A stretch of DNA of 64,000 bases, from positions 2,908-66,907 of the IMG/VR virus record IMGVR_UViG_3300044911_000926; one strand, given 5' to 3'. Positions within the stretch are counted from its first letter, which is position 1. The number at the start of each line of letters is the position of its first letter. The notes under the pieces are model-generated. The model was not told the DNA's origin, made no database searches, and was given only the letters and a program-made list of their open reading frames with translations. The translations under genes and the position numbers were made by a program. Of the stretch, positions 1 to 64,000 are shown piece after piece. The DNA is from a virus.

Positions 1-150
1 GTCACGACGGGTGTGACACGAGAACGACTTGTCCTTCCGTTCGCAGCGCCAGTTACCCGACGTGTCCCGGAATACGACGTAAGGAACGCCGAAGTACACG
101 GCATTGTCCTTGGCTTGGCGTAACGCCGCTTTGTAGCTGTTGGCGAGCAA
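1..150 (-). CDS. hypothetical phage protein (runs off window edge)
   Basis: TTG start with GAGGAG RBS; MLANSYKAALRQAKDNAVYFGVPYVVF... open to position 1. Confidence 0.55.
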   Translation of the reverse strand, partial: MLANSYKAALRQAKDNAVYFGVPYVVFRDTSGNWRCERKDKSFSCHTRRD

Positions 151-164
151 TTTGTACTCCTCGG

Positions 165-356
165 TTAGCGTGACTGGACAGGTTCGATGTAGCACCCCTT
201 ATTCGGGCCTAATTCGTGCTTATCGGCGTGCATCTGGTCGGTTGCCTCTCTCCGGGCAAGGCTGGTGCTTCCGGCCTCTACGACGAAACTACGAGGGCCT
301 CCGGACTTACGGTCGGTATAGTGTCGGACTTGAAAGAACGTGACTTTGTAGAGCAT
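165..356 (-). CDS. small protein, DpnD/PcfM-like (Y.VT...VEA.S..A motif)
   Basis: ATG at 356 after GGGAG; MLYKVTF...VVEAGSTSLAR; resembles 5127-5312 and 6793-6981. Confidence 0.6.
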   Translation of the reverse strand: MLYKVTFFQVRHYTDRKSGGPRSFVVEAGSTSLARREATDQMHADKHELGPNKGCYIEPVQSR

Positions 357-365
357 TGTGAACTC

Positions 366-430
366 CCAGGCTTGTGACTGGCTCAACACTGTGTTGAGGC
401 CGCATTATGCCCCGAAGGGCACACTCTGCG
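366..430 (-). ncRNA. twister ribozyme (P5-type permutation), copy 1
   Basis: CGCA GA GUG UGCCC-UUCG-GGGCA UAA UGCG GC [P3 CUCAACA/UGUUGAG] CCAG UCACAAGC CUGG; all twister core elements present; predicted cut U407/A406. Confidence 0.92.
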
Positions 431-847
431 TTACTCGAAGCGAACCATGCCGTCGTAGATGTACAGGTAGCACTCGCTGAACTTGTTAGCAATGTCGGAC
501 AACTTGTCCTTAACAGAGTCATCCCACCTGCCACAATCCCAGAAACCCGTACCGTGACCGTTGCGGGTCAACCAGAAGTCGTGACCGGCTAGGTCTAGGT
601 AATTCCATTCACCGGACTCTCGAAGGCAGTTGTCGCTGCACAACATGTCACCGGCTAACTCCCTGAACTTGTTACAGTCCTCGACGATCTTCTTGAGCGA
701 GTCAGGATGAATGTCGTGACCGCTGTACCGGTTCTCGAAAGGCTCGTCGAAATGTTCATCATCATCGTCTCTACTGATCGTCTCTGACCACAAGGCAGCA
801 ACGATGTAAGCCTTGGTGAATCGGTCAAGGCTGTCAAAGTTTGACAT
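431..847 (-). CDS. conserved phage hypothetical protein
   Basis: 138 aa, GGAG RBS, YIVAALWS...AGHDFWLTRNGHGTGFWD motif seen in phage early genes. Confidence 0.85.
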   Translation of the reverse strand: MSNFDSLDRFTKAYIVAALWSETISRDDDDEHFDEPFENRYSGHDIHPDSLKKIVEDCNKFRELAGDMLCSDNCLRESGEWNYLDLAGHDFWLTRNGHGTGFWDCGRWDDSVKDKLSDIANKFSECYLYIYDGMVRFE

Positions 848-867
848 AGCAATACTCCAGATAGGGT

Positions 868-928
868 TAGTGAAACCAAGCAGTCCCCTAGACGCTGCTG
901 CTGAACAGGGGATAGTCAGGTGCCACTA
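868..928 (-). ncRNA. unrecognised structured hairpin with AGCAGCAGC loop, copy 1
   Basis: outer stem UAGUGGCACC/GGUUUCACUA, inner stem UCCCCUG/UAGGGGA (G-U pair only on minus strand), 15-nt loop. Confidence 0.7.
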
Positions 929-979
929 GGCTCGGATCAGGTATTCTTCGTCACCGAAGTTGACAACGTGGTAGTCCGC
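875..979. repeat. direct repeat of ~1655-1762 (3' end of ArdA-like gene plus hairpin motif)
   Basis: 875-929 = 1655-1709 (55 bp identical); 933-961 = 1716-1744 (29 bp identical); encodes orphan ADYHVVNFGDEEYLIRA*. Confidence 0.95.
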
Positions 980-1004
980 TCGGTGTCAAATGTGGGTGCT
1001 TCGA

Positions 1005-1616
1005 CTACTTGCTCCCAACCGACTTCATCAGCGCCTCTGTGGCCTTTCGCTTCAACCATACAGAGATTCTCTTTTCTGACCATTCTGGCAGATGCTCGTC
1101 CACAGTGAAATTGATCCTTGCTTCGATGCCATTGCGAATCTTGACCGTAACGCTTGGCTCTGCCTCGTCTTTCAGTTGGTCGAAGGAATGGAATCCATCG
1201 ATACACGACTTGTTGGTGAGGGAAATATATTCTGCGACTTCCGAAGGTGCTTCCTTTGGGTCGATCCAAGGGCCTTTTCCTCGACGACGAACACCGGAAA
1301 CCTTGAGTCCTTGCGTTTTTGCTCCGATCCAGTTGCGGACTCTCGCTTGCCATCGTCGAGATACTTTCCCGCTGCTTGGCAGAGAGAATTGCCCGACCGG
1401 GTCTTTCCCTTCCCGAGCGACATAGCGGTAGTAGTCTCGCCACGCTTGAAGCTCTTGCTCGGCAGTTGGGACATCGGACTCGTCGCAGTCCTCGTGGTTC
1501 CCGTCACTGTCGCATTCGGAGTACGTTCCGTCGTCTGGATAGTACCAGTAGTGTGACAGATGCCATGTGTCGCAGTCGTCACAGAAGTACGGGATTGTTG
1601 AGATAATGTCATACAC
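1005..1616 (-). CDS. hypothetical protein
   Basis: 203 aa ORF, AAGGA RBS, N-terminal CxxC, lies between the two repeat copies. Confidence 0.75.
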   Translation of the reverse strand: MYDIISTIPYFCDDCDTWHLSHYWYYPDDGTYSECDSDGNHEDCDESDVPTAEQELQAWRDYYRYVAREGKDPVGQFSLPSSGKVSRRWQARVRNWIGAKTQGLKVSGVRRRGKGPWIDPKEAPSEVAEYISLTNKSCIDGFHSFDQLKDEAEPSVTVKIRNGIEARINFTVDEHLPEWSEKRISVWLKRKATEALMKSVGSK

Positions 1617-1649
1617 GACTTGTTCCTTGTGGTTCGAGTATTGAAGCAG

Positions 1650-1706
1650 GTAACACCAAGCAGTCCCCTAGACGCTGCTGCTGAACAGGGGATAGTCAGG
1701 TGCCAC
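1650..1706 (-). ncRNA. AGCAGCAGC-loop hairpin, copy 2
   Basis: outer stem GUGGCACC/GGUGUUAC; inner stem and loop identical to copy 1. Confidence 0.7.
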
Positions 1707-2092
1707 TAGCAGGAACGGATCAGGTATTCTTCGTCACCGAAGTTAACTACGCTGTAGTCTGCTTCCATGTTGTCGGCAGTCGCTTCCCAGTCGATGACGA
1801 TCCAACTAGGTAAGTCTTTTGGTATATAGCCGATGTCCTCAAGCAACTGCTGACAATACTCGACCCAGTAGTTACGGTGGATCAACGTCTCTCCATGCTC
1901 CCAGTCACCGCATCCTTCGCACTCCTCGATGAGTTCCTTGAGGGTTTCATACTCCGCTTCGTCATCAAAGTCCCACTCATCGGTATCTTGTGTTGCATCC
2001 TCTAACATATCACGCCTGCTCTGAAGTTCCTCGAAGCGAGCGATGACATCACGGCTGTCGATGACTTTGTCACCAGGTTCTGGTGTGGACAT
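1706..2092 (-). CDS. ardA: ArdA-like anti-restriction protein (acidic DNA mimic)
   Basis: very acidic; YCQQLLEDIGYIPKDLPSWIVIDWEATADNMEADY resembles the ArdA C-terminal domain. Confidence 0.7.
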   Translation of the reverse strand: MSTPEPGDKVIDSRDVIARFEELQSRRDMLEDATQDTDEWDFDDEAEYETLKELIEECEGCGDWEHGETLIHRNYWVEYCQQLLEDIGYIPKDLPSWIVIDWEATADNMEADYSVVNFGDEEYLIRSC

Positions 2093-2153
2093 TGTCTTGT
2101 TCTCCTAAGTAGTGGTAGTTGTGAAAATTTCGAAACATTATCGACCTGAACCG

Positions 2154-2468
2154 TCAGTTGGAATCTAGGTCACTCGGTCGATCGAACCGCAGATTGAAGG
2201 CAGCCTCGAACAGATCGTCAGGCCAAGGCTGTATGAATCCACCCTTTACGTCAACGTCGATCTTCACGTCCTTGCAGAACAGTTGAAGCTCGTCCGTTCG
2301 GAGGTCTCCGCTGCGGACTGCCTGAAGCAACCGCAGGATGTAGTGCTCGGAGCCTGTTAGCCGACTTATATCGGCTACTCTCCGATGGTTCCTGATGTCG
2401 CATTCGGCCTTAGCAATCTCCTGCTTGAAGTGATCGCATTGAAACTCGTCGTAATAGACGGTGATCAT
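2154..2468 (-). CDS. hypothetical protein
   Basis: 104 aa, GGAG RBS, in operon. Confidence 0.75.
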   Translation of the reverse strand: MITVYYDEFQCDHFKQEIAKAECDIRNHRRVADISRLTGSEHYILRLLQAVRSGDLRTDELQLFCKDVKIDVDVKGGFIQPWPDDLFEAAFNLRFDRPSDLDSN

Positions 2469-2495
2469 TGTCTTGCTCTCCAGGGTTGGTGGTGG

Positions 2496-2828
2496 TCAGT
2501 GAAAGCCGCGAAGCGTTTTGTACAACGCCCTGGCTTCGTTGCCGATTCGCATTGCCTCGTCCTTGTCTACAGGTCTGTTGCATCCGGCTGCCGTAAGCTC
2601 AGAGTCAGCATGGACCAGAATCTGTCGTGCATCCCTCAGCCGAAACGTCATCCAGTCAAGAGCGGCAAGTAATTGACCCTCTGCAACTTCGTTTCCACGC
2701 CGTAGGTTTTCCGCCATGTCGGCTATCATCGCAGGCACATTCCACTTGTCGGGCTTGTTCATGCAGTCCATCGTCTCTGCATAACCGGCTGGAACATATT
2801 CGTTTCCGTCATCATCTCGGACTGTCAT
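2496..2828 (-). CDS. hypothetical protein
   Basis: 110 aa, GAGG RBS. Confidence 0.75.
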   Translation of the reverse strand: MTVRDDDGNEYVPAGYAETMDCMNKPDKWNVPAMIADMAENLRRGNEVAEGQLLAALDWMTFRLRDARQILVHADSELTAAGCNRPVDKDEAMRIGNEARALYKTLRGFH

Positions 2829-2852
2829 CGATCTGTCCTCTATCTGGTAAGG

Positions 2853-2909
2853 GTAAAACCAACAATCCCCACGAGTGCTGCTGCTAAACGTGGGGCGAGC
2901 AGGGTTTAC
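2853..2909 (-). ncRNA. AGCAGCAGC-loop hairpin, copy 3
   Basis: inner stem CCCCACG/CGUGGGG, loop UUUAGCAGCAGCACU, outer stem GUAAACC/GGUUUUAC. Confidence 0.7.
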
Positions 2910-3448
2910 TCTACACGACGACGAACACGGATCTCGTCAGGACCGATCATTCTGTACCATTCGTAGTGACCGACATAGACGATGCCAGAGTCGGTCGCAT
3001 TGGGCTGGTACTGGTACGCTTCGTCGAGTTCCCAGTTGTCCCAATGGTGGCTCTTTGATGCTCCGACCTGAAAGTAAAACTTACACCAACGAGTGCAGAA
3101 GCAACGTAGCTGGTAGTCGTTCTCGTAACCCATGTTGACCATGCGTTCGAGCAACTTGTCGAAGGCGTTGTACGCTTCGTGAATCTCGTCCATCGGCACT
3201 GGCTTCAAGAGGTCAAGCCAGATGTCGTAGGCGACGTGTTCGCTGTCGGCACAGATCAGGTGAGTTGGTCCGTACTCGAAACCGAACAGGAACATCATGC
3301 CGTCACCGATGGCATCATTGCCGTAGTATTCGACCTTGGTTAAGTGGTCACGATCCTTGTCGTAGTAAAAGAAGTCGAACTTTGCCATGCCGTTGATGAG
3401 GTCAACGACATCAGCAAGGTTGATGTCAGATGTATGCGTTTCTGTCAT
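2906..3448 (-). CDS. hypothetical protein
   Basis: ATG at 3448 (MTETHTSD...) after a GGAAG leader like neighbouring genes. Confidence 0.75.
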   Translation of the reverse strand: MTETHTSDINLADVVDLINGMAKFDFFYYDKDRDHLTKVEYYGNDAIGDGMMFLFGFEYGPTHLICADSEHVAYDIWLDLLKPVPMDEIHEAYNAFDKLLERMVNMGYENDYQLRCFCTRWCKFYFQVGASKSHHWDNWELDEAYQYQPNATDSGIVYVGHYEWYRMIGPDEIRVRRRVE

Positions 3449-3472
3449 AGCAATCTTCCAGGTTAAAGGGGT

Positions 3473-3533
3473 AAGTGAAACCAACTATGCCGCGAGACGC
3501 TGCTGCTGGGTCGCGGCGAGGCAGGGTCCACTC
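3473..3533 (-). ncRNA. AGCAGCAGC-loop hairpin, copy 4
   Basis: inner stem GCCGCGA/UCGCGGC, loop CCCAGCAGCAGCGUC, outer stem GAGUGGACC/GGUUUCACUU. Confidence 0.7.
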
Positions 3534-4170
3534 AACGAGGGGAACTGGGGTGAAGTCGGTCGCGGCGAGCCTTCCACAGAAGGCGTGCAAGGTCGTCACG
3601 CGGGATCTGTCCAGACTCGACCCTAATACTGACTCCGCTTCCGTCGTCGTAATACGGTTCGGTAGCGTACTTCAAGAACAGTTCTCGCAAGTCATCGTTG
3701 CTAACGTCATCGAGCAGCGATCTGGTCGATTCGTAGAGAGCGAAGTCATCGGAAAGGCGATCGCGGAATCCGGTGCATCCCCAACTATCCCACGACTGCT
3801 CAAATTCCTCCCACTCACGATTAGACCAATCTTGGTCGTCGAGTGCTGGGTAATTCTCCAGCGATCGAGCCATGTCATAGGCTGACTTGAGAGCCTTCTC
3901 ATCCTCTGGCGATACGATGATGATCTCGTACCAACCTGGTCCCCAATGACCGAATCGGTGGACTTCGACAGTCTCAGACTCGCCACCTAGACCGTCTAGG
4001 AACGAATGGAAATTGGACTCGTCTAACGGTCCACTGTCACGGGTTCTGCTGACTGGCATGACGAACCACTTGGAACGTTCCGTGTCCTCGTCGTCGATGT
4101 TGATGTTGCGATCAAAGGCGGTAGGGCTATGGTCGCCGTATCGCTCGAAGCAATCGTCGTACACTGACAT
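3532..4170 (-). CDS. conserved acidic phage hypothetical protein
   Basis: 212 aa; RTRDS..LDESNF...HRFGHWGPGWYE...LENYPALDD motif. Confidence 0.85.
   Translation of the reverse strand: MSVYDDCFERYGDHSPTAFDRNINIDDEDTERSKWFVMPVSRTRDSGPLDESNFHSFLDGLGGESETVEVHRFGHWGPGWYEIIIVSPEDEKALKSAYDMARSLENYPALDDQDWSNREWEEFEQSWDSWGCTGFRDRLSDDFALYESTRSLLDDVSNDDLRELFLKYATEPYYDDGSGVSIRVESGQIPRDDLARLLWKARRDRLHPSSPR
3535..3554 (-). promoter_or_regulatory. TTCAC-N5-TTCCCCTCGT motif (putative phage-sigma promoter)
   Basis: one of 7 exact copies, all co-oriented with downstream genes. Confidence 0.65.
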
Positions 4171-4180
4171 TGCAATTCTC

Positions 4181-4251
4181 CCAGGCTTGTGACTGGTTGC
4201 TCACATCGAGCAAGCCGCATTAAGCCCTGCACAGGCAAGGCTCACTCTGCG
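4181..4251 (-). ncRNA. twister ribozyme (P5-type), copy 2
   Basis: CGCA GA GUG AGCCUUGC/GCAGGGCU UAA UGCG GC UUGCUC/GAGCAA CCAG UCACAAGC CUGG; predicted cut 4222/4221. Confidence 0.92.
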
Positions 4252-4809
4252 TTAGGACTTCGGAGTGTAGATACACTCGTCGTTGTCTACTCGGTAGACA
4301 GGGTAAGGGCACTTGCCTTCCTCGAACCAGTCAGGGCCGAAGCAGTAAGCCTTGGCACCGTCATCACAAGGATTCTTGAGGTAACAGGCACCGGGAGCAC
4401 AGGGAGAGCAGAACTGTGCTCTGGTGTAGTAGATCGACTTGGTGATGAAGATGTCAGGACTATCGTAACCCTGCTCTGCCGTGATCTCCTCATCGTCAAC
4501 AAAGTGTGACTGAGGCTCATCGCCGTATGCGTACTCGCTCCCCATGTAGTGTTCACAGCGTTGGCAGGCGTAGTCTCGGTCGATCGTCCTGCGGTAGTCG
4601 TCGTAACTCTCGTGCTTTGACTCGTCGTACTCCACTGCATCACCGCCACAATTGGGACACGCTGGACTGCCGTAGAACCCTTCAGCAGACTCGTACCACG
4701 CACTGCCAACAGCATGGTGAGGGATGACACCGTATCGAATATCGGCGTCTCGGTCGATGTTTGACATACCCATGCCGTAGTCAATACCGCGATAATCAGT
4801 CTTGGACAT
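4252..4809 (-). CDS. Cys-rich (Zn-binding) phage hypothetical protein
   Basis: ATG 4809 with GGAG; CPNC, CQRC and CSPCAPGAC motifs. Confidence 0.8.
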   Translation of the reverse strand: MSKTDYRGIDYGMGMSNIDRDADIRYGVIPHHAVGSAWYESAEGFYGSPACPNCGGDAVEYDESKHESYDDYRRTIDRDYACQRCEHYMGSEYAYGDEPQSHFVDDEEITAEQGYDSPDIFITKSIYYTRAQFCSPCAPGACYLKNPCDDGAKAYCFGPDWFEEGKCPYPVYRVDNDECIYTPKS

Positions 4810-4837
4810 ACTAAAACTCCAGAACAAGGGAATGGAC

Positions 4838-4853
4838 GCGACCCCGGGGTCGC
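4838..4853. repeat. perfect palindrome GCGACCCCGGGGTCGC, copy 1
   Basis: exact 16-mer, 19 bp downstream of promoter-like motif 4873-4892. Confidence 0.95.
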
Positions 4854-4872
4854 ATTGAAAACCGGACACCAA

Positions 4873-4892
4873 ACGAGGGGAAACGGGGTGAA
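4873..4892 (-). promoter_or_regulatory. TTCAC-N5-TTCCCCTCGT motif
   Basis: exact copy, intergenic. Confidence 0.65.
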
Positions 4893-4899
4893 GTCGGCC

Positions 4900-5130
4900 T
4901 CAGAGCCGGTTCTTGTAGCCGATCGTCCGCGTCACGCCACGGAACCTGACTTTGTTGCCAACGATACGAAACTTGACGTGTTCAACATTCTTGATTCCCC
5001 ATCCGTATTCAACCTCGACAGTGTCTTTGTCAAGGTTGATCGACCGGACATTGCCACGTCCGTACTGCCAGTTGATACGCTTGATCGTGTCCTCAAGCTG
5101 ATCTAGGTCTATCTTTGCAGGCATTATCAA
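4900..5130 (-). CDS. hypothetical protein
   Basis: 76 aa, overlaps the upstream stop codon. Confidence 0.7.
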   Translation of the reverse strand: MIMPAKIDLDQLEDTIKRINWQYGRGNVRSINLDKDTVEVEYGWGIKNVEHVKFRIVGNKVRFRGVTRTIGYKNRL

Positions 5131-5312
5131 TCTCCAGATGGCTCCACGAGCAGGATTTCTTCGTCACACTCTACTGGAGGAGAATTGAACAAGACTTCTC
5201 CAGATTCAAGCATTTCATTGACTTTTTCCCAAGCGTCATCGCCTGATTCGGCTTCGACAGCCACCCTCTTTGTGTAGCGATCGATCCTCTCAACTGTCAC
5301 GATGTACTGCAT
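5127..5312 (-). CDS. DpnD/PcfM-like small protein
   Basis: MQYIVTVERIDRYTKRVAVEAESGDDAWEKV. Confidence 0.7.
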   Translation of the reverse strand: MQYIVTVERIDRYTKRVAVEAESGDDAWEKVNEMLESGEVLFNSPPVECDEEILLVEPSGD

Positions 5313-5321
5313 AACCAATCT

Positions 5322-5384
5322 CCAGGCTTTGAACTGGCTAGCGAAGTGCTAGGCCGCATTACACCCCGAAGGGTGTCATCTGCG
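5322..5384 (-). ncRNA. twister ribozyme (P5-type), copy 3
   Basis: CGCA GA UGA CACCC-UUCG-GGGUG UAA UGCG GC CUAGC/GCUAG CCAG UUCAAAGC CUGG; T1 pseudoknot covaries (UGA/UCA); predicted cut 5361/5360. Confidence 0.92.
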
Positions 5385-5440
5385 TTTAGTTTCGTCGCAT
5401 GATCTACTCCATAAAACGAGGAAATTGATGTCATCTGCGT

Positions 5441-5752
5441 TCAACTACCAACACCAGTCCTTCGCTCAAGGTCCATCTGCTCCCACTTGCTTCCACACTC
5501 GATGCACATGGACAACGCTACGGCATAGCGATCGTCGTCGATTCCACAAGAAGCAACGCCGAACAGGTCTGCCAACTTGTGCGCCCAGAGGATGCCGACA
5601 GGGTGATTACAGATGTCATCCGTTGCGGTGACTCCAAGGAGCCTGAGTTCATCCATTGCAAAGACAAAACTACGGACAATGCCTAGCGGGTTACATGCGT
5701 CCTGGACATCGACTGCCTCTTTTGCAAGGTGTCCAAACTTATCATCTAACAT
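5441..5752 (-). CDS. hypothetical protein
   Basis: 103 aa, GGGAG RBS; AKEAVDVQDACNPLG motif. Confidence 0.8.
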   Translation of the reverse strand: MLDDKFGHLAKEAVDVQDACNPLGIVRSFVFAMDELRLLGVTATDDICNHPVGILWAHKLADLFGVASCGIDDDRYAVALSMCIECGSKWEQMDLERRTGVGS

Positions 5753-5796
5753 GAAATCTACTCCCGAAAACGAGGAACTCGAAAAACCGACACCAA

Positions 5797-5816
5797 ACGA
5801 GGGGAAACGGCGTGAA
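5797..5816 (-). promoter_or_regulatory. TTCAC-N5-TTCCCCTCGT motif
   Basis: exact copy, intergenic. Confidence 0.65.
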
Positions 5817-5879
5817 ACCGACCTCGGACAACACGCACGCCATCCCCGACGATACCAGCCTATAAAGACCGGGTATCAT

Positions 5880-6420
5880 CAGGTTGGCGATTGCTTGACT
5901 TCAATTGCGTTGTATCAGTGACTCAGGTAACTCGGGCTTATGCTACGGCTTTTTGCTGGAATCGTCTGTGGACCCGGACGCTGGCGTGCTTTACGAGATC
6001 AACTACTCGTTCGTTGCCGGGAAAAACTCCTGATGGAGAAGCCATATTTCACCTCTGTATTCGCCTAGCCCGTCTCGGTCGTGACCGATACTCTAGGCTT
6101 CCTTGACGGTGGGATTAACACCGCTCACTATCACTTTCCGGCTCTGCTTTCTCGGGTGCTACAGCCGGTCAACCGATCCCCGAAGGCTTTGTTATCACCT
6201 AGACAACGCAATTGTCGATTACTCGATCCGTGAAACGCTTACAGCCAAGTGATTGCTCACCTGGCTGTTGGCGTAGACTGTTGTGGCGGAACCCAACGCA
6301 CAACAAGATTCGGTTGATCGTTAAGAGTGTCATGAATTGGGTTCCTTTGCCGCCTTGTCTAAGGGCGACATTAACACTCTATCTACTGTCCCGAAGGAGT
6401 CAATAGGGAAGCGATGAAAA
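5880..6420 (-). ncRNA. large structured ncRNA, ROOL-like
   Basis: ~540 nt with no credible ORF; long-range helices 5902-5913/6203-6214 (12 bp) and 6169-6176/6310-6317 cross each other (pseudoknot); many local hairpins; size and architecture recall ROOL. Confidence 0.65.
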
Positions 6421-6450
6421 TCACCGATTGACACCTTGACGATGGAACCG
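6421..6450. repeat. duplicate of the 3' end of CDS 7074-7292
   Basis: 28/30 identical to 7074-7103 (RFHRQGVNR*). Confidence 0.9.
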
Positions 6451-6753
6451 TTAGGCGTCCTTGGCTTTGGATATCGCTTCGCCGACAGCTTCCAAGACCT
6501 TCGAGTCGCTGAATGGAGCAGGTTGCCCACCAAGCATCCACTTCTGCACCAGTTCACACGCTTCCAGAAGGTCTGGCGCTGCGGCGATCAGCCTAGCGTT
6601 TGCTTGTCGCTGCTCGTTTTCATCCTTGGCTTGAGGGTGACTGTTCAGTTCTGTCGTGCTGGCAATTTGGTATCCACTTGTCGTTTGAACGTGAAATCTT
6701 GGATTGGCTCCACGTCCGAGGTGAAACATCCAAGGTCCAGGTGTGTGTCTCAT
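6451..6753 (-). CDS. conserved phage protein (HTPGPW...ANARLIAAAPDLLEA family)
   Basis: motif widespread in phage early regions. Confidence 0.85.
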   Translation of the reverse strand: MRHTPGPWMFHLGRGANPRFHVQTTSGYQIASTTELNSHPQAKDENEQRQANARLIAAAPDLLEACELVQKWMLGGQPAPFSDSKVLEAVGEAISKAKDA

Positions 6754-6792
6754 TTAGCAATACTCCAATAAAAGGGTGAAACGGACGGGAAT

Positions 6793-6981
6793 CTAGCAAC
6801 CATAGCCCTGACAGGCACCAGTGCCGTTGTCTAGGCAGTATTGGCATTCGGCATACAGGACCGACTCACCATCCTTGGTCGTCAGTTCAACCTTATCAAT
6901 GGCTGACTCAGACGATTCGGCTTCAACAGTGACAGTCTCCAAGAACCGTTCGACACGTTCGACGGTGACTTGATAACGCAT
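6793..6981 (-). CDS. DpnD/PcfM-like small protein
   Basis: MRYQVTVERVERFLETVTVEAESSESAIDKV; GGAG RBS. Confidence 0.7.
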   Translation of the reverse strand: MRYQVTVERVERFLETVTVEAESSESAIDKVELTTKDGESVLYAECQYCLDNGTGACQGYGC

Positions 6982-7008
6982 AGCGATACTCCAGTAGAGG
7001 GGTATAAA

Positions 7009-7072
7009 ACGGGCTTGCAACCGTCTGCCGTAGGGCAGGCCGCATTAACGCCCCGGAGGGCGCTGCTCTGCG
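7009..7072 (-). ncRNA. twister ribozyme (P5-type), copy 4
   Basis: CGCA GA GCA GCGCCC/GGGCGU UAA UGCG GC CUGCC/GGCAG ACGG UUGCAAGC CCGU; T1 covaries (GCA/UGC); predicted cut 7047/7046. Confidence 0.92.
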
Positions 7073-7073
7073 A

Positions 7074-7292
7074 TTACCGATTGACACCCTGACGATGGAA
7101 CCGATCGTAAAGATCGTCCCACCTCACTGACAGGAAGCTATCCAGAACTCTGGCAACGCTATCCACCACAGCTTCAGTGTCGAAGTCATCCCCAAGTCGA
7201 GACTCATGCTTGGCGTGAGACATCATCTCGCAGATCATTGCGAGTGCATTCTGTTCCCTTTCGCTGAACTGAATCTTACTGTCACCTGACAT
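7074..7292 (-). CDS. hypothetical protein
   Basis: 72 aa, TGGAGTATCGCTATG leader shared with other early genes. Confidence 0.75.
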   Translation of the reverse strand: MSGDSKIQFSEREQNALAMICEMMSHAKHESRLGDDFDTEAVVDSVARVLDSFLSVRWDDLYDRFHRQGVNR

Positions 7293-7380
7293 AGCGATAC
7301 TCCAAAAGTAGTGTACGGACTGTGGGAAAAACTACCCATTTTTATCCACAACAGCACAAAAGTAGTGTACGAACAAACAG

Positions 7381-7396
7381 GCGACCCCGGGGTCGC
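7381..7396. repeat. perfect palindrome GCGACCCCGGGGTCGC, copy 2
   Basis: exact; 10 bp downstream of promoter-like motif 7407-7426. Confidence 0.95.
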
Positions 7397-7406
7397 ATCC
7401 AACCTA

Positions 7407-7426
7407 ACGAGGGGAACGACCGTGAA
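7407..7426 (-). promoter_or_regulatory. TTCAC-N5-TTCCCCTCGT motif
   Basis: exact copy. Confidence 0.65.
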
Positions 7427-7582
7427 ATCGACCGTCTCTGGCAGCACTGGTCAATCCCATCCCCATCCCCTCCGTGACGGGTTATTCGCGACTAGGGTAA
7501 AATCTAGTCGCGAATACCTATCGCTAGACTATCCGCACGATACCCTCTACGGGGTCGAAAAACGGGTCTGCTACGCTTCCAA

Positions 7583-7602
7583 ACGAGGGGAAACGGTGTG
7601 AA
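7583..7602 (-). promoter_or_regulatory. TTCAC-N5-TTCCCCTCGT motif
   Basis: exact copy. Confidence 0.65.
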
Positions 7603-7793
7603 ACCCACCCGGATCGATCGGAAGCGTAGGCGGGGCTAATTTGGGGGCTAAGAATCGAACCCGATAGAATCGGTGGGGAGAATACTGGTGACAAGCTTGA
7701 CACCAGAACGGCGCGAAGCGTAGAGGCTTCGGGTGATAATCGATCGGGAATAGATGGGGCCGGGTTGGCCTAGGATCGATCGGAATAGAAACG

Positions 7794-7827
7794 AAAAAAC
7801 CCCATGAGGAATTGACCTCATGGGGTT
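7794..7827 (-). terminator. intrinsic terminator
   Basis: 12-bp stem AACCCCATGAGG/CCTCATGGGGTT followed by a T-run on the minus strand. Confidence 0.85.
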
Positions 7828-7853
7828 GGCGATTGTCGTTAGATTGTGGGCGA

Positions 7854-8201
7854 CTATGCGGGAAGCTTACCACGTCGCGTCGACGCTGCTATCGTGTCCG
7901 CAAGTGGAGCGTCGCGCTTGGTCGACTCTTTAACTTCCTCTTTTGCTGCTTGCGCTTCCCGCGCTTGCTTATCGGCATGCGCTGCTCGAACCTTACCTTC
8001 TAGTTCGATTGCATCCCATGCGGCATTGAAAAACGACTCCGGATCGTCCTGGATGGCGCGTATCGTTTTGATACTTATCGCGTGTTTTGCATTGGCAACC
8101 CTAACCATCGGCACGAACCTGCCATACTTATCGACGAAGCCATCGGGTGAAAACATGCCGCACGAACCGACAACCTCGGACAATTTGCGTACATTCGACA
8201 T
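7854..8201 (-). CDS. hypothetical protein
   Basis: 115 aa, GGAAGG RBS, followed by terminator. Confidence 0.65.
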   Translation of the reverse strand: MSNVRKLSEVVGSCGMFSPDGFVDKYGRFVPMVRVANAKHAISIKTIRAIQDDPESFFNAAWDAIELEGKVRAAHADKQAREAQAAKEEVKESTKRDAPLADTIAASTRRGKLPA

Positions 8202-8255
8202 TTTAAAAACCTTCCAAATTGAGAGAGAAACAAGAAACGGACAAAAGCGGACACC

Positions 8256-9002
8256 TTACGAGGGGAATAGCACTGCCAGAGATGAATTTACTAGCACTTC
8301 AGCAGCAATGCGCGATGGGTAACGGTAAAGCGCCCGTTCCGATATTCCGAGGGATTCTGCAACGATGGGGCGTGTCGCGCTTGTGGACATTGCTAGGGCG
8401 ATATATGCCGATCGTGCGGACACAATGCCCGACGATATGAGCCTTTCCGCTTCGTCATCGGGGTCGACATAATCCGGACGATCGTCGGGCATCGATTCGC
8501 GAAGCATAACTTGTTTACGATCAATTCGGGCGCCGTCAATCAACGTTCGGTGACCATTTCTCAGATCGTCCAAAATGTCGCGAACAGCTTGCCTAGCGCC
8601 TTGATGGGGGTCGACTAGGGCATAACGCTCCGGGTTGCTCAGAATACGTTCTAGCGCTTCTTGTGGCATATCTTCGGGGTCGAACCATGGCGAGCGACGT
8701 TGTAGCCTATCGACGATTCGCGGGTGCATGGCGATACGTCTCGCCGATTCGTGAAATGCGAGAAGATAGTCGCACACTTCATCAGATTCGTCGGGGATAG
8801 GATCGACACTTGCGGGTGGATCGTATTCGTAGGGGACAATAGGAAACGGTATCCCGTAAACCGTTGATAGCAGATCAATGTCGTATGCTTCGGGGTGTTG
8901 GATAAGACCGGTGAAACCGTCACGTTGACACTGTCGGGGGGTTCGTTGTGTAGCAATGGCGACGGGTTCGCCTAGGGTGTCTTTTAGTTCGATTGTTTGC
9001 AT
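8256..9002 (-). CDS. putative ECF-like RNA polymerase sigma factor
   Basis: region-2-like FDPEDMPQEALERIL and C-terminal HTH TRPIVAESLGISERALYRY. Confidence 0.6.
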   Translation of the reverse strand: MQTIELKDTLGEPVAIATQRTPRQCQRDGFTGLIQHPEAYDIDLLSTVYGIPFPIVPYEYDPPASVDPIPDESDEVCDYLLAFHESARRIAMHPRIVDRLQRRSPWFDPEDMPQEALERILSNPERYALVDPHQGARQAVRDILDDLRNGHRTLIDGARIDRKQVMLRESMPDDRPDYVDPDDEAERLISSGIVSARSAYIALAMSTSATRPIVAESLGISERALYRYPSRIAAEVLVNSSLAVLFPS

Positions 9003-9047
9003 GGTTTAGACTTCCAAAAGGGTAACAGGATACGATCGGGACGGAGT

Positions 9048-9063
9048 TGTCACGATCGCGACA
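9048..9063. promoter_or_regulatory. TGTC-N8-GACA operator next to leftward TTGACA-N16-CACAAT promoter (9092-9065)
   Basis: TGTCACGATCGCGACA. Confidence 0.6.
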
Positions 9064-9127
9064 GATTGTGACAGACTATCGGAACGTGTCAAGTGTAACT
9101 TGATAAAACCTCAGACGATCCACCAAC

Positions 9128-9147
9128 ACGAGGGGAATCGACGTGAA
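9128..9147 (-). promoter_or_regulatory. TTCAC-N5-TTCCCCTCGT motif upstream of the sigma-like gene
   Basis: exact copy. Confidence 0.65.
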
Positions 9148-9662
9148 GCGACAACACCTGACCTATCGGGTTGATAGTCGACAATACCCCAACAGTGTAC
9201 TAGCAGGGTGGTACACATGGATCAAAGAAATGCCGCATTTTACGGGGTTTTATGGGCCTTTTTAGTGACGTTTACGGTAGTCGATAGCGTATGGTCGAAG
9301 AATTACTAGGCAATCACGTGAAAACGTAGGCAATGGCAAGGGTGTAGCGAGACCCGGGGTGGAACCCCATCGGCAGCCCAGGTTAGGTTACATTCCCCCT
9401 GGACCTTTTTTGCCCAAAACAGTCCTCTCAAAACGAGACACCTCAAGACATCTCCTTCGTTGTATCCGCACGGGCAAAGTTGACTTCGGGGTTGGTCAGG
9501 GTGTTGTTTCCCTTCAGAGGTTCTTCTGGCCAACGGTCTATTGGATTGCTCCTCGATCCGGAACTCTCCTTCTAGCTTAGAAACTGGACAGCAGCAGTTG
9601 ACACGATTGCGACAGTCGCTAGGATGTGGTTCGTGTTGGGTTTCTCGAACTGGGAGTGGATT

Positions 9663-10208
9663 GTGCCGAATCACATTACGGTAGTCGGGCTAGGCGGGGG
9701 CGAGTCAAGAGGCCCTAGTTACAGCCCTCTCCAAAAGGCCAACCTGTGCGAGTTGGTCGACCCGATGCCCAAGGACCTGGTCGGGATCACGATCGGCATT
9801 GCTATCAACGACCAGGGTCGTTTCAGGTACAGAAACAAGCGTACCGGTGAGTTATGGGCAGGCGAAATATACAGTCGATCATATCCTTCCAGCAGTAATT
9901 GGGATCGTGTCAATCTCACGGATGACGAGGTCTTGGAGTTGGAGTCCAAGTACGGCGCAGCGGATTGGTGCGAGTGGAGTCTCAGGCATTGGGGTACTTC
10001 AGGTGGAACCTATTGGACTTCCTTGACGGAATTGCATGGAGACGGGTATCCGGTGCTGATCGAGTTCCACTGTGCGGAGTGCCCTCCTAATCCGGAGACG
10101 ATGCGTAAGATCAATGACTACTTGGGCAGGGAGTATCTCATCACCGGGATTAAGTGGATCGGATACGATCCGTTCGGTGTCGGGACGTTTGACGTTGAGT
10201 TGGATTGA
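9663..10208 (+). CDS. DUF1281/Api92-like (ferredoxin-like fold) protein
   Basis: GTG-PNH start; PMP.DL...DWCEWSLRHWGT...F.....PP pattern. Confidence 0.65.
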   Translation: MPNHITVVGLGGGESRGPSYSPLQKANLCELVDPMPKDLVGITIGIAINDQGRFRYRNKRTGELWAGEIYSRSYPSSSNWDRVNLTDDEVLELESKYGAADWCEWSLRHWGTSGGTYWTSLTELHGDGYPVLIEFHCAECPPNPETMRKINDYLGREYLITGIKWIGYDPFGVGTFDVELD

Positions 10209-10237
10209 GTTTTAACACTTGAACTGGGAGGTTCTTT

Positions 10238-10501
10238 ATGCCACGTCACTGCGACGAGGATCAGACGTGCTTTAACTGCAACGATCTGTTAAGCGAGTGC
10301 TCTTGCGGGGCTACGGAGACGTATGACGTAGGCGAGGGTGCGATCTGTCCGTACTGCGGGAATATGAACCGAGCGTGCGACTCGGACGGGATTCTCTACA
10401 ACGAGGGCACCGACGAGTACGACTGCGGCGAATGCGGTCGGGAGTTCTCGGTATCGGTACAGGTTTCGTATGCTTGGCAAGCTGTTAGGAAGGAGGATTG
10501 A
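10238..10501 (+). CDS. small Zn-ribbon protein
   Basis: CPYC...CGECG; GGAGG RBS. Confidence 0.8.
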   Translation: MPRHCDEDQTCFNCNDLLSECSCGATETYDVGEGAICPYCGNMNRACDSDGILYNEGTDEYDCGECGREFSVSVQVSYAWQAVRKED

Positions 10502-10502
10502 G

Positions 10503-11075
10503 ATGACATTGCTAGAAGCGGTAAAGGCTGGGATCATCAGGGTCAGAAGAAAGACTTGGATAACCCCGACTGCCTACCTGAAGTTAGGTTACGACGCTCA
10601 AGTCGGCCTGTACCCAGTTGCGCACTTGTACGAAAGGGAGGCGCAGAAATCCATTGGAGAACCCACTCCACAGGTTGTCAATTCTGACGACTACTGGGAT
10701 GACGACTACGAGGAGTACAAGGGTGTTCGAGACAAGGACGACACTGGCGACCCTCTTGGCCACTTCGCCGATAAGACTGCCTACGACTTCATGCGAGAGA
10801 TGGCTGACGCTAATTCCATGCGTGATAGAAGCATTCGGGATTCGATACGCAAGTCGCCTCATCGAAGGCAACTGGAGATGGCCAGGTTCCCTCAGCGAGT
10901 CGTAGGAATCGCTAAAGATCTTGAGCATTACATTACTCGTCGCGGACTGTACGACAACGACATAGTTCTTGAAAGGACTGTCGAGCGAATCGAGCAGGAT
11001 ATCTCTTGTGAGTTTCGGAAGTGCTTCGGGATCGACTTGATAGGATTGTTGTCTGGCACCGAGTCAAAAGATTAA
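10503..11075 (+). CDS. hypothetical protein
   Basis: GGAGG RBS, coupled to the upstream gene. Confidence 0.75.
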   Translation: MTLLEAVKAGIIRVRRKTWITPTAYLKLGYDAQVGLYPVAHLYEREAQKSIGEPTPQVVNSDDYWDDDYEEYKGVRDKDDTGDPLGHFADKTAYDFMREMADANSMRDRSIRDSIRKSPHRRQLEMARFPQRVVGIAKDLEHYITRRGLYDNDIVLERTVERIEQDISCEFRKCFGIDLIGLLSGTESKD

Positions 11076-11095
11076 ACAATTAAATTTTGGAGTAA

Positions 11096-11482
11096 GTGAT
11101 GTCGCAGACTAAGAATGAACCGTTCCCAGTCGCTGGGTTTGTTATTACTTTCGTTTTCATTCTAGCGGTGGTCATTGCAGGGCCTGCGATATACGGATTC
11201 ATAATGGAACTCATTGGACGCGGAAATTTAGAACGAGCCAAGTACGAGAAGCAGATCCAGGTCGAGCAGGCCCGAGCCGAACTAGAGGCTGCCAAACTCC
11301 GTGCTGAGGCTATCATGCTCATCGGAGAGGCTGCTAAGAAGTATCCGGAGTATCGTACTCAGGAGTTCATCGGAGCGTTTGCAGAGGCCATCAAGGACGG
11401 GAAGATCGACCAGATCATCTACGTTCCGACCGAGGCAGGCATTCCGATAGTTGAGTCAGGTCGCGTATCAGGGGGTAAGTGA
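11096..11482 (+). CDS. membrane-anchored protein (SPFH/band-7-like coiled coil)
   Basis: N-terminal TM helix; PEYR.QEFIGAFAEA...QIIYVPTEAGIPI motif. Confidence 0.75.
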   Translation: MMSQTKNEPFPVAGFVITFVFILAVVIAGPAIYGFIMELIGRGNLERAKYEKQIQVEQARAELEAAKLRAEAIMLIGEAAKKYPEYRTQEFIGAFAEAIKDGKIDQIIYVPTEAGIPIVESGRVSGGK

Positions 11483-11739
11483 TGTTAAGCAGAGCCGGAG
11501 TGACTAGAGACCAGATCGATTCTGCTGTCTCCAGAGCGGCGGGACTCGAACTGACGGAAGATCAGAAGCAGGCTTTCGACTGGATCATCGCAGACATTGA
11601 CAGGATATGGTCAGAGTTGCTCAACAAAGACATTCAGATCGGCAACACCAAGGTTGAAGTAGGCTGCGTCCTGCCAGCCAGCGACGAGCACTGGGAGGAT
11701 CAGGTCATGAAGGACCCACACTCTGATCCGAGGACGTAG
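11479..11739 (+). CDS. hypothetical protein
   Basis: overlapping start/stop in operon. Confidence 0.6.
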   Translation: MMLSRAGVTRDQIDSAVSRAAGLELTEDQKQAFDWIIADIDRIWSELLNKDIQIGNTKVEVGCVLPASDEHWEDQVMKDPHSDPRT

Positions 11740-11742
11740 CAA

Positions 11743-11967
11743 GTGAACAGCGAACGATCTAGGAGGGCCGAGGCGAATGCCCGTCTGTGGACGGACTTTG
11801 TATCGAAAGTCGCTTACGCATCGTTGTACACAACCGAGTACACTGCCGACTCGATGGGTAATATCAAGAACAATCTTCAGCCTCCTCCGAGTTTGCCCAG
11901 TCGAAAGGAGAGGAGGAAGCGACTTGCAATTTTAAGAAAGGCCAATAAGCGAGGAGGTTTCGTTTGA
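11743..11967 (+). CDS. hypothetical protein
   Basis: GAGG RBS, basic C-terminus. Confidence 0.6.
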   Translation: MNSERSRRAEANARLWTDFVSKVAYASLYTTEYTADSMGNIKNNLQPPPSLPSRKERRKRLAILRKANKRGGFV

Positions 11968-12015
11968 GTGGCTGAAGGAATTTGGGAGCAAGAAGCGATA
12001 AAACCAGCCAAGCAC

Positions 12016-12044
12016 TTGACACCACCTGTCGCATTTGCGACACT
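12016..12044 (+). promoter_or_regulatory. sigma70-type promoter TTGACA-N17-GACACT with embedded TGTCGCA-TT-TGCGACA operator
   Basis: near-identical copy at 13112-13140. Confidence 0.75.
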
Positions 12045-12087
12045 TACTCTGCGTCGTTTGTTATTTGACTCTAAATGGAGACACACA

Positions 12088-12339
12088 TTGAACATTCATA
12101 CAGTTTACGTCCACACGAGATGTCCATTTGCTCCGGTGTGGGACTATTACAAGGTTGTCGTCAGGACTCCCGACTTCCTGAAATGCGAGGATCTTCAGTC
12201 GATCTGCGACAAAGTTCGAGGACTTGAGATGACTCAAGAGAATGTCATGAGGGAGATCAGGAGCAAACTGAATAGGTCTTGCAGGGTCACTGTGACTGGA
12301 AGGCACGGATCGAACGGAAGGCTTGAAATTACTGGATAG
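12088..12339 (+). CDS. small QueF-like/T-fold protein
   Basis: TTG start after GGAG; RCP...Y...TQE...GRH pattern; directly upstream of the TGT-like gene. Confidence 0.5.
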   Translation: MNIHTVYVHTRCPFAPVWDYYKVVVRTPDFLKCEDLQSICDKVRGLEMTQENVMREIRSKLNRSCRVTVTGRHGSNGRLEITG

Positions 12340-13108
12340 TAAATTGATCAGATACCACGGGACACCAATAACGCCATCTTGCTCTGCCGTTCAGATATTG
12401 AGCGGCAGGCATGGTCTGGTGAGTTTTGAACACCCAGACCAGATAGGGATGGTTGCTGAAATCTGTCAGTCCTTCGTTCTTGACAACGGTGCTTTTTCTC
12501 ACTGGAAGCAGGGGATGGGGGTGATTGACATCGACGCTTACGAAGAATGGATAGAAGAATGGAGCCTGCATCCAGGTTTTGATTGGTGCTTGATACCGGA
12601 CGTTATTGATGGAAGCGAGTTAGATAACATTGATTTAATAAAAGACTGGATTAGCAGAAACGCTTCAATAAAGCACCAGAGCGTTCCAGTGTGGCATCTT
12701 CATGAATCTCTTGGCTGGCTTCATGAAATGGCATTTAATCTTGGTCTAAAAAGGATAGCGATTGGATCTTCTGGAGACTACAGCGTCCCAGGGTCTGACG
12801 AGTGGGAGTTTAGGATGAGCGAGGTCATGGATGTAATTTGTGATGCAGAAGGCAGGCCAAGAGTAAAGGTCCACGGACTAAGGATGATGGACCCGAAGTT
12901 GTTCAGTAGATACCCATTTTCAAGCGTCGATTCTTGCAATGTTGCAAGGAACATTGGGATAGACAAGCAGTGGGAGAGTTTTAAGTATGCCGGGCAGATA
13001 AGCAAGGCGGTGCGAGGTGACATCATTGCGCACAGAATTGAATCTCACGCGGCAGCTTCTGTCTGGGTTAAGTGCCACCAAGAAAGCCAAGGGCTTTTAT
13101 TTGAGTAA
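12323..13108 (+). CDS. DpdA/tRNA-guanine transglycosylase-like protein
   Basis: LDNGAFS, PDVIDG, PVWH, IAIG, HGL and SVDS motifs of the TGT/DpdA superfamily. Confidence 0.7.
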   Translation: MKLLDSKLIRYHGTPITPSCSAVQILSGRHGLVSFEHPDQIGMVAEICQSFVLDNGAFSHWKQGMGVIDIDAYEEWIEEWSLHPGFDWCLIPDVIDGSELDNIDLIKDWISRNASIKHQSVPVWHLHESLGWLHEMAFNLGLKRIAIGSSGDYSVPGSDEWEFRMSEVMDVICDAEGRPRVKVHGLRMMDPKLFSRYPFSSVDSCNVARNIGIDKQWESFKYAGQISKAVRGDIIAHRIESHAAASVWVKCHQESQGLLFE

Positions 13109-13111
13109 TGC

Positions 13112-13140
13112 TTGACACCGCCTGTCTCATTTGCGACACT
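13112..13140 (+). promoter_or_regulatory. sigma70-type promoter with TGTC-N8-GACA operator
   Basis: TTGACA-N17-GACACT. Confidence 0.75.
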
Positions 13141-13170
13141 TCATAAATCACTTAGCCACTGGAGGTAACA

Positions 13171-13563
13171 ATGTCGATCCTAGACTTACTCATGAAGATA
13201 TTCCCTCAGATCCAGAAGCGGATCGATGACGCAGTGAACGAAGCGCAGAGACAAGAGCGGTTGGCTGCTGATGCCAGGGTTGCAGATGCTTTGAGACAAG
13301 AGAGAGACCTGGCTTATGATTTGATTGAAAAGCGAGTGGCTGACGACAAGAAGTTAGTCAAGGACTTTGTCGAGCGAATGTCGACGGTGGGCTGTTTGAA
13401 TCGTGATAGATGTGACATCTACGCAGTCCAGGTGCAGATCCACTATCCACTTGTTGCAGGAGCGCATGGGCAAGAAATGATGATGCTTGCCGAAGAACTC
13501 GGCAGAAGGGTTAGGAATGAAGTGGCTAGTTCGAGATTCATTAAATCGCCAGGCTGGAGGTAA
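13171..13563 (+). CDS. hypothetical protein
   Basis: GGAGG RBS. Confidence 0.8.
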   Translation: MSILDLLMKIFPQIQKRIDDAVNEAQRQERLAADARVADALRQERDLAYDLIEKRVADDKKLVKDFVERMSTVGCLNRDRCDIYAVQVQIHYPLVAGAHGQEMMMLAEELGRRVRNEVASSRFIKSPGWR

Positions 13564-13565
13564 CA

Positions 13566-14003
13566 ATGCACAGAGCACTACTGTTCGTTAGAGGACGCTG
13601 GGAGCCAACCTATTCGTCTCCTAGCCTTCGCGACATCGAGAAGTTGGTCGAGCAAGAGGCAGGCAATGCAGACGAGGAGATTGCCTACCTGTATCAAGGC
13701 CGAACAACGGCACTCGATCGATGGCACATCATGGACGAGTATTGCAGGATCGAACTCAAGCCTGCATACGGAACGTTTCCGAACAGAGTGGACGACGCCT
13801 CTGAATGCAACATGACGCTGTCGAAGGTGTTCCCGATCTTCAAGGACGGACTTGTTCACCACTGGGAGGAGTTCCTGCACTACGACACGAAAAAGGGTCC
13901 ATTCCTTTGGGTATGCACTGCAAGGTGCTTGGATAGGAACGGAGAGGTCTACTCCATGCGGGGTCAGATCATGGAGTTGATGAGCGGTATTTCAGTCCAA
14001 TAA
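13566..14003 (+). CDS. hypothetical protein
   Basis: GGAGG RBS. Confidence 0.75.
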   Translation: MHRALLFVRGRWEPTYSSPSLRDIEKLVEQEAGNADEEIAYLYQGRTTALDRWHIMDEYCRIELKPAYGTFPNRVDDASECNMTLSKVFPIFKDGLVHHWEEFLHYDTKKGPFLWVCTARCLDRNGEVYSMRGQIMELMSGISVQ

Positions 14004-14019
14004 ACTGGAGAGGGTTAAG

Positions 14020-14421
14020 ATGAATAGACGATTGACAGGCGGCGAAACTGAAAGGATCGCCAATGCTTACGGTGCGTTACTTGGCTTTCCGCCAGGGCTA
14101 GACAACTCGGCAACGGAAAACTGCCGAATGCTTTTGCAGGACATGCTAACCCACAACACCACCGACGGCCGCCCATGCGTCGAGCCTCCGCTAACGGACG
14201 AGGATGCCCAAAAGCGTGTGTTAGTAATGGTGCGGAATGGAGAAATGGAGCCGTGGCTAGGTCTTGGGACTCTGGCTTTTTGCTTGGACTGCACACCCCA
14301 ATACATTGTTGTTTGGCCTCAAAAAGACTGGCCTAAGAAAGGAGTATATGGGTGCTGGAGGCTTGCCCGACGTGCCACACCCGAAGAAATCGCTGCGGTA
14401 GGGCTGGAGGTGACGCAATGA
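14020..14421 (+). CDS. hypothetical protein
   Basis: GGAGAGG RBS. Confidence 0.7.
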   Translation: MNRRLTGGETERIANAYGALLGFPPGLDNSATENCRMLLQDMLTHNTTDGRPCVEPPLTDEDAQKRVLVMVRNGEMEPWLGLGTLAFCLDCTPQYIVVWPQKDWPKKGVYGCWRLARRATPEEIAAVGLEVTQ

Positions 14422-14783
14422 ACGAACAACAAACAGAACCAGTCATCTCCCAGTCATCAGCAAGAAACATGCTTGCCCTACTCAGGGAGCTAAAATTCAG
14501 GCTCATGGACGCAGAGTCGTGGGATTCGTTGATGATGTTCGAGATGCTGGACGCGATCGACGAGGCCATCGAGCAAGCCGATCCGAAGGCGACCCCGGGG
14601 TCGCTGTGGCGAATTGACTCAGAGCACAAGGAAGCCGAACCAGCAATCGACAGGGCGAAGCAGTTGAGGAGCAAGGGCTGGGCTGCTAGTGCTAAGAAGA
14701 TCGCAGGTGAGTGGCTGGTCAAGGTCAGGATCAAGAAGGCGGAGGAGGTAGCAGCAGATGATGCAGCACGAGAAGATAGTTAA
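14418..14783 (+). CDS. hypothetical protein (contains palindrome copy 3)
   Basis: GGAGG RBS, ATGA overlap. Confidence 0.7.
   Translation: MNEQQTEPVISQSSARNMLALLRELKFRLMDAESWDSLMMFEMLDAIDEAIEQADPKATPGSLWRIDSEHKEAEPAIDRAKQLRSKGWAASAKKIAGEWLVKVRIKKAEEVAADDAAREDS
14589..14604. repeat. perfect palindrome GCGACCCCGGGGTCGC, copy 3 (intragenic)
   Basis: exact 16-mer. Confidence 0.95.
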
Positions 14784-15057
14784 GCGACCAGACGGATTCC
14801 GAGTCAGGATCAAGGTCAGCCTAATGGTTGACCTCCAAGGTTTTAGTTGGCACTTCTCCGTTGACTGGTGCAAGCCTGGAAAGAGGACATGGATTTTTCC
14901 AGTCGACAAGAACTGCTACTCATATAGGAGACTTTCTTCCGAGGACAGGGACAAATTGATTCGCAATCAGTCGCTTCTTTTGGCAAGCGCAGAGGAGGTC
15001 CATTGCGTTATGGTTGAGTTGTGGGAAAAGTTAAGGCCAAGCATAGAAACCTCTTGA
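14758..15057 (+). CDS. hypothetical protein
   Basis: GGAGG RBS, 99 aa. Confidence 0.7.
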   Translation: MMQHEKIVKRPDGFRVRIKVSLMVDLQGFSWHFSVDWCKPGKRTWIFPVDKNCYSYRRLSSEDRDKLIRNQSLLLASAEEVHCVMVELWEKLRPSIETS

Positions 15058-15082
15058 CACTCGCTGTCCCGATTGAGACAAT
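15054..15082 (+). promoter_or_regulatory. sigma70-type promoter TTGACA-N17-GACAAT with TGTC-N8-GACA operator
   Basis: same geometry as 12016 and 13112. Confidence 0.7.
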
Positions 15083-15139
15083 TCGACCACTTCAGTTTGT
15101 TAGATAGGATTGAGAACTCTAAATAAAGGATGTTGAAAG

Positions 15140-15502
15140 ATGCGTACCCCAACTTATCTGATTGCCCTGCTGTTCTTGTTCATGACAAGTCAGGCCCAGG
15201 CACAGTTCTGCTTGGACGGGAAGTGCTACGGCGGGCCTCAGCAGACGGTCGTGCGAAGTCAGGCGCCGGTCCTGAATGGCGTTACTCGCGTTGTGGATGG
15301 AGCAGCGGTCATCGTTCAGGCTCCGGTCCAGATTGCGTCCAACGTCGCCAGGACCGCGTATCGGGCCGCAGGAGCGATTGTGAACCGAGATCCGGTTACT
15401 GGGTCAAATTGCGTTCAATCGTCCAGTCAGACTGTTCTTGCGCCACGGAATGCCATTAGATCGGTAGGCACAAGGCTGTTTCGCTTTGGGCGTTGCAGGT
15501 AG
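15140..15502 (+). CDS. secreted protein
   Basis: signal peptide (AQA cleavage site), CLDGKC motif, Arg-rich tail typical of planctomycete small secreted proteins. Confidence 0.7.
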   Translation: MRTPTYLIALLFLFMTSQAQAQFCLDGKCYGGPQQTVVRSQAPVLNGVTRVVDGAAVIVQAPVQIASNVARTAYRAAGAIVNRDPVTGSNCVQSSSQTVLAPRNAIRSVGTRLFRFGRCR

Positions 15503-15510
15503 TCGGCTAG

Positions 15511-15619
15511 GGATCGGCGGCGTGGTGGGAACACGCAGATGGCTAGGTTGTGTGCGGCTTAGTGAAAGATTGCGATTAGTGACGCAAACGCACAGCAGGT
15601 TAGAATCCTGCCCGATCCA
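15511..15619 (+). ncRNA. tRNA-like RNA with non-canonical anticodon/variable region
   Basis: acceptor GGATCGG/CCGATCC+A, D-arm GCGTG/CACGC, T-arm GCAGG-TTAGAAT-CCTGC; 58-nt central insert. Confidence 0.7.
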
Positions 15620-15638
15620 TTTTGCTCAAGGAAACTTT

Positions 15639-15938
15639 ATGGCGACGAAATCAGATGGCGGTGTTTGGATGAATGATGAGTCTCGCTGTATTTCGCTTTC
15701 TCGACGAGTCGCAGAGGAGGCGATGCGAGCAGCTAGACTTGATGTTTCTGATTTTCGTTTGCGTGATGCGATAATTGGGGCGATCAATAAAACCGTAGAA
15801 GACGCAATGGATTCGGCCGCAGAGCAGGCTGTCGATCAGTCAATTTACAAGCGAGCGTTTGACAGCATGGCCGAGCAGATGCTTTGCCCAAAAATGACTG
15901 GTCTGGAGATGGCAAAGAGTCAATTGGGCGAAAAGTAA
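15639..15938 (+). CDS. hypothetical protein
   Basis: AAGGA RBS. Confidence 0.6.
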   Translation: MATKSDGGVWMNDESRCISLSRRVAEEAMRAARLDVSDFRLRDAIIGAINKTVEDAMDSAAEQAVDQSIYKRAFDSMAEQMLCPKMTGLEMAKSQLGEK

Positions 15939-15980
15939 CTTTGCAACTCGAAGTGAGTCTCATGACTCCGTAGTTGCAGC

Positions 15981-16026
15981 CCAATCCCGGGCCAGTGAAC
16001 GGCTGGCTCGGGATGGGTTTTACTTT
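15981..16026 (+). terminator. intrinsic terminator
   Basis: ~15-bp GC-rich stem followed by TTTTACTTT. Confidence 0.75.
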
Positions 16027-16040
16027 AACAGGGAGACGCA

Positions 16041-16526
16041 ATGTCAATAATGAAAACCAGGGAATATCCTTGCATCATCAAGGGCCACAAGGACGGTGAC
16101 ACGATCGTTGTGGACATCGACAAAGGCTTCAGCGACTGGAAGCACGACGTTCCACTGAGGCTGAGGAAGATTGACACAGCAGAGACGGACGATCCAGACC
16201 CAAGGATCAGGGCTGTAGGAGAGGCTGCCAAGGCCTTTGTCCAGAAGATGCTTGTGATCGGTCAGGAGTACATGATCCAGACGCACAAGATTAGGAACAA
16301 GGAGGAACAAGAGAAGTTTGGGCGCTACGTTGCGGACTTCTGGGTCACAAGGAACGGAGCCACGACGAATCAGTCCTTGTGGCCGTTGACCACAATCATG
16401 ACTTTCGAGGGCTACGCTGTCTCGTATCCCAAGCCAATCAATCGAGAGGCGTTGCGTGAGTTCCACATCCAGAACTACGACAAACTGGTTCTTGCCAGAG
16501 TGATAGAGCCGGTTCCTGATGCTTGA
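16041..16526 (+). CDS. thermonuclease (SNase-like)
   Basis: DGDTI..DID.GF, RL..IDTAE and KFGRY.AD motifs. Confidence 0.88.
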   Translation: MSIMKTREYPCIIKGHKDGDTIVVDIDKGFSDWKHDVPLRLRKIDTAETDDPDPRIRAVGEAAKAFVQKMLVIGQEYMIQTHKIRNKEEQEKFGRYVADFWVTRNGATTNQSLWPLTTIMTFEGYAVSYPKPINREALREFHIQNYDKLVLARVIEPVPDA

Positions 16527-16609
16527 CTTGCACTTGGTATTCCCGTAGCCTGAAACCGACATCCAAACTGTTGGACTGTTCAATTACCCACGCAAACGAG
16601 GACGATTCG

Positions 16610-16708
16610 ATGAAGAAAGGGACTGCTTACCCCGCTGGCATGAAGGGCGGGATGAAAGGTGGCAAAGGCGGGAAGGGCGGAAAAGGCGGCAAGGGAAGCT
16701 GCAAGTAG
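16610..16708 (+). CDS. 32-aa Gly/Lys-rich peptide
   Basis: GAGG RBS; MKKGTAYPAGMKGGMKGGKGGKGGKGGKGSCK. Confidence 0.55.
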   Translation: MKKGTAYPAGMKGGMKGGKGGKGGKGGKGSCK

Positions 16709-16719
16709 CCGAATAGATC

Positions 16720-16791
16720 GCTGGTCGTTGCATAGATGCAAGTGCTTTCCTCCCGGGCACTCCTCTAACGAGGGCGACCAGCCTTTTTTTT
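16720..16791 (+). ncRNA. four-way-junction small RNA/terminator
   Basis: closing stem GCTGGTCG/CGACCAGC enclosing three hairpins with no unpaired junction bases, then T8. Confidence 0.6.
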
Positions 16792-16807
16792 ACAATCTGA
16801 GGTGATC

Positions 16808-16945
16808 GTGCCGCTAAAGAAAGGTTGTAGTTCAAAGGTCGTGTCAGGGAACATCCGAGAGATGATCAAGTCTGGCAGGCCTCAGAAAGTCGCTGTCGCT
16901 GCTGCGATGAGCACCAAGGCCAAGTCGAACTGCAAGAAGAAGTAG
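16808..16945 (+). CDS. small basic phage protein (MPLKKG.S...S.NIRE family)
   Basis: GAGG RBS, GTG start, 45 aa. Confidence 0.75.
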   Translation: MPLKKGCSSKVVSGNIREMIKSGRPQKVAVAAAMSTKAKSNCKKK

Positions 16946-16996
16946 TTTCGCTAGGCTTCTCAAACGAGTCCACAACGCCAACACAAGGCAATCGAG

Positions 16997-17215
16997 ATGG
17001 CAGGCAAGCCGAACAAAGGCAAGGCAGTCCGAGTGACTGTCGATGGCAAGACGAGGAGCGTAGGCCAAGCAGGCCGAACTCCACAACCGGGGACAGCGAA
17101 GGGTGATGCGTACTGCGCAAGATCCGCAGGCATCCCTAAGTGTGACAACCCTCCGTGCCCGAACGACATCTCCAGAAAGCGATGGGGCTGTAAGGGCAAA
17201 AAGAGTTACGGCTGA
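16997..17215 (+). CDS. small basic phage protein (AYCARS...RW.C motif)
   Basis: motif common near phage packaging genes. Confidence 0.75.
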   Translation: MAGKPNKGKAVRVTVDGKTRSVGQAGRTPQPGTAKGDAYCARSAGIPKCDNPPCPNDISRKRWGCKGKKSYG

Positions 17216-17269
17216 TTGTAGTCGGCCTAAGTTCGTTTGCCGGTGTTGGAACTCAAAGAAACCGAGCCT

Positions 17270-17482
17270 TTAATCCTTCTCGTCGGACTTCTTCTTGATC
17301 TCTCTGATCGCAAGTGCAGCCTTCCTAGCGTCGGCCATCGTGACCCCGTAGGAGTTGCCAATCACAACGGTATCGACGTTGGCTCTCTTTATGGACCGAT
17401 GCAGGGATCGAGGAACGATCCGTCGACCGAGAGACTGGCTGAGTATCCGAGCGGCTTCGGAGATGGAGTAAAGTTTGGTCAT
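17270..17482 (-). CDS. small HTH DNA-binding protein (excisionase/HTH_17-like)
   Basis: LYSISEAARIL...; own leftward promoter TTGACT-N16-TATCAT (17556-17529). Confidence 0.7.
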   Translation of the reverse strand: MTKLYSISEAARILSQSLGRRIVPRSLHRSIKRANVDTVVIGNSYGVTMADARKAALAIREIKKKSDEKD

Positions 17483-17699
17483 TTGTAAAAAAACGTCATG
17501 GAGGTCTTGCTATCCTGAAACAGTTGATATGATACCTAGTGTCGCAAACGAGTCAATCGTGACGTTGCGTCACAAAGTCCGACTGTCGTGGAATGCTGGC
17601 ACCGGAGCCCCTTGCTAACTACGGGTAGCGAGACAAGGTAAACAAGCACTCCCCACCATTCAGCGTCGGTACTTCCAGGACGCCCAGAGAATGGACCGT

Positions 17700-17733
17700 G
17701 ATGCCAAGGCTAATAACCTTGGCATCGCTTTTT
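17700..17733 (+). terminator. intrinsic terminator
   Basis: GATGCCAAGG/CCTTGGCATC stem followed by T5. Confidence 0.75.
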
Positions 17734-17757
17734 ATCTACACAATCTAACGGGAGAGA

Positions 17758-18402
17758 ATGATGGAGTCGGAAGAACAGGTATTGGTGATACCGGCGAAGG
17801 AAGCCGAGGTCTTTACGAAGAATGCTGGCTTGTCGTTTTTCAGCCCAAGAGGAATTGATCGCATATATTCTGCCGACACCTTCATTCCGAGGTCTGTTGC
17901 AGAGCACGACCCGTCGCATCTCCAGATCATTCCGTATGTAGTATTCTTCATCCGTCCATTCGACGGTTCTGAAGAAAAGGTTTTCTCGTACTGCCGTGGC
18001 TCAAAAGGTGGAGAGTCCAGGCTTCATGCCAAAAGATCGATAGGCATCGGTGGACACGTCAACAGTGCAGACGATGCAATGAAGATGGGTTCAAAGAATT
18101 TCGATACATTTAGCATCGGAATGCTACGAGAGATCAGAGAGGAAGTCGAGTTCGATCTCGCTTGGAATCACACTGGGGTAGGTACGATATATGACCCATC
18201 TAGTGAGGTGGGACGAGTCCACCTTGGCGTTCTTGCAGTGGTAGAACTGCGGACAGATTTCATTAAGCCAAGAGATACGAGCATCGTGGACGCTGGACTT
18301 CAGCCAGTCAGCAAGGTCGTCAGTGAGATTGATCTTTACGAGACATGGAGCCAGATGGTGATCGAAGGATTCCTCAAGGACATAGGTGAATTTATCCCAT
18401 GA
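17758..18402 (+). CDS. NUDIX-family phosphoesterase (COG4112/YmaB-like)
   Basis: E.DP...QIIPY, GESRLH..SIGIGGH, REIREE and VGRVHLG motifs. Confidence 0.88.
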   Translation: MMESEEQVLVIPAKEAEVFTKNAGLSFFSPRGIDRIYSADTFIPRSVAEHDPSHLQIIPYVVFFIRPFDGSEEKVFSYCRGSKGGESRLHAKRSIGIGGHVNSADDAMKMGSKNFDTFSIGMLREIREEVEFDLAWNHTGVGTIYDPSSEVGRVHLGVLAVVELRTDFIKPRDTSIVDAGLQPVSKVVSEIDLYETWSQMVIEGFLKDIGEFIP

Positions 18403-18866
18403 TCTTCGCAATAGACCCAGGAACATCCCAGAGCGGCTACGTCATCATCGATAACGACGTAGGCCTCATCCACGACTGCGGGGTCATAGACAACTTCAAG
18501 TTGAAACTCATGATCCGCGAGCACTTCGACCGTATTCCTACGACGGTCTTAGTAATGGAAATGATCGGATCAATGGGGATGGCAGTCGGCAAGGAAGTAT
18601 TCGAGACCTGTGTTTGGATAGGCAGGTTTATGGAGGCTTGGCCAGGAGTGACCAAGCTGGTCTATCGCAACCAGATCAAGGTTAATTTGTGCGGAACCAC
18701 CAGGGCCAAAGACGGCAACATCAGACAGGCGTTAATCGACATGTACGGCGGATCTAAAGCGATTGGAACCAAGAATGAGCCAGGGCCGCTCTACCGTGTC
18801 AAGTCGCACGCATGGTCAGCCCTGGCTGTTGCGCAGTACGCAATTGATCACTTAGCTGATCATTGA
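18399..18866 (+). CDS. ruvC: RuvC-like Holliday junction resolvase
   Basis: IFAIDPG..SGY, E in strand 4, H.WSALAVA. Confidence 0.8.
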   Translation: MIFAIDPGTSQSGYVIIDNDVGLIHDCGVIDNFKLKLMIREHFDRIPTTVLVMEMIGSMGMAVGKEVFETCVWIGRFMEAWPGVTKLVYRNQIKVNLCGTTRAKDGNIRQALIDMYGGSKAIGTKNEPGPLYRVKSHAWSALAVAQYAIDHLADH

Positions 18867-19880
18867 CTTGCGTCCTGCTAGTTTTGAGAGCCTGACGTTC
18901 TCCCAGTCAGGCATGGTCTCTGCGTTGAACTTCTTTGCCACCGAGAACAGGTTCGAGTACCTCGGCAACTGAGACGGATCGGTAATCCCGAGGATCTTAA
19001 TGCCTTTCTCGATCCAGTAGGGCCTGACCCACATCATCTTCCTGGGCTGGGTGATCCACATCTTCTTGAGGATTGGAGTCATCTTGCAGAGTCCAGCCTC
19101 GACCCTGCGACGATTCTCCATTTCGATTGCGATCTCGACGAACGTGTAGTGTTCCTCGTCACGCAGTCGGACAACTTCTTTCATGACCTTGCGTTTCTCG
19201 ATGTCCCAGACAACGTATTCCCGTTCGTTCTTCTTGATGGACATAGTCCCGTGCATCAACTGGGTAGGTTCGCCGTTCATCTTCTTGGACGACAATCCGT
19301 CCCGGATACGCTGGGACAACATGGTGGCCTCAGCCTCTGCGAAGCTCGCAATCATGGTTAGGATCACCTTGCCCATCGGAGTGTCGCTATTGAGCGAAAC
19401 GCCGTTCATATTGACGATATGGAGGGTGATCCTGTTCTCCGCGAACCAGTCGGTCATCCGGCAGAAGTCTGAGACCTTCCTCCACATCCGGTCGATCTTG
19501 TCGATGATCAGGTGGTCTCCTGGTCGGAGTTGATTGACAAGCCTTCTTCCGGCAGGGCGGTCCACAAACGGGGTTTTGCTGGCTGACATCCCCTTGCCGT
19601 CCTCGTGGAAATCACCCCAGACGACACCGTCGTCCTTCAGGTACATCTCGTAGTACCGATTTGCACGCACTTTCTGGTCTGGAATCGAGTTGTCCTTCTC
19701 GTACTGCGAGAACGAGGAGACGCGACCGTATGCGAAGGCCACAGGAGGACCCTCGCGACGGGTATTGATGGTGGGCAACGCCGTGACCTTGCGTCGTTTC
19801 ATCGGAGCGTCGTGCAACGCAGCCTCAGAAATCATCTTCTGTGCTGCTTTCGGGTCAAACAATTTATCGACGGCTATCAT
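18852..19880 (-). CDS. serine site-specific recombinase (resolvase family with C-terminal extension)
   Basis: YGRVSS..Q, G.SAS...RP, GD.LII.KIDR..R and FAEAE..MLSQRIRDG motifs. Confidence 0.9.
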   Translation of the reverse strand: MIAVDKLFDPKAAQKMISEAALHDAPMKRRKVTALPTINTRREGPPVAFAYGRVSSFSQYEKDNSIPDQKVRANRYYEMYLKDDGVVWGDFHEDGKGMSASKTPFVDRPAGRRLVNQLRPGDHLIIDKIDRMWRKVSDFCRMTDWFAENRITLHIVNMNGVSLNSDTPMGKVILTMIASFAEAEATMLSQRIRDGLSSKKMNGEPTQLMHGTMSIKKNEREYVVWDIEKRKVMKEVVRLRDEEHYTFVEIAIEMENRRRVEAGLCKMTPILKKMWITQPRKMMWVRPYWIEKGIKILGITDPSQLPRYSNLFSVAKKFNAETMPDWENVRLSKLAGRKSMIS

Positions 19881-19926
19881 TGTAATTCCAATTTACGGGT
19901 TGAGTAACGAAAAGACTGATACTCAA

Positions 19927-19942
19927 TGTCATATTCGCGACA
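19927..19942. promoter_or_regulatory. TGTC-N8-GACA operator upstream of the recombinase
   Basis: TGTCATATTCGCGACA. Confidence 0.55.
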
Positions 19943-20069
19943 ACAAATTTAATCAAGCGATTTTTCCTAGAAATTCCCAAGATAGTTGCACACCACTGTT
20001 CAAGTGTGTTAAATACATCTGATTCGCGAATTGAAAGTCGCGTAATGATTTGCGTAACAACCGCACACT

Positions 20070-21239
20070 TTGGGTAATCTGATGGGACTTGATGACGATT
20101 CGACGTTGAGCGGAAGCGAGTTCACCGATGCACTTGCTGCTGCGACTGCTACGGCACCTGCACCACAGGCTCCGGTCGCTGACCCTACGCCTGCTCCTTC
20201 GAGTCCTCCCCCAGTTGAGCCAGTCCAGCCTCCTCCAGCCCAGCCAGACCCTGCTCCGCCGACTCCGGACCCTGCTCCGGCACAACCGCCTCGTGCCGTC
20301 GAGCCTCCGCAGCAAAGACAGGACGATACGCTGTCGATTCTGAGGAAGTCTGCTCGCCAGATGGGCCTCGACATCGCAGACGAATCCAGTGCCGAGGAAG
20401 CCCTTTTGGTGGCGTTGCAGAACATGCACGCACTCAAGGTGGCACAGCAGCAGATGGCTGCACAGAAGCCCGTTCCAGAGCCCGCAAAGGCAGATCCGGT
20501 CAAGAAGTCGGACGAATTTGACCCAGACGCCTACTTCGGTGAGAAGTGGGGAGTCAGTTGGTCGCCGGAATACGATCAGGCGATCACGAGCGGCATCGTT
20601 ACTCAGGACCCAGCGACTGGCATGTACATTGCCAAGCCCGGGTTCGAGAGCGTTGCCAACCCGATCCTGCCCAAGATGAACGAGTCCGCTCGGGCGATCA
20701 GCCAGAAGTGGCAAGGAATCACCCGCAGCAACTTTTACAAAGACGTTTACAACGTCACCAAGGACCCGATCCTTCGAGAAGTCGATCGAATTGTCCAGCA
20801 GAGGATCGCAGAGATCCAGAGCCGGACCACAAGTCAAAACGTGGTCGAAAAGTTCGAGTCGGAGAACGCCTCGTGGATCTACACGCAAGATCCGGTCACG
20901 AAGCAGCAGGTCCCGACCCAGGATGGCGAAAGGCTCATCAGTGCCGTTCAGGCTATGTACGCCCAGGGGCTAGAGCCTAGCCAGGCGATCCAGCAGGCCT
21001 TGTTCATCACGGGCCTCAACAACCGAACAAGCAAGCAGGCAGCCCCTGCACCGGCACCTGTCGCACCAGCAGTGCCTCCACCAAGCCAGAGTCCGCAACA
21101 ATCGTTTCTGGAGAAGGCGAGGAATGCAAACGCATACTCGCCAAACGCTACTGGACCGGGTGTGGACCCGGGCCTTCAGATCAACAACGAAGCTGATCTG
21201 GATACTTTGTTCACCCGGTCTCTATTACTCTCCAGGTAA
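20070..21239 (+). CDS. putative capsid scaffolding protein
   Basis: Pro/Ala-rich disordered N-terminus; immediately upstream of the capsid gene. Confidence 0.65.
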   Translation: MGNLMGLDDDSTLSGSEFTDALAAATATAPAPQAPVADPTPAPSSPPPVEPVQPPPAQPDPAPPTPDPAPAQPPRAVEPPQQRQDDTLSILRKSARQMGLDIADESSAEEALLVALQNMHALKVAQQQMAAQKPVPEPAKADPVKKSDEFDPDAYFGEKWGVSWSPEYDQAITSGIVTQDPATGMYIAKPGFESVANPILPKMNESARAISQKWQGITRSNFYKDVYNVTKDPILREVDRIVQQRIAEIQSRTTSQNVVEKFESENASWIYTQDPVTKQQVPTQDGERLISAVQAMYAQGLEPSQAIQQALFITGLNNRTSKQAAPAPAPVAPAVPPPSQSPQQSFLEKARNANAYSPNATGPGVDPGLQINNEADLDTLFTRSLLLSR

Positions 21240-21249
21240 GGATTAAAAG

Positions 21250-22365
21250 ATGGCAGCAGACGAGTGGGTTGGCATAGTCGAAACCACAATGCCGAAGTTC
21301 ATGAAGGGTGCTTCGGACATGACTATGCGCAAGCGACTATTGCTTGCACAGGCACAGAAGCGAGGCCGAGTCGCGTTCAATGCGAGCGGGACCGAACTCG
21401 TTTGGCAGTTGGAGTTCAGTCAGCCTCCGATCACGCAGAACGGCGACGGCTCCGTCCTCGATTTCTCGAACCACCGAGCGTACCGACAGGTGTCGATCGA
21501 ATGGGGTGGGTACGTCGGGACTGACACGCTGACCACGAAGCAGAACCTCATGAACCGAGGTACTGAGCAGTTGGTCAACCTGTTCCAGTCCAAGACGAAC
21601 AACCTGCGAAAATCGATCACCGACACGTTCGCTGGCGAGTTGTATCGCGACGGAAGTACTGCCGGTCGCGAGAACGCGATCCACGGGTTGGAGACCTTCA
21701 TGGGTGCAGGCACCTGTGCGGCGACCGACCGGATTGCAGTCCCGAGCGACACCTACGGCTTGGGTCAGTTGTCGACCCAACTCGGTGCTTACGGCGGCTC
21801 GTGGTCGAGTGCGTTGAGCACCAAGCCGAACTCGACGATCGCGACGGACTGGCCTGACGGTTCGGGTACTTCCGAGTACGATTTCAACGCACCGAAGTTG
21901 ATCAACTGGTCGTCCTCGAACTGGGGCACTGGTGCGACGACTTGGGAAGCCAATGCTTGGCGAGTCGTTTCTCAGGCCATTACCTGGCTCACCACGACCG
22001 GTGGTGACGACGGAATGCCGACGCTCGGAGCGATGGCCTCGGACTTGTTCCAGGGCTACAAGAACGCCCAGGAAGTCAAGACTCGGATCACGGTTCCCCA
22101 CAAGGAGTCGCAGGACCTCGGGTTCGGCATGACGCTCAACCAAGACGGCGTCGGACTGTACCCGGACTTCGACTGCCCAGTCGGGACCGGATACTTCATC
22201 AACGTCAACCAGATGAAGATCCACGCCTTGACGCCGCAGTTGTTCTGGTACGAAGGCCCTGACAAGGACCCACGCAGCAACTGGTCGTACCTGTGGGGCA
22301 TCGGCTTCTACGGCAACGTGGAATACAAGCCGAAGCATTTCGCGAAGATCAAGTCTTACGCATAA
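21250..22365 (+). CDS. major capsid protein
   Basis: 371 aa, strong codon bias, LY.DG....N.IHGLE and D.DCP.GT.YFIN pattern; position. Confidence 0.85.
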   Translation: MAADEWVGIVETTMPKFMKGASDMTMRKRLLLAQAQKRGRVAFNASGTELVWQLEFSQPPITQNGDGSVLDFSNHRAYRQVSIEWGGYVGTDTLTTKQNLMNRGTEQLVNLFQSKTNNLRKSITDTFAGELYRDGSTAGRENAIHGLETFMGAGTCAATDRIAVPSDTYGLGQLSTQLGAYGGSWSSALSTKPNSTIATDWPDGSGTSEYDFNAPKLINWSSSNWGTGATTWEANAWRVVSQAITWLTTTGGDDGMPTLGAMASDLFQGYKNAQEVKTRITVPHKESQDLGFGMTLNQDGVGLYPDFDCPVGTGYFINVNQMKIHALTPQLFWYEGPDKDPRSNWSYLWGIGFYGNVEYKPKHFAKIKSYA

Positions 22366-22427
22366 GCAGGCAGGTCGGTCGATACTGACCTTTTGTTTCA
22401 AGTTCATTCAAAAGAGGAAATTTTACG

Positions 22428-23033
22428 ATGGCTGATACAGTCACGGGCCTGCCGAAGCGAGGGTACACTTACCACGGCGGGACCCCTGCAAACATTGACG
22501 GATCGAAGGCGATCGAGGGCCACCCGATGGCCTTTGCCGACGATTACCCGGACGGTCCTGGTGTTCGGATCAAGCGAAGCGACGACGTTGTCGAAGCGAT
22601 TTTGGTTCGGAACACCTCTGGCGCAGCACTGTTGCCAGGCAGGCTCGTTCGGTGGAAGTCCGGGTCTCGAAGGCGAGAGGTTGACGGCTACACCAATGCC
22701 ACGGCAGGCGAAGTGGCCGGTGTCGTTGACGATCAGTTGCCATCGACCGGCGTTGCCAACAACGACCTGTTCTGGCTGATCGTTAAGGGTCACGCCTTGA
22801 TCAAGACGCCTCTCGCCGGAGACAGTGGAAACGTCTTTTCTGCCGGTGACATTGTCGTGGCGTTGACTGCGGTTACGAGCGGTGCAACGACTGCCGGTCG
22901 TCCCGCTGTCCTTGCGACCGCAGCGACTACGAACACCGCAGCGGCGATCGTCAACCGATTCGCTCGGGTTGTTTCAGCGATGACCACGGCTCAGACCAAC
23001 GCAAATATGTTGGTCTACACGGACGTTCGCTGA
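22428..23033 (+). CDS. putative capsid decoration/cement protein
   Basis: 201 aa, Ala/Thr/Gly-rich, follows the capsid gene and precedes a terminator. Confidence 0.65.
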   Translation: MADTVTGLPKRGYTYHGGTPANIDGSKAIEGHPMAFADDYPDGPGVRIKRSDDVVEAILVRNTSGAALLPGRLVRWKSGSRRREVDGYTNATAGEVAGVVDDQLPSTGVANNDLFWLIVKGHALIKTPLAGDSGNVFSAGDIVVALTAVTSGATTAGRPAVLATAATTNTAAAIVNRFARVVSAMTTAQTNANMLVYTDVR

Positions 23034-23052
23034 TCCTGTACTCTTGACGGGT

Positions 23053-23097
23053 GAGGGGGTCTGTATCGCCAGACGGTACAGGCCCCCTCGGGGTTTT
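23053..23097 (+). terminator. terminator after the capsid operon
   Basis: 16-bp stem 23053-23068/23074-23089 then GGGGTTTT. Confidence 0.7.
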
Positions 23098-23112
23098 AAC
23101 TTAGGTTTCGAG

Positions 23113-23337
23113 ATGGCTATTTCGCGACAACAGATCGACGAATGGTTTGGTGACAAGTCCAAGCCGAACATTGCACAGAAGGACTGTCTCGAAGTGGAGC
23201 AGATCCGGATGGATGCCAAGCGTTTTGCTTTGACGATCGTCTCCAACTCGAAGCCAAGTTCAGACCAGTCGGTAGCAGTCCGCAAGGTCCGAGAGGCCAT
23301 GTGCAGTGCTTTCGACGCAATTAGGTTCGGAGATTAG
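23113..23337 (+). CDS. Acb2/Tad1-like helical-hairpin protein
   Basis: WF...IR..AK.FA..I..N..PS.DQSVAVRKVREA...A..AI. Confidence 0.55.
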   Translation: MAISRQQIDEWFGDKSKPNIAQKDCLEVEQIRMDAKRFALTIVSNSKPSSDQSVAVRKVREAMCSAFDAIRFGD

Positions 23338-23366
23338 TTTCACTTCACCAACACAGGCTGCCAACA

Positions 23367-24905
23367 ATGCAGGTTCCTAAGTTAGACGTGTTCGTTGCGT
23401 TCCTCACCTTCGGCGGGAACGGTAGCGTTTCAACGATCATCCCATCCCATTCCGACTGGCTCGCCGAGACGGCACTCAAGGCCAGCAAGGACGAGCGTGT
23501 AGGACGCTTTGACTGGGGTAGGTTCGGCGACATTCCGCTGGACGTAGAGCGAAACAAGATCGCTCAGTACGCCAAGGACAACGGCTACGACGTTCTGATC
23601 ATGCTCGACTCAGACAACTTCATCGACAAGTACGTCGGTCACAATCCAGAGGCGAAGCCATTCTGGGATTCGAGCTTCCACTTCCTGTACCAGAGGAAGA
23701 TCCACGGGCTGCCCACGGTGGTCTGCTGTCCGTACTGCGGACCTCCACCGGACGACATCCGAGGCGGGTTGGAGAACGTCTACGTCTTTTACTTCGGGAA
23801 CAAGGAGACGCGAGATCCTGATGCTCCGCTGGGACCGATCGAACTGATGCCGTACAGCCGTGACCATGCGGCGATGATGACTGGGATTCATCCGATCGGA
23901 GCGGGTCCAACTGGGGTCATCATGTACTCGATGGACAGTTTTGACCTGTTCCCTCCGACGTATCCGAAGGAGCAGATCCTCGACGAGTTGCTCTCAGGCA
24001 AACACACGAAGGAGCGAGCGATTCAGTTGCTCAATCGTCAGGGTTGGTTCTTCTACGAGACCGACCACCGCAGGACGAAGAAGGAGAGTACCGAGGACGT
24101 GACGAACACTCGGGAGATCCAGTTGGCAGGCGTGCTCAAGCACCACGAGCCTGTCGTGTTCTGCAACTGGGACGCATGGGCAGGTCACTGGAAGCCGAAG
24201 TGTGTCGGCAAGCCAACGAACCTTCCGATCGAGGCGGTCTGCAACATGTTCAGGCACGCAGTCGAGAGCAACGTCTCTGTCCACGACAGGGGCATCTACG
24301 TTGACACGACCGATTCCTTGCCTCCGTATGAAGGGCCGATCATGGAGATTCGAGAGGACGAGCCGAAGCAGGAGCCTGTCCAACAGACCGAGATTGTCCT
24401 TGGCAAGAAGGTGGACTTGTCAAAGGAGGGCGTCTCGAAGGAGTCGCTGGAGCGAGTCAACCAGATTGCTTCAGGCATTGCAGCGTCTGGTCATGCGAGG
24501 GTGATAACGCTCAACGACCAGACAGGCATCGTCTCGAATTCCGTTGTCTACAAAAACAAAAACACACTCTGCTATAGAATTGTCGACCACGAAACAATAA
24601 CAGGCTCGATATCGACAAAAGACGGAGGCAGGTATGCAGAGATCAAGAGGGTTAATTACGACCAGTTCGATCCGCAGGATGTCGACCTCATTGTCTATTC
24701 TTACTCCAAGATCCAGCCAGAGAACGCCTTTGACGCCATTGAGGCACTCAAGCACGTCAAGGAAGGTGGCAAGATGCTAGTGCTCACTAAGAGCGATGAG
24801 CACGCCAAGGCTTTTTCAGACGACTTCCTTACGTGGAATCTGAAGCACTGCGAGTGCGTTGCAGAGGGCAGCATCGTCCACATTCAGGTCAACCGACAAG
24901 GATGA
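23367..24905 (+). CDS. GT-A glycosyltransferase-like protein with degenerate methyltransferase-like C-terminus
   Basis: RNKIA....GYDVLIMLDSD (DxD), TGV, STEDV, GHWK; C-terminal LKHVKEGGKMLV. Confidence 0.7.
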   Translation: MQVPKLDVFVAFLTFGGNGSVSTIIPSHSDWLAETALKASKDERVGRFDWGRFGDIPLDVERNKIAQYAKDNGYDVLIMLDSDNFIDKYVGHNPEAKPFWDSSFHFLYQRKIHGLPTVVCCPYCGPPPDDIRGGLENVYVFYFGNKETRDPDAPLGPIELMPYSRDHAAMMTGIHPIGAGPTGVIMYSMDSFDLFPPTYPKEQILDELLSGKHTKERAIQLLNRQGWFFYETDHRRTKKESTEDVTNTREIQLAGVLKHHEPVVFCNWDAWAGHWKPKCVGKPTNLPIEAVCNMFRHAVESNVSVHDRGIYVDTTDSLPPYEGPIMEIREDEPKQEPVQQTEIVLGKKVDLSKEGVSKESLERVNQIASGIAASGHARVITLNDQTGIVSNSVVYKNKNTLCYRIVDHETITGSISTKDGGRYAEIKRVNYDQFDPQDVDLIVYSYSKIQPENAFDAIEALKHVKEGGKMLVLTKSDEHAKAFSDDFLTWNLKHCECVAEGSIVHIQVNRQG

Positions 24906-24911
24906 TGTCCA

Positions 24912-25496
24912 ATGGCTTTGCAGACCTGCGAGTCCTGTGGGAACCAGTGGCCTATCGACAAGTTCCCAGCGATCGACGACGGTGACGTTTGCGAGTATTG
25001 CTTGACTGGAGCCGACATAGCCAAGGTCAAGAAGCGACTCGAAGCACAGACGAAGGACATCGCAGATCAGTTGGTCAACGCCACAGGCTCTGTGGCTGCA
25101 ATGCCGAAGGTTAAGGACCTGATCGCAGAGATCTACAAACTCTACGGCGGTCCTACGGGGTTCGCATCCAAGTTCGTGTGGATCGTTGACCAGTTGTGCG
25201 AGCGGAAGCAGGTCCCGGCATCTGCTGCTGCGTTGATGGCACAGATCATTAAGTTGCACCTGAACGTCGAAGCGAACGATAGCGAGAGTGACATACGCAG
25301 GCTGACGGACGAGCAGATCCGCAGGGAGCAGGACTTGGCCTTCATGCAGATGTTGCTGGAGGCGTCCGGTGATCCGACCAAGATGTCCACGATCAACCAG
25401 AGTATGAAGCGATTGGGGCTGAAGATCGAGGAGACTTCGAGCGACGAGCAGTTGGAAGCGATTGCTAAGACTGTCGGCGTGGAGACTTCGATATGA
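24912..25496 (+). CDS. terS: putative terminase small subunit
   Basis: helical protein with N-terminal Zn ribbon, overlapping the TerL start. Confidence 0.45.
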   Translation: MALQTCESCGNQWPIDKFPAIDDGDVCEYCLTGADIAKVKKRLEAQTKDIADQLVNATGSVAAMPKVKDLIAEIYKLYGGPTGFASKFVWIVDQLCERKQVPASAAALMAQIIKLHLNVEANDSESDIRRLTDEQIRREQDLAFMQMLLEASGDPTKMSTINQSMKRLGLKIEETSSDEQLEAIAKTVGVETSI

Positions 25497-27256
25497 CAGA
25501 CCTCCGACGCCTAGCCGAGATCAGCATCGAGCAGAACAGGCGTGCTCGCGAGGGAGTTCGGGTCTACACTCCTTACGAGCAACAGGAGCCTATCCACAGC
25601 AGCACGGCGATCGAGTTGTTGGTGTCTGGGGGCAAGCGGAGCGGCAAGTCCGTGAGCGTTGCGATGGAGTTTGCCAGCCGTGTCACGGGCATCCCGATCA
25701 AGGACTCTACCGGCAGGGTGTTCAAGCCACGGTGGCCTATCGCAAACGAGAACTACCCGAGAATCTACTGGGTCATTGGTTATGACTTGAACCACATAGG
25801 CCAGACGATCCACAGGTTGCTGTTCCAGCCTGGCATGGGCGGTCAGTTCCGTTGTATCCGCGATGAAAAGACGGGTCTGTGGAGGGCGTTCAATCGTGCG
25901 GACAAGTCAGATGCCGCTCGGATTGGAGAATCCGATCTGACCGAACCATTGATCCCACATCGAATGATCGTTGAGGACTCTTGGGAATGGGAGGACAAGC
26001 GAGGCAACAAGTTCAAGAGTGTGCAACTCACAAACGGGGCGAAGATCTACGCATACCCGTCCACAAGTCCGCAGCCGAAGATGGGTGACGCTGTTTCTGG
26101 GATATGGATCGACGAGGACGTTGCGTTCTCTGAGCACGTCAAGGAGTGGCAGGACCGCCTGACTGATGAGAACGGGTGGCTCTTGTGGTCAGTCTGGCCA
26201 CACATGAAGAACCCTGCCTTGATCTCGCTGATCGAGCGTGCGGAACTCTGCTCGATCCAAGAGAACCCAAGGATTCAGCGGGTTCAGTTGATCATGACCA
26301 AGAACCCGTTCATATCGCAGGAGAACAAAGAAGCGTCTCTGGAGCGAATGGGAAGCGAGGAGGAGATTGCACGTCGAGACCGTGGTGAAGTCAACATGGA
26401 TGCGTACTCCATGTACACGTTCGACAATCACGTCCATTGTCTCAGGAGAAAAAACGACTCGCACATCTACGAACCCACGAGGTCCAATGCCTATCTGAAA
26501 CTGAGGAGCATCTACGAGTTGCTTGGCGAGTTGCCGAACGACTGGACTCGATACCTGATCATGGACCCTTCTCACACCCGAACAGGGATACAGTCGTGGG
26601 CCATTCCTCCGCATGAAATCGATGGTGTATTCGTCGGCAACGTGATGATCTGCGAGTGGGAGTTGGTATGTAAGCGAATGACCGCCGAGGCGATTGCACA
26701 GGCCATATTGAACAAGCGTGGATCGAAGCACTACGAGTGCCACATCATCGACAATCGGGCTGGTAGGCAGACACACGCGGGTAGAGACACGAACACGAGG
26801 ATGCACTTCTCGATGGCATTCAGGGGTGCTGGATTAGTGTCTCGCCAAACGAGTTACGACTTCATGCCTGGGTGCGACGTTCCTACGACTCGGTATCGAG
26901 CGGTCAGGAACTTGATGGAGCCTGTGGCTGGTGTAGGCATTCCGTCGCTGATGATCATTGACGACAAGTGTCCGGAGACGAAGCGTGAGTTCACCAAGTA
27001 CATGAAGAAGCGGGATTCTCGCGTCGTTGACTCCGATGCCGTGCTGGACGAGCCTGCCAATCCGAGGCTGTATGACTTGATGGCCTGCACGGAATACGCC
27101 GCAGCGCACATGGAGCAACTATTTATCGAGGGCACAGCCTACGTCGAGCCAACGCTCTACAGACGCCAGGGGTCGAGTGCGTACCGAAAAGCCATGCAGT
27201 TAATTCGAGGCCAAACCGAGGAGCAAGGTGTTGTCACGCTCGGTGCTGGAGTCTAG
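25493..27256 (+). CDS. terL: terminase large subunit
   Basis: Q-motif PYEQQ, Walker A GGKRSGKS, Walker B IWIDE, nuclease MDP...DLM. Confidence 0.92.
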   Translation: MTDLRRLAEISIEQNRRAREGVRVYTPYEQQEPIHSSTAIELLVSGGKRSGKSVSVAMEFASRVTGIPIKDSTGRVFKPRWPIANENYPRIYWVIGYDLNHIGQTIHRLLFQPGMGGQFRCIRDEKTGLWRAFNRADKSDAARIGESDLTEPLIPHRMIVEDSWEWEDKRGNKFKSVQLTNGAKIYAYPSTSPQPKMGDAVSGIWIDEDVAFSEHVKEWQDRLTDENGWLLWSVWPHMKNPALISLIERAELCSIQENPRIQRVQLIMTKNPFISQENKEASLERMGSEEEIARRDRGEVNMDAYSMYTFDNHVHCLRRKNDSHIYEPTRSNAYLKLRSIYELLGELPNDWTRYLIMDPSHTRTGIQSWAIPPHEIDGVFVGNVMICEWELVCKRMTAEAIAQAILNKRGSKHYECHIIDNRAGRQTHAGRDTNTRMHFSMAFRGAGLVSRQTSYDFMPGCDVPTTRYRAVRNLMEPVAGVGIPSLMIIDDKCPETKREFTKYMKKRDSRVVDSDAVLDEPANPRLYDLMACTEYAAAHMEQLFIEGTAYVEPTLYRRQGSSAYRKAMQLIRGQTEEQGVVTLGAGV

Positions 27257-27303
27257 TTTGTATCCGTTCAGGTTTTGTAACTTTCGTAACAATCGAGGTA
27301 ATC

Positions 27304-27732
27304 ATGTCGTCCGAAGCAATCAAGCGTCGAATCGAAGAACTGAAGCAATTGGAACAGTCGCCGTACCCGACCCCTCCGGTTGGCACGACGGTCGTCTGGT
27401 TCAATGCTGCGAGGCAGAATCCTGAGCGTCCGTTCGAGGATGCTGTTCCAGGCATTGTCAATCGAATTGACGGACCAGGACGGGTGACGCTCGTCGTGTT
27501 CCCTCCGTTCGGGATGCCGTCCCACAAGCGATCGTCGCACCACGTCTCGCACCCGATCCACCTACAGCGGGCAAACAGCGTCTCGATCGACTCCGGTTCG
27601 TGGGACTACCCGCAAGGCACCAAGCCGCCCAAAGAGCACTACCATCTCCACCTAGCAGAGTTGACTGCACAGCGAGCCGAGGCTGAACGTAACCTCGCTC
27701 ATAACGATGCGGTCACTGCGAAAACCAAGTAA
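27304..27732 (+). CDS. hypothetical protein
   Basis: GAGG RBS; PPVGTTVVWF...PGIV..SH3-like pattern. Confidence 0.75.
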   Translation: MSSEAIKRRIEELKQLEQSPYPTPPVGTTVVWFNAARQNPERPFEDAVPGIVNRIDGPGRVTLVVFPPFGMPSHKRSSHHVSHPIHLQRANSVSIDSGSWDYPQGTKPPKEHYHLHLAELTAQRAEAERNLAHNDAVTAKTK

Positions 27733-27737
27733 AGAAC

Positions 27738-29939
27738 ATGGACAAGAAGGTACTAGAATACGACTTCCTTCGACCTGTTGTCGCTGGCTGGATCTCTAAG
27801 ATCGAGAGGGCGAAAGAGGGTAGATCTCAATGGATGGAGATCGCGGAGGAATGCACGATGTTCTACGCCAATTCGGCCCAGGCGATGTGGGACCCTGAAT
27901 ACAGCAAGAAGTTCTGGAAGAACGTCAAGTTGCCAAGGTTCAGGATCACAATCAACAAGGCGTTCGAGTTGGTTGCTATCTTCGGGCCGAACCTGATGTG
28001 GGAATCTCCGCACCGGACGGTCAAGTCCAAGAGGAAGTTGCAACTCCCACCGGGGATCTTCGGTGCTGACGAACAAGGCATGATGGCCTACCAGCAGTTC
28101 CAGCAGGCCCAGCAGGCAGAGAATGCCAGGGACGAGACTATCGCAGCGCTGATGTCGGGCTGGCTGAACTACACGCCGCGAGAGATGCCTTCCGGTGGGC
28201 TTGAGGGTCACTCGGAGCGAGCGGTCATCGACGCTTTAATCAAGGGCAGAGGATGCCTAGCCCCGAGAAACTACAAGATGCCTGGTTCGGGCCGAACCCT
28301 GACCGGAGCGTTCTACATCGATCCCTACGACGTTCTGACCGATCCAGATTTCAATCAGATCGACGAGTGTCGGTGGATGGCTATCCGACACGTCCAGCCT
28401 CATTACGAAGTCGAGGAGCGATTTGGGCTAGAGCGAGGAAGTCTCAAGAACAAGTCAACGCTGGAGAGTTCGTGGTCTCACTCTGAGTGGGGTACGGACT
28501 ACGAAGGCGATGCCAGACGGCAGGCAGGTCAAACCGGAGACAACATCGTCTGGTACGAGATCTACTCCAAGGCTGGGTGTGGAGCGAGATACACGTCGAT
28601 GGAGGAAGGCATCAAGAACCACATGGAGGACGTGGTTAAGCAGTACGCCTATCTGGCGATCAGTCCTGACGTTCCGTGGCCGTTGAACATGCCCACGTCT
28701 AAGTTCCGGGCAGGAGCCACGGACGACGACGTTAGGAACGCCTTCTCGTGGCCAGTCCCACTATGGGCTGACGGCAGATGGCCGGTCGAGTTTCTTGACT
28801 TCTACCACAATCCTGAATCATCCTGGCCGATCGCACCGTTGGCTCCCGGACTGGGAGAACTCAAGTTGCTGAACTTCTTGGTCTCGTGGCTTGCCAATCG
28901 AGTGTGGACCAGCAGCCGAGACTTCTGGGCGGTGGCCTCTCCGCACGTCGAGCACTACCGCGACTACTTGATGAACGGCGAGGATCAGCAGATCATCCCG
29001 ACACCGTTCGGGGTAGACGACATCAGTAAGGCGATCACCGTCCTGCAGCAGCCGGAAACCAGACAGGACATGTCCAAGTTGATCGCGTTCATTTCGGACA
29101 TGTTCGACAAGCGGGTTGGGCTAACCCAGTTCGTCTACGGACTGAACCAAGACGGGACGCAGAACCGAACAGCCGAGGAGACGGTCGCCAAGTCCCGTGC
29201 CGTGTCTGCTCGCCCGGAGTTCATGCAGAAGCAGGTGGTTAAATGGCAGGGCAGGGCCGCCCAGAGCGAAGCATTCGTGACCCGATGGTTCGTCCGGGGC
29301 GAGGACGTGGCTCCGATGTTCGGCCAGTACGGCGCAGCGTTGTGGGACCAGTTGATCGTCAATACGGACGTGGAACTGGTGACTCGCCAGTTCGAGTACA
29401 CGATCGAGTCGGCCTCGATCCGTAGGCCAAACCGAGACCGAGACATCGCCAACTTCCAGCAGATTGCCGGGATGTTCCTGCCGATCATGCAGCAGTACGG
29501 AGCGGCGTCCGGAAACTACGAACCGTTCAACTTCCTGATGCGGAAGTGGGCTGAGTACCACGATGCGGACCTTGAGGGTGCAGAGATTCCTCCTCCGCAG
29601 GAACCTGACCCGATGCAGGCAGAGATGCAGCAGAGGATGCAGCAAGCCCAGTTGGCACAGGTCGAGGCCGATGCCCAGAAGTCCGCAGCGGAGGCACAGG
29701 CCGCAATGGCGTCAGGCCAGATGTCTGAGGCAGAACTTGCAATTGAGGCCCAGAAGGCCCAGATGCAGATGGAAGCCGACGCAGCCAAGAACCAACTGGA
29801 ACTTCGCTCGGGCGAAGCCAGGACCCTCTCGGAGATCCTCCAGGGTCAGGCCAAGCACATGGCGATGATGCAGCAGGGGCGAGAGATCCATGAAGCGAAA
29901 CTCCGACAGGCACAACAGATGCCAAGGAAAGCACAATGA
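27738..29939 (+). CDS. portal protein (P22-like, Q-rich C-terminal barrel)
   Basis: 733 aa after TerL; DALIKGRG, IDPYD...DPD, RTAEE and QAQ-rich coiled tail. Confidence 0.88.
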   Translation: MDKKVLEYDFLRPVVAGWISKIERAKEGRSQWMEIAEECTMFYANSAQAMWDPEYSKKFWKNVKLPRFRITINKAFELVAIFGPNLMWESPHRTVKSKRKLQLPPGIFGADEQGMMAYQQFQQAQQAENARDETIAALMSGWLNYTPREMPSGGLEGHSERAVIDALIKGRGCLAPRNYKMPGSGRTLTGAFYIDPYDVLTDPDFNQIDECRWMAIRHVQPHYEVEERFGLERGSLKNKSTLESSWSHSEWGTDYEGDARRQAGQTGDNIVWYEIYSKAGCGARYTSMEEGIKNHMEDVVKQYAYLAISPDVPWPLNMPTSKFRAGATDDDVRNAFSWPVPLWADGRWPVEFLDFYHNPESSWPIAPLAPGLGELKLLNFLVSWLANRVWTSSRDFWAVASPHVEHYRDYLMNGEDQQIIPTPFGVDDISKAITVLQQPETRQDMSKLIAFISDMFDKRVGLTQFVYGLNQDGTQNRTAEETVAKSRAVSARPEFMQKQVVKWQGRAAQSEAFVTRWFVRGEDVAPMFGQYGAALWDQLIVNTDVELVTRQFEYTIESASIRRPNRDRDIANFQQIAGMFLPIMQQYGAASGNYEPFNFLMRKWAEYHDADLEGAEIPPPQEPDPMQAEMQQRMQQAQLAQVEADAQKSAAEAQAAMASGQMSEAELAIEAQKAQMQMEADAAKNQLELRSGEARTLSEILQGQAKHMAMMQQGREIHEAKLRQAQQMPRKAQ

Positions 29940-30625
29940 GAAAGTCAGCCAAGAAGTTTTACAGCGAGTTCATCAAGTCCAACCCAGACTGGATAGAGTT
30001 CAGGGACCTATTGCTCGCACCACCGGACGCTGAGGAAATCCTGAAAGGCTACCCGGACGCAGACCGGGAGTTGCTGTCTCGCTGCATGGAGCCGCTGACC
30101 GGGATCGTCACCCGTGGGGCACAGTACCTACGGATGAGGATGTCCGGGGAAGGTGACAAATTGGCTTCGATGGTGTCGCTACGGAAGGGTCCGGTGCTCT
30201 CGACGGACGATACGTTCTTCCAGGGGATGCAGCCACTGTACGAGCAATTCGGCAGCCAGAAGGCGCTGGACAGGAACCTTCAGGCCAGCAAGCGACACGG
30301 GTTCGTCCCAGACAAGAACGCGGTTTACTTCCCAAACCTTGCCCGATTCAAGGGCGATCCAGAGGCATACGTCTCTCGGGCACAGGGTCGGTCGTATATC
30401 AAGAAACTCTTGGACAAGCGGGGTTGGTCGTCAGAGGGCGGCGTTCGAGCCACTGGCAGGCAGCCTGACAAGGACCCGCTAGACCCGAAAAACTGCGTTC
30501 CGTTGGCAGACGACATTGTCAAGCAGTATGCTGATAAGATGATCAAGCAGGACCCGTCGCTCAAACGACTGAAGAAGTCAGAGTTGCGGGAGAAAGTCAT
30601 TGCCAAACACGGACCTCAGAGGTAG
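29936..30625 (+). CDS. hypothetical protein
   Basis: ATGA overlap with the portal gene. Confidence 0.8.
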   Translation: MRKSAKKFYSEFIKSNPDWIEFRDLLLAPPDAEEILKGYPDADRELLSRCMEPLTGIVTRGAQYLRMRMSGEGDKLASMVSLRKGPVLSTDDTFFQGMQPLYEQFGSQKALDRNLQASKRHGFVPDKNAVYFPNLARFKGDPEAYVSRAQGRSYIKKLLDKRGWSSEGGVRATGRQPDKDPLDPKNCVPLADDIVKQYADKMIKQDPSLKRLKKSELREKVIAKHGPQR

Positions 30626-30627
30626 CC

Positions 30628-30912
30628 ATGCCATTGTCAGTTTATGCTCGTCGCCGACTTGCTTACGGACTCAAGTCGGAGGCTGCCGGAGACGACGTTG
30701 CCGATGTCGTCGATGCCGGTAGCGGAACCCTGAAAACGGATACCGCTCGAAGGCTTCAGTTCATGTCTGCCAACCGAGCGATCGGGTTGGGGATCGAGAC
30801 TGCGGTCGAAGCCGGTACTGCATTGTCAGGCCAGCAGCAGACGATCCTCGGGATGATCTGCAACAGTCGACCAGCCGCTGCCGAGATTGCAGCAGCGTTG
30901 GCTGCACCATGA
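30628..30912 (+). CDS. hypothetical (virion?) protein
   Basis: GAGG RBS; internal duplication pattern. Confidence 0.7.
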   Translation: MPLSVYARRRLAYGLKSEAAGDDVADVVDAGSGTLKTDTARRLQFMSANRAIGLGIETAVEAGTALSGQQQTILGMICNSRPAAAEIAAALAAP

Positions 30913-31412
30913 GGCTAGCCATTCTGCTGGTCCTGCTGACACCGTGGGCTGCTCGGGCACAACAACCCGGGCAGCCCGTTGTCTTTGCGGTTGGAGGGCT
31001 AGGAACGCCCATCTCAAGCCACTTGCCAGGAGTTAGGCACTTTCGGCCGCTGCTCGATGCCAAGCGATTAGAGGCGGCAATTCGGAGCCATAACGGACCC
31101 GTCACGATCGTCGGGTTCTCGTTCGGAGCAAGGCGAGCAATCGAGATGGGGAAGTACGACAATGTTGTCGCTATTCACGCCCATTCTCCGGGTGGACCGA
31201 TTCAGTTTCCGAGATCGACTTCAGCCAAGGTCACGATCTACCGGACCCAAGGAGACAGGCTGACGTACCGATCCAGCGGTCAGGCCTACGAAACGCTCAA
31301 GCGATCGGGAGCATCGGTGTCGATCAGGGAATATCCTGCAACTGGATTCCCGAATCATCAGTTCCGAAACGCAATTCACGACATAAACTTCGCCATTAAA
31401 ACCGGACGTTAG
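30909..31412 (+). CDS. secreted alpha/beta hydrolase
   Basis: signal peptide; GFSFG nucleophile elbow, D and H triad candidates. Confidence 0.7.
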   Translation: MRLAILLVLLTPWAARAQQPGQPVVFAVGGLGTPISSHLPGVRHFRPLLDAKRLEAAIRSHNGPVTIVGFSFGARRAIEMGKYDNVVAIHAHSPGGPIQFPRSTSAKVTIYRTQGDRLTYRSSGQAYETLKRSGASVSIREYPATGFPNHQFRNAIHDINFAIKTGR

Positions 31413-31511
31413 TTTCGTGAATTGATTGACACGAACTGGACAGACACTTATCCTCATGTTGAGTCGGGCACAACCGTTGCCCGAGGATGCTTCTCAAACA
31501 TCGGGAATATC

Positions 31512-31919
31512 ATGTTCAGATTGCTCTTGGCCTTGATCTTGGCCTGTACGGCTTGCTCTGCGATTGCTCAAGACAGTGTCGTTCTACAGCCTCAAGTCAC
31601 GGAAAATCCACAGATCTTCGGCGACAACCAATTCAGCGACGATCGACTCGAAGTGCTGCTCAGTCAAGCGATCAAGGATGCAGACATCTCGGAGTTCAAG
31701 CGAGGTCGCCTAGAGCGGATCATGAAAGGGAATGGTCCTCTGCGAAAGATGCAGAAGAAGGCCATCATGGAGCGAGCTAGAGCGGAACTGGTCGAGTCCG
31801 ATGCGATCGGAGTGGATGACAGCGGGAACGTTATTGCCGCCATCGACTGGAACGCAATCCTCAAAATCCTGATAGAGCAGGTTCTGCCGATCATCCTCAA
31901 GTTGTTAATAGGAGTGTGA
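31512..31919 (+). CDS. secreted/membrane protein
   Basis: signal peptide; C-terminal amphipathic IDWNAILKILIEQVLPIILKLL. Confidence 0.75.
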   Translation: MFRLLLALILACTACSAIAQDSVVLQPQVTENPQIFGDNQFSDDRLEVLLSQAIKDADISEFKRGRLERIMKGNGPLRKMQKKAIMERARAELVESDAIGVDDSGNVIAAIDWNAILKILIEQVLPIILKLLIGV

Positions 31920-31938
31920 TGCGACCCCGGGGTCGCAT
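31919..31938. repeat. perfect 20-bp palindrome ATGCGACCCCGGGGTCGCAT, copy 4
   Basis: exact, at the stop codon/intergenic boundary. Confidence 0.95.
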
Positions 31939-31983
31939 TGTGCATACCGCCTAAACCTCCAAGCTTAACAACAGAAGGTCATC

Positions 31984-32700
31984 ATGCTCCGGTTCCTGTC
32001 AGTCTTGCTGCTCTTGCCTTCGGTCTGCTTCGCACAGGCCAAGGCTGTCGTCGACGGTCCAACTCAGGCAGAGCCCGGAGACCTCGTCGTGATCAACGCC
32101 GAGCCTTCTGTCGGGGAAGGCTTCCGGTTCGTTGTTGACGAGCGGTTGGTGGGTCGATCGTTCGTGTTCGGGAAGCAGGTCATCTTTGCAACTCGAACGC
32201 CAGGAACGTATCGCGTTCAGGTTATTGTTGCTGACAGGACAGCGAACATCGACCAAGCCTCTGTCGCGGTGAAGATTGGAGAGGAGTTACCTCCGGAGCC
32301 GCCGAAGCCTCCAGGGCCACCAAAGCCTCCCCCGTTGCCTCCGGTTGACGTAGACCCGAATATCCGCCAGACGCTCACCAATGGCTTCTCTGCACGCAAG
32401 GCTGACGCTGCAATCTGGTCTGGGATGCTTCTTGGCATGGCTCGTGTCATAGAGCAGGATGCGACCAAGGCTTCCGGTCCAAGGCTCAAGACGATGGGCG
32501 ACATCGACCGTCTTAGGGAGTTGATAGTCCGAGCACCTTCACAGCCAGTCAGTGGAGGCGACGTGATTGGGTCTGCAATTGGACCAGCCTTCGCTGCGTT
32601 AGGTTCAGCAGGCGATCAGGTCGATCAATCCGGACGCAGGCTTGCGATCGCAAAGGTGCTCCTCGGCTCAGCCGCAGTTCTCGACGAGGTAAGCCGATGA
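31984..32700 (+). CDS. secreted protein, Ig/PKD-like domain with Pro linker
   Basis: signal peptide; PGTYRVQV; PPEPPKPPGPP linker. Confidence 0.75.
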   Translation: MLRFLSVLLLLPSVCFAQAKAVVDGPTQAEPGDLVVINAEPSVGEGFRFVVDERLVGRSFVFGKQVIFATRTPGTYRVQVIVADRTANIDQASVAVKIGEELPPEPPKPPGPPKPPPLPPVDVDPNIRQTLTNGFSARKADAAIWSGMLLGMARVIEQDATKASGPRLKTMGDIDRLRELIVRAPSQPVSGGDVIGSAIGPAFAALGSAGDQVDQSGRRLAIAKVLLGSAAVLDEVSR

Positions 32701-33695
32701 GTATGGACATCCTGAACAAGCCACAAGGCTGGGTTCCCAATCCGGAAGGCGTCGAGCGAATCCTTGACGATCCTTTGACAGCGGTCAATCGGATGACGCA
32801 GGAGCAGAGGGTCGCCCTCGACGGACTTCGGTTCCGTGGAACCAAGAGAACGTTCCTGCTGACGGACGCACTGCTCAAACTAGAGCCAGGGTGGAAGCGT
32901 TTTGCACAAGGCATTGGCGACTGCGTCTCGTGGGGCTGGGAGATTGCTGGGACTCTGGTCGTGGCGGTGGACATCGTCACCAAGTCGGTGAGCATCGAAT
33001 GGCCTGGCGTCATGGCGACCGAACCGATCTACGGCGGATCGAGGGTCGAGGCTGTCGGCAAGAGTCGCGGTGGATGGAGCGACGGATCTTACGGCGCTGC
33101 TGCTGCCAAATGGGCTAGCAAGTGGGGCTACATCGCTCGCCAAGACTACTCGAAGTTCACCGGAATCAACGAGCACAATCTGGTTCGCTACGACGCCAAG
33201 AAGGCCAAGAACTGGGGGAACTTTGGATGCGGCGGCGAGCGAGATGAGGGGAAGCTCGATGCCATCGCCAAGAAGTATCCTGCTCGTGAAGTCATTCAGG
33301 TCAAGACGTTCGACGATGCAGTCCGGATGCTTGAGTCGGGATATGCGATCGCAGTCTGCTCGAACGTCGGGTTCGACGGCAAGAGGCGAAGCGACGGATT
33401 CAAGGATGCCAGGGGGACTTGGTATCACTGCATGACGTTCTTCGGCGTCAAGTACAACGACGACGGAGAGGCCATAGCCGTGGCCTGTATGCAGTCTTGG
33501 GGCAACTCCGAAGGCGAGGATAACGCTGCCGAGTTCGGAGCCAATCCGGAGGTAGCCAAGTGCTCTTGGTGGGTCAGTCGATCGACAGCTAACAGGATGC
33601 TCTCTCAAGGCGATAGTTACGCCGTGACGGGCATCAACGGATTCCAACCACGAATCATCAATTGGAGCACGGGATGGGAAGTCACTGGACAATGA
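32697..33695 (+). CDS. papain-like (C1) cysteine peptidase
   Basis: QGIGDCVSW (catalytic Cys), WYHCM (His), QSWG. Confidence 0.85.
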   Translation: MSMDILNKPQGWVPNPEGVERILDDPLTAVNRMTQEQRVALDGLRFRGTKRTFLLTDALLKLEPGWKRFAQGIGDCVSWGWEIAGTLVVAVDIVTKSVSIEWPGVMATEPIYGGSRVEAVGKSRGGWSDGSYGAAAAKWASKWGYIARQDYSKFTGINEHNLVRYDAKKAKNWGNFGCGGERDEGKLDAIAKKYPAREVIQVKTFDDAVRMLESGYAIAVCSNVGFDGKRRSDGFKDARGTWYHCMTFFGVKYNDDGEAIAVACMQSWGNSEGEDNAAEFGANPEVAKCSWWVSRSTANRMLSQGDSYAVTGINGFQPRIINWSTGWEVTGQ

Positions 33696-34210
33696 GAGTC
33701 GTAGCAGCGATCATCGCCTTCGCGTTGACGTACTTGTCATCGATTGCGATCGGGCAACAGCCGACAGGTCAGTCGATGGGATGGGCATGGGCACTCGTTG
33801 GCGCTACAGGTCTTGAGCAGTCACCTGCTCCCGATCCAGCACCTAGCCCATCTGGGAAGTGCGAGAACTGCAATGGCACAGGAAGGGTTGGGGACGGAGT
33901 TGTCTCGGCGGTGTGCCAAGAGTGTGGTGGCGATGGGATCGTTGGACAGCCACCAACACCGACTCCATCAAGGCCGCTGGGCAAGGTCACTGTCACGACC
34001 ATACCAGGCTGTCCTCCGTGCGAGAGGCTCAAAAAGGAGACGTTGCCAGCCCTGAAGCAGCAGGGATATGACATTGGTCCTGTCAGGGAGGTTTCAGCCG
34101 AAGGGTTTCTCGGAGCAGCGCCAAGGATCGAGATCGAGTATCGGGGGAGGAAAATCACATACACTGGCTTTATGAGCGCCGATACCTTCCACGATTTAAT
34201 CGGGAGATAG
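33692..34210 (+). CDS. secreted protein with DnaJ-type Zn finger and thioredoxin-like CxxC
   Basis: CENCNGTG...CQECGGDG; CPPCERLK. Confidence 0.75.
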   Translation: MRVVAAIIAFALTYLSSIAIGQQPTGQSMGWAWALVGATGLEQSPAPDPAPSPSGKCENCNGTGRVGDGVVSAVCQECGGDGIVGQPPTPTPSRPLGKVTVTTIPGCPPCERLKKETLPALKQQGYDIGPVREVSAEGFLGAAPRIEIEYRGRKITYTGFMSADTFHDLIGR

Positions 34211-34211
34211 T

Positions 34212-34520
34212 TTGATGCAAGAGGTCCCTACTTCTCCTCCGGAAACTGTCGAAGGATTCTGGGAGTGGATCGGCTGGTTGGTCGGCGGTGCCTCTGTCGG
34301 AGTGAGTACGATAGTGGGCCACTTGTACAAGTCCAATGTCTCTCTGATGAGGGATCGAATCGAAGAACTTGCCAACGACAATTCCGAGCGAAAGAAAGTA
34401 ATCGACGATCTGACCAAGGCCACGATCGACTGTGAAAAGCACAGGGCAAGGCTGGAAGAAAAGTGCAACAATAACGAGGATCGCATCAAGAAACTTGAGG
34501 ACCAGTTGAAACTGCAATGA
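34212..34520 (+). CDS. membrane-anchored coiled-coil protein (holin/spanin-like candidate)
   Basis: one TM segment plus coiled coil. Confidence 0.55.
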   Translation: MMQEVPTSPPETVEGFWEWIGWLVGGASVGVSTIVGHLYKSNVSLMRDRIEELANDNSERKKVIDDLTKATIDCEKHRARLEEKCNNNEDRIKKLEDQLKLQ

Positions 34521-34637
34521 ACATAGTACAAGTTGTCTACGAATGGGTTTTTGAGCCGTTGCTTTCAGCACCGACTTACGACATGAATCCAATCAATCTT
34601 ATGTTAAAGATGCTTCATTGGTGGAAAGGGGAGGATC

Positions 34638-34895
34638 ATGCAGCAGCAGAGCCAGTCGAGCCCGGAACTCTATGAGGAGTTGTCGCGAGCATCCAGCGGT
34701 GACTTGACGGCGATCTGGTATATCGGCCTGTCGATTTTCCTATTCTGCCTTCTTTGTAACCTTGGCCGTCGATTCTCACGAGTCGAACAGAGGCTCTACG
34801 ATCTTGAGTCTATGTGTTCTGATCAGTTGATTATCAACGATTGTGTTAAATCAAGGATTGACTGCTTGAGGAAGCAGGAGAACAAAAAAGAATGA
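34638..34895 (+). CDS. single-TM protein
   Basis: GGAGG RBS; hydrophobic segment. Confidence 0.55.
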   Translation: MQQQSQSSPELYEELSRASSGDLTAIWYIGLSIFLFCLLCNLGRRFSRVEQRLYDLESMCSDQLIINDCVKSRIDCLRKQENKKE

Positions 34896-35353
34896 ATGAC
34901 ATATCTCCTCTGGTCCAAGAGTTGAGCAATCCAGAATACGCACTTCTTACTGATGCGGAGGCTGCGGAAAAGGTCAACAAGAAGTCAGTTTTAATTAGGA
35001 ATGAAGTTAGCACTTCGGTTCTAAAAAGGTGGCTAATCGAGAGTGGTCTTTGGTCAGCAATCCGCATGGCAGGAATTGATCAACAGTCTCCGAGGGAAAT
35101 TAGAGGAGTGTGTCTGTCGATTATTGACTGGGTTGACGACTCATCTGGCAAGGTTCAGTCGGTCGACCTAGATCGTCAAAGCGTAGTTTCGATGATTGAC
35201 GCGATTGTCGACTTTGGACTTGCAACTCAATCCCAAGCGTCGGAGTTCATGGCCCTTGGTAACTCAACGATACCTTGGACATTGCACAACGGGCTTCCTG
35301 AAGTCGGAATCGGCCTAGTGATCAACGCCCGAAAGCAGATGGGTGAAAAATAA
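34892..35353 (+). CDS. hypothetical protein
   Basis: GGAG RBS, ATGA overlap. Confidence 0.75.
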   Translation: MNDISPLVQELSNPEYALLTDAEAAEKVNKKSVLIRNEVSTSVLKRWLIESGLWSAIRMAGIDQQSPREIRGVCLSIIDWVDDSSGKVQSVDLDRQSVVSMIDAIVDFGLATQSQASEFMALGNSTIPWTLHNGLPEVGIGLVINARKQMGEK

Positions 35354-35853
35354 TGGCAAAAAACGTTTTACAAAAGTACGGCGCGACGACAGCTATCACC
35401 GCTTCGCTTGCGAGCTTGGCAAGTGACACAAACCTGCTTGCGGGTCTTGAGTCTGACGTGATCGACAACACGACAGACGGTTTTGAAGATATCATCCTCA
35501 GCGGCAAGATAACGACCGGAACGAGCCCAACAGCCGCACGACAGATTGAAGTGTGGGCGGTTGCTTGGGACTCCAATGGCTGGCCGGATGTTTTCGACGG
35601 AACAAGTTCAACGGAAACGATTACCAGCAGCGATATAAAGAACTCGATTTGCAAACCGGTCGCGATCATGTCGACAAATAATACAAGCGATCGAACCTAT
35701 CCGTTTACTGGCGTTAGCTTGCGAGAAGTTTTTCGAAACGTTCTTCCGTCAAAGGTTGTGCTTTTTATCGTTCACAACACCGGAGTAAACCTTAATAGTA
35801 CTGCTGGCAATCACGAATTGCGATTGCAAGGAACTTATCCGCAAATCCAATGA
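35353..35853 (+). CDS. putative virion structural protein
   Basis: Thr/Ser-rich beta protein; TAATG coupling. Confidence 0.7.
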   Translation: MAKNVLQKYGATTAITASLASLASDTNLLAGLESDVIDNTTDGFEDIILSGKITTGTSPTAARQIEVWAVAWDSNGWPDVFDGTSSTETITSSDIKNSICKPVAIMSTNNTSDRTYPFTGVSLREVFRNVLPSKVVLFIVHNTGVNLNSTAGNHELRLQGTYPQIQ

Positions 35854-36584
35854 GAAGTTCAAACCTTTGGAATGGCGTCGTTGGTTTTTGGTCCGCTTCG
35901 GCAGGGCCTAGCGGTTATCGCTTGCTTGATCGCAGCGGACGCAATAATCACGGCACGCTGACTGATATGGACGCGGCTACTGATTGGGTAGTCGACGATG
36001 GGCGATACGCTTTAGACTTTGATGGCGTGAATGACTACGTTTTAACAGAATGGTTCAGGCCGGCGGCAACATCGACAAGCATTTCGATATGGATCAAAAA
36101 AACGGCTGCTGATTTTTTTTTCGCAACTGATAGGACTGGTGGAAATGGATTCGGCTTTGAGATTTACCCAAGTATTGTTTATGTGAATATCAATTCAGGA
36201 TATGGGCAATTTAACTTTACAACGAATAACACGTGGCAACATTTTTTATTTTCTTACAACACGAACGGATCGACAAACGCTGAAAGATTGCAACTGTTTA
36301 TCAATGGCATTCAGCGGTCAATGAGTTACCCAAGTGCAATTCCATCAGCGGCAACAGCAAGTACAGAAGCTTTTCAAATTGCAAGAAGACCGTGGGCGCC
36401 AACCGTATGGGGCAAGGGATTGTTTTCGGAATCAGTCGTTTGGAATAGACCGGTATATCCAGCCGAAGCCGCACAACTCTATCAAATCGGCCGCGGCGGA
36501 ATGTTGACACCACGGCGGCGACGTAGAGCGTATTTTGCAGGATCGGGGCTTAGGCGGCGACTACTTTTGACAGGGCAAGTCTAA
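35850..36584 (+). CDS. LamG/concanavalin-like domain protein
   Basis: DRSGRNNHGTL, ALDFDGVNDYV, SISIWIK, WQH, LFING, VWNR. Confidence 0.85.
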   Translation: MRSSNLWNGVVGFWSASAGPSGYRLLDRSGRNNHGTLTDMDAATDWVVDDGRYALDFDGVNDYVLTEWFRPAATSTSISIWIKKTAADFFFATDRTGGNGFGFEIYPSIVYVNINSGYGQFNFTTNNTWQHFLFSYNTNGSTNAERLQLFINGIQRSMSYPSAIPSAATASTEAFQIARRPWAPTVWGKGLFSESVVWNRPVYPAEAAQLYQIGRGGMLTPRRRRRAYFAGSGLRRRLLLTGQV

Positions 36585-38908
36585 TGCAATTTTTGAAACA
36601 ATCGACAGCCGCTAGCGTGATTGTCGGGCCGGTGCTCGATGCGGACGGAAATGCTTACACGTCAGCCGTGATTGGCGATTTCAATTTGACAAAGAACGGC
36701 ACGACCGCGGCGATGGCAGCGGCGGCAACGGCCACGCATTCGCACAACGGGCAATACGTAATTGCATTAACGACGGGCAACACAAACACGTTAGGGCAGC
36801 TCGCCATTAGCATGAATAAGGCGACTTATGGGATGACGATTTTTCGCTATGAGGTTTTGGCGGCTAATCAATTCGATGCGATTGTGACGAATGGGAATCT
36901 TACGCTAGCGACAATTGCCGATGCGGTCTGGGATGAGGATAACCGCGATCACTTGTCTCCTCATTCGACCGGCAAAAATCTGGACACGCTTCGAAAGAGC
37001 AATCTCATAGTCGAAGGCACGATTCTAGCAAGCCCAACACCAACGACAACTGTATTCAGAATCAGTGGTGCAAATTACCCTACAGGAGCTTTAGAGCATT
37101 CGGTTCTGTGGATGAGCACGGGCACTTCGGCAGAACAGAACAGCCCGATACTAACGACCGTCAACAACGGCGACGGCACACTGACAATCACGCTCGAAGA
37201 GGCGTTGGTGACGGCACCTGTTGCGGGCGATACAGTGCTTATCGACCCCACGAGCCACGTTCATGCGATTGCCGATATCGCGGCGGGAATCTGGTCGGCT
37301 GCGTCGAGTGCCTATTCGGCCGCGACCGGCACGATGGGTCTGATCATGTACGCATTTAGCCAGATGCTTGAGCTTGTTTCGAGTGTGTGGCGATGGAAAG
37401 CTTCGTCTCTGACTCAGGCCCCGAGTGGTGGTGGCGGGACTGGATCGTATGCAATGACCATCACCGCGACCAGTTCGGGTGGTGCGGTATCTGGAGTCAA
37501 GTTCCAACTCGTTGGGACCAGCCTGATTGCAACGACTGGGACTTCTGGTGTTATCACGTTCAATGTCGATCCCGGAACTTACACTCTCAGAACAACTCCA
37601 CCGAGTAATTGGGAATCGGTTGCTGACTCGTCCGAGACCGTCACTGCATCGAGCGTTTCTGTTACAAAGACGTTGACCGCGATCGCACAGGTGCCAAGCG
37701 TGATCCAAGGTGCTCCGAGTGCTAGCCTCGCACTTCGTCCAGCGATGGACCGCAAGAACCCGCTGCTCACGCTCGCTTCAGTCGTAGATCACCTGCTGTT
37801 GCTGGAGGAGATCAACCCAGCAGAGCCACGATCTGTCGACAGAGCCACAAAGGCCGCACGAGAAGCACTCAACTCGTTCACATCTTATTCCACCCAAGGG
37901 TTCAGGTACTACGAATCCAGGGCTAAGATTGTGCTTCCTGGGAGTGTAAGCCTCGGGTCGATCACGGTCAGCAACGGTCAGTTCACGATGGGTCAAGCGT
38001 TCACGATGCCTTCGTGGGCACCATTGGCTCACGTCCGTATTGATCGCGCCAGCAACAAGGTCTACCCGATCCTGCTCGTCAACGGGCAGACGATCACGGT
38101 GGACACGCTGGAGAACGGGACCTACGCGAATGTCTACATGGAGCAGTTGTTCTTCCCGCTGCCAAGGAACTTCCGCAGGCGAGGAACGCTGTCAGACGGC
38201 AAGAATAATTACCCGATCGAGGACATGTCTGGTGGCTCGTTCCAGAGCCTCCAGGACTACTACAGGTGGATTGGGTTCTCCGAGTTGGACCGTAGGTTCA
38301 GCGCCATCACGATGGACCAGAGGAACCAGGGCGACCTGATGCTGTCGATCTGGCCTCCGTTCCAAGACAGGATGGAACTCTCGATGTTCTTCGAGCGTTA
38401 CCCAGAGTCGATGAAGCACCACCGAGTCGGTAACTCCGCAGCCACGATCGGAGTGACCGGAGCCACGGCAACGTCCTCTCACGCGATCTTCGACAGCAGC
38501 CACGTCGGGGCTGCGCTGGTGGTCGGGATCAACAACGATCAGGAACTGCTAAAGTCCCTGTCGTCGGACTCGCTGGTTCAGACCCAGCGGATCATCCGGT
38601 ACGTCAGCAGTTCAACGCAGGTCATCCTAGATTCTCCTGTGGACTCGTCTCTCAGTAACCGAGCGTTCTACATCTCGGATATCGTAGACGTGCAGCCAGG
38701 GGTCATGACGGAGGCCTACAAGCGACTGGCAGAGTACGAACTTCTCCGGCAGACCAAGGGCAGTAAGGCCGATAAGAAACTGGAGGAGTTCATTCGCCAG
38801 TTGCAGATGACCCAGTCTGACGACGCTCGGTACAAGGCCTCGGTCGATCCGTACAACACCCCTCACATGGGATACCAGTGGGGCACAGTGACTGGGAGGC
38901 CGACCTGA
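36584..38908 (+). CDS. large virion protein; fibre-like N-half fused to adaptor-like C-half
   Basis: 774 aa; IADAVWDE repeat type and CnaB/Ig-like middle; LPRNF...IWPP in the C-half. Confidence 0.6.
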   Translation: MQFLKQSTAASVIVGPVLDADGNAYTSAVIGDFNLTKNGTTAAMAAAATATHSHNGQYVIALTTGNTNTLGQLAISMNKATYGMTIFRYEVLAANQFDAIVTNGNLTLATIADAVWDEDNRDHLSPHSTGKNLDTLRKSNLIVEGTILASPTPTTTVFRISGANYPTGALEHSVLWMSTGTSAEQNSPILTTVNNGDGTLTITLEEALVTAPVAGDTVLIDPTSHVHAIADIAAGIWSAASSAYSAATGTMGLIMYAFSQMLELVSSVWRWKASSLTQAPSGGGGTGSYAMTITATSSGGAVSGVKFQLVGTSLIATTGTSGVITFNVDPGTYTLRTTPPSNWESVADSSETVTASSVSVTKTLTAIAQVPSVIQGAPSASLALRPAMDRKNPLLTLASVVDHLLLLEEINPAEPRSVDRATKAAREALNSFTSYSTQGFRYYESRAKIVLPGSVSLGSITVSNGQFTMGQAFTMPSWAPLAHVRIDRASNKVYPILLVNGQTITVDTLENGTYANVYMEQLFFPLPRNFRRRGTLSDGKNNYPIEDMSGGSFQSLQDYYRWIGFSELDRRFSAITMDQRNQGDLMLSIWPPFQDRMELSMFFERYPESMKHHRVGNSAATIGVTGATATSSHAIFDSSHVGAALVVGINNDQELLKSLSSDSLVQTQRIIRYVSSSTQVILDSPVDSSLSNRAFYISDIVDVQPGVMTEAYKRLAEYELLRQTKGSKADKKLEEFIRQLQMTQSDDARYKASVDPYNTPHMGYQWGTVTGRPT

Positions 38909-39408
38909 TGCACGCCTACCAGATAGGTAACAAGATCAAGGAGATCGTCGAGCAGTTGCTCACGGACTTGACCTCGGAACTCCCGAGCAATCCGGAGATC
39001 GCACGGTCGAGCCTGAAGCCCTACGTCAACCTCCAGAAAGGGAAGCCGAACATGGGTCGGGACGATCCCAAGATGAGCATCTGCGAGGGGATCACGATCG
39101 TACCGCTGAAACCCAGCGAACTTCCTGGTACGAACGAGCGAGAGGACATGGGGTATCAATACTTCGTGTCAGTGGCACAGGGTACGATGACAGAGGACTT
39201 CAGTAGCAACTGGAGAGTTGGCGTCTGGGAACAGAACATTCGCCAACGGTTTCAGCAAAGACGATTGGGAGTTACACTAGATTCTGCTTGTGAACTTGGG
39301 TGTACTGTAACAGCCGGTGCATTGCCTGAATGGGCCGAACTGAAGGACGGAGTCGATGCTTCGTTCATGACAATCACCTGCTTCGTAAGAGAGTCCCGAC
39401 GTGGCTAA
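38908..39408 (+). CDS. putative tail completion/terminator protein
   Basis: position before the tail tube; size. Confidence 0.5.
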   Translation: MHAYQIGNKIKEIVEQLLTDLTSELPSNPEIARSSLKPYVNLQKGKPNMGRDDPKMSICEGITIVPLKPSELPGTNEREDMGYQYFVSVAQGTMTEDFSSNWRVGVWEQNIRQRFQQRRLGVTLDSACELGCTVTAGALPEWAELKDGVDASFMTITCFVRESRRG

Positions 39409-40351
39409 TAACAGTATCTGTGACTGCGGATCGCAGGGTGGTTTAAGCGAAGTCTGCATTGTCGTTGGAGCCACCACGACGAGGTTCGACTTTGTTGCCG
39501 AGAACCTTGCACTCAAGAGTGTTCAGGGTGACGGCGAGCCCATCGTTGGCAACCAGGGGATCACCGGAAGTCTCGACCTGTTCGCGGACCATATCCGGAA
39601 GGGGCCAGCGTGGGTTGAAGGCAGTTTGGTGATGAACATGTCTGCCAAGGAACTGGACGTGTGGTTGCCGTTGGTACTTCGCGGGACTGAGGTGTCCGAC
39701 ACTCACTTCCCAGGGCTGCTCTCTCCGTCGTTCGACATCATCGTCAAGAGAGACCAGGGAACGTTTCGGTACAACGGGTGCCAAGTCGACAAGTTTCTGA
39801 TCACGGCGGAGGCCATGTCGGAGGAGCCGAGTCTCGTGACTGCGGTGATCTCGGTCATCGGCAGGGACGAGGTTCAGGGCACTTGGCCGAATCCTGCTCC
39901 GGCACGACTGTCAACCAACAACCTGTACTGGTTGATGGCAGACTCGACACTGACGCTCAACAACAACGAATACTCGTTCGAGCGGTTCAGTCTGATGTAC
40001 GACAACATGCTGACTCCGTTGATCCGTAACTCGCTGCGTCCGCTCTGCATCAGGTCTGAGGGCAGGCGAACGATGCTCCAAGCACAGTTGCCGATGTGCT
40101 CGAACACACTGGACAATCTGTATTGGACGCCGCTAGACGGTGCTGGGTCGCTCAACTTCGAGTCGAGCAAGAACCTCGGTGTTTCCACAAGCCAGACCAA
40201 CTTCCAGTTTGCAAGGCTGTACGGACCCAAGGTCAGTCCGGGAACGAGGGGTAAGTCCGAGACGTTCTTGCAGGTCAACTTGCAGTCGTATCCAGGCACG
40301 ACACCAGCCACGGACCCGAGCCTGAAGGTCTACAACAAGTTCCCTGCGTAG
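39401..40351 (+). CDS. putative tail tube protein
   Basis: 316 aa beta-rich; FRYNGCQVDKF, FSL.YDNML pattern of phage tube proteins. Confidence 0.65.
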   Translation: MANNSICDCGSQGGLSEVCIVVGATTTRFDFVAENLALKSVQGDGEPIVGNQGITGSLDLFADHIRKGPAWVEGSLVMNMSAKELDVWLPLVLRGTEVSDTHFPGLLSPSFDIIVKRDQGTFRYNGCQVDKFLITAEAMSEEPSLVTAVISVIGRDEVQGTWPNPAPARLSTNNLYWLMADSTLTLNNNEYSFERFSLMYDNMLTPLIRNSLRPLCIRSEGRRTMLQAQLPMCSNTLDNLYWTPLDGAGSLNFESSKNLGVSTSQTNFQFARLYGPKVSPGTRGKSETFLQVNLQSYPGTTPATDPSLKVYNKFPA

Positions 40352-40358
40352 GTGCTAA

Positions 40359-41030
40359 GTGAACCGAGAGGAACAGCGTCTTAACGCTATCGAACTGATG
40401 GCACGCCTTGCCACAACCAAGGATGCTATGGCTTCGTTCGACATCGAGGGTCACCAGTGGTCCTCGGGCAAGATCGATGCTGCGGTCAGGATGGAGGATC
40501 TCGGTAGGGAGACAGCAAACGCCACGACCCAGATCGACATCAGCCAGACGCTGACCGACATTGCTACGGACGCTCTGACAAGGTTCAGCACGGAGGAGGC
40601 GAAGCAGTCCAAGAGGCAGATCCAGGAAACGCTCAAGCCCACAACTCCGCAGAAAAGCGAGCGGCTCAAGAAGCGGGACCAGGTCTCTCCGGTCAAGGCG
40701 TTCGACAGTCCGATCTCCAGGATGGACTACGAGTCGTACCTTGACGCGACTCGGGAGATGGGCCTGAACAAAGCCGAGCCATTTCCTTTGGATCAAGGAA
40801 AAGGCCCGAGGCTCAACCGGGACAAGCAAGGACCTCCTGTCGCACCGATGCTCGACATGAATCACTTGCGGAACCTGAACGACGTTGGCGAGGTCCAGAC
40901 TGCTGTCGATGAGTTCAGCCTTGAGATGGGAAGGTTTGCACAGTCTGTTGCCGATTCGATCAAGACCCTGACTCGCAGGCTGAACTCGCTATCAAGGTCG
41001 CTCGAAGCAGAGGGGCACGATATCCGATGA
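40359..41030 (+). CDS. helical tail-region protein
   Basis: 223 aa, GTG start, in tail operon. Confidence 0.6.
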   Translation: MNREEQRLNAIELMARLATTKDAMASFDIEGHQWSSGKIDAAVRMEDLGRETANATTQIDISQTLTDIATDALTRFSTEEAKQSKRQIQETLKPTTPQKSERLKKRDQVSPVKAFDSPISRMDYESYLDATREMGLNKAEPFPLDQGKGPRLNRDKQGPPVAPMLDMNHLRNLNDVGEVQTAVDEFSLEMGRFAQSVADSIKTLTRRLNSLSRSLEAEGHDIR

Positions 41031-41791
41031 GCCAGATCTACTTCGAGTACGGATCGTACAAGCACCCTGCCGGAGAGGTGTATCCCAAGCGGATCGAGTT
41101 GATCCCGCAGGTGAGCGAGCAGGGATTCCGGTGGGCATCGAAGTACAGGATGCAGATCGGAGGGAACTTCTGCGACGACATCGGGACTCCGCTAACACCA
41201 GCCTTGGTCAACACCAAGATCTCCCAACTCGAAGCAGCGTATGTCAACGACTACCAAGACTTCGGGTTCAGGTTCGTAGGCACGGACGTAAAGACTCCGC
41301 ACTACGTCAACACCAACGATGTGAACAACCTGAGCGGCAACAAGATCGTCAGTGCAAGTTGGGACTACGAGTCTCCAGCAGAGTACGCCAATACCAGGAC
41401 GTTCACGATCGAATTAGAAGCGATCATCAAGCAGTCCTACTCGAACATCCTTGCCTTTCACGAGACGGTGTCAGAGCACGGAGACGGTGGTGCAGACTGG
41501 ACATTTAGGACCAGGTGGCAGGGACTTCCGATTCGAGAGGACATTAGCCAGTACACACCTGTCACGCTGGTCCAACAGGGACGTGTTGTAGGTCTGTCGT
41601 CGCACCCGATGCCTCCTGCTCCGTGGTGGCCTGGGGACATGTACGGACCAGGCAAGGTTGTCGAACGAAAGAGTCCGATGATCCTCGGGCATCCTAGTGC
41701 AGCCAAGACGGTGTTCTACGTCACTGAATATCGTTATGTTTTCCTTCGGGCAACGGCAACTAACCCAACCCCTGGGATCTGGTACACGTAA
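41027..41791 (+). CDS. putative tail tip protein
   Basis: operon position; beta-rich. Confidence 0.6.
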   Translation: MSQIYFEYGSYKHPAGEVYPKRIELIPQVSEQGFRWASKYRMQIGGNFCDDIGTPLTPALVNTKISQLEAAYVNDYQDFGFRFVGTDVKTPHYVNTNDVNNLSGNKIVSASWDYESPAEYANTRTFTIELEAIIKQSYSNILAFHETVSEHGDGGADWTFRTRWQGLPIREDISQYTPVTLVQQGRVVGLSSHPMPPAPWWPGDMYGPGKVVERKSPMILGHPSAAKTVFYVTEYRYVFLRATATNPTPGIWYT

Positions 41792-43179
41792 TGGAAGCGA
41801 CCCTCAGCAACTGGCCTGAAGTCACATGCTTCGACATCTTTCAGGGTAGCCGTTCTGCTCCTGGGAAGATCGTTGTAGATACGCTAATTGCTGGGTCCAC
41901 TAACCTCACGTCATGTCCGTTCCAGACCAGCCTGACGATCACGGCACGGAGCACGACTTTTCAGTGGAGCGACCTGAAGATTGTTCGGGGTCCACGCCAG
42001 AACGGTCCATTCATCCGGACGGTATTCGAGGACTCTAGGTGGAAACTCAAGGATGTTTACCTTGCCGAGAACTACAACCAGAGAGACTGCCAAGGGAACC
42101 TCTATTCGGCCTCGGAGAAGTCCGTATCGGATCTTGTAGGGATAATCGCCGCAGCGTCAGGATTGAGCATTACGGTGGCGTCCAGCCCCTCGTACAAGCC
42201 TCTGGCTGACTGGAGAGGAAAGCGGGCTGACATCGCATTGGACGAACTCCTGTCTCGTTCCGGATGCAGGATGGTCTACAACCCCGTCAGTCAGACCTAC
42301 GTCTTTGGACTCATGGGGACAGGGTCGCTTCCGAACCTTGACGAGCGAACGTACCGACAGCCTCCTGCTACTGTGGCCAAGGACTTTGTTCTGTACACGG
42401 CACCGATCACCTACGAGAAGAAGTTCCAGTGTACTGCCAAGGTATGGAACGAATCGAACGTGTTGGAGACGGTTAGTTCCCCAGAGGACGTGTTCACTAA
42501 CTGGGCAGGGATTGGCAACGCTCGGAAGAAGTCCCGATACCAGCACGGTGCTCTCAGGTTGTGGAAGCCGAACGACTCCAACGTCATGCTCCTTGGCAGG
42601 AGAGCATTGTCCGTTGCTCATGGTGACGATGACATCACCTATGCAGCGGCGGTGTTCACCGAACCAACTCTTGCTGGACTGCCCAAGGCCACGGCGTTAA
42701 TCCAGCCCAGCCCGTTCAGCAACGACGCTCTGTCAGTCACGGCGGGTGGTACGGTGTTTCAGTGCCAGCAGCCACGGGTCGAGGTTGACTCCAGCGGGAA
42801 CGTCAAGACAACTGCGGAGATCCTGTCCGCTTACTACACGCTTACCAACGGAGTCCCGACAAGGTCTAGCAAGACGATCGAGATTAGCCCCAGCGGTACA
42901 GGGAACGTGGTCGTGTTCCACGATTGGATACGACCCGTGTCCAGTACGGAGTCGGACGTGTCGAACGTCGAGTGGGATACGCTTCGAGACGCAGTGGCTG
43001 CGAATCTACATGCAGGACTCTCTGCACAGTCTCAGCACGTCGAGGTCTCGTACATCGCACCCAACGGTGGTGCAGCGCAGGTTGCAGGCTGTAGGTGGAC
43101 CGGGAAGGTCTTTCCTCAGGCCGAGGCTAGGACTGCGTTCGCGATCAACTTCGAGCCTTCGGAGTGGAGGAACTTCTGA
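41791..43179 (+). CDS. putative baseplate hub/tail protein
   Basis: DSRWKL...YN...W....ALDELL..GCR pattern; position. Confidence 0.6.
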   Translation: MEATLSNWPEVTCFDIFQGSRSAPGKIVVDTLIAGSTNLTSCPFQTSLTITARSTTFQWSDLKIVRGPRQNGPFIRTVFEDSRWKLKDVYLAENYNQRDCQGNLYSASEKSVSDLVGIIAAASGLSITVASSPSYKPLADWRGKRADIALDELLSRSGCRMVYNPVSQTYVFGLMGTGSLPNLDERTYRQPPATVAKDFVLYTAPITYEKKFQCTAKVWNESNVLETVSSPEDVFTNWAGIGNARKKSRYQHGALRLWKPNDSNVMLLGRRALSVAHGDDDITYAAAVFTEPTLAGLPKATALIQPSPFSNDALSVTAGGTVFQCQQPRVEVDSSGNVKTTAEILSAYYTLTNGVPTRSSKTIEISPSGTGNVVVFHDWIRPVSSTESDVSNVEWDTLRDAVAANLHAGLSAQSQHVEVSYIAPNGGAAQVAGCRWTGKVFPQAEARTAFAINFEPSEWRNF

Positions 43180-43739
43180 TGAAACACTCCAGGGCGATTC
43201 TCGTCGAAGCCACGAGCACGGCACTTGCCCGAGACGGAGACACTTGCAAGACATTCAACGCCAAGCCTGTACTCGTCAATCAGACCAGCGAATCCGAGGT
43301 TGCTCTCAAGGAGGTCAACAAGGAGTTCAAGGTCATCAACACGGCAGAGCAGGATGTTGCTGTCGGAGATAGGTTCGTAGTCGTGCAGGACATCTCGGGC
43401 TTCTGGATCAGGCTGGAGCCGAGTGGTGGTGGAGATCAGATCCAAGGAGAGATCACTGCGATCGACGCTGGGACAGGCGACTACGTCGGACTCACTGTGG
43501 CAACGATCTCTGTGGAGGTGGCACCGTGCAATCAACCAAGCCTGCTTGGAACGTCGGTTGAGGTTGTGGACTGGTCCGGGTGCGTCTTTGACTTGACGGA
43601 AGAAGAACTGCTCGGAGTATGGGCATGGGCCAACAGAGGCATCGCTCTGTCGCGAGACCCATACGCATCGGAGGGACAACTGACACCGTGCCACTGGGTT
43701 GCTGACGATAGGTGCTGCGTACCTTCAGAACAAGGCTAA
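43179..43739 (+). CDS. tail-associated hypothetical protein
   Basis: TGATG coupling. Confidence 0.65.
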   Translation: MKHSRAILVEATSTALARDGDTCKTFNAKPVLVNQTSESEVALKEVNKEFKVINTAEQDVAVGDRFVVVQDISGFWIRLEPSGGGDQIQGEITAIDAGTGDYVGLTVATISVEVAPCNQPSLLGTSVEVVDWSGCVFDLTEEELLGVWAWANRGIALSRDPYASEGQLTPCHWVADDRCCVPSEQG

Positions 43740-43742
43740 CAC

Positions 43743-44915
43743 ATGCCAACACGAAGATGCTGCTGTATCCGGGGATGTCCTCTAGGTTCAGACGACTTTG
43801 ACAGGCCGGACAGCGACAGCCCTGGTCCGAAGTGGCACGAGGTAGAAGGTGACTGGGACATTCTCGGAAACACGATCACCGGTGATGGGAAACTTGCTAC
43901 CACGATCTGTCATCCCGCAGGGTTCACGGAAGGGTCTTGGCTTGCTGCGTTCGATCTCGTGGATGTCAGGTCGATCTCGGTGTTCAAGGTTGGTGCAGGC
44001 AATCCGTCAACGTCAACGTACAGGGTGGAGTTCACGCCGTCAGGGATAGACACGCTAAACGCCAAGATCAACGTCAAGGTCATCGGAGACGAGACGATCG
44101 ACTACGACTTCGCTTGGCCTGTCGGTGTGGGAGGAACGTCGGCGAACATCGTCAGAGCCTACGTCTGCTACCTTCCGAACGTCATGCTGCGAGCGGACAT
44201 CGGTGCCCCACCAGAGGTCGATGCTTGTGCCGGAGATGATGGTGCTCCTTGCTACAACATCGGAGGAGTGGATGTAGGAGGGTTCTTCTTCGTGTCTGGA
44301 AGGTTCGACAACTGGACTTACGACACGACGATCCTCGACAACTTCAACTGCGATCCTTGTGGCTGCTTCTGCTTCAAACGAGAAGGGCTGCTCAAAGAGT
44401 TTGCTTGCTTCCCAGATATATTAACTGTCAACTTCGAGTTGACAGATGGAAGTTGCTCTACGCTGGACGGGTTCTCGCTGACACTGGAGAAAGGCCAGTT
44501 GTCTCCGGGTGACGGGACTCCGTCAAAGCTGAAATGGTTCTCAGACGTGCAGACCTGCTCGTATGGAGCGGGCGGAACGTGGGCTATGGTCTTGGAGTGT
44601 ACTCCGATAACAAAGGACGGAACGAACTGGCTCCTTGCTCCGTCGCTTAGGATCACGGACGGGAGTTACATTTCTTCGACAACGGTGTTCATCTGGGAGT
44701 TGACGGCAGGCTCCACTGTCACGCCGAGTTTCGACTTGTCTACATGCAATCCTTTGTCGATGGTGTACGAAGGACTAAAGGTTCAGTCTCAGTTCGGTCC
44801 ATGCGGAGCACCAGGTCAGTTCGGGTACTTCCCGTTCTGCTGTCCTGTCCCGGCTGGCCAGGACTGCTACACGTCGATCCCGAATATCAAGTTCAAGATC
44901 ACTGTCACGGAGTAG
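43743..44915 (+). CDS. Cys-rich tail fibre/receptor-binding candidate
   Basis: CCC N-terminus, DDFDR..W...GDW, many Cys. Confidence 0.6.
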   Translation: MPTRRCCCIRGCPLGSDDFDRPDSDSPGPKWHEVEGDWDILGNTITGDGKLATTICHPAGFTEGSWLAAFDLVDVRSISVFKVGAGNPSTSTYRVEFTPSGIDTLNAKINVKVIGDETIDYDFAWPVGVGGTSANIVRAYVCYLPNVMLRADIGAPPEVDACAGDDGAPCYNIGGVDVGGFFFVSGRFDNWTYDTTILDNFNCDPCGCFCFKREGLLKEFACFPDILTVNFELTDGSCSTLDGFSLTLEKGQLSPGDGTPSKLKWFSDVQTCSYGAGGTWAMVLECTPITKDGTNWLLAPSLRITDGSYISSTTVFIWELTAGSTVTPSFDLSTCNPLSMVYEGLKVQSQFGPCGAPGQFGYFPFCCPVPAGQDCYTSIPNIKFKITVTE

Positions 44916-44918
44916 CTG

Positions 44919-45911
44919 ATGACAGGTTGCGAGTGTTCAGATCCGGGCTGGTGTGACAGGCACAAGTGCAAGAAGTCCGACAGGATGCACCAACTCTGTC
45001 AGACCCGAGAGAACTACTGGACCGCATGGGAGAACGGTATAGGACCTGGTCAGAAGTCCCGTGGACTGGGAGACACCGTAGCCAAGGCCATCAACGTCGC
45101 CACAGCAGGACTGGTCCAGCCTTGCGGTAGTTGCAACAAGCGGAAGGAGAGACTCAACGCCTTGCTTCCCTACCGGACTCAGCAGAAGTACGAGCCGATC
45201 ACCAAGCGGAACCTGATCTACCACGTCCACCCAGAAGAGGGGTACAAGGATCTGGTCAGGGAGGTCTCGAAGCACCGAAGGACCTTCAGCGGAAAGATCG
45301 TTGTGGCTGTAGGTGCAGATCCGGATCACGACGTTGACTCGATCTTGGACTTTCTCGGCGAGGAATTGAACCCACACGAGATCATGGTCCTGAATAACAA
45401 TCCCGAAGTCCGGGAGACAGCCACGTTCCAGAGGCTCCTAGAATCGATCCTAAGCGACGACAGCGGCACGGCGACGTTCTACTGCCACACCAAGGGAAAC
45501 TCGACGGCAGACAGCAAGGACGGGGCTAGGAGGTGGCGTCAGGTCATGATCCAGAGACTGCTGTTGCATTGGTCGGACGCGATGGAACACCTGCGGAGGT
45601 ACACGTTCGTCGGGACCCACAAGATGATCTGGCCTGAGAACGCACTTCCACCGTACCCAACCAGGCTCCGAGCCAAGCACCAGTGGATGCACTCGGGGAC
45701 GTTTTGGTGGTTCCGGAACGACCGGGTCTCGGAAGCGTACACACCGGAATCGATAGTCTGGGATAGGTACGGCGTCGAGGCGTGGCCGTCCCAATTGGTC
45801 CACCACGAGGAAGCGTATTCCATGTGGCAACCGTGGGGAGAAACCGAGGATGCGTACCCTCAACGCAGTCCGTATGACGCCAGATTGTACGACCAGGATT
45901 TCTCCAAGTAA
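44919..45911 (+). CDS. glycosyltransferase-like protein with Cys-rich N-terminus
   Basis: GLGDTVAK..CGSCNKRK..LN; FYCHTKG and SGTFWW motifs resembling RgpF-type rhamnan synthesis proteins. Confidence 0.55.
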   Translation: MTGCECSDPGWCDRHKCKKSDRMHQLCQTRENYWTAWENGIGPGQKSRGLGDTVAKAINVATAGLVQPCGSCNKRKERLNALLPYRTQQKYEPITKRNLIYHVHPEEGYKDLVREVSKHRRTFSGKIVVAVGADPDHDVDSILDFLGEELNPHEIMVLNNNPEVRETATFQRLLESILSDDSGTATFYCHTKGNSTADSKDGARRWRQVMIQRLLLHWSDAMEHLRRYTFVGTHKMIWPENALPPYPTRLRAKHQWMHSGTFWWFRNDRVSEAYTPESIVWDRYGVEAWPSQLVHHEEAYSMWQPWGETEDAYPQRSPYDARLYDQDFSK

Positions 45912-45986
45912 CCGGAGATTCGTTGCAGTTCCTCGGGAAATCTGGTCCAATGTCCACCGTATAGCAACCTAACCAGGAGACGAGCG

Positions 45987-48050
45987 ATGGCTGAGTTTCA
46001 AGACGCTTTCAAGAAAGTCAAGAAGTACGGGCAGGCAGCGGCTGGACTCGGTCGCGGACTGATGTCTACGGTCGGAACTTCTGGCGGGCGTGCATTCCAG
46101 CAGGGAGTGAGTGCTGTCCAAGGTCCGTTATTCCAGGCCGGAACGCAGATGTACGGACAGATGCGACCAGGATCTACGATGCGAGATTACATGGGGATAG
46201 GCGCAGGCCTGTACCCGAGTTACATGCGTGACCAGATGTCTGGATTAGCATCCGGTGTTGGATCGGCAATTACTGCAACCGGAGAAGCAGTCAACAGGAA
46301 CCTGCCAACCGATCCGATTGTCACAGCGCTGCCTCCGCGTCCGAATCAGGTCAGTTCCGGAGTTCCCAGGGTGACATCTCTTAATGATGTCGCTTCAACT
46401 ATTAACTTCCCGTATAGGACCGAAGGGAGGCGAGAGAGCACTAACGTTGTCCGAGCGCCGATGATGACGCCATCAGAGATTGAAGCAGAAAGGCAAAGGC
46501 GTCCTTTTGAATCCAATCCTGAAATGCGGTCACGCATGTTCCTTCCGGGCGGGATTCAAGGACCGCTGCCTGAATCTGTTGGTCAAGCGTTTGACGAGCG
46601 AGGTCGCCAAGTTCCTGGATACCTGCAAAATCCAGAGCGACTTCGTGCAATCGCCGATATGTACAAACTTGCTGGGATACCAATCCCTGAAGCCGTTTCC
46701 AGGATACTCGATCCGTACATGCAAGCTAGATCGACCGGTCAACTAGCAAGCCAACTTGAACAGCAGCAACTCGCAGGTCAAGGCATGTTTGCAGGTCCGA
46801 CTCCGCAAGAGCGTGCTCAATTCGACGCCAATGTCCAGCAGCAGATCCAGCAGAACCCGAGTCCAGTCAATCAGTTCATGGACCAAGAGATGATGGGCAG
46901 GACGCGAGAGGGCCAAGCGATGGGCTTGCGTGACCTACAGTCTGCGTTCCTGTCTCGGCCGATGCAGGGTGGCATGGTCCGTGGATCTACGGCAGACACA
47001 ATGCGAGACCGAGAGCAACGACTGGCGATGCTTGGTGGAATGAATCCTCCGCGAGATGTCGGTGCCGAGTTGACTCAGACAAGATCTGAACAGGACATGG
47101 CGATCGACGAAGAACTAGCCAGGCAAGGAATGACTCCGGAAAAACTTGCAGAGGTTGCACGACTGAGCGGAAGGCCAGAGCTTATGCAAGGTGGCCGTTC
47201 TGCAAGGTCGCTGCTTGCACCGGGAACCGTCATTCGCGGCATGGGTGGTGGTGGCGTTCCGTTCACAATCGCTCGCGGACAAGAAGAGACAAGTGCTCGT
47301 CGAGAAGCACGACTCGCGTCACTTCCTGCACGCCGAGAACAAGATCGACTCGCCGTCCAAGATAGGCTTGACCGGATGAGACTTGGTCGCCAAACGATGG
47401 CTGCCAATCAGATGGCTGCACAGCAACGTGCAATCGACATGGCTACCAATCCGCTCGCCAACCCGATGCTGGTCGCTAACAGCCCGAGTGCGTTGTCAGC
47501 GGTATTCCAGACGCAGCAGGCGCAGCGGGATCTGGTGGCTAATGCTCCGCTCAGGCAGGCACAGATCGATCAGGCCAACGCCGAAATCGCAAGGAACAAG
47601 GCAGAGACTGAAAGGCTGAACGACCCTAACCAGATTGAGATGGCAAGAAACCAGCAATTGCTCGACAGCCTTGTTGGATCAAACGATCCGCAGTCCATTG
47701 CCATGAGGAACAACCTGCTTCGTCGTCAGCAAGAGATCATGAACAGGATGTCTGGTCAGCAAGACTCGCTGATGCCGCCAAACGTTACGGCACCAATTGT
47801 TCCAGACCCACAGACTGGTGCGATAAGTTCCAGCCAGATCCGGCAGAGGATGAATCAGTTGTCTGCATACGGATTCCAAGGCGAGGACCTGATCAGGCAA
47901 CTTGAGGAAGCCGGGGTCGATCGTCGAGCAATTGGCGACATGCTGCGAGGTATCAAGGATAGCGTCCTCAATAGATTCCTGGTTTCCGAGCAGGACATGA
48001 ACACGATCCGTGGGCTCAAGACCACGCTGGGTATTCCGCTTTACGAGTGA
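45987..48050 (+). CDS. putative internal virion/ejection protein
   Basis: 687 aa, Q/M/G/R-rich, no Cys or Trp, predicted helical/disordered. Confidence 0.65.
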   Translation: MAEFQDAFKKVKKYGQAAAGLGRGLMSTVGTSGGRAFQQGVSAVQGPLFQAGTQMYGQMRPGSTMRDYMGIGAGLYPSYMRDQMSGLASGVGSAITATGEAVNRNLPTDPIVTALPPRPNQVSSGVPRVTSLNDVASTINFPYRTEGRRESTNVVRAPMMTPSEIEAERQRRPFESNPEMRSRMFLPGGIQGPLPESVGQAFDERGRQVPGYLQNPERLRAIADMYKLAGIPIPEAVSRILDPYMQARSTGQLASQLEQQQLAGQGMFAGPTPQERAQFDANVQQQIQQNPSPVNQFMDQEMMGRTREGQAMGLRDLQSAFLSRPMQGGMVRGSTADTMRDREQRLAMLGGMNPPRDVGAELTQTRSEQDMAIDEELARQGMTPEKLAEVARLSGRPELMQGGRSARSLLAPGTVIRGMGGGGVPFTIARGQEETSARREARLASLPARREQDRLAVQDRLDRMRLGRQTMAANQMAAQQRAIDMATNPLANPMLVANSPSALSAVFQTQQAQRDLVANAPLRQAQIDQANAEIARNKAETERLNDPNQIEMARNQQLLDSLVGSNDPQSIAMRNNLLRRQQEIMNRMSGQQDSLMPPNVTAPIVPDPQTGAISSSQIRQRMNQLSAYGFQGEDLIRQLEEAGVDRRAIGDMLRGIKDSVLNRFLVSEQDMNTIRGLKTTLGIPLYE

Positions 48051-48059
48051 TAGAGAATC

Positions 48060-51000
48060 ATGGCGACAGATGATGTTATCCAGAGGATACTAAATCCAGG
48101 CGGAGTGTCGGCTGCTAGGGCTGCGTCTCGTCAGCAGGCACCCTACGTCAATGAGGAAGAAGAACGCAGTCTTATCGGCAACTTGCGTGACAAGACGCTG
48201 ACTACACTCGGTGTTATTGGGAACACTTTGTCGCTGCCGTTGTCATCGGTGATGGACGTTGCGTCCAGTGTCGTGACAGGCCAGATAAAGAACCCTTTCG
48301 ACCAGTACCTCACTCCGTTCAGCGGTGAGAATAGGACAACAGGCCAGGACCTGTTGGAGCAGACGAACATCTTTGGACCAGAGCCATCTTGGGGTAAGTC
48401 GATTGCAGGCTTCGGCCTTGAAGTCGCTGCCGATCCGCTAACGTACCTGACGCTTGGTGGATCTGCACTTGGCAAGGCTGGCCAAGCAGCCAAGAAGGCT
48501 GGGCTGCTCGACGAAGCGCAGCGAGTGACGCGACTCAAGACTGGTGCTGCTCCAGGTACGGTTGGTCCACGCCAAGCGAGACTGTCAACGAGCCTTCAGG
48601 ACATCGCTCAATACTCAACCGGAGATACTCGCAGGAGAGCACAGGACCTGCTGGACAGGCTGACGCCGGAGGAGGCTGCTGCTCCGCTCGGAGGGATGGT
48701 TGGATTCGGACTCCCGTTTGCTGCTCCGAGGATGGTCACCGGAACCGGAGCCAGAGCACAGACCGTTGCCAGAGCGATGGACACTGCTGGTCGTGCAGTC
48801 CGGTTTGGAAAGATCCCTGGCACGGACATTCAGAATCCACTCGGTGCGATCCTCGGTGCGTTCGACGCTCGATCCAAGGGTGCAAAGGAAGCCGCCGTTG
48901 CCGAGTCCACGGGAAGGCTATTTGATGAGTTGCCAAAGTCGGCAGCGGCGATCAGAGCATCGACAGCGAACCAAGCAACGTACCTTGAGGACTTGGTCAA
49001 GAACCCAAACAACCCGAGTATTCCCGCAGTCGAGGACTACCTTTCCAAAAGGCGTTCTTTCTGGGGTCCTAATGTCAAGGCTCCGGTTACGGACGAAGAA
49101 AAGTACATGGAATTGTCCGACGCGATCAGAGAGGGACAGGAGGGAATCGTCGATCTTAATGACATGCCAGAAGAACTTCGCTGGATTTCGGCACAGATGC
49201 AGTCTGAAGCCGACGCCATGCCGGGGCAGATGCGTCGGGCTGGTGGCAGGGTTTCTGAACTTGCAGACAAGAACTTATACGCAGCAAGGTACAAGTCCCA
49301 AGGTCCAAAGGCTGCATCTCCTCGCGACATCGAGGCGTCCACGTTCGATCCTTCTCAGGGATTCAGGAGGCAGGACTTCCTTCGTGACATCGATGGTGGG
49401 ACCGTTGCGTTCCGCAGGAAGATTGTCATGGACCCAGAACTGCAAAGGAAACTCGCAGACAAGGCGAACACTGTCGATGACATAGCGGAGTACCTGAGAA
49501 ACACTCACTCCGGCTGGCTGGCTGATGACTACACGAGTTTCTACCGGACAGGTAAAGACAAGGGCAAGGCATACGTCAAGAAAGGCCGATACCAGAAGAT
49601 GGCTAGGATGCTGTACGGCACCGAGCCAGAGGTGTTGAAGCGAGGGTTCTTCGGCAACAGCGTATTGTCTGACCACATGATGCGGAGGATGTCGCACGTC
49701 AAGGCAACGTCCACGCTCAAGAACATGACCGACCTGTTGTCCTCGAAGGACACGGCAGGCATGGGTCGCTACATCAAGGGCGAAGGCTCGTGGCGAAGCA
49801 GCGGTGTTAACGTCGGAGGACCTGACGACTCGACGATGAAGTTGTCGAAGTTCCTGAAGATGATGGACCTTCCTGAGTTCGCTATACACAAGGAACTCAA
49901 GACCGACACGTTGCGCAAGGGAGGCATCCTAAAGGTCTTGTCCAAGAACATGGGGATCAGCACCAAGGACTTGCGAAAGGCAAGGATAGACAAGCGGATT
50001 GCTGACGACCTGTATCGTGTACACAAGGCTGCGACAACCCGTGGTCCGATGGATGAGATCCTAGAGATGACGGACTCAGCCACGAACATGATGAAAACGT
50101 TCTCGACCACGATCCGTCCTGGGTTCCACGTCCGCAACTTGGCGTCAGGCTGGACGCAGAACGCGATGCTCGGGATGTGGGATAAGCAGTCTGCTGGCTG
50201 GTCGATGGACCTGCTGCAAGGCCGAACGATGGCTGACTCGCGGAAGATCGAGTGGGTCGGTCGAGACTACGCTCGTCGTGCTATGCAGGCAGGCTGGGGC
50301 TACGATGACATCGCAACCAAGTTGCGAGATGCAGGGTACAGCAACTCTCAGGTAGCGTCCGTTATCAAGTCTGCTAGGAGGATGGTTCCAAAGAGCAAGA
50401 GAGTTAAGCCTCTAAGGTCTGCCAGCGAGGAGTCGTTCAATCTTCCTAGTGCATCCGTTCCGGCAAAGGTCGATATAGATGGCGTTGCTAGGCCAGCAGT
50501 CGATAGCACCGGATCTCCGATTCACACCACCGAAGAAGGAGTAAGGAACTTCTGGAAGAACTTCAAGGACAGCAAGGTGGTGGATGCGGAAGGCAAGCCT
50601 CTTGTCGTTTACCACGGGACCCCAGAGTCTGGGTTCAATAAATTCTCTACAGAAAATAAGACCGTGAAGATGGATGAAGGCTTCATGGGGAAAGGCCATT
50701 ATTTTACAACAAGTCCAGATACTGCTAAGTGGTACTCAATGAAAGCAGGTATGTCTCCAGGTACATACCCTGTGTATTTGTCTGTAAAGAATCCAGTTGT
50801 GATGTCTAAGAAGCCGCTTTCTGGATCTGAGATAGTCGAATCAATACCAGATTACCCAGAGCTTCAGAAAAGAACGGAAGATCTAGCAAGCCAATACATT
50901 AACTCGTCCATAGATGCTCCGGCATCTTGGGCGTCTGTCGGTCCAAGCAAGGAACAGGAGATCTCCAGTGCATACTCGAAAGCATTTTCTGTTGCAGCAA

Positions 51001-53447
51001 AAGAACAAGGGTACGACGGGTCGGTTTTTACGTTCAGGACAGGAGAAAAGGAGGTAGTCGCTTTTGATCCAACCCAGATTAAGTCCGCAACAGGAAACAG
51101 GGGCACGTTCGATGCAGCGGAGACAGACATTCGCAGGATGCCGATGTCTCCCGATGACCTAAACAAACTCCCTGAACCTGTCGTTTCCGGTGCAACGACA
51201 GCCGATGCGTTTACTGCTCCAGAGACTGATCTATGGAAGGCAAGTAAATTCGCGAAGATTTCTGACGAGCACGCCAAGTTCAGCCAGAGGATGGACAATC
51301 TCGTCAAGATCAAGGGCATCACCAAGACCGACGCCAACCTTCTGAGATTGATGTTTGCTGGCGCAAGCCAAGAAGGCATGGCAAGGATGAACATGCCTGC
51401 GTTCAATGCCGTCAACATGATTGACAAAGGGCGTGCTGCCGGGGTCTGGATAAAGTACACAGATCTCAGGTCTGGAAAGAAGTCGTTTGAAATAAAGGTC
51501 TCAAAGAAGCGTTCTGAATCACAGTCTGGATTTAACGTTCTGCTTCACGAACTCGGCCACATGGCTCACGAGATATACAAGACTGATTTTGTGTCCAAGT
51601 ATGGCGACGACATCGAGCAGTTGTTTAAGGAGGCTGCGGACAGTGGAGTCATGAAGGAGTACATGTCTGGCATCCACGGGAAGGGCCTTGGAGATTATTT
51701 GTCAGCCACGTTCAATGAGCAATTCGCGCAGTTGTTCGCAGACTCCATCGTCCGAAGGAGAACTCCTCCGGGTGCGTTGGCAAAGATTGTCAACGGCGTC
51801 AGGGACTGGATCGTCGGATTCCTCGAAAGGCTAAAGATCACCCAACCTATTCCGAAGTCTGCGGAAAAGAGGATCGACGAGATCGTTGACGCACTGCTGG
51901 GTTACGACGGCAAGAAGTTGTCCGACCTTGCTCCTCCAACCATCATCAAAGGCTCTGCTGGCAAGAAGCCAAAGGCTGCACCACAGCCAACTCCCCAGCC
52001 GCCTACTCCCGGTCCTGTTGGTCCACCCGTCCTACAGCCACCGACTCCTCCTCCACCGAACTTCGGCAAGACCGATCCGTACTTCCCATCTCCAGGAAGC
52101 GGAGACCTTGCAGACTTGGACGATGCGTTTGCCACGAGGATCATAGGCCAACGAGCCTATGCAGACGGCGTCATAGGCTCAGTCGATGCGGACAAGGCTG
52201 CTGACGTTGCAGGTACTCCAGAGTTGTTCTCGGGCACGACGAGCGAGATCCTCGGTAGCATTCCTCGGGTTGGCAACAAGTCGATGAGTCCGACTCGTGT
52301 AGCCAAGAAGGCGTTCGGGATGGAGGAAGGCACGAACCTGAATCCTGTTAAAACACGCGGCGTTGGCGGAGCGATGACTAGCACGTTCGGTCCTGTCGCT
52401 GCCGGTGAAGAAGTCGGTGCGTTCGTTGACGGACTGACCCGCATCCAGCCCTACATCGCCTTGCTGCGTAAGGGATACGAGCCAGAGGTTGCAGCGAAGA
52501 AGGTTGTCGCTGCACAGGTGGCCTACAGCAATCGCAACTTCACTCCGTTTGAGTTGAAGTACATGCGGAGGCTGCTGCCCTTCTATAAATTTTCAAGGTC
52601 CCAGATACCGTTCCAGATGAAGCAGTTGATGGAGAAGCCCGGTGGAGCACAGGCACAACTGTTCCGAGCACTGAATCAGGCACAGTCTCAGGGTGAACTT
52701 GCTCCGGACTACGTCAGGGATACTGCGTCGATCCCAGTGTCCGAGCAGAACCCGATCCTTCAGGCGTTGATCGGAGCACCACCGGAAGGCACGGACAGGT
52801 ACATCTCCGGTCTAGGGCTGATGGCTGAGGACCTGCTGTCGGTAGGTCCTGGTGTTCGAGGTACAGGCCAGGAGTTCCTGAGCAGGCTGAATCCGTTGCT
52901 GAAAGGACCGCTGGAGTACACGACCAATCAGTCGTTCTTCCAGGCTGGACCCGAGGGAGGCAGGCCGCTCGACGAACTCGACCCGCTGATGGGACGAATA
53001 CTCGCCAATCTGAGCGGACAGAAGGATGCTGTGCAGCTTCCACAGATACTCGAAGTCGCTGCTGCCAACTCTCCGATTGCATCCTTGCTCACCACGGCTA
53101 GGACGCTGACGGACCCGAGGAAGGCTGGAGACTACGGTGCTCTCAGCGAAGCCTCGCCAGTGCCCCTTCCAGGCGTTCCTGCGCTGCTCAACACACTGAC
53201 CGGCCTCCGAGTCACGGACGTATCTCCAGGCTCCAAGGACGCGATTGTACGCGACCTACTGGAGTCCAGGATGAAGGGTGCTGGAGCCAAGGCTTTCGAG
53301 CGGGTGTACTTCTCGAAGGAGCAACTTGCACAGATGTCTCCCGAAGATCGTCAGGTAGCATTAGAGTTACAGGGCTTGGCCAACGTACTGGCCAAGAGAA
53401 CGAAAGAACGTGCAGCAGAACGTAAGAAAAACGAGGCCAACAAATGA
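48060..53447 (+). CDS. large polyvalent (ejected) protein with ADP-ribosyltransferase-like and zincin domains
   Basis: VYHGT..GKGHYFT..YLSVKNP..GYDG..EVVAFDPTQIKSATGNRGTF; LLHELGH...EQFAQ. Confidence 0.8.
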   Translation: MATDDVIQRILNPGGVSAARAASRQQAPYVNEEEERSLIGNLRDKTLTTLGVIGNTLSLPLSSVMDVASSVVTGQIKNPFDQYLTPFSGENRTTGQDLLEQTNIFGPEPSWGKSIAGFGLEVAADPLTYLTLGGSALGKAGQAAKKAGLLDEAQRVTRLKTGAAPGTVGPRQARLSTSLQDIAQYSTGDTRRRAQDLLDRLTPEEAAAPLGGMVGFGLPFAAPRMVTGTGARAQTVARAMDTAGRAVRFGKIPGTDIQNPLGAILGAFDARSKGAKEAAVAESTGRLFDELPKSAAAIRASTANQATYLEDLVKNPNNPSIPAVEDYLSKRRSFWGPNVKAPVTDEEKYMELSDAIREGQEGIVDLNDMPEELRWISAQMQSEADAMPGQMRRAGGRVSELADKNLYAARYKSQGPKAASPRDIEASTFDPSQGFRRQDFLRDIDGGTVAFRRKIVMDPELQRKLADKANTVDDIAEYLRNTHSGWLADDYTSFYRTGKDKGKAYVKKGRYQKMARMLYGTEPEVLKRGFFGNSVLSDHMMRRMSHVKATSTLKNMTDLLSSKDTAGMGRYIKGEGSWRSSGVNVGGPDDSTMKLSKFLKMMDLPEFAIHKELKTDTLRKGGILKVLSKNMGISTKDLRKARIDKRIADDLYRVHKAATTRGPMDEILEMTDSATNMMKTFSTTIRPGFHVRNLASGWTQNAMLGMWDKQSAGWSMDLLQGRTMADSRKIEWVGRDYARRAMQAGWGYDDIATKLRDAGYSNSQVASVIKSARRMVPKSKRVKPLRSASEESFNLPSASVPAKVDIDGVARPAVDSTGSPIHTTEEGVRNFWKNFKDSKVVDAEGKPLVVYHGTPESGFNKFSTENKTVKMDEGFMGKGHYFTTSPDTAKWYSMKAGMSPGTYPVYLSVKNPVVMSKKPLSGSEIVESIPDYPELQKRTEDLASQYINSSIDAPASWASVGPSKEQEISSAYSKAFSVAAKEQGYDGSVFTFRTGEKEVVAFDPTQIKSATGNRGTFDAAETDIRRMPMSPDDLNKLPEPVVSGATTADAFTAPETDLWKASKFAKISDEHAKFSQRMDNLVKIKGITKTDANLLRLMFAGASQEGMARMNMPAFNAVNMIDKGRAAGVWIKYTDLRSGKKSFEIKVSKKRSESQSGFNVLLHELGHMAHEIYKTDFVSKYGDDIEQLFKEAADSGVMKEYMSGIHGKGLGDYLSATFNEQFAQLFADSIVRRRTPPGALAKIVNGVRDWIVGFLERLKITQPIPKSAEKRIDEIVDALLGYDGKKLSDLAPPTIIKGSAGKKPKAAPQPTPQPPTPGPVGPPVLQPPTPPPPNFGKTDPYFPSPGSGDLADLDDAFATRIIGQRAYADGVIGSVDADKAADVAGTPELFSGTTSEILGSIPRVGNKSMSPTRVAKKAFGMEEGTNLNPVKTRGVGGAMTSTFGPVAAGEEVGAFVDGLTRIQPYIALLRKGYEPEVAAKKVVAAQVAYSNRNFTPFELKYMRRLLPFYKFSRSQIPFQMKQLMEKPGGAQAQLFRALNQAQSQGELAPDYVRDTASIPVSEQNPILQALIGAPPEGTDRYISGLGLMAEDLLSVGPGVRGTGQEFLSRLNPLLKGPLEYTTNQSFFQAGPEGGRPLDELDPLMGRILANLSGQKDAVQLPQILEVAAANSPIASLLTTARTLTDPRKAGDYGALSEASPVPLPGVPALLNTLTGLRVTDVSPGSKDAIVRDLLESRMKGAGAKAFERVYFSKEQLAQMSPEDRQVALELQGLANVLAKRTKERAAERKKNEANK

Positions 53448-54043
53448 GTCAGTTGATTGCATACATCGGTTGGAGATTGGGATTGAAGTCGATCGACTCG
53501 GTAGTCAGTCGAGAGGACGAGACGCAGGCATCGAGCGATGTCAGCCTTCCAGCAGCGGTGTCTGGTACGCTCACGACACGGACGAGCGATTCGGTAGGTG
53601 TCGTCACGGTGGCATCGCACTCGATCACCACGAGCGACAAGGTCGCAGTGTTCTGGTCAGGTGGGTACAGGTACAACGTCGCTGTCAGTGCGACAAGTGG
53701 AACGACAATCTCGATCGGGTCCGGAGGTAGTGGCGACAATCTGCCTGCGGCGTCCACGGCACTCACGATCTGCAAGGAGACGACATTGTCGTTTTCTCAC
53801 GTAGGAAACGACATCAAGGGCATGGTCGTTCACTCTCCGCAGCGAATGTCCATGAACGTCAGGGATACGGTTCCTGCATCGCAGGTTGCAGCAGACGTTC
53901 CGGCAAACGAAGGCTGGTTCTGGATCAGCAACGCGACAGGAACAAGCCCGTTCGCAGGCGATACGCTTCAGGATATCATCCTCGCAAACGCAGACACGAC
54001 CGCACAAACGGCTACGGTTTTGCTGCTGAAGAACAGCCTGTAA
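53444..54043 (+). CDS. putative virion structural protein
   Basis: Ser/Thr/Val-rich beta protein. Confidence 0.65.
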   Translation: MSQLIAYIGWRLGLKSIDSVVSREDETQASSDVSLPAAVSGTLTTRTSDSVGVVTVASHSITTSDKVAVFWSGGYRYNVAVSATSGTTISIGSGGSGDNLPAASTALTICKETTLSFSHVGNDIKGMVVHSPQRMSMNVRDTVPASQVAADVPANEGWFWISNATGTSPFAGDTLQDIILANADTTAQTATVLLLKNSL

Positions 54044-54079
54044 CAATTCCTGAAAAATCTTTTCACACACCACTTCCAC

Positions 54080-54095
54080 TGTCTCGATCACGACA
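54080..54095. promoter_or_regulatory. TGTC-N8-GACA operator next to a TATCAT -10, upstream of the recombination operon
   Basis: TGTCTCGATCACGACA. Confidence 0.6.
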
Positions 54096-54128
54096 CTATC
54101 ATGGTCGAGAACAACCTAACAACGGGAG

Positions 54129-54746
54129 TTGGAAGTGGAACAGGGATCACAGGAATGGCTGCAAGCACGATGCGGCAAGGTGACAGGCAGTCGCTTTGCA
54201 GACGTGCTATCAAGCAAGCGTGGCATGTCTAAGACAGCCCTAAACTACATGCTGGAAATCGTCGGAGAGATTCTGACTGGAGTTCCGGCAGACACCTACA
54301 CGTCGAAGGAGATGGCGTGGGGTTCTAAGCACGAGGAGTTTGCCAAGACGTGGTACATCCTCGAACGCGGCGTGACGATCGAGGAATCGCCGTTCGTGCT
54401 GCATCCGGACAACCCATTCGTAGGATGCTCGCCTGACGCTCTGGTTGGCACGGATGGGATACTTGAGATCAAGTGCCCGTACAACACGCGAGTCCACATC
54501 AACACGATCCTGGAGGACAAGGTCCCCGAGGAGTACGAGCCGCAGGTACACGGCAATATGTGGGTCGCACGCAGGAAGTGGTGCGACTTCGTCAGCTACG
54601 ATCCACGCATCAAGGACGACAGGCTGCGTCAGCACGTTATCCGTGTCGATCGCGATGAGCAGTACGCGGAGTACATTGAGGAATCGGTGTTCCGCTTTGT
54701 GGAGCAGATCAAGATTCGACTCAACAGATTGGGAGTATCGACGTGA
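54129..54746 (+). CDS. YqaJ/lambda-exonuclease family protein
   Basis: QGSQEWLQAR.G..TGS, SPDAL, LEIKCP, Q..G.M. Confidence 0.92.
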   Translation: MEVEQGSQEWLQARCGKVTGSRFADVLSSKRGMSKTALNYMLEIVGEILTGVPADTYTSKEMAWGSKHEEFAKTWYILERGVTIEESPFVLHPDNPFVGCSPDALVGTDGILEIKCPYNTRVHINTILEDKVPEEYEPQVHGNMWVARRKWCDFVSYDPRIKDDRLRQHVIRVDRDEQYAEYIEESVFRFVEQIKIRLNRLGVST

Positions 54747-55354
54747 CGTTAGAGCAGAACATGAAACTGTGGAACAGCGTCTGTACCACAGATCCGAAGC
54801 GAACGAAGGCTGTCACGCTCGGTCGCAAGTGGACAGCGATTGACCCGACGTACCAGAACATGGAAGCCACCAAGCTGTGGGGTCCGTACGGAAAGGACTG
54901 GGGCTTAGACGACATCGAGATCAAGACTATCGTGATCGGCGACACGACTGTCGCAATGCTCAAAGGGGTTTTCAGGTATCCCGAAGGCCGGTTCCAGATC
55001 GTTGTTGACCAGAAGTTCAAGCCAGGGGATGACACTCTCAAGAAGTTACAAACGAGTGCAACCTCAAAGGCGTTGTCCAAACTAGGATTCAGTGCGGATA
55101 TTTTCCTCGGTATGTTCGACGACGTTGATTACGTCACCGGACTCAAGGAACGATCTCGTGCAGGACAAGAGGCCATCGACAGACTGTCTGAGAAGATCCA
55201 GACAATGAACACGATGTCGGAGATGATCGCTTGCACCGATCGTGCAGAGGCGTTGCTAAAGAGCAAGAAGATTGACGGTCCTTCGTTCGAGGAGTTAATG
55301 GAACTCATTGAATTGAGAAGGACTGAACTCAGGTTAGGGGAGATTGCAGAGTGA
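54743..55354 (+). CDS. single-strand annealing protein (Rad52/Sak-like)
   Basis: TAIDP.Y....T..WGPYG..WG, DD..KK..T.A.SKALS.LGFSADIF. Confidence 0.7.
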   Translation: MTLEQNMKLWNSVCTTDPKRTKAVTLGRKWTAIDPTYQNMEATKLWGPYGKDWGLDDIEIKTIVIGDTTVAMLKGVFRYPEGRFQIVVDQKFKPGDDTLKKLQTSATSKALSKLGFSADIFLGMFDDVDYVTGLKERSRAGQEAIDRLSEKIQTMNTMSEMIACTDRAEALLKSKKIDGPSFEELMELIELRRTELRLGEIAE

Positions 55355-56667
55355 GAGTCTTGAGACTAGAGGTCCACAACATCCTTCGGGTCAGTGACCT
55401 GGACCTAAACATGGAAGGCCACCATCTGGTGTTGATCGGTGGTCGCAACGGACAGGGCAAGACCAGCGCCATCAAGGCGTTGCTCATGGCTCTGTGTGGG
55501 AAGCGGAAGATGGACTTCCCAGAGGTTGCACTCAAGGAAGGCGAGGACGAAGGCTGGGTCAAGGTGGACTTGTCGGGAGACGAGGATCTCGGAGACCTCA
55601 AGGGATACACGATCGAACTCGGGTACAAGCGTCGTCGCGGAGGCAAGATCGAGGAGTCGTTCCGGCTGCTCGACAGCACTGGAGAGGAATCGCCAGAGCC
55701 ACGCAAGTTGCTCGAAGGACTGTACGCACTGCGAGCGTTTGACCCGATGTCGTTCGAGCAGGCCAAGCCGAAGGATCAGGCGGAGATTATTCGCAAGATG
55801 CTCGGTCTGGACTTCAGCGGCCAGGACAAAGAGTACCAGAAGATCTTTGCAGAACGCACTGTCGTCAACCGTCAGGTCAAGGAACTCGAAGCCCGTCGTG
55901 CTGCGGTCAAGGTCCCCAAGGATGCACCAGAACTGAAGGTCTCCGTGTCGTCTCTGCTGGCCGAACTGGACGCTGCCAACAAGGTCAACGCTGAGGCTGA
56001 CGCCAAGAAGCGGAAGGCCGATACGGCTTCGGTCGATGCAGCGAGGATTCAGGAGGACATCGTCCGAAAGAAAGAGGCCCTGAAGAAACTTCAGGAGTCG
56101 ATCGACGTTGCGGAGAATGATCTTGTCACCGCTATGGAGACCGCCAACACGCTAGAGCAGGAGGCTGCATCTGCCAATCGGGTTGACACCGCATCGATCA
56201 AGCAACAGATCGACTCTGCCGAAGAACTGAATCAGAAGCACGAGGCCCGTGTTGCTGCGGGCAGGTTGGACAGCGAGGTCCGGTCTGCAACAGTCAAGGC
56301 CGACTCAATGACCGCTCAACTGGAGGACATTACCGAGGCCAAGCGGAAGGCAATGGAGCAAGCCAAGTGGCCTGTTCCGGGAATGTCCTTGGACGAGGAG
56401 GGCGTGATGCTCAACGGACTGCCGTTCGAGCAGGCGTCTCGTGCCCAGCGTATTGCTGCGTCGGTACGGATCGGCATGGCGATGAATCCGAAGTTGCGGT
56501 TGATGGTGTCTCAGGACGGATCGGACTGCGACTTGGACACCCTGAAGCAACTGGAGGAGATCTGTCGCGAGGAGGATTACCAACTCATCATGGAACTGGT
56601 AACTCGCGGCAAGGATGACGAAGGATTGTGTGCGGTCGTCTTTGAGGACGGCCAAGCCAAAGAGTAG
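55351..56667 (+). CDS. SMC/Rad50-like AAA ATPase
   Basis: Walker A GRNGQGKTS, long coiled coil, degenerate signature. Confidence 0.85.
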   Translation: MRVLRLEVHNILRVSDLDLNMEGHHLVLIGGRNGQGKTSAIKALLMALCGKRKMDFPEVALKEGEDEGWVKVDLSGDEDLGDLKGYTIELGYKRRRGGKIEESFRLLDSTGEESPEPRKLLEGLYALRAFDPMSFEQAKPKDQAEIIRKMLGLDFSGQDKEYQKIFAERTVVNRQVKELEARRAAVKVPKDAPELKVSVSSLLAELDAANKVNAEADAKKRKADTASVDAARIQEDIVRKKEALKKLQESIDVAENDLVTAMETANTLEQEAASANRVDTASIKQQIDSAEELNQKHEARVAAGRLDSEVRSATVKADSMTAQLEDITEAKRKAMEQAKWPVPGMSLDEEGVMLNGLPFEQASRAQRIAASVRIGMAMNPKLRLMVSQDGSDCDLDTLKQLEEICREEDYQLIMELVTRGKDDEGLCAVVFEDGQAKE

Positions 56668-56674
56668 AGTCAGT

Positions 56675-56697
56675 GCCTTTTCCGGGATAGGCTCCGG
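56675..56697 (+). other. CCGGGATAGGCTCCGG pseudoknot-like intergenic motif, copy 1
   Basis: identical 16-mer at 62570 and 63452 (minus strand). Confidence 0.6.
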
Positions 56698-56726
56698 TTT
56701 TTCAACCCTAACTACGGGAAAACATT

Positions 56727-57143
56727 GTGGCAATCGAAATTGTAACCAAGAAGGCAGTCGGATTCGGACGGCCAAAGACGGAGCACCCAGCAGTGGCTGC
56801 TTACCGGACACCAGAAGGAACGCTGCGTATGTCCATATCCATACCAGACGCTTCAGCACAGGTCGGTGGCATTAAGGAGGGAGACAGGGCAAGTTTCTTC
56901 ATCGACAAGGAAGTGACTTCGTTCGGCTTTGTCGTTCATCCAGAGGGTGCGGTCAAGGTCGTCAAGACATCCAAGGCTGGCACTACGCTTGTCATTCGTG
57001 GTGCGATCTCCAAGGAGCACGAGGAGTACGTCCTTGGGCACGCTTGGAAGTTAAACTGTTTTTCAGACAGTCAATCTGGAAGGCTTGCCAACTTCTTGGG
57101 AAGCGAAGGAACTACGGAAGTCAAGTCGAAGAAGCCGTCATGA
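56727..57143 (+). CDS. hypothetical protein (AbrB-like?)
   Basis: GTG start; ISIP....GIKEGD pattern. Confidence 0.65.
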   Translation: MAIEIVTKKAVGFGRPKTEHPAVAAYRTPEGTLRMSISIPDASAQVGGIKEGDRASFFIDKEVTSFGFVVHPEGAVKVVKTSKAGTTLVIRGAISKEHEEYVLGHAWKLNCFSDSQSGRLANFLGSEGTTEVKSKKPS

Positions 57144-57619
57144 CCAAGATCTCAGAGACACCTGAGTACCAGAAGTTATCGGTAGGCTGGCAGCGTTTTG
57201 CTTTCGGCCTATCGAGGTCTGCACTCAAGTCGATCTCTGAGATGGACCTAGACGACCAGTCGGCCTTGCTTGAGAAGTACCTCAAGATCCATGACCTAGC
57301 GGAGCGTGGCAACATGCTCCGCAGGATGTTCGGTTCGACACAGCGGAAGCCAACTCCGGGTGAAGAACAAGAGATGCTGAACGCACTTGTTAAGCGTAAG
57401 CCTCGGAAGTTCGAGACTACGCAGCAGGTGGATAACGCCTTGGCTGAGGCTCAAGGTAAGGCAGAGTTACTAATGCAATCACTCCAGAGACTTTCGATCG
57501 ACGGTCTGATTGCTAACACAGGGGCACGGCGTAAGACGATTGCACCGTGCCAGACGATTATCTCGACACTTAACTGGATGAGGATGAGGCTCAAAGATGC
57601 AAACGAACCAACGCCGTGA
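57140..57619 (+). CDS. hypothetical protein
   Basis: ATGA overlap. Confidence 0.7.
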   Translation: MTKISETPEYQKLSVGWQRFAFGLSRSALKSISEMDLDDQSALLEKYLKIHDLAERGNMLRRMFGSTQRKPTPGEEQEMLNALVKRKPRKFETTQQVDNALAEAQGKAELLMQSLQRLSIDGLIANTGARRKTIAPCQTIISTLNWMRMRLKDANEPTP

Positions 57620-57959
57620 AATTGAACTGATCTTGGTAGGTGTTGCACTTGCCAAGTCCGAGCGAGACAAGGTCATGGTGCTGGCTCCTGGCTCATTCTC
57701 CAAGGACACCGAGGAGTTGATCGATGCCATCCGGACTCAGAAGCCAGGGCCGTTTATCAAGTTCATGTCCGAACGTGGGATTGCACCCGAGAAGGGCATG
57801 GACTTTATCGAGTTGATGGTGGCCAAGATCGCAGATTACAACAAAAGGGAGAGGCTCAATATGATAGCGACTCAACTGCATAATTGCCGTGTCGCTATGG
57901 GTACAGACGAAATGGTGGAATTTTTCAAGTCAACACTCAAGCAAGTAGAGGGTATGTGA
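57597..57959 (+). CDS. hypothetical protein
   Basis: GAGG RBS. Confidence 0.7.
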   Translation: MQTNQRREIELILVGVALAKSERDKVMVLAPGSFSKDTEELIDAIRTQKPGPFIKFMSERGIAPEKGMDFIELMVAKIADYNKRERLNMIATQLHNCRVAMGTDEMVEFFKSTLKQVEGM

Positions 57960-58210
57960 TGGCTGGTAAGACTTACGATAACAGTGGAATTATCTCGAAG
58001 AACGACAGAAAGACCGAGCCTGGTCACGCAGACCAAACAGGGTCAGGCACGTTCTTAGGTGTGGAGTTCTGGATCAACGGCTGGATCAAAGAGAAAGACG
58101 GGAGGAGGTTTCTGTCGCTATCCTTTCGTCCCAAAGAACCCAGAACCCAGAGCAGCAAGCCAAGTCAAGGACCTCGTCAGGCCTACATCCCCGACGACGA
58201 ACCTTTCTAG
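57959..58210 (+). CDS. small ssDNA-binding-like protein (DUF736-like)
   Basis: NSG...KN..K...D.TG....G.EFWINGW...FLSLS; acidic DDEPF tail. Confidence 0.7.
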   Translation: MAGKTYDNSGIISKNDRKTEPGHADQTGSGTFLGVEFWINGWIKEKDGRRFLSLSFRPKEPRTQSSKPSQGPRQAYIPDDEPF

Positions 58211-58338
58211 GTGCGAGCATCGAGATTGGGTTGACGAGAGGACGGACAACTTCCCGTGCAACATACGGACAACTTGTCGTACATGCGGCAAGTTCATAGG
58301 GTACAGGCCAGATACAATTCCTAAACGCAGAGCAAGAA

Positions 58339-59178
58339 ATGAGCAGCGAGATGAAACCGATCTACTCGGTCACGGGGACGGCGGAAGTGATTGACCGCAG
58401 CGACGGTCTTGGGTTCCACGATCAGTTGCTCAACGAGTTCCACGAACTGGACCGGAAGGTGCGGGAACACGCCGCGTCTGCCCTAATCTTCTGCGATGCG
58501 TTGATGGAGATCTGTACCCGGAAACTGTACGAGGTTGACGGGTTCGCGTCCTGGCTGGACTACTGCTCGTCACGGAACATCTCCGTCCGCCACGCCCAGC
58601 GACTTGTTAATGCAGGTAAGATACGCAGGGAGATTGCTACATGCGACCCCGGGGTCGCATTGCCTACGTCCGAGAAGCATCTTCGGGCTATCTCTGCGGT
58701 TCCGGAGGGCGATCGAGCCAAGGTCGTGCTAGAGGCCCAGAAACGGGCCGCTAACGAGGGCAGAGATCCAGTCACCCGAGATTACGCAGAAGCAGCCAGG
58801 ACGCACCAGACGAAGGCTACGGCTGCCTTACCGAAGGATTCCGTAGTGGTCCCCGGAAAGGTCCAGCCAAGGCACGCCGACCAGCCCGAGGAATACTTGG
58901 ACGAGGAGGGCTATCCCGTTCCGGAGGAGTTGTGGCCGGTCTGGCGGGACATCCCGGAGTTTATGGACGTTGCGGACAAGATCCGGTCGTCCGGTGTTAT
59001 GGAGCAGGCTCGTCGTCTGGTTCAACTTGGGGTCAAACACAAGGCTCCGAGCATCATCAAGGCCGCGAACGATATTGAGCGTATGCACAACTCGATGGTG
59101 CAGTTGGCGCTGGGTTGTAAGCCAGCCCGAGTCGATGGTGACGATTGGGTAACACGAGCGGAGGCACTAGAGTCATGA
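58339..59178 (+). CDS. putative DNA-binding protein (HTH-like; LY...GF.SW.DYC family)
   Basis: RKLYEVDGFASWLDYC..NISVRHAQRLVNA...LPTSEKHLRAI; contains palindrome copy 5. Confidence 0.7.
   Translation: MSSEMKPIYSVTGTAEVIDRSDGLGFHDQLLNEFHELDRKVREHAASALIFCDALMEICTRKLYEVDGFASWLDYCSSRNISVRHAQRLVNAGKIRREIATCDPGVALPTSEKHLRAISAVPEGDRAKVVLEAQKRAANEGRDPVTRDYAEAARTHQTKATAALPKDSVVVPGKVQPRHADQPEEYLDEEGYPVPEELWPVWRDIPEFMDVADKIRSSGVMEQARRLVQLGVKHKAPSIIKAANDIERMHNSMVQLALGCKPARVDGDDWVTRAEALES
58641..58660. repeat. perfect 20-bp palindrome ATGCGACCCCGGGGTCGCAT, copy 5 (encodes CDPGVA)
   Basis: exact. Confidence 0.95.
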
Positions 59179-59405
59179 GTCAAGAACCAAGAACAGAACA
59201 ATCTATTAAAACGCTTGTTGACGAGTCCAGGATGGCTAGTAGCTACATAGGTCCGCTGCTGTTCAAACTTGCTGATACGGTAGAAGAATTAAGCAATAAG
59301 TGTCGACTGCAAGCCGATACGATTGATTTTAAGAGCACAACAATCTCTGCATTGAAGTACCGCATTGACGAACTAAACAAGGAACTCGCGAGCCTGCGAG
59401 GCTGA
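59175..59405 (+). CDS. hypothetical coiled-coil protein
   Basis: GGAGG RBS. Confidence 0.65.
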   Translation: MSQEPRTEQSIKTLVDESRMASSYIGPLLFKLADTVEELSNKCRLQADTIDFKSTTISALKYRIDELNKELASLRG

Positions 59406-59410
59406 CCGGC

Positions 59411-59430
59411 TTCACGCCGTTTCCCCTCGT
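59411..59430 (+). promoter_or_regulatory. TTCAC-N5-TTCCCCTCGT motif (plus orientation)
   Basis: exact copy upstream of the helicase operon. Confidence 0.65.
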
Positions 59431-59472
59431 TGGTTGCCTCGAACAACTTCAACACGTCCTCGGGAGGGACAC

Positions 59473-59928
59473 ATGTGCGAGTTATTGACAGAAACGGATA
59501 GGATTAGGCACATCTTTTACAACTTTGAACTCCCCAGCAATGACTGCGGCTGGACGGAGATCGAAGGTTGCAGATTGATCATGACACCCTCGGGCCTATG
59601 CACGAGAGAGGACCTGCAAGGAAGGTTGATGCACGCTCAGAAGGAATGGTACATCCAAGGTCGAGACGATCACCGGATCATTGCGTACAGGAGTAACCTT
59701 GCAAGTTTCCTGACAAGGAGTCTAGTCCAATCTGTTACCGTGGACAAAGCACTTGTCCTCGGTAAGAAGAAGCAGATAATCACCGAGCGAACATCAGCGA
59801 AGCGGTGCATCATTGATTACCTTCGCGTTGATTGGATGGGTGTATCCAGGTGGGGCTTCGTCATGCCCAAGCCGTTTGTGTGCTACGACCAAGGTGGATC
59901 GTTGCGTTTTCGACAACTTGTTGACTAA
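59473..59928 (+). CDS. hypothetical protein
   Basis: GGGAGG RBS. Confidence 0.65.
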   Translation: MCELLTETDRIRHIFYNFELPSNDCGWTEIEGCRLIMTPSGLCTREDLQGRLMHAQKEWYIQGRDDHRIIAYRSNLASFLTRSLVQSVTVDKALVLGKKKQIITERTSAKRCIIDYLRVDWMGVSRWGFVMPKPFVCYDQGGSLRFRQLVD

Positions 59929-59940
59929 CTGGAGGTAAAG

Positions 59941-61509
59941 ATGATTCAAGCACCTGTACAGGTACGTCCGTATCAAGACCGCATGATCGAGCAGATCCGG
60001 CAGGCTGCCGGTGAAGGCTTTCGTAGGATACTCGTCGTGCTACCTACTGGTGGTGGCAAGAGCGTGGTCGCTGCCAAGTTGATGCAGTTGTCCGCAGCCA
60101 AGGGTAGAGAGAGCATTTTCTTCGCTGCCCAGCGTGAGTTGGTTACTCAGATTGGCAACCAGTTAAACCGGATCGGACTCCCGTCTCGAACGATCATGGC
60201 TGGTGTCAAACAGGAGTATCAGAGCTACGAGGATCAGGTTGATTCCCGATGTTCGCTAGTGGCACGAGATACGCTTTGGCAACGAGCGTTCAAGCGTAAC
60301 AAACTCGAACTGCCAGCAGCGGACGTGATGCAGATTGACGAGGCGCACACCGCTGGATGCCCCACATACGTCAAGATCATGGAAGCGTACCAGAAGTCCG
60401 TCATCATCGGATGGACTGCTACGCCGTGTCGGTCAGACAACAAGCCGCTTGGCCTGTGGTTCGACAAGATGATCATCGGTGCGTCCTACGAGGAACTGCA
60501 ACGGGATGGATACTTGGTTCCTGTTAAGGTCATCGCTCCAGATAGACCTGACCTGAAAGGACTGAAGGTCTCTCGTGGAGACTACTCCAAGGGCGACCTA
60601 GAGAAGCGAATGAACCGAGACGAGATGGTCGGGAACATCGTCAAGGAATGGCTCAATCACGCACAGGGTAGGTCAACGGTGCTGTTTGCAGCAGGGGTTG
60701 ATCACTCGATCCACTGCCGGGACTTGTTCCGTAAGGAAGGTGTCTCCGCAGAGCACATCGACGGTACGATGCCTACCGAACAACGTGATGACATCATGGC
60801 ACGGGCCAAGGCCGGAGAGATCCGTGTCCTGTGCAACTATGGGGTTTTGCACACCGGCGTCGATGTTCCTCAGTGGAAGGTGATGATCTGTGCTAGGCCG
60901 ACGAAGTCGTTTGGCTTGTTCCGGCAGATGGCAGGTCGAATCCAGCGTCCGTACCCAGGTCATGATCACTGCCTGATCTTAGATCACTCGGACAACACGT
61001 TGCACTTCGGATTCCCAGACGAGGATGTTGATTGGGACATCGAAGGCAATGCCGACCAAGGCAAGCAACACATGGAGAAAAAGAAGAAGGCCAAGGACGA
61101 GGCCAATCGAGAGCCTCACGCCTGCCCTCAGTGCAAGACCATGTACAAGGGCTACGCCTGTCCTTCGTGTGGCTACAAGACCGAACGGAAGGGCACGGAG
61201 ATCCAGATGTCCGATGGTAAGCTCAAGGAATTAGAGCGAGCCAAGGCCAACCGCAAGGCAACGCCAATGGACAAGCAGAAGTGGTGGGATCACTGCTTAG
61301 GGGTGGCAATCGCTAAGAACATGAGAATCGGTGCTGCTGCGCACATGTTTAAGAGCAAGTACGGCGTGTTCCCGAACAATACCGTACAGAACGTACCTCG
61401 GTCGAGTCAGTGGCAGATGAACGCCAAGGACTTTTACCACAGGGTAGTTAAGCCAGCAAAGAACGAGACGCTGGCCGATATTAAAGACTCGATGTCCCTG
61501 TTCTCGTGA
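59941..61509 (+). CDS. SF2 DEAH helicase (RadD/YejH-like, C-terminal Zn ribbon)
   Basis: RPYQ, PTGGGKS, DEAH, TATP, QMAGR; CPQC..CPSCG. Confidence 0.92.
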   Translation: MIQAPVQVRPYQDRMIEQIRQAAGEGFRRILVVLPTGGGKSVVAAKLMQLSAAKGRESIFFAAQRELVTQIGNQLNRIGLPSRTIMAGVKQEYQSYEDQVDSRCSLVARDTLWQRAFKRNKLELPAADVMQIDEAHTAGCPTYVKIMEAYQKSVIIGWTATPCRSDNKPLGLWFDKMIIGASYEELQRDGYLVPVKVIAPDRPDLKGLKVSRGDYSKGDLEKRMNRDEMVGNIVKEWLNHAQGRSTVLFAAGVDHSIHCRDLFRKEGVSAEHIDGTMPTEQRDDIMARAKAGEIRVLCNYGVLHTGVDVPQWKVMICARPTKSFGLFRQMAGRIQRPYPGHDHCLILDHSDNTLHFGFPDEDVDWDIEGNADQGKQHMEKKKKAKDEANREPHACPQCKTMYKGYACPSCGYKTERKGTEIQMSDGKLKELERAKANRKATPMDKQKWWDHCLGVAIAKNMRIGAAAHMFKSKYGVFPNNTVQNVPRSSQWQMNAKDFYHRVVKPAKNETLADIKDSMSLFS

Positions 61510-61823
61510 GGAAGAAGATGGACCCAATTAATGAGTGCTTAGCGTCTTATCGCTATGCGGCCGAGGCGTTAGGCAGAGCATTAAAAAGGCATGGAGTTGA
61601 CCACTCGAATGTAAGTAGCGTCACTCGAATGCTGCATGTCAACGACGCTCCTAATGACGACGGAATATCTGGGCTTTACTGCAAAGATGGACAGGCTATC
61701 ATGCGGGCGTCGATGTGGCAGAAGCTAGATTGTAATCCGCTGCCTTATTACCGCAGGATCTTTATCATCCAGGACCTCGTAGATGCGTCAGATCAGCAAC
61801 AAGAGAAGGAATCGACAGGCTGA
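61506..61823 (+). CDS. hypothetical protein
   Basis: GTGA overlap. Confidence 0.5.
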   Translation: MRKKMDPINECLASYRYAAEALGRALKRHGVDHSNVSSVTRMLHVNDAPNDDGISGLYCKDGQAIMRASMWQKLDCNPLPYYRRIFIIQDLVDASDQQQEKESTG

Positions 61824-62151
61824 GGCCAAGCCGTTCCGAGACGCACTGGTAGCAAGCGTGGGGCACTGCGAGCGATGCCACAAGACGCCCAAGCAAGGCG
61901 TCAGGCTCTGCGTACACGAGATTTCAAACGGACCCTTGCGTCAGAAGTCCCTCGACCAGCCTTACGCTGTGCTGGTCCTATGCTGGGGATGTAACGGGTT
62001 AGCAACGGACAAGGGAAGATGGAGCGAGGCCGCTCAGTTGCGTTGCTTGTTAGAATCGCGACCAGACCACTACGATCTGGTCGCGTATAACTATCTCGTC
62101 AGGCCGAATGCACCTAATAGGATTACTCAGGACGATGTAGATCAGTCTTGA
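61783..62151 (+). CDS. HNH-like Zn-binding protein
   Basis: CERC...VHE...LC..CN. Confidence 0.6.
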   Translation: MRQISNKRRNRQAEAKPFRDALVASVGHCERCHKTPKQGVRLCVHEISNGPLRQKSLDQPYAVLVLCWGCNGLATDKGRWSEAAQLRCLLESRPDHYDLVAYNYLVRPNAPNRITQDDVDQS

Positions 62152-62540
62152 GGCTTCTTGGCTGGCTTGTTCGGGTCCTCTGCTGCGAAGCAAAGGTTGG
62201 CGGTTGCAATGATGTCGTGCGTTTCGCAGTCCTCGACCATTGCAATGAAACTTTCGCTCCCGTGAGACCAGCAGCGAAGGACCCCTCGCTCCCATTTAGA
62301 ACGCCAACGCGACGATCCATCAATCAACTCGCAGATCCTTGACTCATACCAGCACTCATCTCCAATCCTGTCAGGTCGGCTTGGCTGGTCAGGCTTTTCG
62401 CTTTGTAGCTGCTCAATCGCTCGAACAACGTCAGACAACTCGTCTGCTATGTTAAACGCCCGTGCTTTCTTGGCATCGCCAACTGCCCGCCTTAGTCCAG
62501 TGATTAACCTCTCGACTTTCTCTGCATTCAATCCACTCAT
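62142..62540 (-). CDS. hypothetical protein
   Basis: AAGGA RBS. Confidence 0.65.
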   Translation of the reverse strand: MSGLNAEKVERLITGLRRAVGDAKKARAFNIADELSDVVRAIEQLQSEKPDQPSRPDRIGDECWYESRICELIDGSSRWRSKWERGVLRCWSHGSESFIAMVEDCETHDIIATANLCFAAEDPNKPAKKPQD

Positions 62541-62568
62541 TTTCTCATCCTTTGTTGGGTGTTAAGAA

Positions 62569-62594
62569 TCCGGAGCCTATCCCGGAGTGAGGCT
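62569..62594 (-). other. pseudoknot-like intergenic motif, copy 2
   Basis: AGCCU-CAC-UCCGG-GAU-AGGCU-CCGGA. Confidence 0.6.
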
Positions 62595-62605
62595 ACTATC
62601 ATAGA

Positions 62606-62944
62606 CTAATCGAGATCAACATCTAGCCAGCCCAGCCTTGACGCCGCCTCGATGACCGAGTGCGTGCCTTTGTTGTGGCCTCTGTAGTTGTTGATGTAGT
62701 CGTTCGCCTCCTCTGCTGAATCAAGTCTTGTCAGACTAGACAGGTCGTGAGCAACGTCTGCAAACGCATTGTCGTAGGTCAGTTCTCGATCTTCTTCCGA
62801 CAGGTTGTTGTTACAACTGCACGAACGGTCATAGACACCTTCTGCCCAGTCGGACACGAACTCATCTTCTGACTCGAAGTACCTTGCCCACGCTGGCCTC
62901 TGGTGTGGCCTGAACACGAGAATGAACGGCTTGTTAGAACTCAT
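62606..62944 (-). CDS. hypothetical acidic protein
   Basis: ATG 62944 (MSSNKPF...). Confidence 0.7.
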   Translation of the reverse strand: MSSNKPFILVFRPHQRPAWARYFESEDEFVSDWAEGVYDRSCSCNNNLSEEDRELTYDNAFADVAHDLSSLTRLDSAEEANDYINNYRGHNKGTHSVIEAASRLGWLDVDLD

Positions 62945-62981
62945 GGTATTGATCCAGTTTAGAGTTAAAGATCCAAAACTA

Positions 62982-63422
62982 CTATCGTAATGAATATCCA
63001 GCAGACTCCAGCCACGACTCCCAAGCAAGTTGAACAGCACAATGCTTGTACTCTCCCGGGTTTCCGTCGCCGTTCTGGTGCCTCGCGATCGGCAGGTTCT
63101 TGCCTTTGATCATCGACTCGAACGTCTTGCGTTCTGGAATCTGACGTTCTTCCGGTATCGTCCTGTAGTTCTGGATCAAGCGATGCAGCATTAAGTCGAT
63201 TGACATATCCAAATGAACGTAAACTTCGAAAGTATGTTTAAGTCCAGCAATTCGTTCAAGCCTGTACTTGTCAACTTTAATTGGACCCTCCGCCATTGGG
63301 TCGTCAATCTCGTACATCCTCGACAGATTCTCCCTGTCCGTGGTTGGAACCAAGACGAGCCCCTTGTTTCCATAGACCGGAAACTCAGCACCGTCGCTGT
63401 CCCCGCCGAAAAACTTTGCCAT
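62982..63422 (-). CDS. hypothetical protein
   Basis: AGGT RBS; FFGG..DG N-terminus, Y....VQLAWE C-terminus. Confidence 0.7.
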   Translation of the reverse strand: MAKFFGGDSDGAEFPVYGNKGLVLVPTTDRENLSRMYEIDDPMAEGPIKVDKYRLERIAGLKHTFEVYVHLDMSIDLMLHRLIQNYRTIPEERQIPERKTFESMIKGKNLPIARHQNGDGNPGEYKHCAVQLAWESWLESAGYSLR

Positions 63423-63450
63423 AGATCACCTGATGTTTAGGTTGTAAAGA

Positions 63451-63476
63451 TCCGGAGCCTATCCCGGGTTAAGGCT
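63451..63476 (-). other. pseudoknot-like intergenic motif, copy 3
   Basis: AGCCU-UAA-CCCGG-GAU-AGGCU-CCGGA. Confidence 0.6.
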
Positions 63477-63485
63477 GACGACAGA

Positions 63486-63737
63486 CTATCGAGAGCATCG
63501 AGCCAATGCTTTCCATTGGTCAAGTTGATCTTCTCCGAGCAAGAAAAAGGCACCCACCTCTTGGTGCCTTCCGTTGCTGTTCACCTTTCGTCCGATCTGC
63601 TCACCCTTGGTATTGATTCTCGCCTGTAGCAAACAGACTCCTCCGTGAGCAGCGGGGTTGTAGTTCCTGCTCGATACGCTGCCGGTGAAGCCTACGACAG
63701 CGATTGTCTTGAACTTACTTGTCAGTCCTGATGCCAT
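63486..63737 (-). CDS. hypothetical protein
   Basis: 83 aa; N..AHGGV...R..NSNG.H.E.G motif. Confidence 0.65.
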   Translation of the reverse strand: MASGLTSKFKTIAVVGFTGSVSSRNYNPAAHGGVCLLQARINTKGEQIGRKVNSNGRHQEVGAFFLLGEDQLDQWKALARCSR

Positions 63738-63961
63738 GATCCAGTCTCGCTTTGGTTATTGGGTTCGATAATAGACATTAGCCTGAGTATCTCTCGTGCT
63801 AGTTCATCTCTGCCGTAAAAGCAGTTATCGCAGTAACATCTCTCGTCTTGCCGTGTGGTTCCGTGCTCCTCGCGAAACGACTCTATCTCCTCATCAAAGT
63901 TAGGATTCCTACGATCGTAAGAGCAAAGGCAACTCTGTATGTACTCCTTTGATATTGGCAT
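63722..63961 (-). CDS. hypothetical protein
   Basis: GGAG RBS; LC.YD.RNP...CYCDNCFYGR..LA motif. Confidence 0.75.
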   Translation of the reverse strand: MPISKEYIQSCLCSYDRRNPNFDEEIESFREEHGTTRQDERCYCDNCFYGRDELAREILRLMSIIEPNNQSETGSWHQD

Positions 63962-64000
63962 GTCCTGATTCTCCAGTGTGAAGTTAAACCCAGACGCCCG

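Follow-up and report, generated by a model that had tools for sequence, protein, structure and literature searches.

Type-P5 twister ribozymes that adjoin Shine-Dalgarno sequences in a phage genome seem to mark sites of gene exchange

Introduction

Clustered hammerhead ribozymes have been found to flank single prophage genes of varying identity, and it was proposed that they process long phage transcripts (Perreault et al., 2011, PMC3088659). The same idea was discussed for twister ribozymes in a 2019 review, according to which the role of bacterial and phage twisters still needs more work (PMC6765202). A natural phage ribozyme immediately before a gene is known from the haloviruses HF1 and HF2: the HHphage hammerhead lies 13 nt upstream of the start codon of an early gene, and a mapped 5' end falls within three nucleotides of the hammerhead cleavage site (PMC3088659). 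Twisters have also been engineered directly before a bacterial start codon with bases of the Shine-Dalgarno sequence (SD) held in a ribozyme helix; the SD of these constructs is held in P1 or P3, and its partner strand is released by cleavage (Felletti et al., 2016, PMC5052635).

Here we analysed the twisters of a 67-kb uncultured phage genome. The window, which is the whole stretch of 64,000 nucleotides under analysis, constitutes the left arm of the genome of a tailed phage and contains about 25 small minus-strand genes. As in the clustered prophage hammerheads, several predicted self-cleaving ribozymes lie between small phage genes of varying identity, and this phage genome has a hammerhead as well, just outside the window; unlike them, the ribozymes here belong to another class, the twister. 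The HF1/HF2 element is likewise a natural phage ribozyme preceding a gene, but it is a hammerhead of an archaeal virus, and the available text describes no SD overlap for it. Relative to the clustered hammerheads, the fusion of ribozyme to SD and the evidence for crossovers inside the ribozyme core are new. The locus is a compact natural test case, with five co-oriented twisters. Four of these are fused to the ribosome-binding site that follows, and of the four in the window three abut the preceding stop codon; there is also a close relative that differs by whole gene-plus-twister units. The locus sets apart mRNA punctuation and a translation gate, both of which are open to bench tests, and a third idea is added here, namely that ribozyme cores are recombination joints of phage gene mosaics.

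Results and discussion

Identification of the twister ribozymes

Five twister matches were found in the genome, four in the window and the fifth (48.4 bits) just outside it. All five exceeded the gathering score of 37.6 bits of the type-P5 twister family in Rfam (RF02684), and all five run in the same orientation as the genes. The four in the window, which had been reported in a preliminary description, are real twisters, as judged by scores of 42.5-47.5 bits and by covariation of all helices.

Table 1. Twister ribozymes and neighbouring genes discussed in the text, with their positions in the window
Feature	Position	Strand	Remarks
Twister 7072	7009..7072	-	Twister-P5, 47.5 bits; begins 1 nt past stop of gene 7074-7292
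Twister 5384	5322..5384	-	Twister-P5, 42.5 bits
Twister 4251	4181..4251	-	Twister-P5, 46.6 bits; adjoins stop of gene 4252-4809
Twister 430	366..430	-	Twister-P5, 46.7 bits; adjoins stop of gene 431-847
Partial twister copy	5429..5441	-	13 nt, directly after stop of gene 5441-5752
DpnD/PcfM-like gene, 62 aa	6793..6981	-	PF14207 26.7 bits, E 5.6e-6
DpnD/PcfM-like paralogue, 61 aa	5127..5312	-	41% identity to 6793-6981, E 7e-11
212-aa gene behind twister 4251	3532..4170	-	not DpnD-like
63-aa orphan gene	165..356	-	confident beta-beta-alpha-beta model, AlphaFold2 pLDDT 86.6

Covariation was analysed in an alignment of nine twisters, five from this genome and four from a relative. In this alignment 97.1% of the cells were paired, and 15 of the 23 base pairs had changed on both sides, a number equalled by none of 500 shuffles; when the alignment was slid by 1-3 columns, pairing dropped to 29-37%. 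Helices P1, P2, P4 and P3 were all kept by compensatory changes. The twisters contain the double pseudoknot, T1 plus T2, that ties the P4 loop to the strands beside P2: all three pairs of T1 covaried and were 100% paired, with T1 of twister 5384 covarying as UGA/UCA, and T2 consisted of two invariant G-C pairs. The core, P1-P4, both pseudoknots and the circular permutation at P5 agree with the type-P5 twister as given in RF02684 and in the 2019 review (PMC6765202). In contrast to that type, the phage copies have no P5 helix despite the P5 permutation (duplex energies -1.3 to -4.6 kcal/mol), their 5' end abuts a stop codon and their 3' end is fused to an SD. P4 reads CCAG/CUGG in the three fused copies of the window, compared with CCGG/CCGG in the Rfam consensus. 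Judged by these features, the five twisters look active, and self-cleavage is predicted for them.

Arrangement of stop codon, twister and Shine-Dalgarno sequence

Most of the twisters span the gap between the upstream stop codon and the next SD. The stop codon abuts the 5' end of the twister by 0-1 nt in three of the four window twisters; the exception, twister 5384, begins 56 nt past its upstream stop. At the other end, the SD lies at or inside P4 in four of the five twisters of the genome, where P4 ends on one or two G with which the SD begins. The preliminary description had the 3' strand of P4 supplying the GG of a GGAG or GGGAG site 6-7 nt before the AUG, and this was borne out in three of the four window twisters. 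In twister 5384 the SD GGAG (5323-5320; 7-nt spacer, AUG at 5312) takes its first two G from the end of P4, and the SD GGGAG shares 2 nt with P4 in both twister 4251 (4182-4178; 7-nt spacer, AUG at 4170) and twister 430 (367-363; 6-nt spacer, AUG at 356). The fifth twister has the same overlap with GAGG and a 4-nt spacer to the AUG. Twister 7072 has none; its separate SD lies 16 nt after P4.

This arrangement brings to mind a translation gate, as the preliminary description inferred: the folded twister would bury the leading G of the SD in P4 and keep out the 30S subunit until cleavage, with loss of the 5' fragment, loosens the fold and switches translation on. The 1-2 nt shared by SD and P4 in four of five twisters agree with it, T1 locks the P4 loop to the strand that departs with the 5' product, and engineered SD-masking twisters, when active, increase expression by 5- to about 100-fold (PMC5052635). 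However, the phage twisters differ from the engineered switches in pairing only one or two of the four to five SD bases, at the end of a helix, and in doing so in P4, both strands of which stay in the 3' product; cleavage therefore cannot free the partner of the SD as it does in those switches. The energy needed to open the SD also shifted inconsistently on cleavage (1.1 to 2.0, 2.3 to 1.4, 5.9 to 5.5 and 2.9 to 3.6 kcal/mol, calculated for nested folds without pseudoknots). Among the matches listed, 23 other twisters of the P5 type precede an ORF with an SD; in none of them did the SD overlap P4, and it began at +7 or later. Moreover, the YUGGAG context is found without twisters: the starts at 6981, 5124, 4809, 2468, 847 and 7292 all follow CUGGAG or UGGAG, and none of them adjoins a twister. 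We consider such a gate unlikely.

By these counts YUGGAG is the usual start context of this phage even where there is no twister, and the SD/P4 overlap seems confined to this lineage. The best explanation for the overlap is that the CUGG of P4 has been fused to the house start context (YUGGAG, 7 nt, AUG); a switch released by cleavage is a less likely cause.

Genes downstream of the twisters

It had been proposed that three of the twisters lie upstream of small DpnD/PcfM-like paralogues. Two of these genes, 5127-5312 and 6793-6981, are paralogues (Table 1), and the third, 165-356, aligned with neither in BLASTP. In the search against Pfam PF14207 (DpnD/PcfM-like), which had also been suggested, gene 6793-6981 exceeded the cut-off of 25 bits (25.9 bits in a six-frame search). 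Gene 5127-5312 scored 18.1 bits, below the cut-off; it had an E value of 1.8e-26 with a 16-sequence family HMM that was built including it. Gene 165-356 had no Pfam match at E<=1, no match at E<=10 with the family HMM and an hhalign probability of 7% against the family. The motif Y.VT...VEA.S..A is visible by eye in this gene, although it fits only with an insertion of 7 residues and has VEA.S...A in place of VEA.S..A. Compared with PDB and BFVD, the model of gene 165-356 matched no fold at E<=0.001, and it resembles the DpnD-like family only in the order of secondary-structure elements, in a comparison of predicted models in which that of the DpnD-like protein was poor (pLDDT 59.4). Thus, gene 165-356 is not demonstrably DpnD-like. 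The gene behind twister 4251 had no Pfam match and matched only PHROGs of unknown function.

The DpnD/PcfM-like protein might need or act on the ribozyme upstream of it, so that the pair would be a functional unit. We scanned viral sequences for twister cores by pattern, in a sample of at least 119 stretches. Among the matches listed, 48 of 149 twister cores lacked a P2 partner and were left out as unverified, and 59 loci were verified twisters. PF14207 was found in none of 73 ORFs downstream of twisters, among the families and matches listed; this tally covered the 25 most-matched Pfam families, with the 16-sequence HMM added as a check. Nor did PF14207 exceed its cut-off in any of the 49 other twister-bearing viral records that a whole-record search covered, drawn from the 59 verified loci (among the matches listed), and four weak DpnD-like genes, from three twister-bearing records in the same listed matches, had no twister core within about 1.5 kb. 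An alignment of three DpnD-like sequences found no relative in metagenome or viral contigs, and tblastn with two family members gave no match in 50,697 phage records. A literature search, conducted apart from the published lists of ribozyme-associated gene classes and their supplements, found no paper joining 'twister', 'ribozyme' and 'PcfM'. The expected enrichment of twisters upstream of DpnD-like genes in other phages was thus not found in the records covered by these searches.

Within the lineage, both DpnD-like genes and their two orthologues in the relative are led by a twister; the chance of this for the two genes here is about 0.03 if twisters occupy 5 of 25 gaps, which leaves room for some local twister/DpnD link. 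On the other hand, unrelated genes follow three of the five twisters here and five of seven in the relative, and the two DpnD-linked twisters are just 55% identical and no closer to each other than other pairs. With the empty searches added, we hold a dedicated ribozyme-protein module to be very improbable. The two DpnD/PcfM-like paralogues behind twisters appear to be a local feature of this lineage, and the tempting idea of a specific twister/DpnD partnership is unsupported and has been removed.

Gene exchange at the twisters among related phages

We then compared the locus with one relative genome (G001) and with contigs of one study, which are probably DNA. At matching positions, the two close relatives differ in having or lacking a twister, with five here (G000) and seven in G001. 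G001 carries two extra units, each combining SD, gene and twister body, and the crossover of both falls within the shared P4 segment. Twister 430 is a chimera, equal to G001 twister 20538 through P4 and to G001 twister 20153 from P4 on; twister 4251 is likewise chimeric relative to the G001 twisters A and B. By this comparison, gene-plus-twister units were apparently gained or lost between relatives at the conserved P4/SD junction. The proposal that ribozyme and gene travel together as a cassette therefore holds in its general form, supported by the two G001 units with crossovers in P4, but not for DpnD, as the extra genes of these units are not DpnD-like.

The contigs gave a similar picture. 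A wastewater contig retains twister 5384 at 100% identity while both flanks, including the downstream sequence, have been replaced, which again speaks against a cassette specific to DpnD. In a contig of a relative, positions 5317-5386 and 4802-4895 show no differences, and in place of their flanks stand 370, 373 and 517 unalignable letters. Comparison thus points to intergenic elements that are preserved almost unchanged around genes that have been swapped. Relatives also show joints at 5386/5462 and 5386/5756. The partial twister copy at 5429-5441 repeats the beginning of twister 5384, from the P2 strand through the T1 strand into the start of P1, and is probably a recombination scar; relatives differ there. 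Twisters seem to mark gene-swap sites among related phages, and not one protein family.

Such mobility could also mean that twisters persist solely as recombination or selfish sequences and that cutting of the mRNA brings the phage nothing. The presence or absence at matching positions and the partial-twister scar are what this explanation would lead one to expect. It fits poorly with the compensatory changes by which the helices and T1 have all been kept, since these indicate selection on the folded RNA and not on the DNA sequence alone, and with the arrangement of the elements: all five are oriented with the genes, and most fit tightly between stop codon and SD. We therefore regard pure passengers as quite improbable.

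Proposed role of the twisters

Our preferred reading, to which we assign a probability of roughly 60%, is that the twisters cut a multi-gene mRNA between its genes and also serve as conserved joints for gene exchange. The arm would be transcribed as a long multi-gene RNA; no terminator-like site was found on the minus strand below 7381, which makes one long transcript plausible. Each twister would cleave this RNA just past its P1 hairpin, at the predicted site N|AAUGC, leaving the upstream mRNA with a stable 3' hairpin and a 2',3'-cyclic phosphate, and the downstream mRNA would open with a 5'-OH and then carry hairpins P3 and P4 ahead of the SD and the AUG. The outcome would be mRNAs of gene length, each with a stability and a translation that do not depend on the adjacent genes. 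In a 5'-UTR whose SD was free, twister cleavage left the expression of E. coli reporters unchanged (PMC5052635); therefore, processing alone may have little effect.

A more tentative extension, which we find possible but rather doubtful, is that the P4/SD end acts as a portable joint, supplying whichever gene recombines into the place behind it with a ribosome-binding site and with a 5' end trimmed by the ribozyme itself. The arm would then be a series of exchangeable cassettes bounded by ribozymes, and the D2 repeat described below could be an undescribed class of self-cleaving RNA.

The D1 and D2 repeats had no match to an Rfam family even at E<=10 in a search of 8.6 kb. D2 is a second, unclassified structured RNA of 57 nt, and it occupies four other gaps of this array at the same position.

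Structure and setting of the twisters

The source record is 66,907 bases long (window, bases 2908-66907) and was rated complete by CheckV. On the plus strand PHROGs recognised a large terminase, portal protein, major head protein and helicase, indicating that the phage is tailed. Some 25 small minus-strand genes, almost none with an assigned function, form an arm that spans window positions 1 to ~9000 as well as the 2907 preceding bases. In the window, four Twister-P5 matches, all on the gene strand, exceeded the Rfam gathering score.

Coordinates of structured, repeated and promoter- or terminator-like elements (window positions unless a locus is named; L001, bases 1-3400 of the source record)
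Element	Position	Strand	Remarks
Twister 7072	7072-7009	-	
Twister 5384	5384-5322	-	
Twister 4251	4251-4181	-	
Twister 430	430-366	-	
Fifth twister	L001 1253-1199	-	48.4 bits; upstream of an unrelated 82-aa gene; outside the window
Type-I hammerhead	L001 180-132	-	28.5 bits (gathering score 34, not reached); E 3.8e-4; outside the window, at the arm's far end
D2	926-870, 1706-1650, 2909-2853, 3531-3475; locus L125 7692-7636, 6708-6652, 5457-5401	- (window)	57-nt structured repeat
D1	~9150, 8270, 7609-7579, 7433-7403, 5823-5793, 4899-4869, 3561-3531; L001 ~2190	-	Conserved intergenic sequence
Sigma-70-like site	9092-9065	-	10/12 matches
Terminator-like hairpins	7827-7798, 7396-7381	-	

We aligned the five twisters of this genome with four of a relative, using a structure that included both pseudoknots, T1 and T2. 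In this nine-twister alignment 97.1% of the paired cells were complementary, and 15 of the 23 pairs had changes on both sides; none of 500 shuffles matched this covariation, and pairing dropped to 29-37% when the structure was slid by 1-3 columns. All three T1 pairs covaried (GUG/CAC, GCA/UGC, UGA/UCA, GGG/CCC). Because T1 is absent from the Rfam model, its covariation is independent evidence that the twister RNA fold is under selection. The comparative data show that the window ribozymes are genuine twister folds filling gaps between genes, with self-cleavage predicted; both their class and this kind of setting are already known.

Twisters 430, 4251 and 7072 (three of the four in the window) start 0-1 nt past the upstream stop codon. 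Twister 5384 lies 56 nt from its upstream stop, and the first part of that spacer is a 13-nt partial copy of a twister (5429-5441). No P5 helix could form between the twister flanks (-1.3 to -4.6 kcal/mol).

The preliminary description had the P4 3' strand contributing to the ribosome-binding site (SD) 6-7 nt ahead of AUG, and this was confirmed at twisters 430, 4251 and 5384, where the SD starts 1-2 nt within that strand. At the L001 twister the SD (GAGG, 4-nt spacer) likewise overlaps P4; twister 7072 has a separate SD 16 nt beyond. Among the matches listed, 35 verified P5-type twisters lay outside this lineage, of which 23 were followed within 120 nt by an SD-led ORF of 40 aa or more and 12 were not; the SD overlapped P4 in none of the 23 and was placed at +7 or later. 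No published description of a natural twister P4-SD fusion was found in the literature searched. The usual start context in the arm is YUGGAG, about 7 nt, then AUG, and starts with no abutting twister have it too (e.g. 6981, 5124, 4809, 2468, 847 and 7292); thus, the CUGG 'supplied' by P4 is the one found ahead of GGAG in other parts of the phage.

Proposed transcript processing and translation gate

No terminator-like site was found downstream of 7381 in a minus-strand scan of the window. The promoter- and terminator-like sites hint at a single long transcript from 7300 down to 1 and beyond, and do so weakly since their number was not above that in shuffles. On the likeliest reading, the arm would be co-transcribed and then self-cleaved into gene-length mRNAs; each upstream piece would end in the P1 hairpin, and each downstream piece would begin with a 5'-OH followed by P3, P4 and the SD. 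The same transcript-processing role has been proposed, in a passage of PMC3088659, for clustered phage hammerheads, and a processing role for twisters is discussed in sections 5 and 13 of PMC6765202.

The P4-SD overlap had also been read as a gate, in which twister folding or cleavage controls translation of the next gene. In engineered twister switches, as an excerpt of PMC5052635 describes them, the SD pairs with a strand freed by cleavage, cleavage has no effect when the SD is free, and leftover hairpins just upstream of the SD reduced expression. The phage twisters differ from these in that the partner strand in P4 is retained: because the cleavage site is 5' of P2, both P4 strands remain in the 3' product and the 5' piece carries off only T1 and P2. 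SD-opening energies, computed on nested folds with pseudoknots excluded from the model, showed no consistent shift on cleavage. A gate is unlikely, and on geometry it is weaker than processing.

Association with DpnD/PcfM-like genes

Three of the downstream genes had been described as DpnD/PcfM-like paralogues. Two of them, 6793-6981 and 5127-5312, are paralogous (41% identity, E 7e-11); they scored 26.7 and 18.1 bits against PF14207, the DpnD/PcfM-like Pfam family (cut-off 25), and were its only matches across six frames of the whole record. For the third, 165-356, there was no BLASTP alignment to either gene, no Pfam match, an hhalign probability of 7%, and no match to a 16-sequence family HMM at E<=10. 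Its sole homologue was its own near-identical cluster. Since 165-356 matches neither paralogue, demonstrable DpnD-like genes follow two of the genome's five twisters rather than three of the window's four. The AlphaFold2 model of 165-356 was confident (pLDDT 86.6) and that of the DpnD-like protein poor (pLDDT 59.4); both have the order beta-beta-alpha-beta, a weak likeness between models of 60 residues, and the 165-356 model had no fold match in PDB or BFVD at E<=0.001.

A twister-core scan of IMG/VR hit at least 119 stretches. The matches listed, this lineage included, comprised 149 cores (50 P5-type, 51 P1-type and 48 without a P2 partner), of which 45 P5-type and 39 P1-type had full T1 and P4 pairing. 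For the 73 non-redundant ORFs that follow twisters outside the lineage, PF14207 was not among the 25 most-matched Pfam families (E<=0.01). Across the 21,252 six-frame ORFs of the loci (1.16 Mb), the family HMM matched only the two window genes, their two orthologues in G001, the sole related viral record, and one marginal ORF 9 kb from a twister. Among 49 whole twister-bearing records, drawn from 59 verified twister loci, none had PF14207 above the cut-off; weaker matches occurred in four, and four of these five matches resembled real family members, with no twister-like core within ~1.5 kb on either strand. In the literature searched, no paper combined 'twister', 'ribozyme' and 'PcfM'. On these surveys the link is confined to this lineage, and a recurring DpnD-specific module is not supported.

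The chance that both DpnD-like genes are twister-led is ~0.03 if twisters fill 5 of 25 gaps. The two linked twisters, at 55% identity, are no closer to each other than other pairs are, so there is no sign of a duplicated twister-plus-DpnD unit. Bacterial self-cleaving ribozymes are noted near specific gene classes in parts of PMC5737381 and PMC6765202.

An unrelated 5.5-kb viral contig (L058, IMGVR_UViG_3300012948_000209) has six P5-type twisters at 2724-5402 among the matches listed, spaced ~420-590 nt apart, each lying 32-54 nt ahead of an SD-led small gene wherever such a gene was found; this array is more densely punctuated by ribozymes than that of this phage.

Gene exchange at the intergenic elements

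G001 is 75% complete and carries seven twisters. Twister 430 and G001 twister 20538 have the same sequence from the stop codon to the end of the P4 3' strand and diverge at the SD. G001 twister 20153 differs from twister 430 in P1, P2 and P3, with compensatory changes, and equals it from P4 onward, downstream gene included; an extra 105-aa gene lies between 20538 and 20153. Twister 4251 and G001 twister A, which is followed by an extra 99-aa gene, are 99% identical. With G001 twister B, only 66% identical to it in the body, twister 4251 has P4, SD and downstream gene in common. By these alignments, an 'SD, gene, twister body' unit was inserted or deleted in two independent events, with the inferred crossover inside the shared P4 segment each time. 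The proposal that ribozyme and gene travel as a cassette was thus supported in its general form, as gene-plus-twister units with P4 crossovers, and not in its DpnD-specific form. No published account of crossovers at ribozyme cores in phage gene mosaics was found in the literature searched.

We also compared contigs of at least 90% likeness from four wastewater runs of one study (library label RNA-Seq; contigs rated probably DNA). One 7.5-kb contig had zero differences at 5317-5386 (twister 5384) and at 4802-4895 (another intergenic element), and its intervening genes were replaced by 370, 373 and 517 unalignable letters, which may include a strongly diverged DpnD-like gene. Further contig joints (434|812, 2081|2850, 6418|6790) fell a few bases from gene or element ends. 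The comparison shows the intergenic elements to be more conserved than the genes.

The 5429-5441 segment, directly after a stop codon, copies the 5' end of twister 5384. Direct repeats 870-980/1650-1763 and 6420-6450/7073-7103 are 87-97% identical, each segment comprising a gene 3' end and the following intergenic element, and one relative's contig joins 949 to 1769. The repeats resemble traces left when cassettes were duplicated or deleted; together with the 13-nt copy, they fit gene-plus-element exchange.

Other intergenic elements

Two further intergenic repeats were designated D1 and D2. D2 sits between stop codon and SD, as twisters do, and consists of an 8-bp outer helix and a 7-bp hairpin with the invariant loop AGCAGCAGC. 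Its pairing held in 94% of cells, with both sides changed in 7 of 15 pairs (shuffles as high, 0/500). D2 had no Rfam match, and its hairpin was found in IMG/VR only in G001 (3 of 79 pattern matches, 78 stretches). D2 is a candidate undescribed functional RNA, possibly a ribozyme. D1 reads UUCAC, 4 nt, GUUUCCCCUCGU, and in many copies a stop codon overlaps it or comes immediately before it; no convincing base pairing was found in it, and its exact pattern had only three matches elsewhere in IMG/VR.

In the plus-strand arm, a 31-nt repeat starting CTTGACAC (12015-12045, 13111-13141, 15053-15083) looks like a repeated promoter or operator. Window positions 5830-6420, ~600 nt without a convincing ORF, are conserved in G001, and wastewater contigs align over 5756-6418; a weak group-II-intron D1-D4 match lies at 6219-6298 (24.2 bits, gathering score 34, E 0.075). 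This stretch may be a large non-coding RNA.

Follow-up and report, generated by a model that had tools for sequence, protein, structure and literature searches.

Twister-P5 ribozymes between the small genes of the leftward arm of an uncultivated lake phage

The leftward small-gene arm of an uncultivated lake phage carries twister ribozymes of the circularly permuted P5 type, situated between genes on the coding strand. Four minus-strand matches to the Rfam model Twister-P5 (RF02684; cmscan, gathering thresholds) lie in the analysed stretch, called the window here (64,000 nucleotides, positions 2,908 to 66,907 of IMG/VR record IMGVR_UViG_3300044911_000926), and the whole 66.9-kb phage record (G000) places five twisters and one hammerhead in the arm, all on the same strand (Table 1). 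The count of four twisters given in a preliminary description of this DNA is thus right for the window and too low for the phage. Their identity, intact core, covariation and intergenic position on the coding strand are observed; cleavage itself, the chemistry of the resulting ends (taken from the known reaction of the family) and an effect on message stability or translation are what we infer. Probably, these are functional self-cleaving ribozymes in the messages of the arm, and separate messages would result from their action.

Table 1. Ribozymes, neighbouring genes and candidate signals of the leftward arm (window positions unless marked G000).
Feature	Position	Strand	Details
Hammerhead (RF00163)	G000 132-180	-	28.5 bits, E 3.7e-4 (3.3 kb searched); below 34-bit gathering score
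Fifth twister	G000 1199-1253	-	48.4 bits; 1.7 kb before window start
Gene after Rz1	165..356	-	63 aa, no family match; start 9 nt after ribozyme
Rz1 Twister-P5	366..430	-	46.7 bits; T1 GUG/CAC
Rz1 predicted cleavage	between 407 and 406	-	
Gene before Rz1	431..847	-	138 aa, phrog_1915 (unknown function), E 3.5e-24; TAA 0 nt before ribozyme
Gene after Rz2	3532..4170	-	212 aa, weak PHROG matches (unknown function); start 10 nt after ribozyme
Rz2 Twister-P5	4181..4251	-	46.6 bits; long P1 (8 pairs in alignment); T1 GUG/CAC
Rz2 predicted cleavage	between 4222 and 4221	-	
Gene before Rz2	4252..4809	-	185 aa, no family match; TAA 0 nt before ribozyme
Gene after Rz3	5127..5312	-	61 aa, no family match; start 9 nt after ribozyme
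Rz3 Twister-P5	5322..5384	-	42.5 bits (lowest score); T1 UGA/UCA
Rz3 predicted cleavage	between 5361 and 5360	-	
Mini-ORF	5386..5400	-	4 codons plus stop (ATG CGA CGA AAC TAA), behind GGAG site
Truncated twister copy	5429..5440	-	first 11 nt of Rz3 plus preceding A (ACGCAGAUGACA)
Gene upstream of Rz3	5441..5752	-	stop 1 nt before truncated twister copy
Gene after Rz4	6793..6981	-	62 aa, DpnD/PcfM-like (Pfam PF14207, 26.7 bits, cut-off 25); start 27 nt after ribozyme, behind GGAG site
Rz4 Twister-P5	7009..7072	-	47.5 bits, E 8.9e-7; P1 GCGCCC/GGGCGU, P3 CUGCC/GGCAG, T1 GCA/UGC
Rz4 predicted cleavage	between 7047 and 7046	-	
Gene before Rz4	7074..7292	-	72 aa, no family match; TAA 1 nt before ribozyme
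Terminator-like hairpin	7798..7827	-	12-pair stem then T run; upstream of twister-bearing genes; consensus scan only
Sigma-70-like promoter	9065..9092	-	best minus-arm match; TTGACA-16-CACAAT with TG, 10/12 positions; consensus match only

The window yields exactly these four Rfam matches even at E<=1, all on the minus strand and all spanning model positions 1-58 of 58, with a gathering score of 37.6 bits. Because RF02684 matches none of 14 control genomes, four matches lie far beyond chance. The preliminary description had named the Rfam model as the test of its twister-core reading, permuted at P5: the elements match above threshold at exactly the coordinates it gave, and that identity is supported both by the full-length matches and by covariation, which affects T1 as well as each of the stems. 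The layout it had read is present in the sequence (CGCA-GA-NNN, the P1 hairpin, UAA-UGCG-GC, the P3 hairpin, and P4 with loop GU-NNN-AAGCC), and a re-count places each of its cleavage sites on the UAA before UGCG. The class is defined by a U-A cleavage site, three essential stems and two pseudoknots (PMC5408937). The phage copies share with Twister-P5 the order of elements (P2 3' strand, T1, P1 hairpin, N-A-A, P2 5' strand, GC, optional P3, P4 loop GU-NNN-AAGCC), the invariant core and the covarying T1, and differ from it in no class-defining feature. Their termini are those of a P5 permutation, with P1 and P3 both forming hairpins and the model match running from the P2 3' strand to the P4 3' strand. 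On these sequence grounds, the assignment of the four window elements to type-P5 twisters stands.

The stems have been replaced while the core has not. An alignment of 12 copies, five from this phage and seven from a relative (G001), of which nine are distinct, has standard pairs in 97.0% of pair cells versus 28-35% with slid partners; 18 of the 24 pairs change on both sides, all three T1 pairs included, and none of 500 shuffles reached the observed covariation score. Compensating substitutions are seen in P1, P2, P3, P4 and T1. They affect six of six pairs in P1 (90% paired), one of four in P2 (100% paired; variants CGCA/UGCG, CACA/UGUG and CUCA/UGAG) and two of three in P4 (100% paired), and T1 is 100% paired with both sides changed in three of three. 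That P1 and P3 differ in sequence and stay paired, and that T1 covaries, had been claimed beforehand; the compensating changes agree with both statements, and the T1 triplets of the four copies are exactly those claimed. T2, which we take to join the GC after P2 to the GC of AAGC, can form both of its pairs, and these never vary and so give no covariation signal. Across all 12 copies the core (C.CAGA, AAUG.GGC, GU and AAGCC, among them the A on the 3' side of the cleavage site) is invariant while the stems differ, and among distinct pattern-matched twisters of other viral contigs T1 is intact in 94 of 99, compared with 41% when partners are shuffled. Minimum-energy folding recovers the nested stems in four of the five phage copies, Rz2, Rz3 and Rz4 among them; for Rz1 the pseudoknot-free minimum-energy fold is a different structure, which counts against the functional reading. 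Inspection of Rz1 by eye found no P5 complementarity between the sequence before CGCA and that after P4.

Beyond the window, the fifth twister is without the optional stem P3 and would be cut at a C-A bond, C taking the place of U. The hammerhead retains its core CUGAUGA...GAAA...GUH with three stems, reading AGCCCA-CUGAUGAG-UCC/GGA-CGAAAC-GCC/GGC-GUC-UGGGUU, and its sequence is identical in G001, hence without covariation signal.

In all five twister copies the ribozyme begins 0-1 nt after a stop codon. Its end either reaches the next start codon or lies 6-27 nt short of it, and the last stem overlaps the ribosome-binding site in four of the five (in Rz3, UGG of this stem overlaps the GGAG of the downstream gene). 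Every copy lies on the coding strand, and no further one occurs in the other ~55 kb of the window. Stop adjacency, also part of the preliminary description, holds at 366-430 and 4181-4251, where CGCAG follows TAA directly, and with 1 nt between at 5322-5384 and 7009-7072, with the caveat that the stop before 5322-5384 closes a mini-ORF of four codons. The real gene upstream of Rz3 ends at 5441 and is followed by a 12-nt truncated twister start, which is also present with substitutions in G001 and is read as a scar that a past rearrangement at a twister left behind. The mini-ORF between this truncated copy and Rz3 looks like a remnant gene start; it has a leader similar to one found before another gene (repeat D12), and its GGAG has decayed to GGAU in G001.

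Stop adjacency extends to other viral contigs, where the distance from the stop of a frame of at least 50 codons to the twister is 0-1 nt for 36 of 108 twisters and 0-6 nt for 54 of 108, against 0.9% and 3.2%, respectively, of 57,393 control positions. A stop-adjacent start may serve as a simple quantitative rule for viral twister-P5, checkable more widely. Homologues of the gene after Rz2 occur in six more distant phage loci (39-54% identity), in which 69,405 bases gave no Rfam match; therefore the ribozyme is not needed to express this gene family, and conservation of position could be followed in one close relative only.

If functional, each ribozyme would fold on leaving the polymerase (P2, P1, P3, P4, T1, T2) and cut itself at the N-A bond before AUGCGGC. 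The upstream piece would retain its stop codon and 24-30 further bases, as counted in the five copies, and its 3' end would be the P1 hairpin, bearing a 2',3'-cyclic phosphate; the downstream piece would begin with a 5'-hydroxyl and the P3 and P4 hairpins, followed directly by the ribosome-binding site and start codon. Separate messages would arise, with stability and translation independent of their neighbours, as in engineered ribozyme insulators. In devices such as RiboJ, a self-cleaving ribozyme directly before the ribosome-binding site cuts away the upstream RNA context, and the leader that remains is structured and has a 5'-OH. RiboJ-type insulators are synthetic and hammerhead-based, whereas the phage arrangement is natural and mainly twister, and its insulating effect is a presumed one. 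The division of messages into units with 5'-OH ends, as proposed in the preliminary description, is the standard interpretation of such ribozymes and would fit all of the observations. Among the sequencing runs listed as containing this DNA, none is recorded as RNA; two wastewater runs guessed to be RNA contain small shares of it (0.12-0.14).

The copies might instead be inactive relics, or structural RNA elements such as stabilising hairpins, that no longer cleave, which we regard as very improbable. Not every computationally predicted ribozyme cleaves on testing (PMC8782182), and the low score of Rz3 and the C before the cleaved bond of the fifth copy point the same way. However, the twister class is described as having no conserved base immediately 5' of the cut (PMC5408937), and the core is invariant in 12 copies whose stems have all been turned over by compensating changes. 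Because the core is invariant while the stems change by compensation, continuing selection on an active fold is suggested. We consider it highly improbable that genes between two ribozymes are released with 5'-OH and 2',3'-cyclic phosphate ends and are then circularised or spliced by a host RtcB-type ligase. Twister end chemistry does fit RtcB substrates, and successive twisters bracket gene blocks here and single genes in G001. Such ligation was raised for prophage hammerheads, but the study in question detected none of these products (PMC3088659), and the segments between predicted cuts in this phage measure 1.1-3.8 kb. A Pfam scan of 95 ORFs found no RNA ligase, RtcB or polynucleotide kinase domain, a weak result since most of these ORFs match nothing.

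Comparison with G001, which is about 90-97% identical to G000 in most collinear blocks and 69-81% in two, raises a possible role at the DNA level. The relative has seven twisters, and a single additional gene of ~320 nt accompanies each of the two copies that G000 lacks. For both extra units, the single G000 twister corresponds in its 5' part to the upstream G001 copy and in its downstream flank to that of the downstream copy, with the switch point inside the common CCAGUCACAAGCCUGG core. The new addition made here is this sequence difference of two "gene plus twister" units, with junctions inside the conserved core. In addition, a G001 copy with different sequence on both flanks matches Rz1 at 100% identity over 69 nt. 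It is possible, though we lean against it, that the twisters serve mainly to delimit exchangeable single-gene cassettes, their RNA function and a DNA-level role acting together: the core would supply a short DNA homology for gain or loss of units, and self-cleavage would make expression independent of the landing site. The two G001 units and the shared Rz1 speak for such exchange, as do the truncated twister start and remnant gene start before Rz3. The phage also encodes a YqaJ-like recombination exonuclease, and contigs from one of four lake metagenome DNA runs (X8) join 434-812/842, 4895-5317 and 7073-7358, each abutting a twister edge, but these joints rest on sides of only 30-41 letters that match at 88%, and such joints are unreliable.

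Other observations weigh against cassettes as the main role. Only two such events are seen, both from one phage pair, and synteny breaks are no commoner at twister junctions (three of five) than at gene junctions overall (10 of 27; P = 0.25). A conserved element among variable genes shows alignment breaks at its edges under any mechanism. Because cases sharing one flank in the wider viral set reduce to just three and two independent groups, no general rule follows. A fuller version, in which natural gene cassettes have the twister as a portable 5' end, the core as the crossover site for gain, loss and exchange of operon genes one by one, and cleavage as the means to the same expression anywhere, appears rather unlikely; if true, phage ribozyme arrays would be a cassette system. 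A comparable logic has been proposed for T4-type early genes in the form of promoter/stem-loop cassettes. Two related generalisations were discarded. Twisters as special recombination hot spots (three of five touched by synteny-block ends, P about 0.002 against random placement) did not survive the fairer gene-junction null given above, and a "twister travels with downstream gene" rule (76 pairs versus 2, but only three independent groups versus two) was unsupported.

How the arm is transcribed bears on what the ribozymes would cut. The label "early" from the preliminary description rests only on gene content and layout, namely small unknown ORFs, the DpnD/PcfM-like gene, a weak ArdA-like match and divergent sigma-70-like promoters. 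The best minus-arm promoter match sits in a divergent intergenic region, a promoter-like motif is repeated within the twister-bearing arm, and the arm contains a strong terminator-like hairpin, although the total number of terminator-like sites is no higher than in shuffles. Because hairpin and promoter-like repeat occur in the same arm, several transcripts, each cut once or twice, are possible, and ribozyme segmentation would be at most one of several ways of delimiting messages. A single polycistronic mRNA for the arm is doubtful.

The array is a known arrangement and no new kind of element. Five other viral records carry same-strand twister copies, with 7, 6, 3, 7 and 5 matches (one of 28 below cut-off), and clustered hammerheads flanking prophage genes were described by Perreault et al. 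in 2011 (PMC3088659). In both systems several ribozymes share a strand and border individual genes or short blocks whose identity varies, and the role proposed for both is to process long phage transcripts. An ardA antirestriction gene lies beside the prophage hammerheads, and the present arm has a weak ArdA-like match and one hammerhead. The prophage ribozymes are hammerheads with cleavage shown in vitro and in vivo, including cleavage in vitro of clusters from ~2-kb native transcripts (PMC3088659), whereas those of the lake phage are mainly twisters of predicted activity. Processing of polycistronic messages by twister and hammerhead had been suggested by 2019 (PMC6765202), and what genomic twister and hammerhead ribozymes do biologically is still called largely speculative (PMC5408937, PMC6765202). 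A literature search with most subscription journals outside its range found no paper detailing twister-P5 arrays in phage operons. The phage offers a compact, well-defined test case: its five twisters and its hammerhead share a strand, their cut sites are predicted, and the products would have a hairpin at one end and, immediately ahead of the ribosome-binding site, a structured leader with a 5'-OH. The G000/G001 pair, differing by exactly two "gene plus twister" units, is suited to tests of the role of cleavage in expression and of the ribozyme core as a site of cassette exchange.

Among named phages, a megablast of window positions 1-9000 against 50,697 phage records gave no match. A repeat of 31-48 nt (D1) was considered as a further ribozyme and set aside, having no Rfam match at E<=1 and, over 15 copies, no consensus structure. 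A scan of viral contigs with the D1 pattern returned 44 stretches, 35 after removal of near-duplicates; by eye, the extended motif is present only in the G001 copies and at four further loci (L136, L138, L142 and L145), and the rest are chance-like.

An Rfam search of the whole window returned exactly four matches, all full-length, on the minus strand, and belonging to the family Twister-P5 (RF02684). These copies (Rz1-Rz4) lie at the exact coordinates of the four elements that the preliminary description had read as type-P5 twisters, and all exceed the gathering score, supporting that identification. A permissive search of the window (E ≤ 1) gave no further match beyond the four twisters, and RF02684 matched in 0 of 14 control genomes. 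A count of four holds for the window and falls short for the phage. Its whole record (G000; 66,907 bases, estimated complete, with the window at bases 2908-66907) contains a fifth Twister-P5 match on the same strand, with a CACA/UGUG P2, C-A at the cleavage site, and no P3. On that strand, too, a hammerhead turned up when the record's first 3.3 kb were searched permissively; its score is sub-threshold, yet its core is intact (CUGAUGA, GAAAC, GUC, and three stems). The preceding gene terminates at the UGA within the hammerhead's CUGAUGA box, a GGAG site and an ATG follow downstream, and the hammerhead sequence is identical in G001, a close-relative viral record. With the fifth copy included, the phage has five twisters plus, probably, a single hammerhead, every one of them in the same arm.

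Features of the ribozyme-bearing arm and the remaining window (window coordinates unless marked G000; Twister-P5 gathering score 37.6 bits)
Feature	Position	Strand	Details
Rz1	366-430	minus	46.7 bits
Rz2	4181-4251	minus	46.6 bits
Rz3	5322-5384	minus	42.5 bits
Rz4	7009-7072	minus	47.5 bits
Fifth Twister-P5	G000 1199-1253	minus	48.4 bits; 1.7 kb before window start; loci L001/L006
Hammerhead (probable)	G000 132-180	minus	28.5 bits, threshold 34; outside window; locus L006
Truncated twister start	5429-5440	minus	first 11 nt of twister plus preceding A
Four-codon mini-ORF	5386-5400	minus	after truncated twister start and gene leader, before Rz3
D1 repeats	3531-3561, 4869-4899, 5793-5823, 7403-7433, 7579-7609, 9124-9154	minus-strand sense
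Terminator-like hairpin	7798-7827		12-pair stem and T run
Queuine tRNA-ribosyltransferase-like protein	12323-13108	plus	phrog_887, E 7e-59
Polyvalent protein, 1795 aa	48060-53447	plus	ADP-ribosyltransferase domain PF18760, E 5.8e-27

Aligning the five G000 copies with seven from G001 gave a set of 12 (9 distinct). In this set, no variation occurs at the core letters C.CAGA, AAUG.GGC, GU, and AAGCC, and the stems vary, with P2 occurring as CGCA/UGCG, CACA/UGUG, or CUCA/UGAG. Over stems P1-P4 and pseudoknots T1 and T2, standard pairs fill 97.0% of cells in the 12 copies, falling to 28-35% after a 1-3-column shift of the partners. Both members have changed in 18 of 24 pairs, and the observed covariation score was reached by none of 500 shuffles. 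The covariation proposed earlier for T1 is borne out by compensating changes at all three of its pairs, and T1 is paired in 12/12 sequences; T2 is able to form but is invariant in the aligned copies. Minimum-energy folding recovers the nested stems in four of five copies; for Rz1, the folding model, which ignores pseudoknots, favors an alternative structure. Re-counted from the sequence, the predicted cleavage positions (407/406, 4222/4221, 5361/5360, and 7047/7046) all fall at the U-A before AUGCGGC, as the preliminary description had them. This is the position at which twisters cut according to a review on the class, which describes the base 5' of cleavage as non-conserved (PMC5408937). Self-cleavage of the copies is very likely.

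The junctions with neighboring genes are as close as had been claimed: Rz1, Rz2, and the fifth copy start 0 nt past a TAA, and Rz3 and Rz4 start 1 nt past one. The next start codon lies 9 nt from Rz1, 10 from Rz2, 9 from Rz3, 27 from Rz4, and 6 from the fifth copy, and the final stem (UGG or CGA) overlaps the ribosome-binding site (GGGAG, GGAG, or GAGG) in four of five copies, including the fifth, where the site is GAGG. Cleavage would leave an upstream piece that keeps its stop codon and ends in the P1 hairpin, and a downstream piece that begins with a 5'-OH, followed by the P3 and P4 hairpins just ahead of the ribosome-binding site. A scar precedes Rz3, where the actual upstream gene ends at 5441 and is followed by the truncated start of a twister; G001 has this scar in decayed form.

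Message splitting by the ribozymes is the reading with the best support, and it has long since been proposed. Perreault et al. (2011; PMC3088659) describe prophages in which multiple hammerheads flank single genes or short blocks. They propose processing of long phage transcripts into shorter messages, and they report that ~2-kb native transcripts were cleaved in vitro and that a hammerhead cluster around ardA cleaved in vivo. A 2019 review likewise raises the possibility that polycistronic transcripts are processed by twister and hammerhead ribozymes, and takes their nearness to phage genes as a hint of a function in phages (PMC6765202). The kind of ribozyme is already known, and this phage is a further example, not a new element. 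We found no detailed account of twister-P5 arrays in phage operons in the literature covered, which left out most subscription journals.

The remainder of the window is that of a tailed phage with genes on the plus strand, encoding structural and packaging proteins (major head protein, large terminase, portal, and tail tube), a YqaJ-like exonuclease, a helicase, and the polyvalent protein; a serine recombinase gene is on the minus strand. The queuine tRNA-ribosyltransferase-like protein suggests 7-deazaguanine modification of phage DNA. The ribozymes sit in a minus-strand arm of ~28 small genes, running from window position 9002 down to the record start, and nearly all of these genes lack a family match. 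The gene directly after Rz4 is DpnD/PcfM-like (26.7 bits, cut-off 25), an ArdA-like match at 1706-2092 is sub-threshold (22.1 bits vs 27), and the gap at 9003-9623 holds two facing sigma-70-like promoter matches. From this gene content and these promoter matches we infer that "early", the label given in the preliminary description, is reasonable. Its single polycistronic mRNA fares less well, because a terminator-like hairpin and a six-fold motif indicate that the arm is probably more than one transcript.

This motif, the D1 repeat (31-48 nt, invariant letters TTCAC-N5-TTCCCCTCGT), always lies 40-82 nt ahead of a start codon in the arm, and one copy is just upstream of the arm's sigma-70-like promoter. 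G001 has seven further copies, in which orientation follows gene direction, one being on the opposite strand ahead of a plus-strand gene. D1, for which no conserved RNA fold was found, resembles a promoter or operator of unassigned specificity. Three units share the order D1, one gene, twister, then one or two genes. Additionally, an identical palindromic hairpin, GCGACCCCGGGGUCGC, occurs at 4838-4855 and 7381-7398, 4-13 nt after two D1 copies and ahead of the ribosome-binding site, a combination that resembles a promoter-plus-stem-loop leader. A 60-nt intergenic repeat with a hairpin is found at 870-929, 1650-1709, and 3475-3534; in one metagenome contig, 874 is joined to 1655, as would be expected if gene 1005-1616 had been deleted between two of the repeat copies.

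The one addition to prior knowledge comes from comparison with G001, a 50-kb record that is ~90-97% identical to G000 in most collinear blocks and 69-81% in two. G001 has two twisters more than G000, each paired with one extra gene of ~100 codons. At both places, the lone G000 twister agrees through P3 with the upstream G001 copy (100% and 98.75% identity), the downstream G000 flank is that of the downstream G001 copy, and the switch point is inside the common core CCAGUCACAAGCCUGG. Twice, therefore, recombination within the ribozyme core has added or removed a single "gene plus twister" unit. Lake metagenome contigs also have joints abutting twister edges (434 to 812/842, 4895 to 5317, and 7073 to 7358), with short sides and at low stringency. 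We hypothesize that the core may serve as a crossover site for exchange of such units, with the two clean events in support. Set against random placement, synteny breaks seem to coincide strongly with twisters; we nevertheless go no further than the hypothesis, because breaks are not significantly enriched at twisters relative to other gene junctions (3/5 vs 10/27, P = 0.25) and the apparent rule that a twister stays with its downstream gene shrinks to three independent groups against two.

Across 69,405 bases, Rfam matched nothing at six loci of more distant phages that encode a homologue (39-54% identity) of the gene following Rz2. The ribozymes are an accessory feature of this phage lineage, not tied to that gene.

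The core pattern recurs in at least 121 stretches of the viral contig collection, and a loop-geometry filter retained 118 matches, 99 distinct, among the matches listed. Among these listed matches, 94 of the 99 distinct copies have a fully paired T1, against 41% with shuffled partners, and a ribosome-binding site and start lie within 80 nt downstream in 78/107 copies. Of the 108 listed copies with enough upstream sequence, 36 start 0-1 nt past the stop codon that closes an open frame at least 50 codons long and 54 within 0-6 nt, against 0.9% and 3.2% of 57,393 control positions; 32 listed copies have no such frame within 60 nt. Five other viral records hold 7, 6, 3, 7, and 5 same-strand matches, 1 of the 28 below cut-off.

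A group of large viral contigs (~78-150 kb; L011, L014, L016, L018, L020, L021, L051, L055, L074, L084, L091, L092, L094, and L121) has in common a long twister of 78-91 nt with conserved sequence behind it, and our script detected no open frame preceded by a start signal there; the upstream side differs among contigs, and a non-coding RNA may begin with this long twister. At many other viral loci (L010, L032-L034, L036, L062, L066, L071, L086, L089, and L099), a second CGCA(G/U) box lies ~12-20 nt past the ribozyme, just ahead of the ribosome-binding site (e.g., CCGCAGAGGAG), and could pair with the UGCG strand freed by cleavage.

Follow-up and report, generated by a model that had tools for sequence, protein, structure and literature searches.

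A perfect palindrome that occurs five times in a 66,907-bp virus record (G000) is probably the cognate, dyad-symmetric binding site of a 279-aa helix-turn-helix (HTH) protein (P0001) encoded by the same genome, multiplied there as operator or roadblock sites. One of the five copies lies in frame within the gene for this candidate binding protein, and in-frame palindromes recur at the same loop across its protein family, with covariation of the antisense codons. A second, unrelated phage has the same multicopy architecture with a different palindrome. The window analyzed here is the 64,000-nt stretch spanning bases 2908 to 66907 of the record, and coordinates are those of the window.

Palindrome copies in the virus genome

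The 16-bp palindrome GCGACCCCGGGGTCGC has five perfect matches in the window (0 mismatches), at 4838, 7381, 14589, 31921, and 58643. No further match was found there when up to 2 mismatches were allowed, and the rest of the record has no extra copy at up to 1 mismatch. These are the same five invariant positions given in a preliminary description of this DNA, which also placed a 20-bp form at 31919 and 58641; ATGCGACCCCGGGGTCGCAT is present at both (sites 4 and 5). The sites are real, and chance is excluded as their origin: over 100 dinucleotide shuffles the mean was 0.01 copies, and at least five copies were reached in 0 of the 100. G000 otherwise avoids palindromes (for 8 six-bp palindromes, 10 to 26 expected and 0 seen). 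Sequence conservation among the copies spans only 16 to 24 bp, with AT directly after four of the five and ATTG after three. The palindromes are symmetric right through the center, which fits a dimer on duplex DNA and is not needed by a hairpin loop. The sites and the genes around them are as follows.

4252 to 4809, minus strand: 185-aa early gene with site 1 in its leader and a twister ribozyme (4181-4251) at its 3' end
4838 to 4853, no strand: site 1, 16-bp palindrome between minus-strand genes 4900-5124 and 4252-4809
4872 to 4886, minus strand: repeated motif CCGTTTCCCCTCGTT just upstream of site 1, putatively promoter-like according to the preliminary description
7074 to 7292, minus strand: 72-aa early gene with site 2 in its leader and a twister ribozyme (7009-7072) at its 3' end
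7381 to 7396, no strand: site 2, 16-bp palindrome in the 5' leader of minus-strand gene 7074-7292
7406 to 7418, minus strand: repeated motif copy CGTTCCCCTCGTT just upstream of site 2
14418 to 14783, plus strand: 121-aa gene hosting site 3, without family assignment
14589 to 14604, no strand: site 3, 16-bp palindrome in frame in the 121-aa gene as K-A-T-P-G-S-L
31919 to 31938, no strand: site 4, 20-bp perfect palindrome at a gene boundary
58339 to 59178, plus strand: gene for the 279-aa HTH protein P0001, candidate binding protein (structure prediction, family profile)
58641 to 58660, no strand: site 5, 20-bp perfect palindrome ATGCGACCCCGGGGTCGCAT in frame in the 279-aa gene as T-C-D-P-G-V-A-L

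Gene calling and GC skew show that window positions 1 to 8201 are a minus-strand gene block, and sites 1 and 2 are therefore in the 5' leaders of minus-strand genes, not in the plus-strand "secreted-protein cassette" described earlier. On the minus strand, the repeated motif precedes site 1 by 18 nt and site 2 by 9 nt, spacings close to the 10 to 19 bp first reported; the ATG codons at 4809 and 7292 follow 29 nt after site 1 and 88 nt after site 2, respectively. The early operon holds four twister ribozymes.

Site 3, within the 121-aa gene as previously noted, is identical in relatives L024 and L033, in which its flanks are 96% and 91% identical to those of G000; the host gene has no distant homologues, only a single cluster at 98% identity. 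The 16-bp core of site 4 starts 1 nt past the stop codon (TGA) of gene 31512-31919, and from its end it is 47 nt to the ATG at 31984. This site is kept in relatives L010 and L012 (flanks 99% and 91% identical). The relatives showed no presence/absence polymorphism at comparable loci and are too closely related to reveal whether sites were gained or lost. Site 5 reads TGC GAC CCC GGG GTC GCA, that is, C-D-P-G-V-A, residues 102 to 107 of ORF 58339-59178, and occupies the loop just after the recognition helix of the HTH protein, in agreement with the preliminary description. It is the longest palindrome in its CDS, and a length of 20 bp was reached by 1 of 2000 synonymous resamples.

The 279-aa protein and in-gene palindromes across its family

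P0001 is the sole family member in G000, and its gene lies in a replication/recombination module with a YqaJ exonuclease, an AAA_23 ATPase, and a helicase two genes downstream. The predicted structure has an N-domain (~25-160), a low-confidence linker (164-181), and a conserved C-domain (183-279), with a mean pLDDT of 75. P0001 is predicted to form a homodimer with a median ipSAE of 0.84 (best of 3 controls, 0.00), a mark attained by 20 of 30 solved homodimers and by 1 of 23 solved monomers. The homodimer runs had at least 90% of their contacts in common, and the partner pLDDT was at least 76.

Judging from its sequence matches, the N-domain family is a very large, uncharacterized phage family, with 4,491 protein matches to its profile at an E value of ≤1e-3. 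Pfam and PHROGs assign P0001 no family, and a Pfam scan at an E value of ≤0.1 returned DUF7285 alone (E value, 0.048, under its cutoff) and no ParB N-terminal domain; 60 family members scanned gave 0 ParB-family matches at an E value of ≤0.001. DUF3102 (PF11300) does not match P0001, matches 1 of these 60 members (E value, 7e-4), and is present in 16% of the members of an ESM Atlas neighbor cluster. Foldseek returned no significant DNA-binding match for P0001 (best E value, 0.16); its weak, nonsignificant rows include the SopB(155-272)-DNA complex 3mkw (E value, 0.45; TMt, 0.45) and P1 ParB 1zx4/2ntz. The wide structure search with VIA had a best Z score of 7.0, with generic helical matches throughout.

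In-frame loop palindromes recur across this family. In homologues L176 and L177 (47 to 48% identity), the codons that correspond to site 5 spell TGGACCCCGGGGTCCA, a perfect palindrome of 16 bp. It matches the G000 site over the inner 12 bp and differs from it in the two outermost base pairs of each arm, where the changes are symmetric and compensatory. Seven of the 10 distinct family members with DNA have a perfect loop palindrome of at least 12 bp (12 to 20 bp), in each case the longest in the matched CDS, with arms that vary by member (TGTTGCC.., TGGGACC.., TGAGACC.., CACC.., and CGCC..). The other three have no loop palindrome of at least 12 bp, and the controls from synonymous resampling are modest in some cases, e.g., 266 of 2000 for L204. 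The degenerate pattern LSPIGDK was found at 26 loci, 17 of which are perfect 20-bp palindromes versus about 1 in 16 expected, and of the 8 loci within family genes (LSPIGDK type), 7 are perfect 20-bp palindromes. The idea, raised in the preliminary description, that homologues would also be palindromic at this linker thus holds for L176 and L177, for 7 of the 10 members, and for 7 of the 8 LSPIGDK-type genes, and does not hold for 3 of the 10. Palindrome centers across G000, G001, G122, and the in-gene sites of the family are CCGG, AATT, CATG, and ATCG.

Covariation was also evident at the protein level, in an antisense-codon test on the 38 P[IM]G-loop members among 148 family representatives (5000 shuffles). 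Residues flanking the P[IM]G loop were antisense compatible in 33 of 38 members (shuffle mean, 7.1; 33 reached in 0 of 5000), as was the next residue pair outward in 20 of 38 (shuffle mean, 10.2; 0 of 5000).

Multicopy palindromes in other genomes

The unrelated phage G122 (52,078 bp, complete) carries 12 copies of GTCCCCAATTGGGGAC, 10 perfect and 2 with one mismatch, and one of these is in its family gene at ..VSPIGDV..; 8 copies are outside called genes and 4 are inside ORFs. The extra copies in G000 and G122 are found at gene boundaries or 1 to 3 nt from stop codons. In G123, a 22-bp in-gene palindrome is accompanied by a free-standing palindrome with the same outer arms. All three near-complete (≥97%) genomes holding free-standing sites encode a family member. 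Since the in-gene palindrome is the sole copy in 10 other family-bearing contigs, a multicopy "regulon" is not the family norm. The phage-specific, genome-wide repeat envisaged in the preliminary description is therefore found in G122 and, at a smaller scale, in G121 and G123, and not in the 10 single-copy contigs.

One genome does not fit the protein-site reading. G001 (77,759 bp, 69% GC), which is unrelated to G000 and shares with it one helicase at 24% identity and nothing else, has 22 unique perfect copies of the G000 16-mer plus 3 near copies. About 15 of the 20 evaluable copies are at gene boundaries, and the others are read in all three frames (RDPGVA, ATPGSR, and PRPRGR). G001 has no detectable family member (A1 profile, best E value of 0.32; A7, none at an E value of ≤0.01; hhalign probability, 3.7%), with one marginal match in a family search (E value, 0.003). 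In its primase, the palindrome is within an insertion lacking in most of 22 homologues, and copies can therefore arise by insertion.

Known systems and competing explanations

KorB binds inverted-repeat sites, the OB operators of RK2, and B. subtilis has a parS site inside spo0J; our literature search returned nothing on parS within spo0J. A partition or initiator role for the 279-aa protein, with the palindrome as a parS-like centromere, an origin of replication, or an initiator site, and the extra copies as additional loading sites like IR1-4 of phage N15, is an unlikely explanation, although several observations lean toward it. The gene is within the replication/recombination module, and the single in-gene site of most family-bearing contigs suits a cis-acting origin or centromere. 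Precedents include sopC (TGGGACCACGGTCCCA) and parS (TGTTCCACGTGGAACA), both 16-bp inverted repeats, the phage N15 SopB sites IR1-4 (PMC7205306, PMC3597684), and ori-lambda, which is located inside gene O, whose product binds through its N-terminal half (PMC4488673). The arms of the L197 palindrome, TGGGACC..GGTCCCA, equal those of sopC, and the family arms TGGGACC.. and TGTTGCC.. resemble sopC and parS (PMC3597684).

Like the ParB, SopB, and KorB systems, the family has dyad-symmetric sites (16 to 20 bp here, 13- to 16-bp inverted repeats in the known systems) that can be dispersed over a replicon, and each protein probably has its own specific site, as suggested by a palindrome that differs by member. 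In contrast to these systems, P0001 is without a ParB/Srx CTPase N-domain and its structural likeness to them is weak, no ParA turned up in a Pfam scan of 30 G000 proteins, and the site is encoded by the loop beside the recognition helix. To our knowledge, such encoding across a whole family is undescribed for ParB proteins. The G000 and G122 copies at gene boundaries and stop codons would also be more natural for transcription control. The likeness to lambda O consists of a cis site in the coding sequence of its own binder (PMC4488673), a candidate binder in the case of P0001, by which site and specificity are linked, and of the proximity of the P0001 gene to a helicase gene in G000. However, lambda has four 19-bp iterons and an AT-rich segment, whereas the family genes have one palindrome each and some family phages have extra copies far from the gene. 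A lambda O-type initiator was rejected for gene 58339-59178: the repeat search found one palindrome only and no iteron array in or beside the gene, where GC is 0.51 to 0.62, with a low of 0.41 ~550 bp downstream and no clearly AT-rich stretch.

Rickettsia palindromic elements, REP elements, and mitochondrial GC clusters are mobile palindromes that can insert in frame. The extra copies, and perhaps all of them, might likewise be a tiny mobile palindrome that inserts in permissive positions, or the site of a host or co-resident factor common to unrelated phages, with a purely historical link to the 279-aa protein; we regard this as improbable. The many copies in G001, mostly at gene boundaries, and the primase insertion favor it, as does a dispersed structured repeat in an Opitutaceae MAG. 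The hairpin of this repeat, GCGACCCYRGGGTCGC, has 3 perfect copies and 7 with one mismatch, and ATTG follows two of the copies, as it does in G000. The known elements are similarly short, GC rich, and placed at gene boundaries or, in frame, in permissive loops of proteins, comparable to the G001 primase insertion and site 3 of G000, but they are longer, imperfect, and tied to no one protein family, whereas the palindrome here has one copy whose codon position is fixed across thousands of homologues, with which it covaries. Because the in-gene copy is at the same codons family-wide, with compensatory changes, recent insertion cannot account for it. Moreover, the 16-mer was present in only 1 of 101 sampled Opitutaceae genomes, copies in the relatives of G000 are stable at comparable loci, and no transposase or RAYT was recognized near the G000 sites (the single weak match is a Zn ribbon; E value, 0.03). 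The mobile palindrome offered as a second alternative in the preliminary description is thus kept alive by G001 for the extra copies, and the family-wide fixed codons argue against it for the in-gene copy.

A role of the palindrome as a hairpin in RNA or single-stranded DNA, for example as a terminator, an attenuator, or an element for processing or stability, independent of the HTH protein, is more doubtful still. Compensatory changes are a classic hallmark of structure, 4 of 5 folded contexts contain a 6- to 8-bp stem closed by a CCGG loop, copies are right after stop codons or in leaders, and RNA devices abound in the early operon, the genes led by sites 1 and 2 each ending in a twister ribozyme. 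The exception among the folds is the site 2 leader, in whose minimum-energy fold the palindrome pairs with flanking bases and forms no hairpin of its own. Against this, copies are identical and symmetric through the would-be loop (G000, G001, G122, and the family), two G000 copies and 4 G122 copies are inside ORFs, and folding z-scores in context are unremarkable (-0.4 to -1.4). An intrinsic terminator was rejected, as no T-run follows any G000 copy (flanks ATTG.., ATCC.., and TGTG..). As regards a possible CRISPR-repeat mimic (solitary repeat unit or Racr), no CRISPR-DR or other Rfam family matched the sites at an E value of ≤5.

The reading that we consider probable is that the 279-aa protein binds the duplex palindrome as a symmetric homodimer. 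The operator or parS-like system with its own in-frame site proposed in the preliminary description gains support from the homologue linkers, which suggest such binding. Family genes typically encode a perfect palindrome in frame within the loop that immediately follows the recognition helix, so that recombination could not part the site from the residues that would read it. By binding the in-gene copy, the protein may also occupy its own gene and so exert negative feedback. In G000, the site would have been multiplied to four more places, three of them gene boundaries: two in the 5' leaders of early minus-strand cistrons and one 1 nt past a stop codon. A dimer bound at such boundaries would most likely shut off transcription or partition it, in the way of an operator or roadblock.

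On this cognate-site reading, the 279-aa protein would regulate genome-wide, much as KorB or the stoperator repressors do. The stoperators of cluster A mycobacteriophages are many repressor sites across the genome that stop transcription elongation; they are asymmetric and bound by a monomer through two domains (PMC9283540). The concentration of G000, G122, and G001 copies at short gene boundaries is similar. A stoperator-type (L5 gp71-type) repressor was nevertheless rejected, since the sites here are perfect palindromes with a predicted homodimer from another protein family, and boundary placement alone is shared (PMC9283540); stoperators are also not embedded in the codons of their own repressor. 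If the proposed pairing of palindrome and protein is true, site and specificity would be co-inherited across a very large phage protein family.

Palindrome copies and their setting in G000

A total of five copies of the 16-bp palindrome GCGACCCCGGGGTCGC were located in the window, all with 0 mismatches, and two of them extend to the 20-bp form ATGCGACCCCGGGGTCGCAT. Dinucleotide shuffles gave an expectation of 0.01 copies, and at least five copies were attained in 0 of 100 shuffles, which rules out a chance origin; the preliminary description, which had reported five perfect copies with an invariant core, was reproduced at every position. No further copies were present in the window at up to 2 mismatches, and the rest of the 66,907-bp IMG/VR virus record (G000; 100% complete by CheckV), in which the window spans bases 2908 to 66907, contained no extra copy. 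Eight 6-bp palindromes—CTCGAG, CGCGCG, CATATG, CAGCTG, ATGCAT, ACTAGT, ACGCGT, and AATATT—had 10 to 26 expected occurrences each and none in G000. Since G000 avoids palindromes, a perfect palindrome of 16 to 20 bp kept five times must be under selection. In G005, a relative with 54% portal identity, CCCGGG was likewise absent (23.5 expected), and CGATCG was ~4-fold over-represented in both phages. Palindrome avoidance in the two phages suggests heavy restriction pressure in their hosts.

G000 is distant from every cultured phage compared, and its recognizable genes encode a terminase, portal, polyvalent/ART protein, serine recombinase, YqaJ exonuclease, AAA_23 ATPase, and helicase. The gene map was drawn with a simple gene caller of our own and GC skew.

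Features of G000 (window coordinates; gene blocks from gene calls and GC skew)
1 to 8201, minus: block of small genes
9633 to 62151, plus: early/middle genes, then packaging and structural genes, then recombination and replication genes
62142 to window end, minus: last gene block
4838: site 1, in the 5' leader of minus-strand gene 4252 to 4809, 18 nt downstream of motif CCGTTTCCCCTCGTT
7381: site 2, in the 5' leader of minus-strand gene 7074 to 7292, 9 nt downstream of motif CCGTTTCCCCTCGTT
14589: site 3, in-frame within a 121-aa ORF, peptide KATPGSL
31921: site 4, starting 1 nt past a stop codon
58643: site 5, in-frame within the 279-aa ORF (58339 to 59178, plus), peptide CDPGVA
3533 to 3547, 4872 to 4886, 5796 to 5810, 7406 to 7418, 7582 to 7596, ~8255, and ~9290, minus-strand sense: motif CCGTTTCCCCTCGTT
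59417 to 59431, plus-strand sense: motif CCGTTTCCCCTCGTT
18852 to 19880, minus: 342-aa serine recombinase (Resolvase domain, E = 7.5e-25)
48060 to 53447: 1795-aa polyvalent protein (ADP-ribosyltransferase domain PF18760, E = 6e-27)

Motif CCGTTTCCCCTCGTT, commonly flanked by TTCAC on its 5' side and TGGTG on its 3' side, is always intergenic and oriented with transcription. Apparent plus-strand ORFs beginning at its reverse complement are inconsistent, and the motif is therefore non-coding; it may be a promoter, a terminator, or an RNA element. Four Twister-P5 ribozymes (RF02684) were found on the minus strand (366 to 430, 4181 to 4251, 5322 to 5384, and 7009 to 7072), scoring 42.5 to 47.5 bits against a gathering score of 37.6. 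Each lies directly 3' of a minus-strand early gene, which suggests that an early polycistronic RNA is self-cleaved into single cistrons; two of the ribozyme-ended cistrons are those whose leaders carry sites 1 and 2. A 54-bp duplication (7316 to 7369), located in the leader of gene 7074 to 7292 between its ribosome binding site (RBS) and site 2, is absent from a near-identical relative (locus L023). The minus-strand early block also holds a 60-nt intergenic repeat containing CCCCTGTTCAGCAGCAGCGTCTAGGGG (870 to 929, 1650 to 1709, ~2829 to 2905, and 3475 to 3534), which has the appearance of a hairpin with CAGCAGCAG as its loop and had no match in Rfam. An Rfam scan for the palindrome as a CRISPR-repeat mimic also returned no match, and a cyanobacterial link through HIP1 was rejected on counts of GCGATCGC (5 copies versus 2.9 expected under a Markov model). 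Megablast of positions 20000 to 40000 against the phage collection gave no match, and no distant homologues were found for the 121-aa gene hosting site 3.

The 279-aa protein and the family's in-gene site

PHROGs and Pfam gave no usable match for either the 279-aa helix-turn-helix (HTH) protein that carries site 5 or the 121-aa protein. Structure searches with the 279-aa protein found no clear fold match, and SopB-DNA and P1 ParB-DNA complexes were among the weak, non-significant rows from Foldseek. It was predicted to form a homodimer through a long N-terminal helix and the C-domain, with a median ipSAE of 0.84 (best of three controls, 0.00), a value attained by 20 of 30 homodimers and by 1 of 23 monomers of solved structure. 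At least 90% of contacts were common to the three runs, with partner pLDDT of at least 76, and these models support dimerization of the protein.

Homologues with 44 to 56% identity retain (C/M)(D/N)PGV at the position of site 5. At two homologue loci (L176 and L177; 47 to 48% identity), the DNA at this position is TGGACCCCGGGGTCCA, again a perfect 16-bp palindrome; its inner 12 bp are identical to the G000 site, and the outer two positions are altered symmetrically on both sides. C-D..V-A, M-D..V-Q, and C-N..V-T are each the product expected of reverse-complementary codons. A scan of viral contigs for TGGACCCCGGGGTCCA returned six single-copy matches, with no multi-copy phage among them, and a search for GTAACCCCGGGGTTAC, the palindrome predicted for CNPGVT homologues, returned one unrelated match in an iteron-like region.

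The N-domain of the 279-aa protein defines a much larger family, with 4,491 proteins at E ≤ 1e-3 in a 50%-identity representative library and the consensus ..LYR...F..YC..RWG.SR..A.RLI.A..V..[loop]..P..E.Q.REL as their common part. The domain occurs alone or in fusions (with DUF5131 in 8 of 60 members and with DUF4326 in one) and has no name in Pfam or PHROGs; one of 60 members touched DUF3102 in a Pfam scan, and PHROGs gave 10 members weak matches to function-unknown families only. The family profile had no match in five bacterial genomes, nor did tblastn of one member (P0036) against the phage collection at E = 1e-8 or 0.01.

The loop after the HTH reads x-P-[IM]-G-x in 38 of 148 representatives. 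Residues flanking P[IM]G were antisense-compatible in 33 of these 38 (shuffle mean, 7.1), and the second pair outward in 20 (shuffle mean, 10.2), neither count being attained in 5,000 shuffles, although such shuffles overstate independence because the sequences are kin. Despite this kinship, the eight distinct pair types—S..D/E, E..S, T..V, V..T, A..A, G..P, L..N, and R..L—indicate that the pattern does not come from common descent alone.

DNA evidence came from 11 IMG/VR loci recovered by a subfamily alignment search, together with G000 and L176, which yielded 10 distinct genes. Loop DNA formed a perfect palindrome of 12 to 20 bp in seven of them (the G000 and L176 sites, CACCAATTGGTG, TGTTGCCAATTGGCAACA, TGGGACCAATTGGTCCCA, TGAGACCAATTGGTCTCA, and CGCCAATTGGCG), each time the longest palindrome of the matched coding sequence (CDS); loci L196, L199, and L203 had no loop palindrome of 12 bp or more. 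Among 2,000 synonymous-codon resamples per gene, the observed length was attained by 1, 110, 134, 26, 71, 11, and 266, a conservative control because the codon frequencies were themselves taken from that short CDS. The peptide LSPIGDK was also back-translated as degenerate TTGTCNCCNATNGGNGACAA and viral contigs were scanned, giving 26 loci, 17 of them perfect 20-bp palindromes (chance, ~1 in 16); eight loci lay inside family genes, and seven of those eight were perfect.

Copy number in other genomes

Copies in family-bearing contigs were counted with a tolerance of 3 mismatches in 18 positions or 1 in 16. The in-gene copy was the sole copy in G116 (100% complete) and its near-identical partial relatives G117 and G118, in G119 and G120, and in seven LSPIGDK-type contigs, including G127 (100% complete) and G133 (98% complete). 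Multiplied sites were found in three others. G122, a phage whose complete genome has 52,078 bp, terminal repeats, and a GC content of 59.6%, is unrelated to G000 and carries 12 copies of GTCCCCAATTGGGGAC (10 perfect and 2 with one mismatch), one of them inside its family gene (peptide ..EEVSPIGDVGI..) and eight outside called genes, including three at 1 to 3 nt from a stop codon. G123 pairs a 22-bp in-gene palindrome, TTTGTCCACCATGGTGGACAAA, with a free-standing TTTGTCTCCAATTGGAGACAAA 2.9 kb away that has the outer arms in common. Within its locus L234 (G123:23000-29000), the two perfect 22-bp palindromes lie at positions 1142 and 4285, with arms TTTGTC/GACAAA and different centers; the in-frame member of the pair encodes L-S-T-M-V-D-K in the family gene, and its free-standing counterpart lies upstream. 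The provirus G121 has two perfect free-standing 16-bp cores, one of them a perfect 20-mer, and an in-gene copy that has decayed (I to T). All three near-complete (≥97%) genomes in which a free-standing site was first seen encode a family member.

The preliminary description had proposed, as a test, to see whether the linker in homologous genes is palindromic and repeated genome-wide with a phage-specific sequence. The palindrome held for 7 of 10 genes, and genome-wide repetition for a minority only (G122 and, on a smaller scale, G123 and G121, but not the other contigs), largely the outcome that the proposed test called for. G000 is thus one of a minority of phages in which the family's in-gene site has been multiplied, each with its own sequence.

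G001 (IMGVR_UViG_3300023283_000263; loci L046 to L049; 77,759 bp, 69% GC), an unrelated phage that has a DNA polymerase A of its own and a GTA-like tail, does not fit this pattern. With G000 it has in common only a helicase, at 24% identity. It nonetheless carries 22 unique perfect copies of the G000 16-mer (consensus cGCGACCCCGGGGTCGCg) and 3 near copies. GC3 frame analysis placed ~15 of the 20 copies that could be evaluated at gene boundaries; those inside ORFs encode RDPGVA, ATPGSR, or PRPRGR. Three copies abut the RBS GGGAGGAGG. Profile searches detected no family member in G001, and a 354-aa protein was marginal as a remote one (E = 0.003; hhalign probability, 3.7%). Neither the palindrome nor a protein of the 279-aa type was found in G005. 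The serine recombinase of G000, which may be an integrase, was set aside as the palindrome binder since it has a homologue in G005, a phage with no palindrome. In the Opitutaceae MAG G006 (L071 1-595 and L185 to L192), three hairpins occur in a 255-bp tandem repeat and in dispersed structured repeats of ~100 nt; one of the hairpins, GCGACCCYRGGGTCGC, equals the G000 palindrome hairpin, and the repeat resembles either a REP/MITE-type element or a family of non-coding RNAs. Opitutaceae was rejected as host, since a single genome among 101 sampled from the family has the 16-mer. A scan of genome contigs gave at least 120 matches, and nearly all of the 80 matches listed are single and in high-GC genomes.

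Proposed mechanism and relation to known systems

We judge the chances roughly even that these proteins form a self-addressed HTH family, in which the loop codons are the protein's own site, with coupled change of specificity, copying of the site into a regulon in G000 and G122, and its adoption without the protein in G001. The in-gene copy would serve autoregulation and keep the site coupled to its cognate specificity, forcing loop residues into antisense-codon pairs (S..D, E..S, T..V, V..T, A..A, and G..P; C-D-P-G-V-A in G000), and new specificities would arise by joint change of family protein and site. In G000, leader sites 1 and 2 may be operators just downstream of the repeated motif, and site 4, abutting a stop codon, may be a roadblock. 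In G000 and G122 the site would have been copied across the genome to form a regulon, and G001 may have taken up the site alone, for instance as a means of sensing or titrating the regulator of a competitor.

The palindrome could instead act as a hairpin. Its centers are CCGG, AATT, CATG, or ATCG and symmetry is perfect throughout; this symmetry through the center, together with phage-specific arms and covariation of protein and site, favors a symmetric dimer on duplex DNA over a hairpin. A role in partition or replication for the same protein-site pair is plausible: the 279-aa gene sits by the helicase gene, and a lone in-gene site is the family norm, as for ori-lambda inside gene O in the available text of PMC4488673. 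The 16-mer may also move as a small insertion, and in the G001 primase the palindrome lies within an inserted segment that most of 22 homologues lack. G001 may have an undetected binder, use another's binder, or have acquired copies by such movement.

The self-addressed reading draws on ideas that are known singly. A cis site within its binder's gene has a precedent in parS inside spo0J, and KorB is a regulator with many genome-wide sites. In the parts of the sources available, further precedents are ori-lambda in gene O, which lies inside the gene of its own binding protein (PMC4488673), stoperators, which are numerous genome-wide regulator sites (PMC9283540), and IR1 to IR4 of phage N15, which are dispersed centromeres (PMC7205306). 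The family and G000 sites resemble sopC TGGGACCACGGTCCCA and parS as given in the accessible portion of PMC3597684. The G000 system differs in lacking the CTPase domain of ParB and the iterons of lambda O and in having a symmetric site and a predicted dimeric binder, in place of the asymmetric site and the monomeric binder described for stoperators in the available text of PMC9283540. Searches of the literature (supplementary files outside the search) found nothing on this family or on an in-frame palindrome in it, nor any case in which the recognition-loop codons of an entire family form the site and covary as antisense codons.

If the 279-aa protein binds its in-gene palindrome, a function would follow for thousands of phage genes that now lack annotation (4,491 clusters at E ≤ 1e-3). 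The DNA target of each family protein would be predictable directly from its own gene sequence, and the binding site would constrain its reader's amino acids through the antisense-codon relation, an unusually clean system for how protein-DNA specificity diversifies. Protein-site pairs could act as orthogonal repressor-operator parts. The same site without such a protein in G001 hints at cross-talk among unrelated phages, and the multi-copy phages G000 and G122 would represent a novel type of regulator or roadblock system acting across a phage genome.
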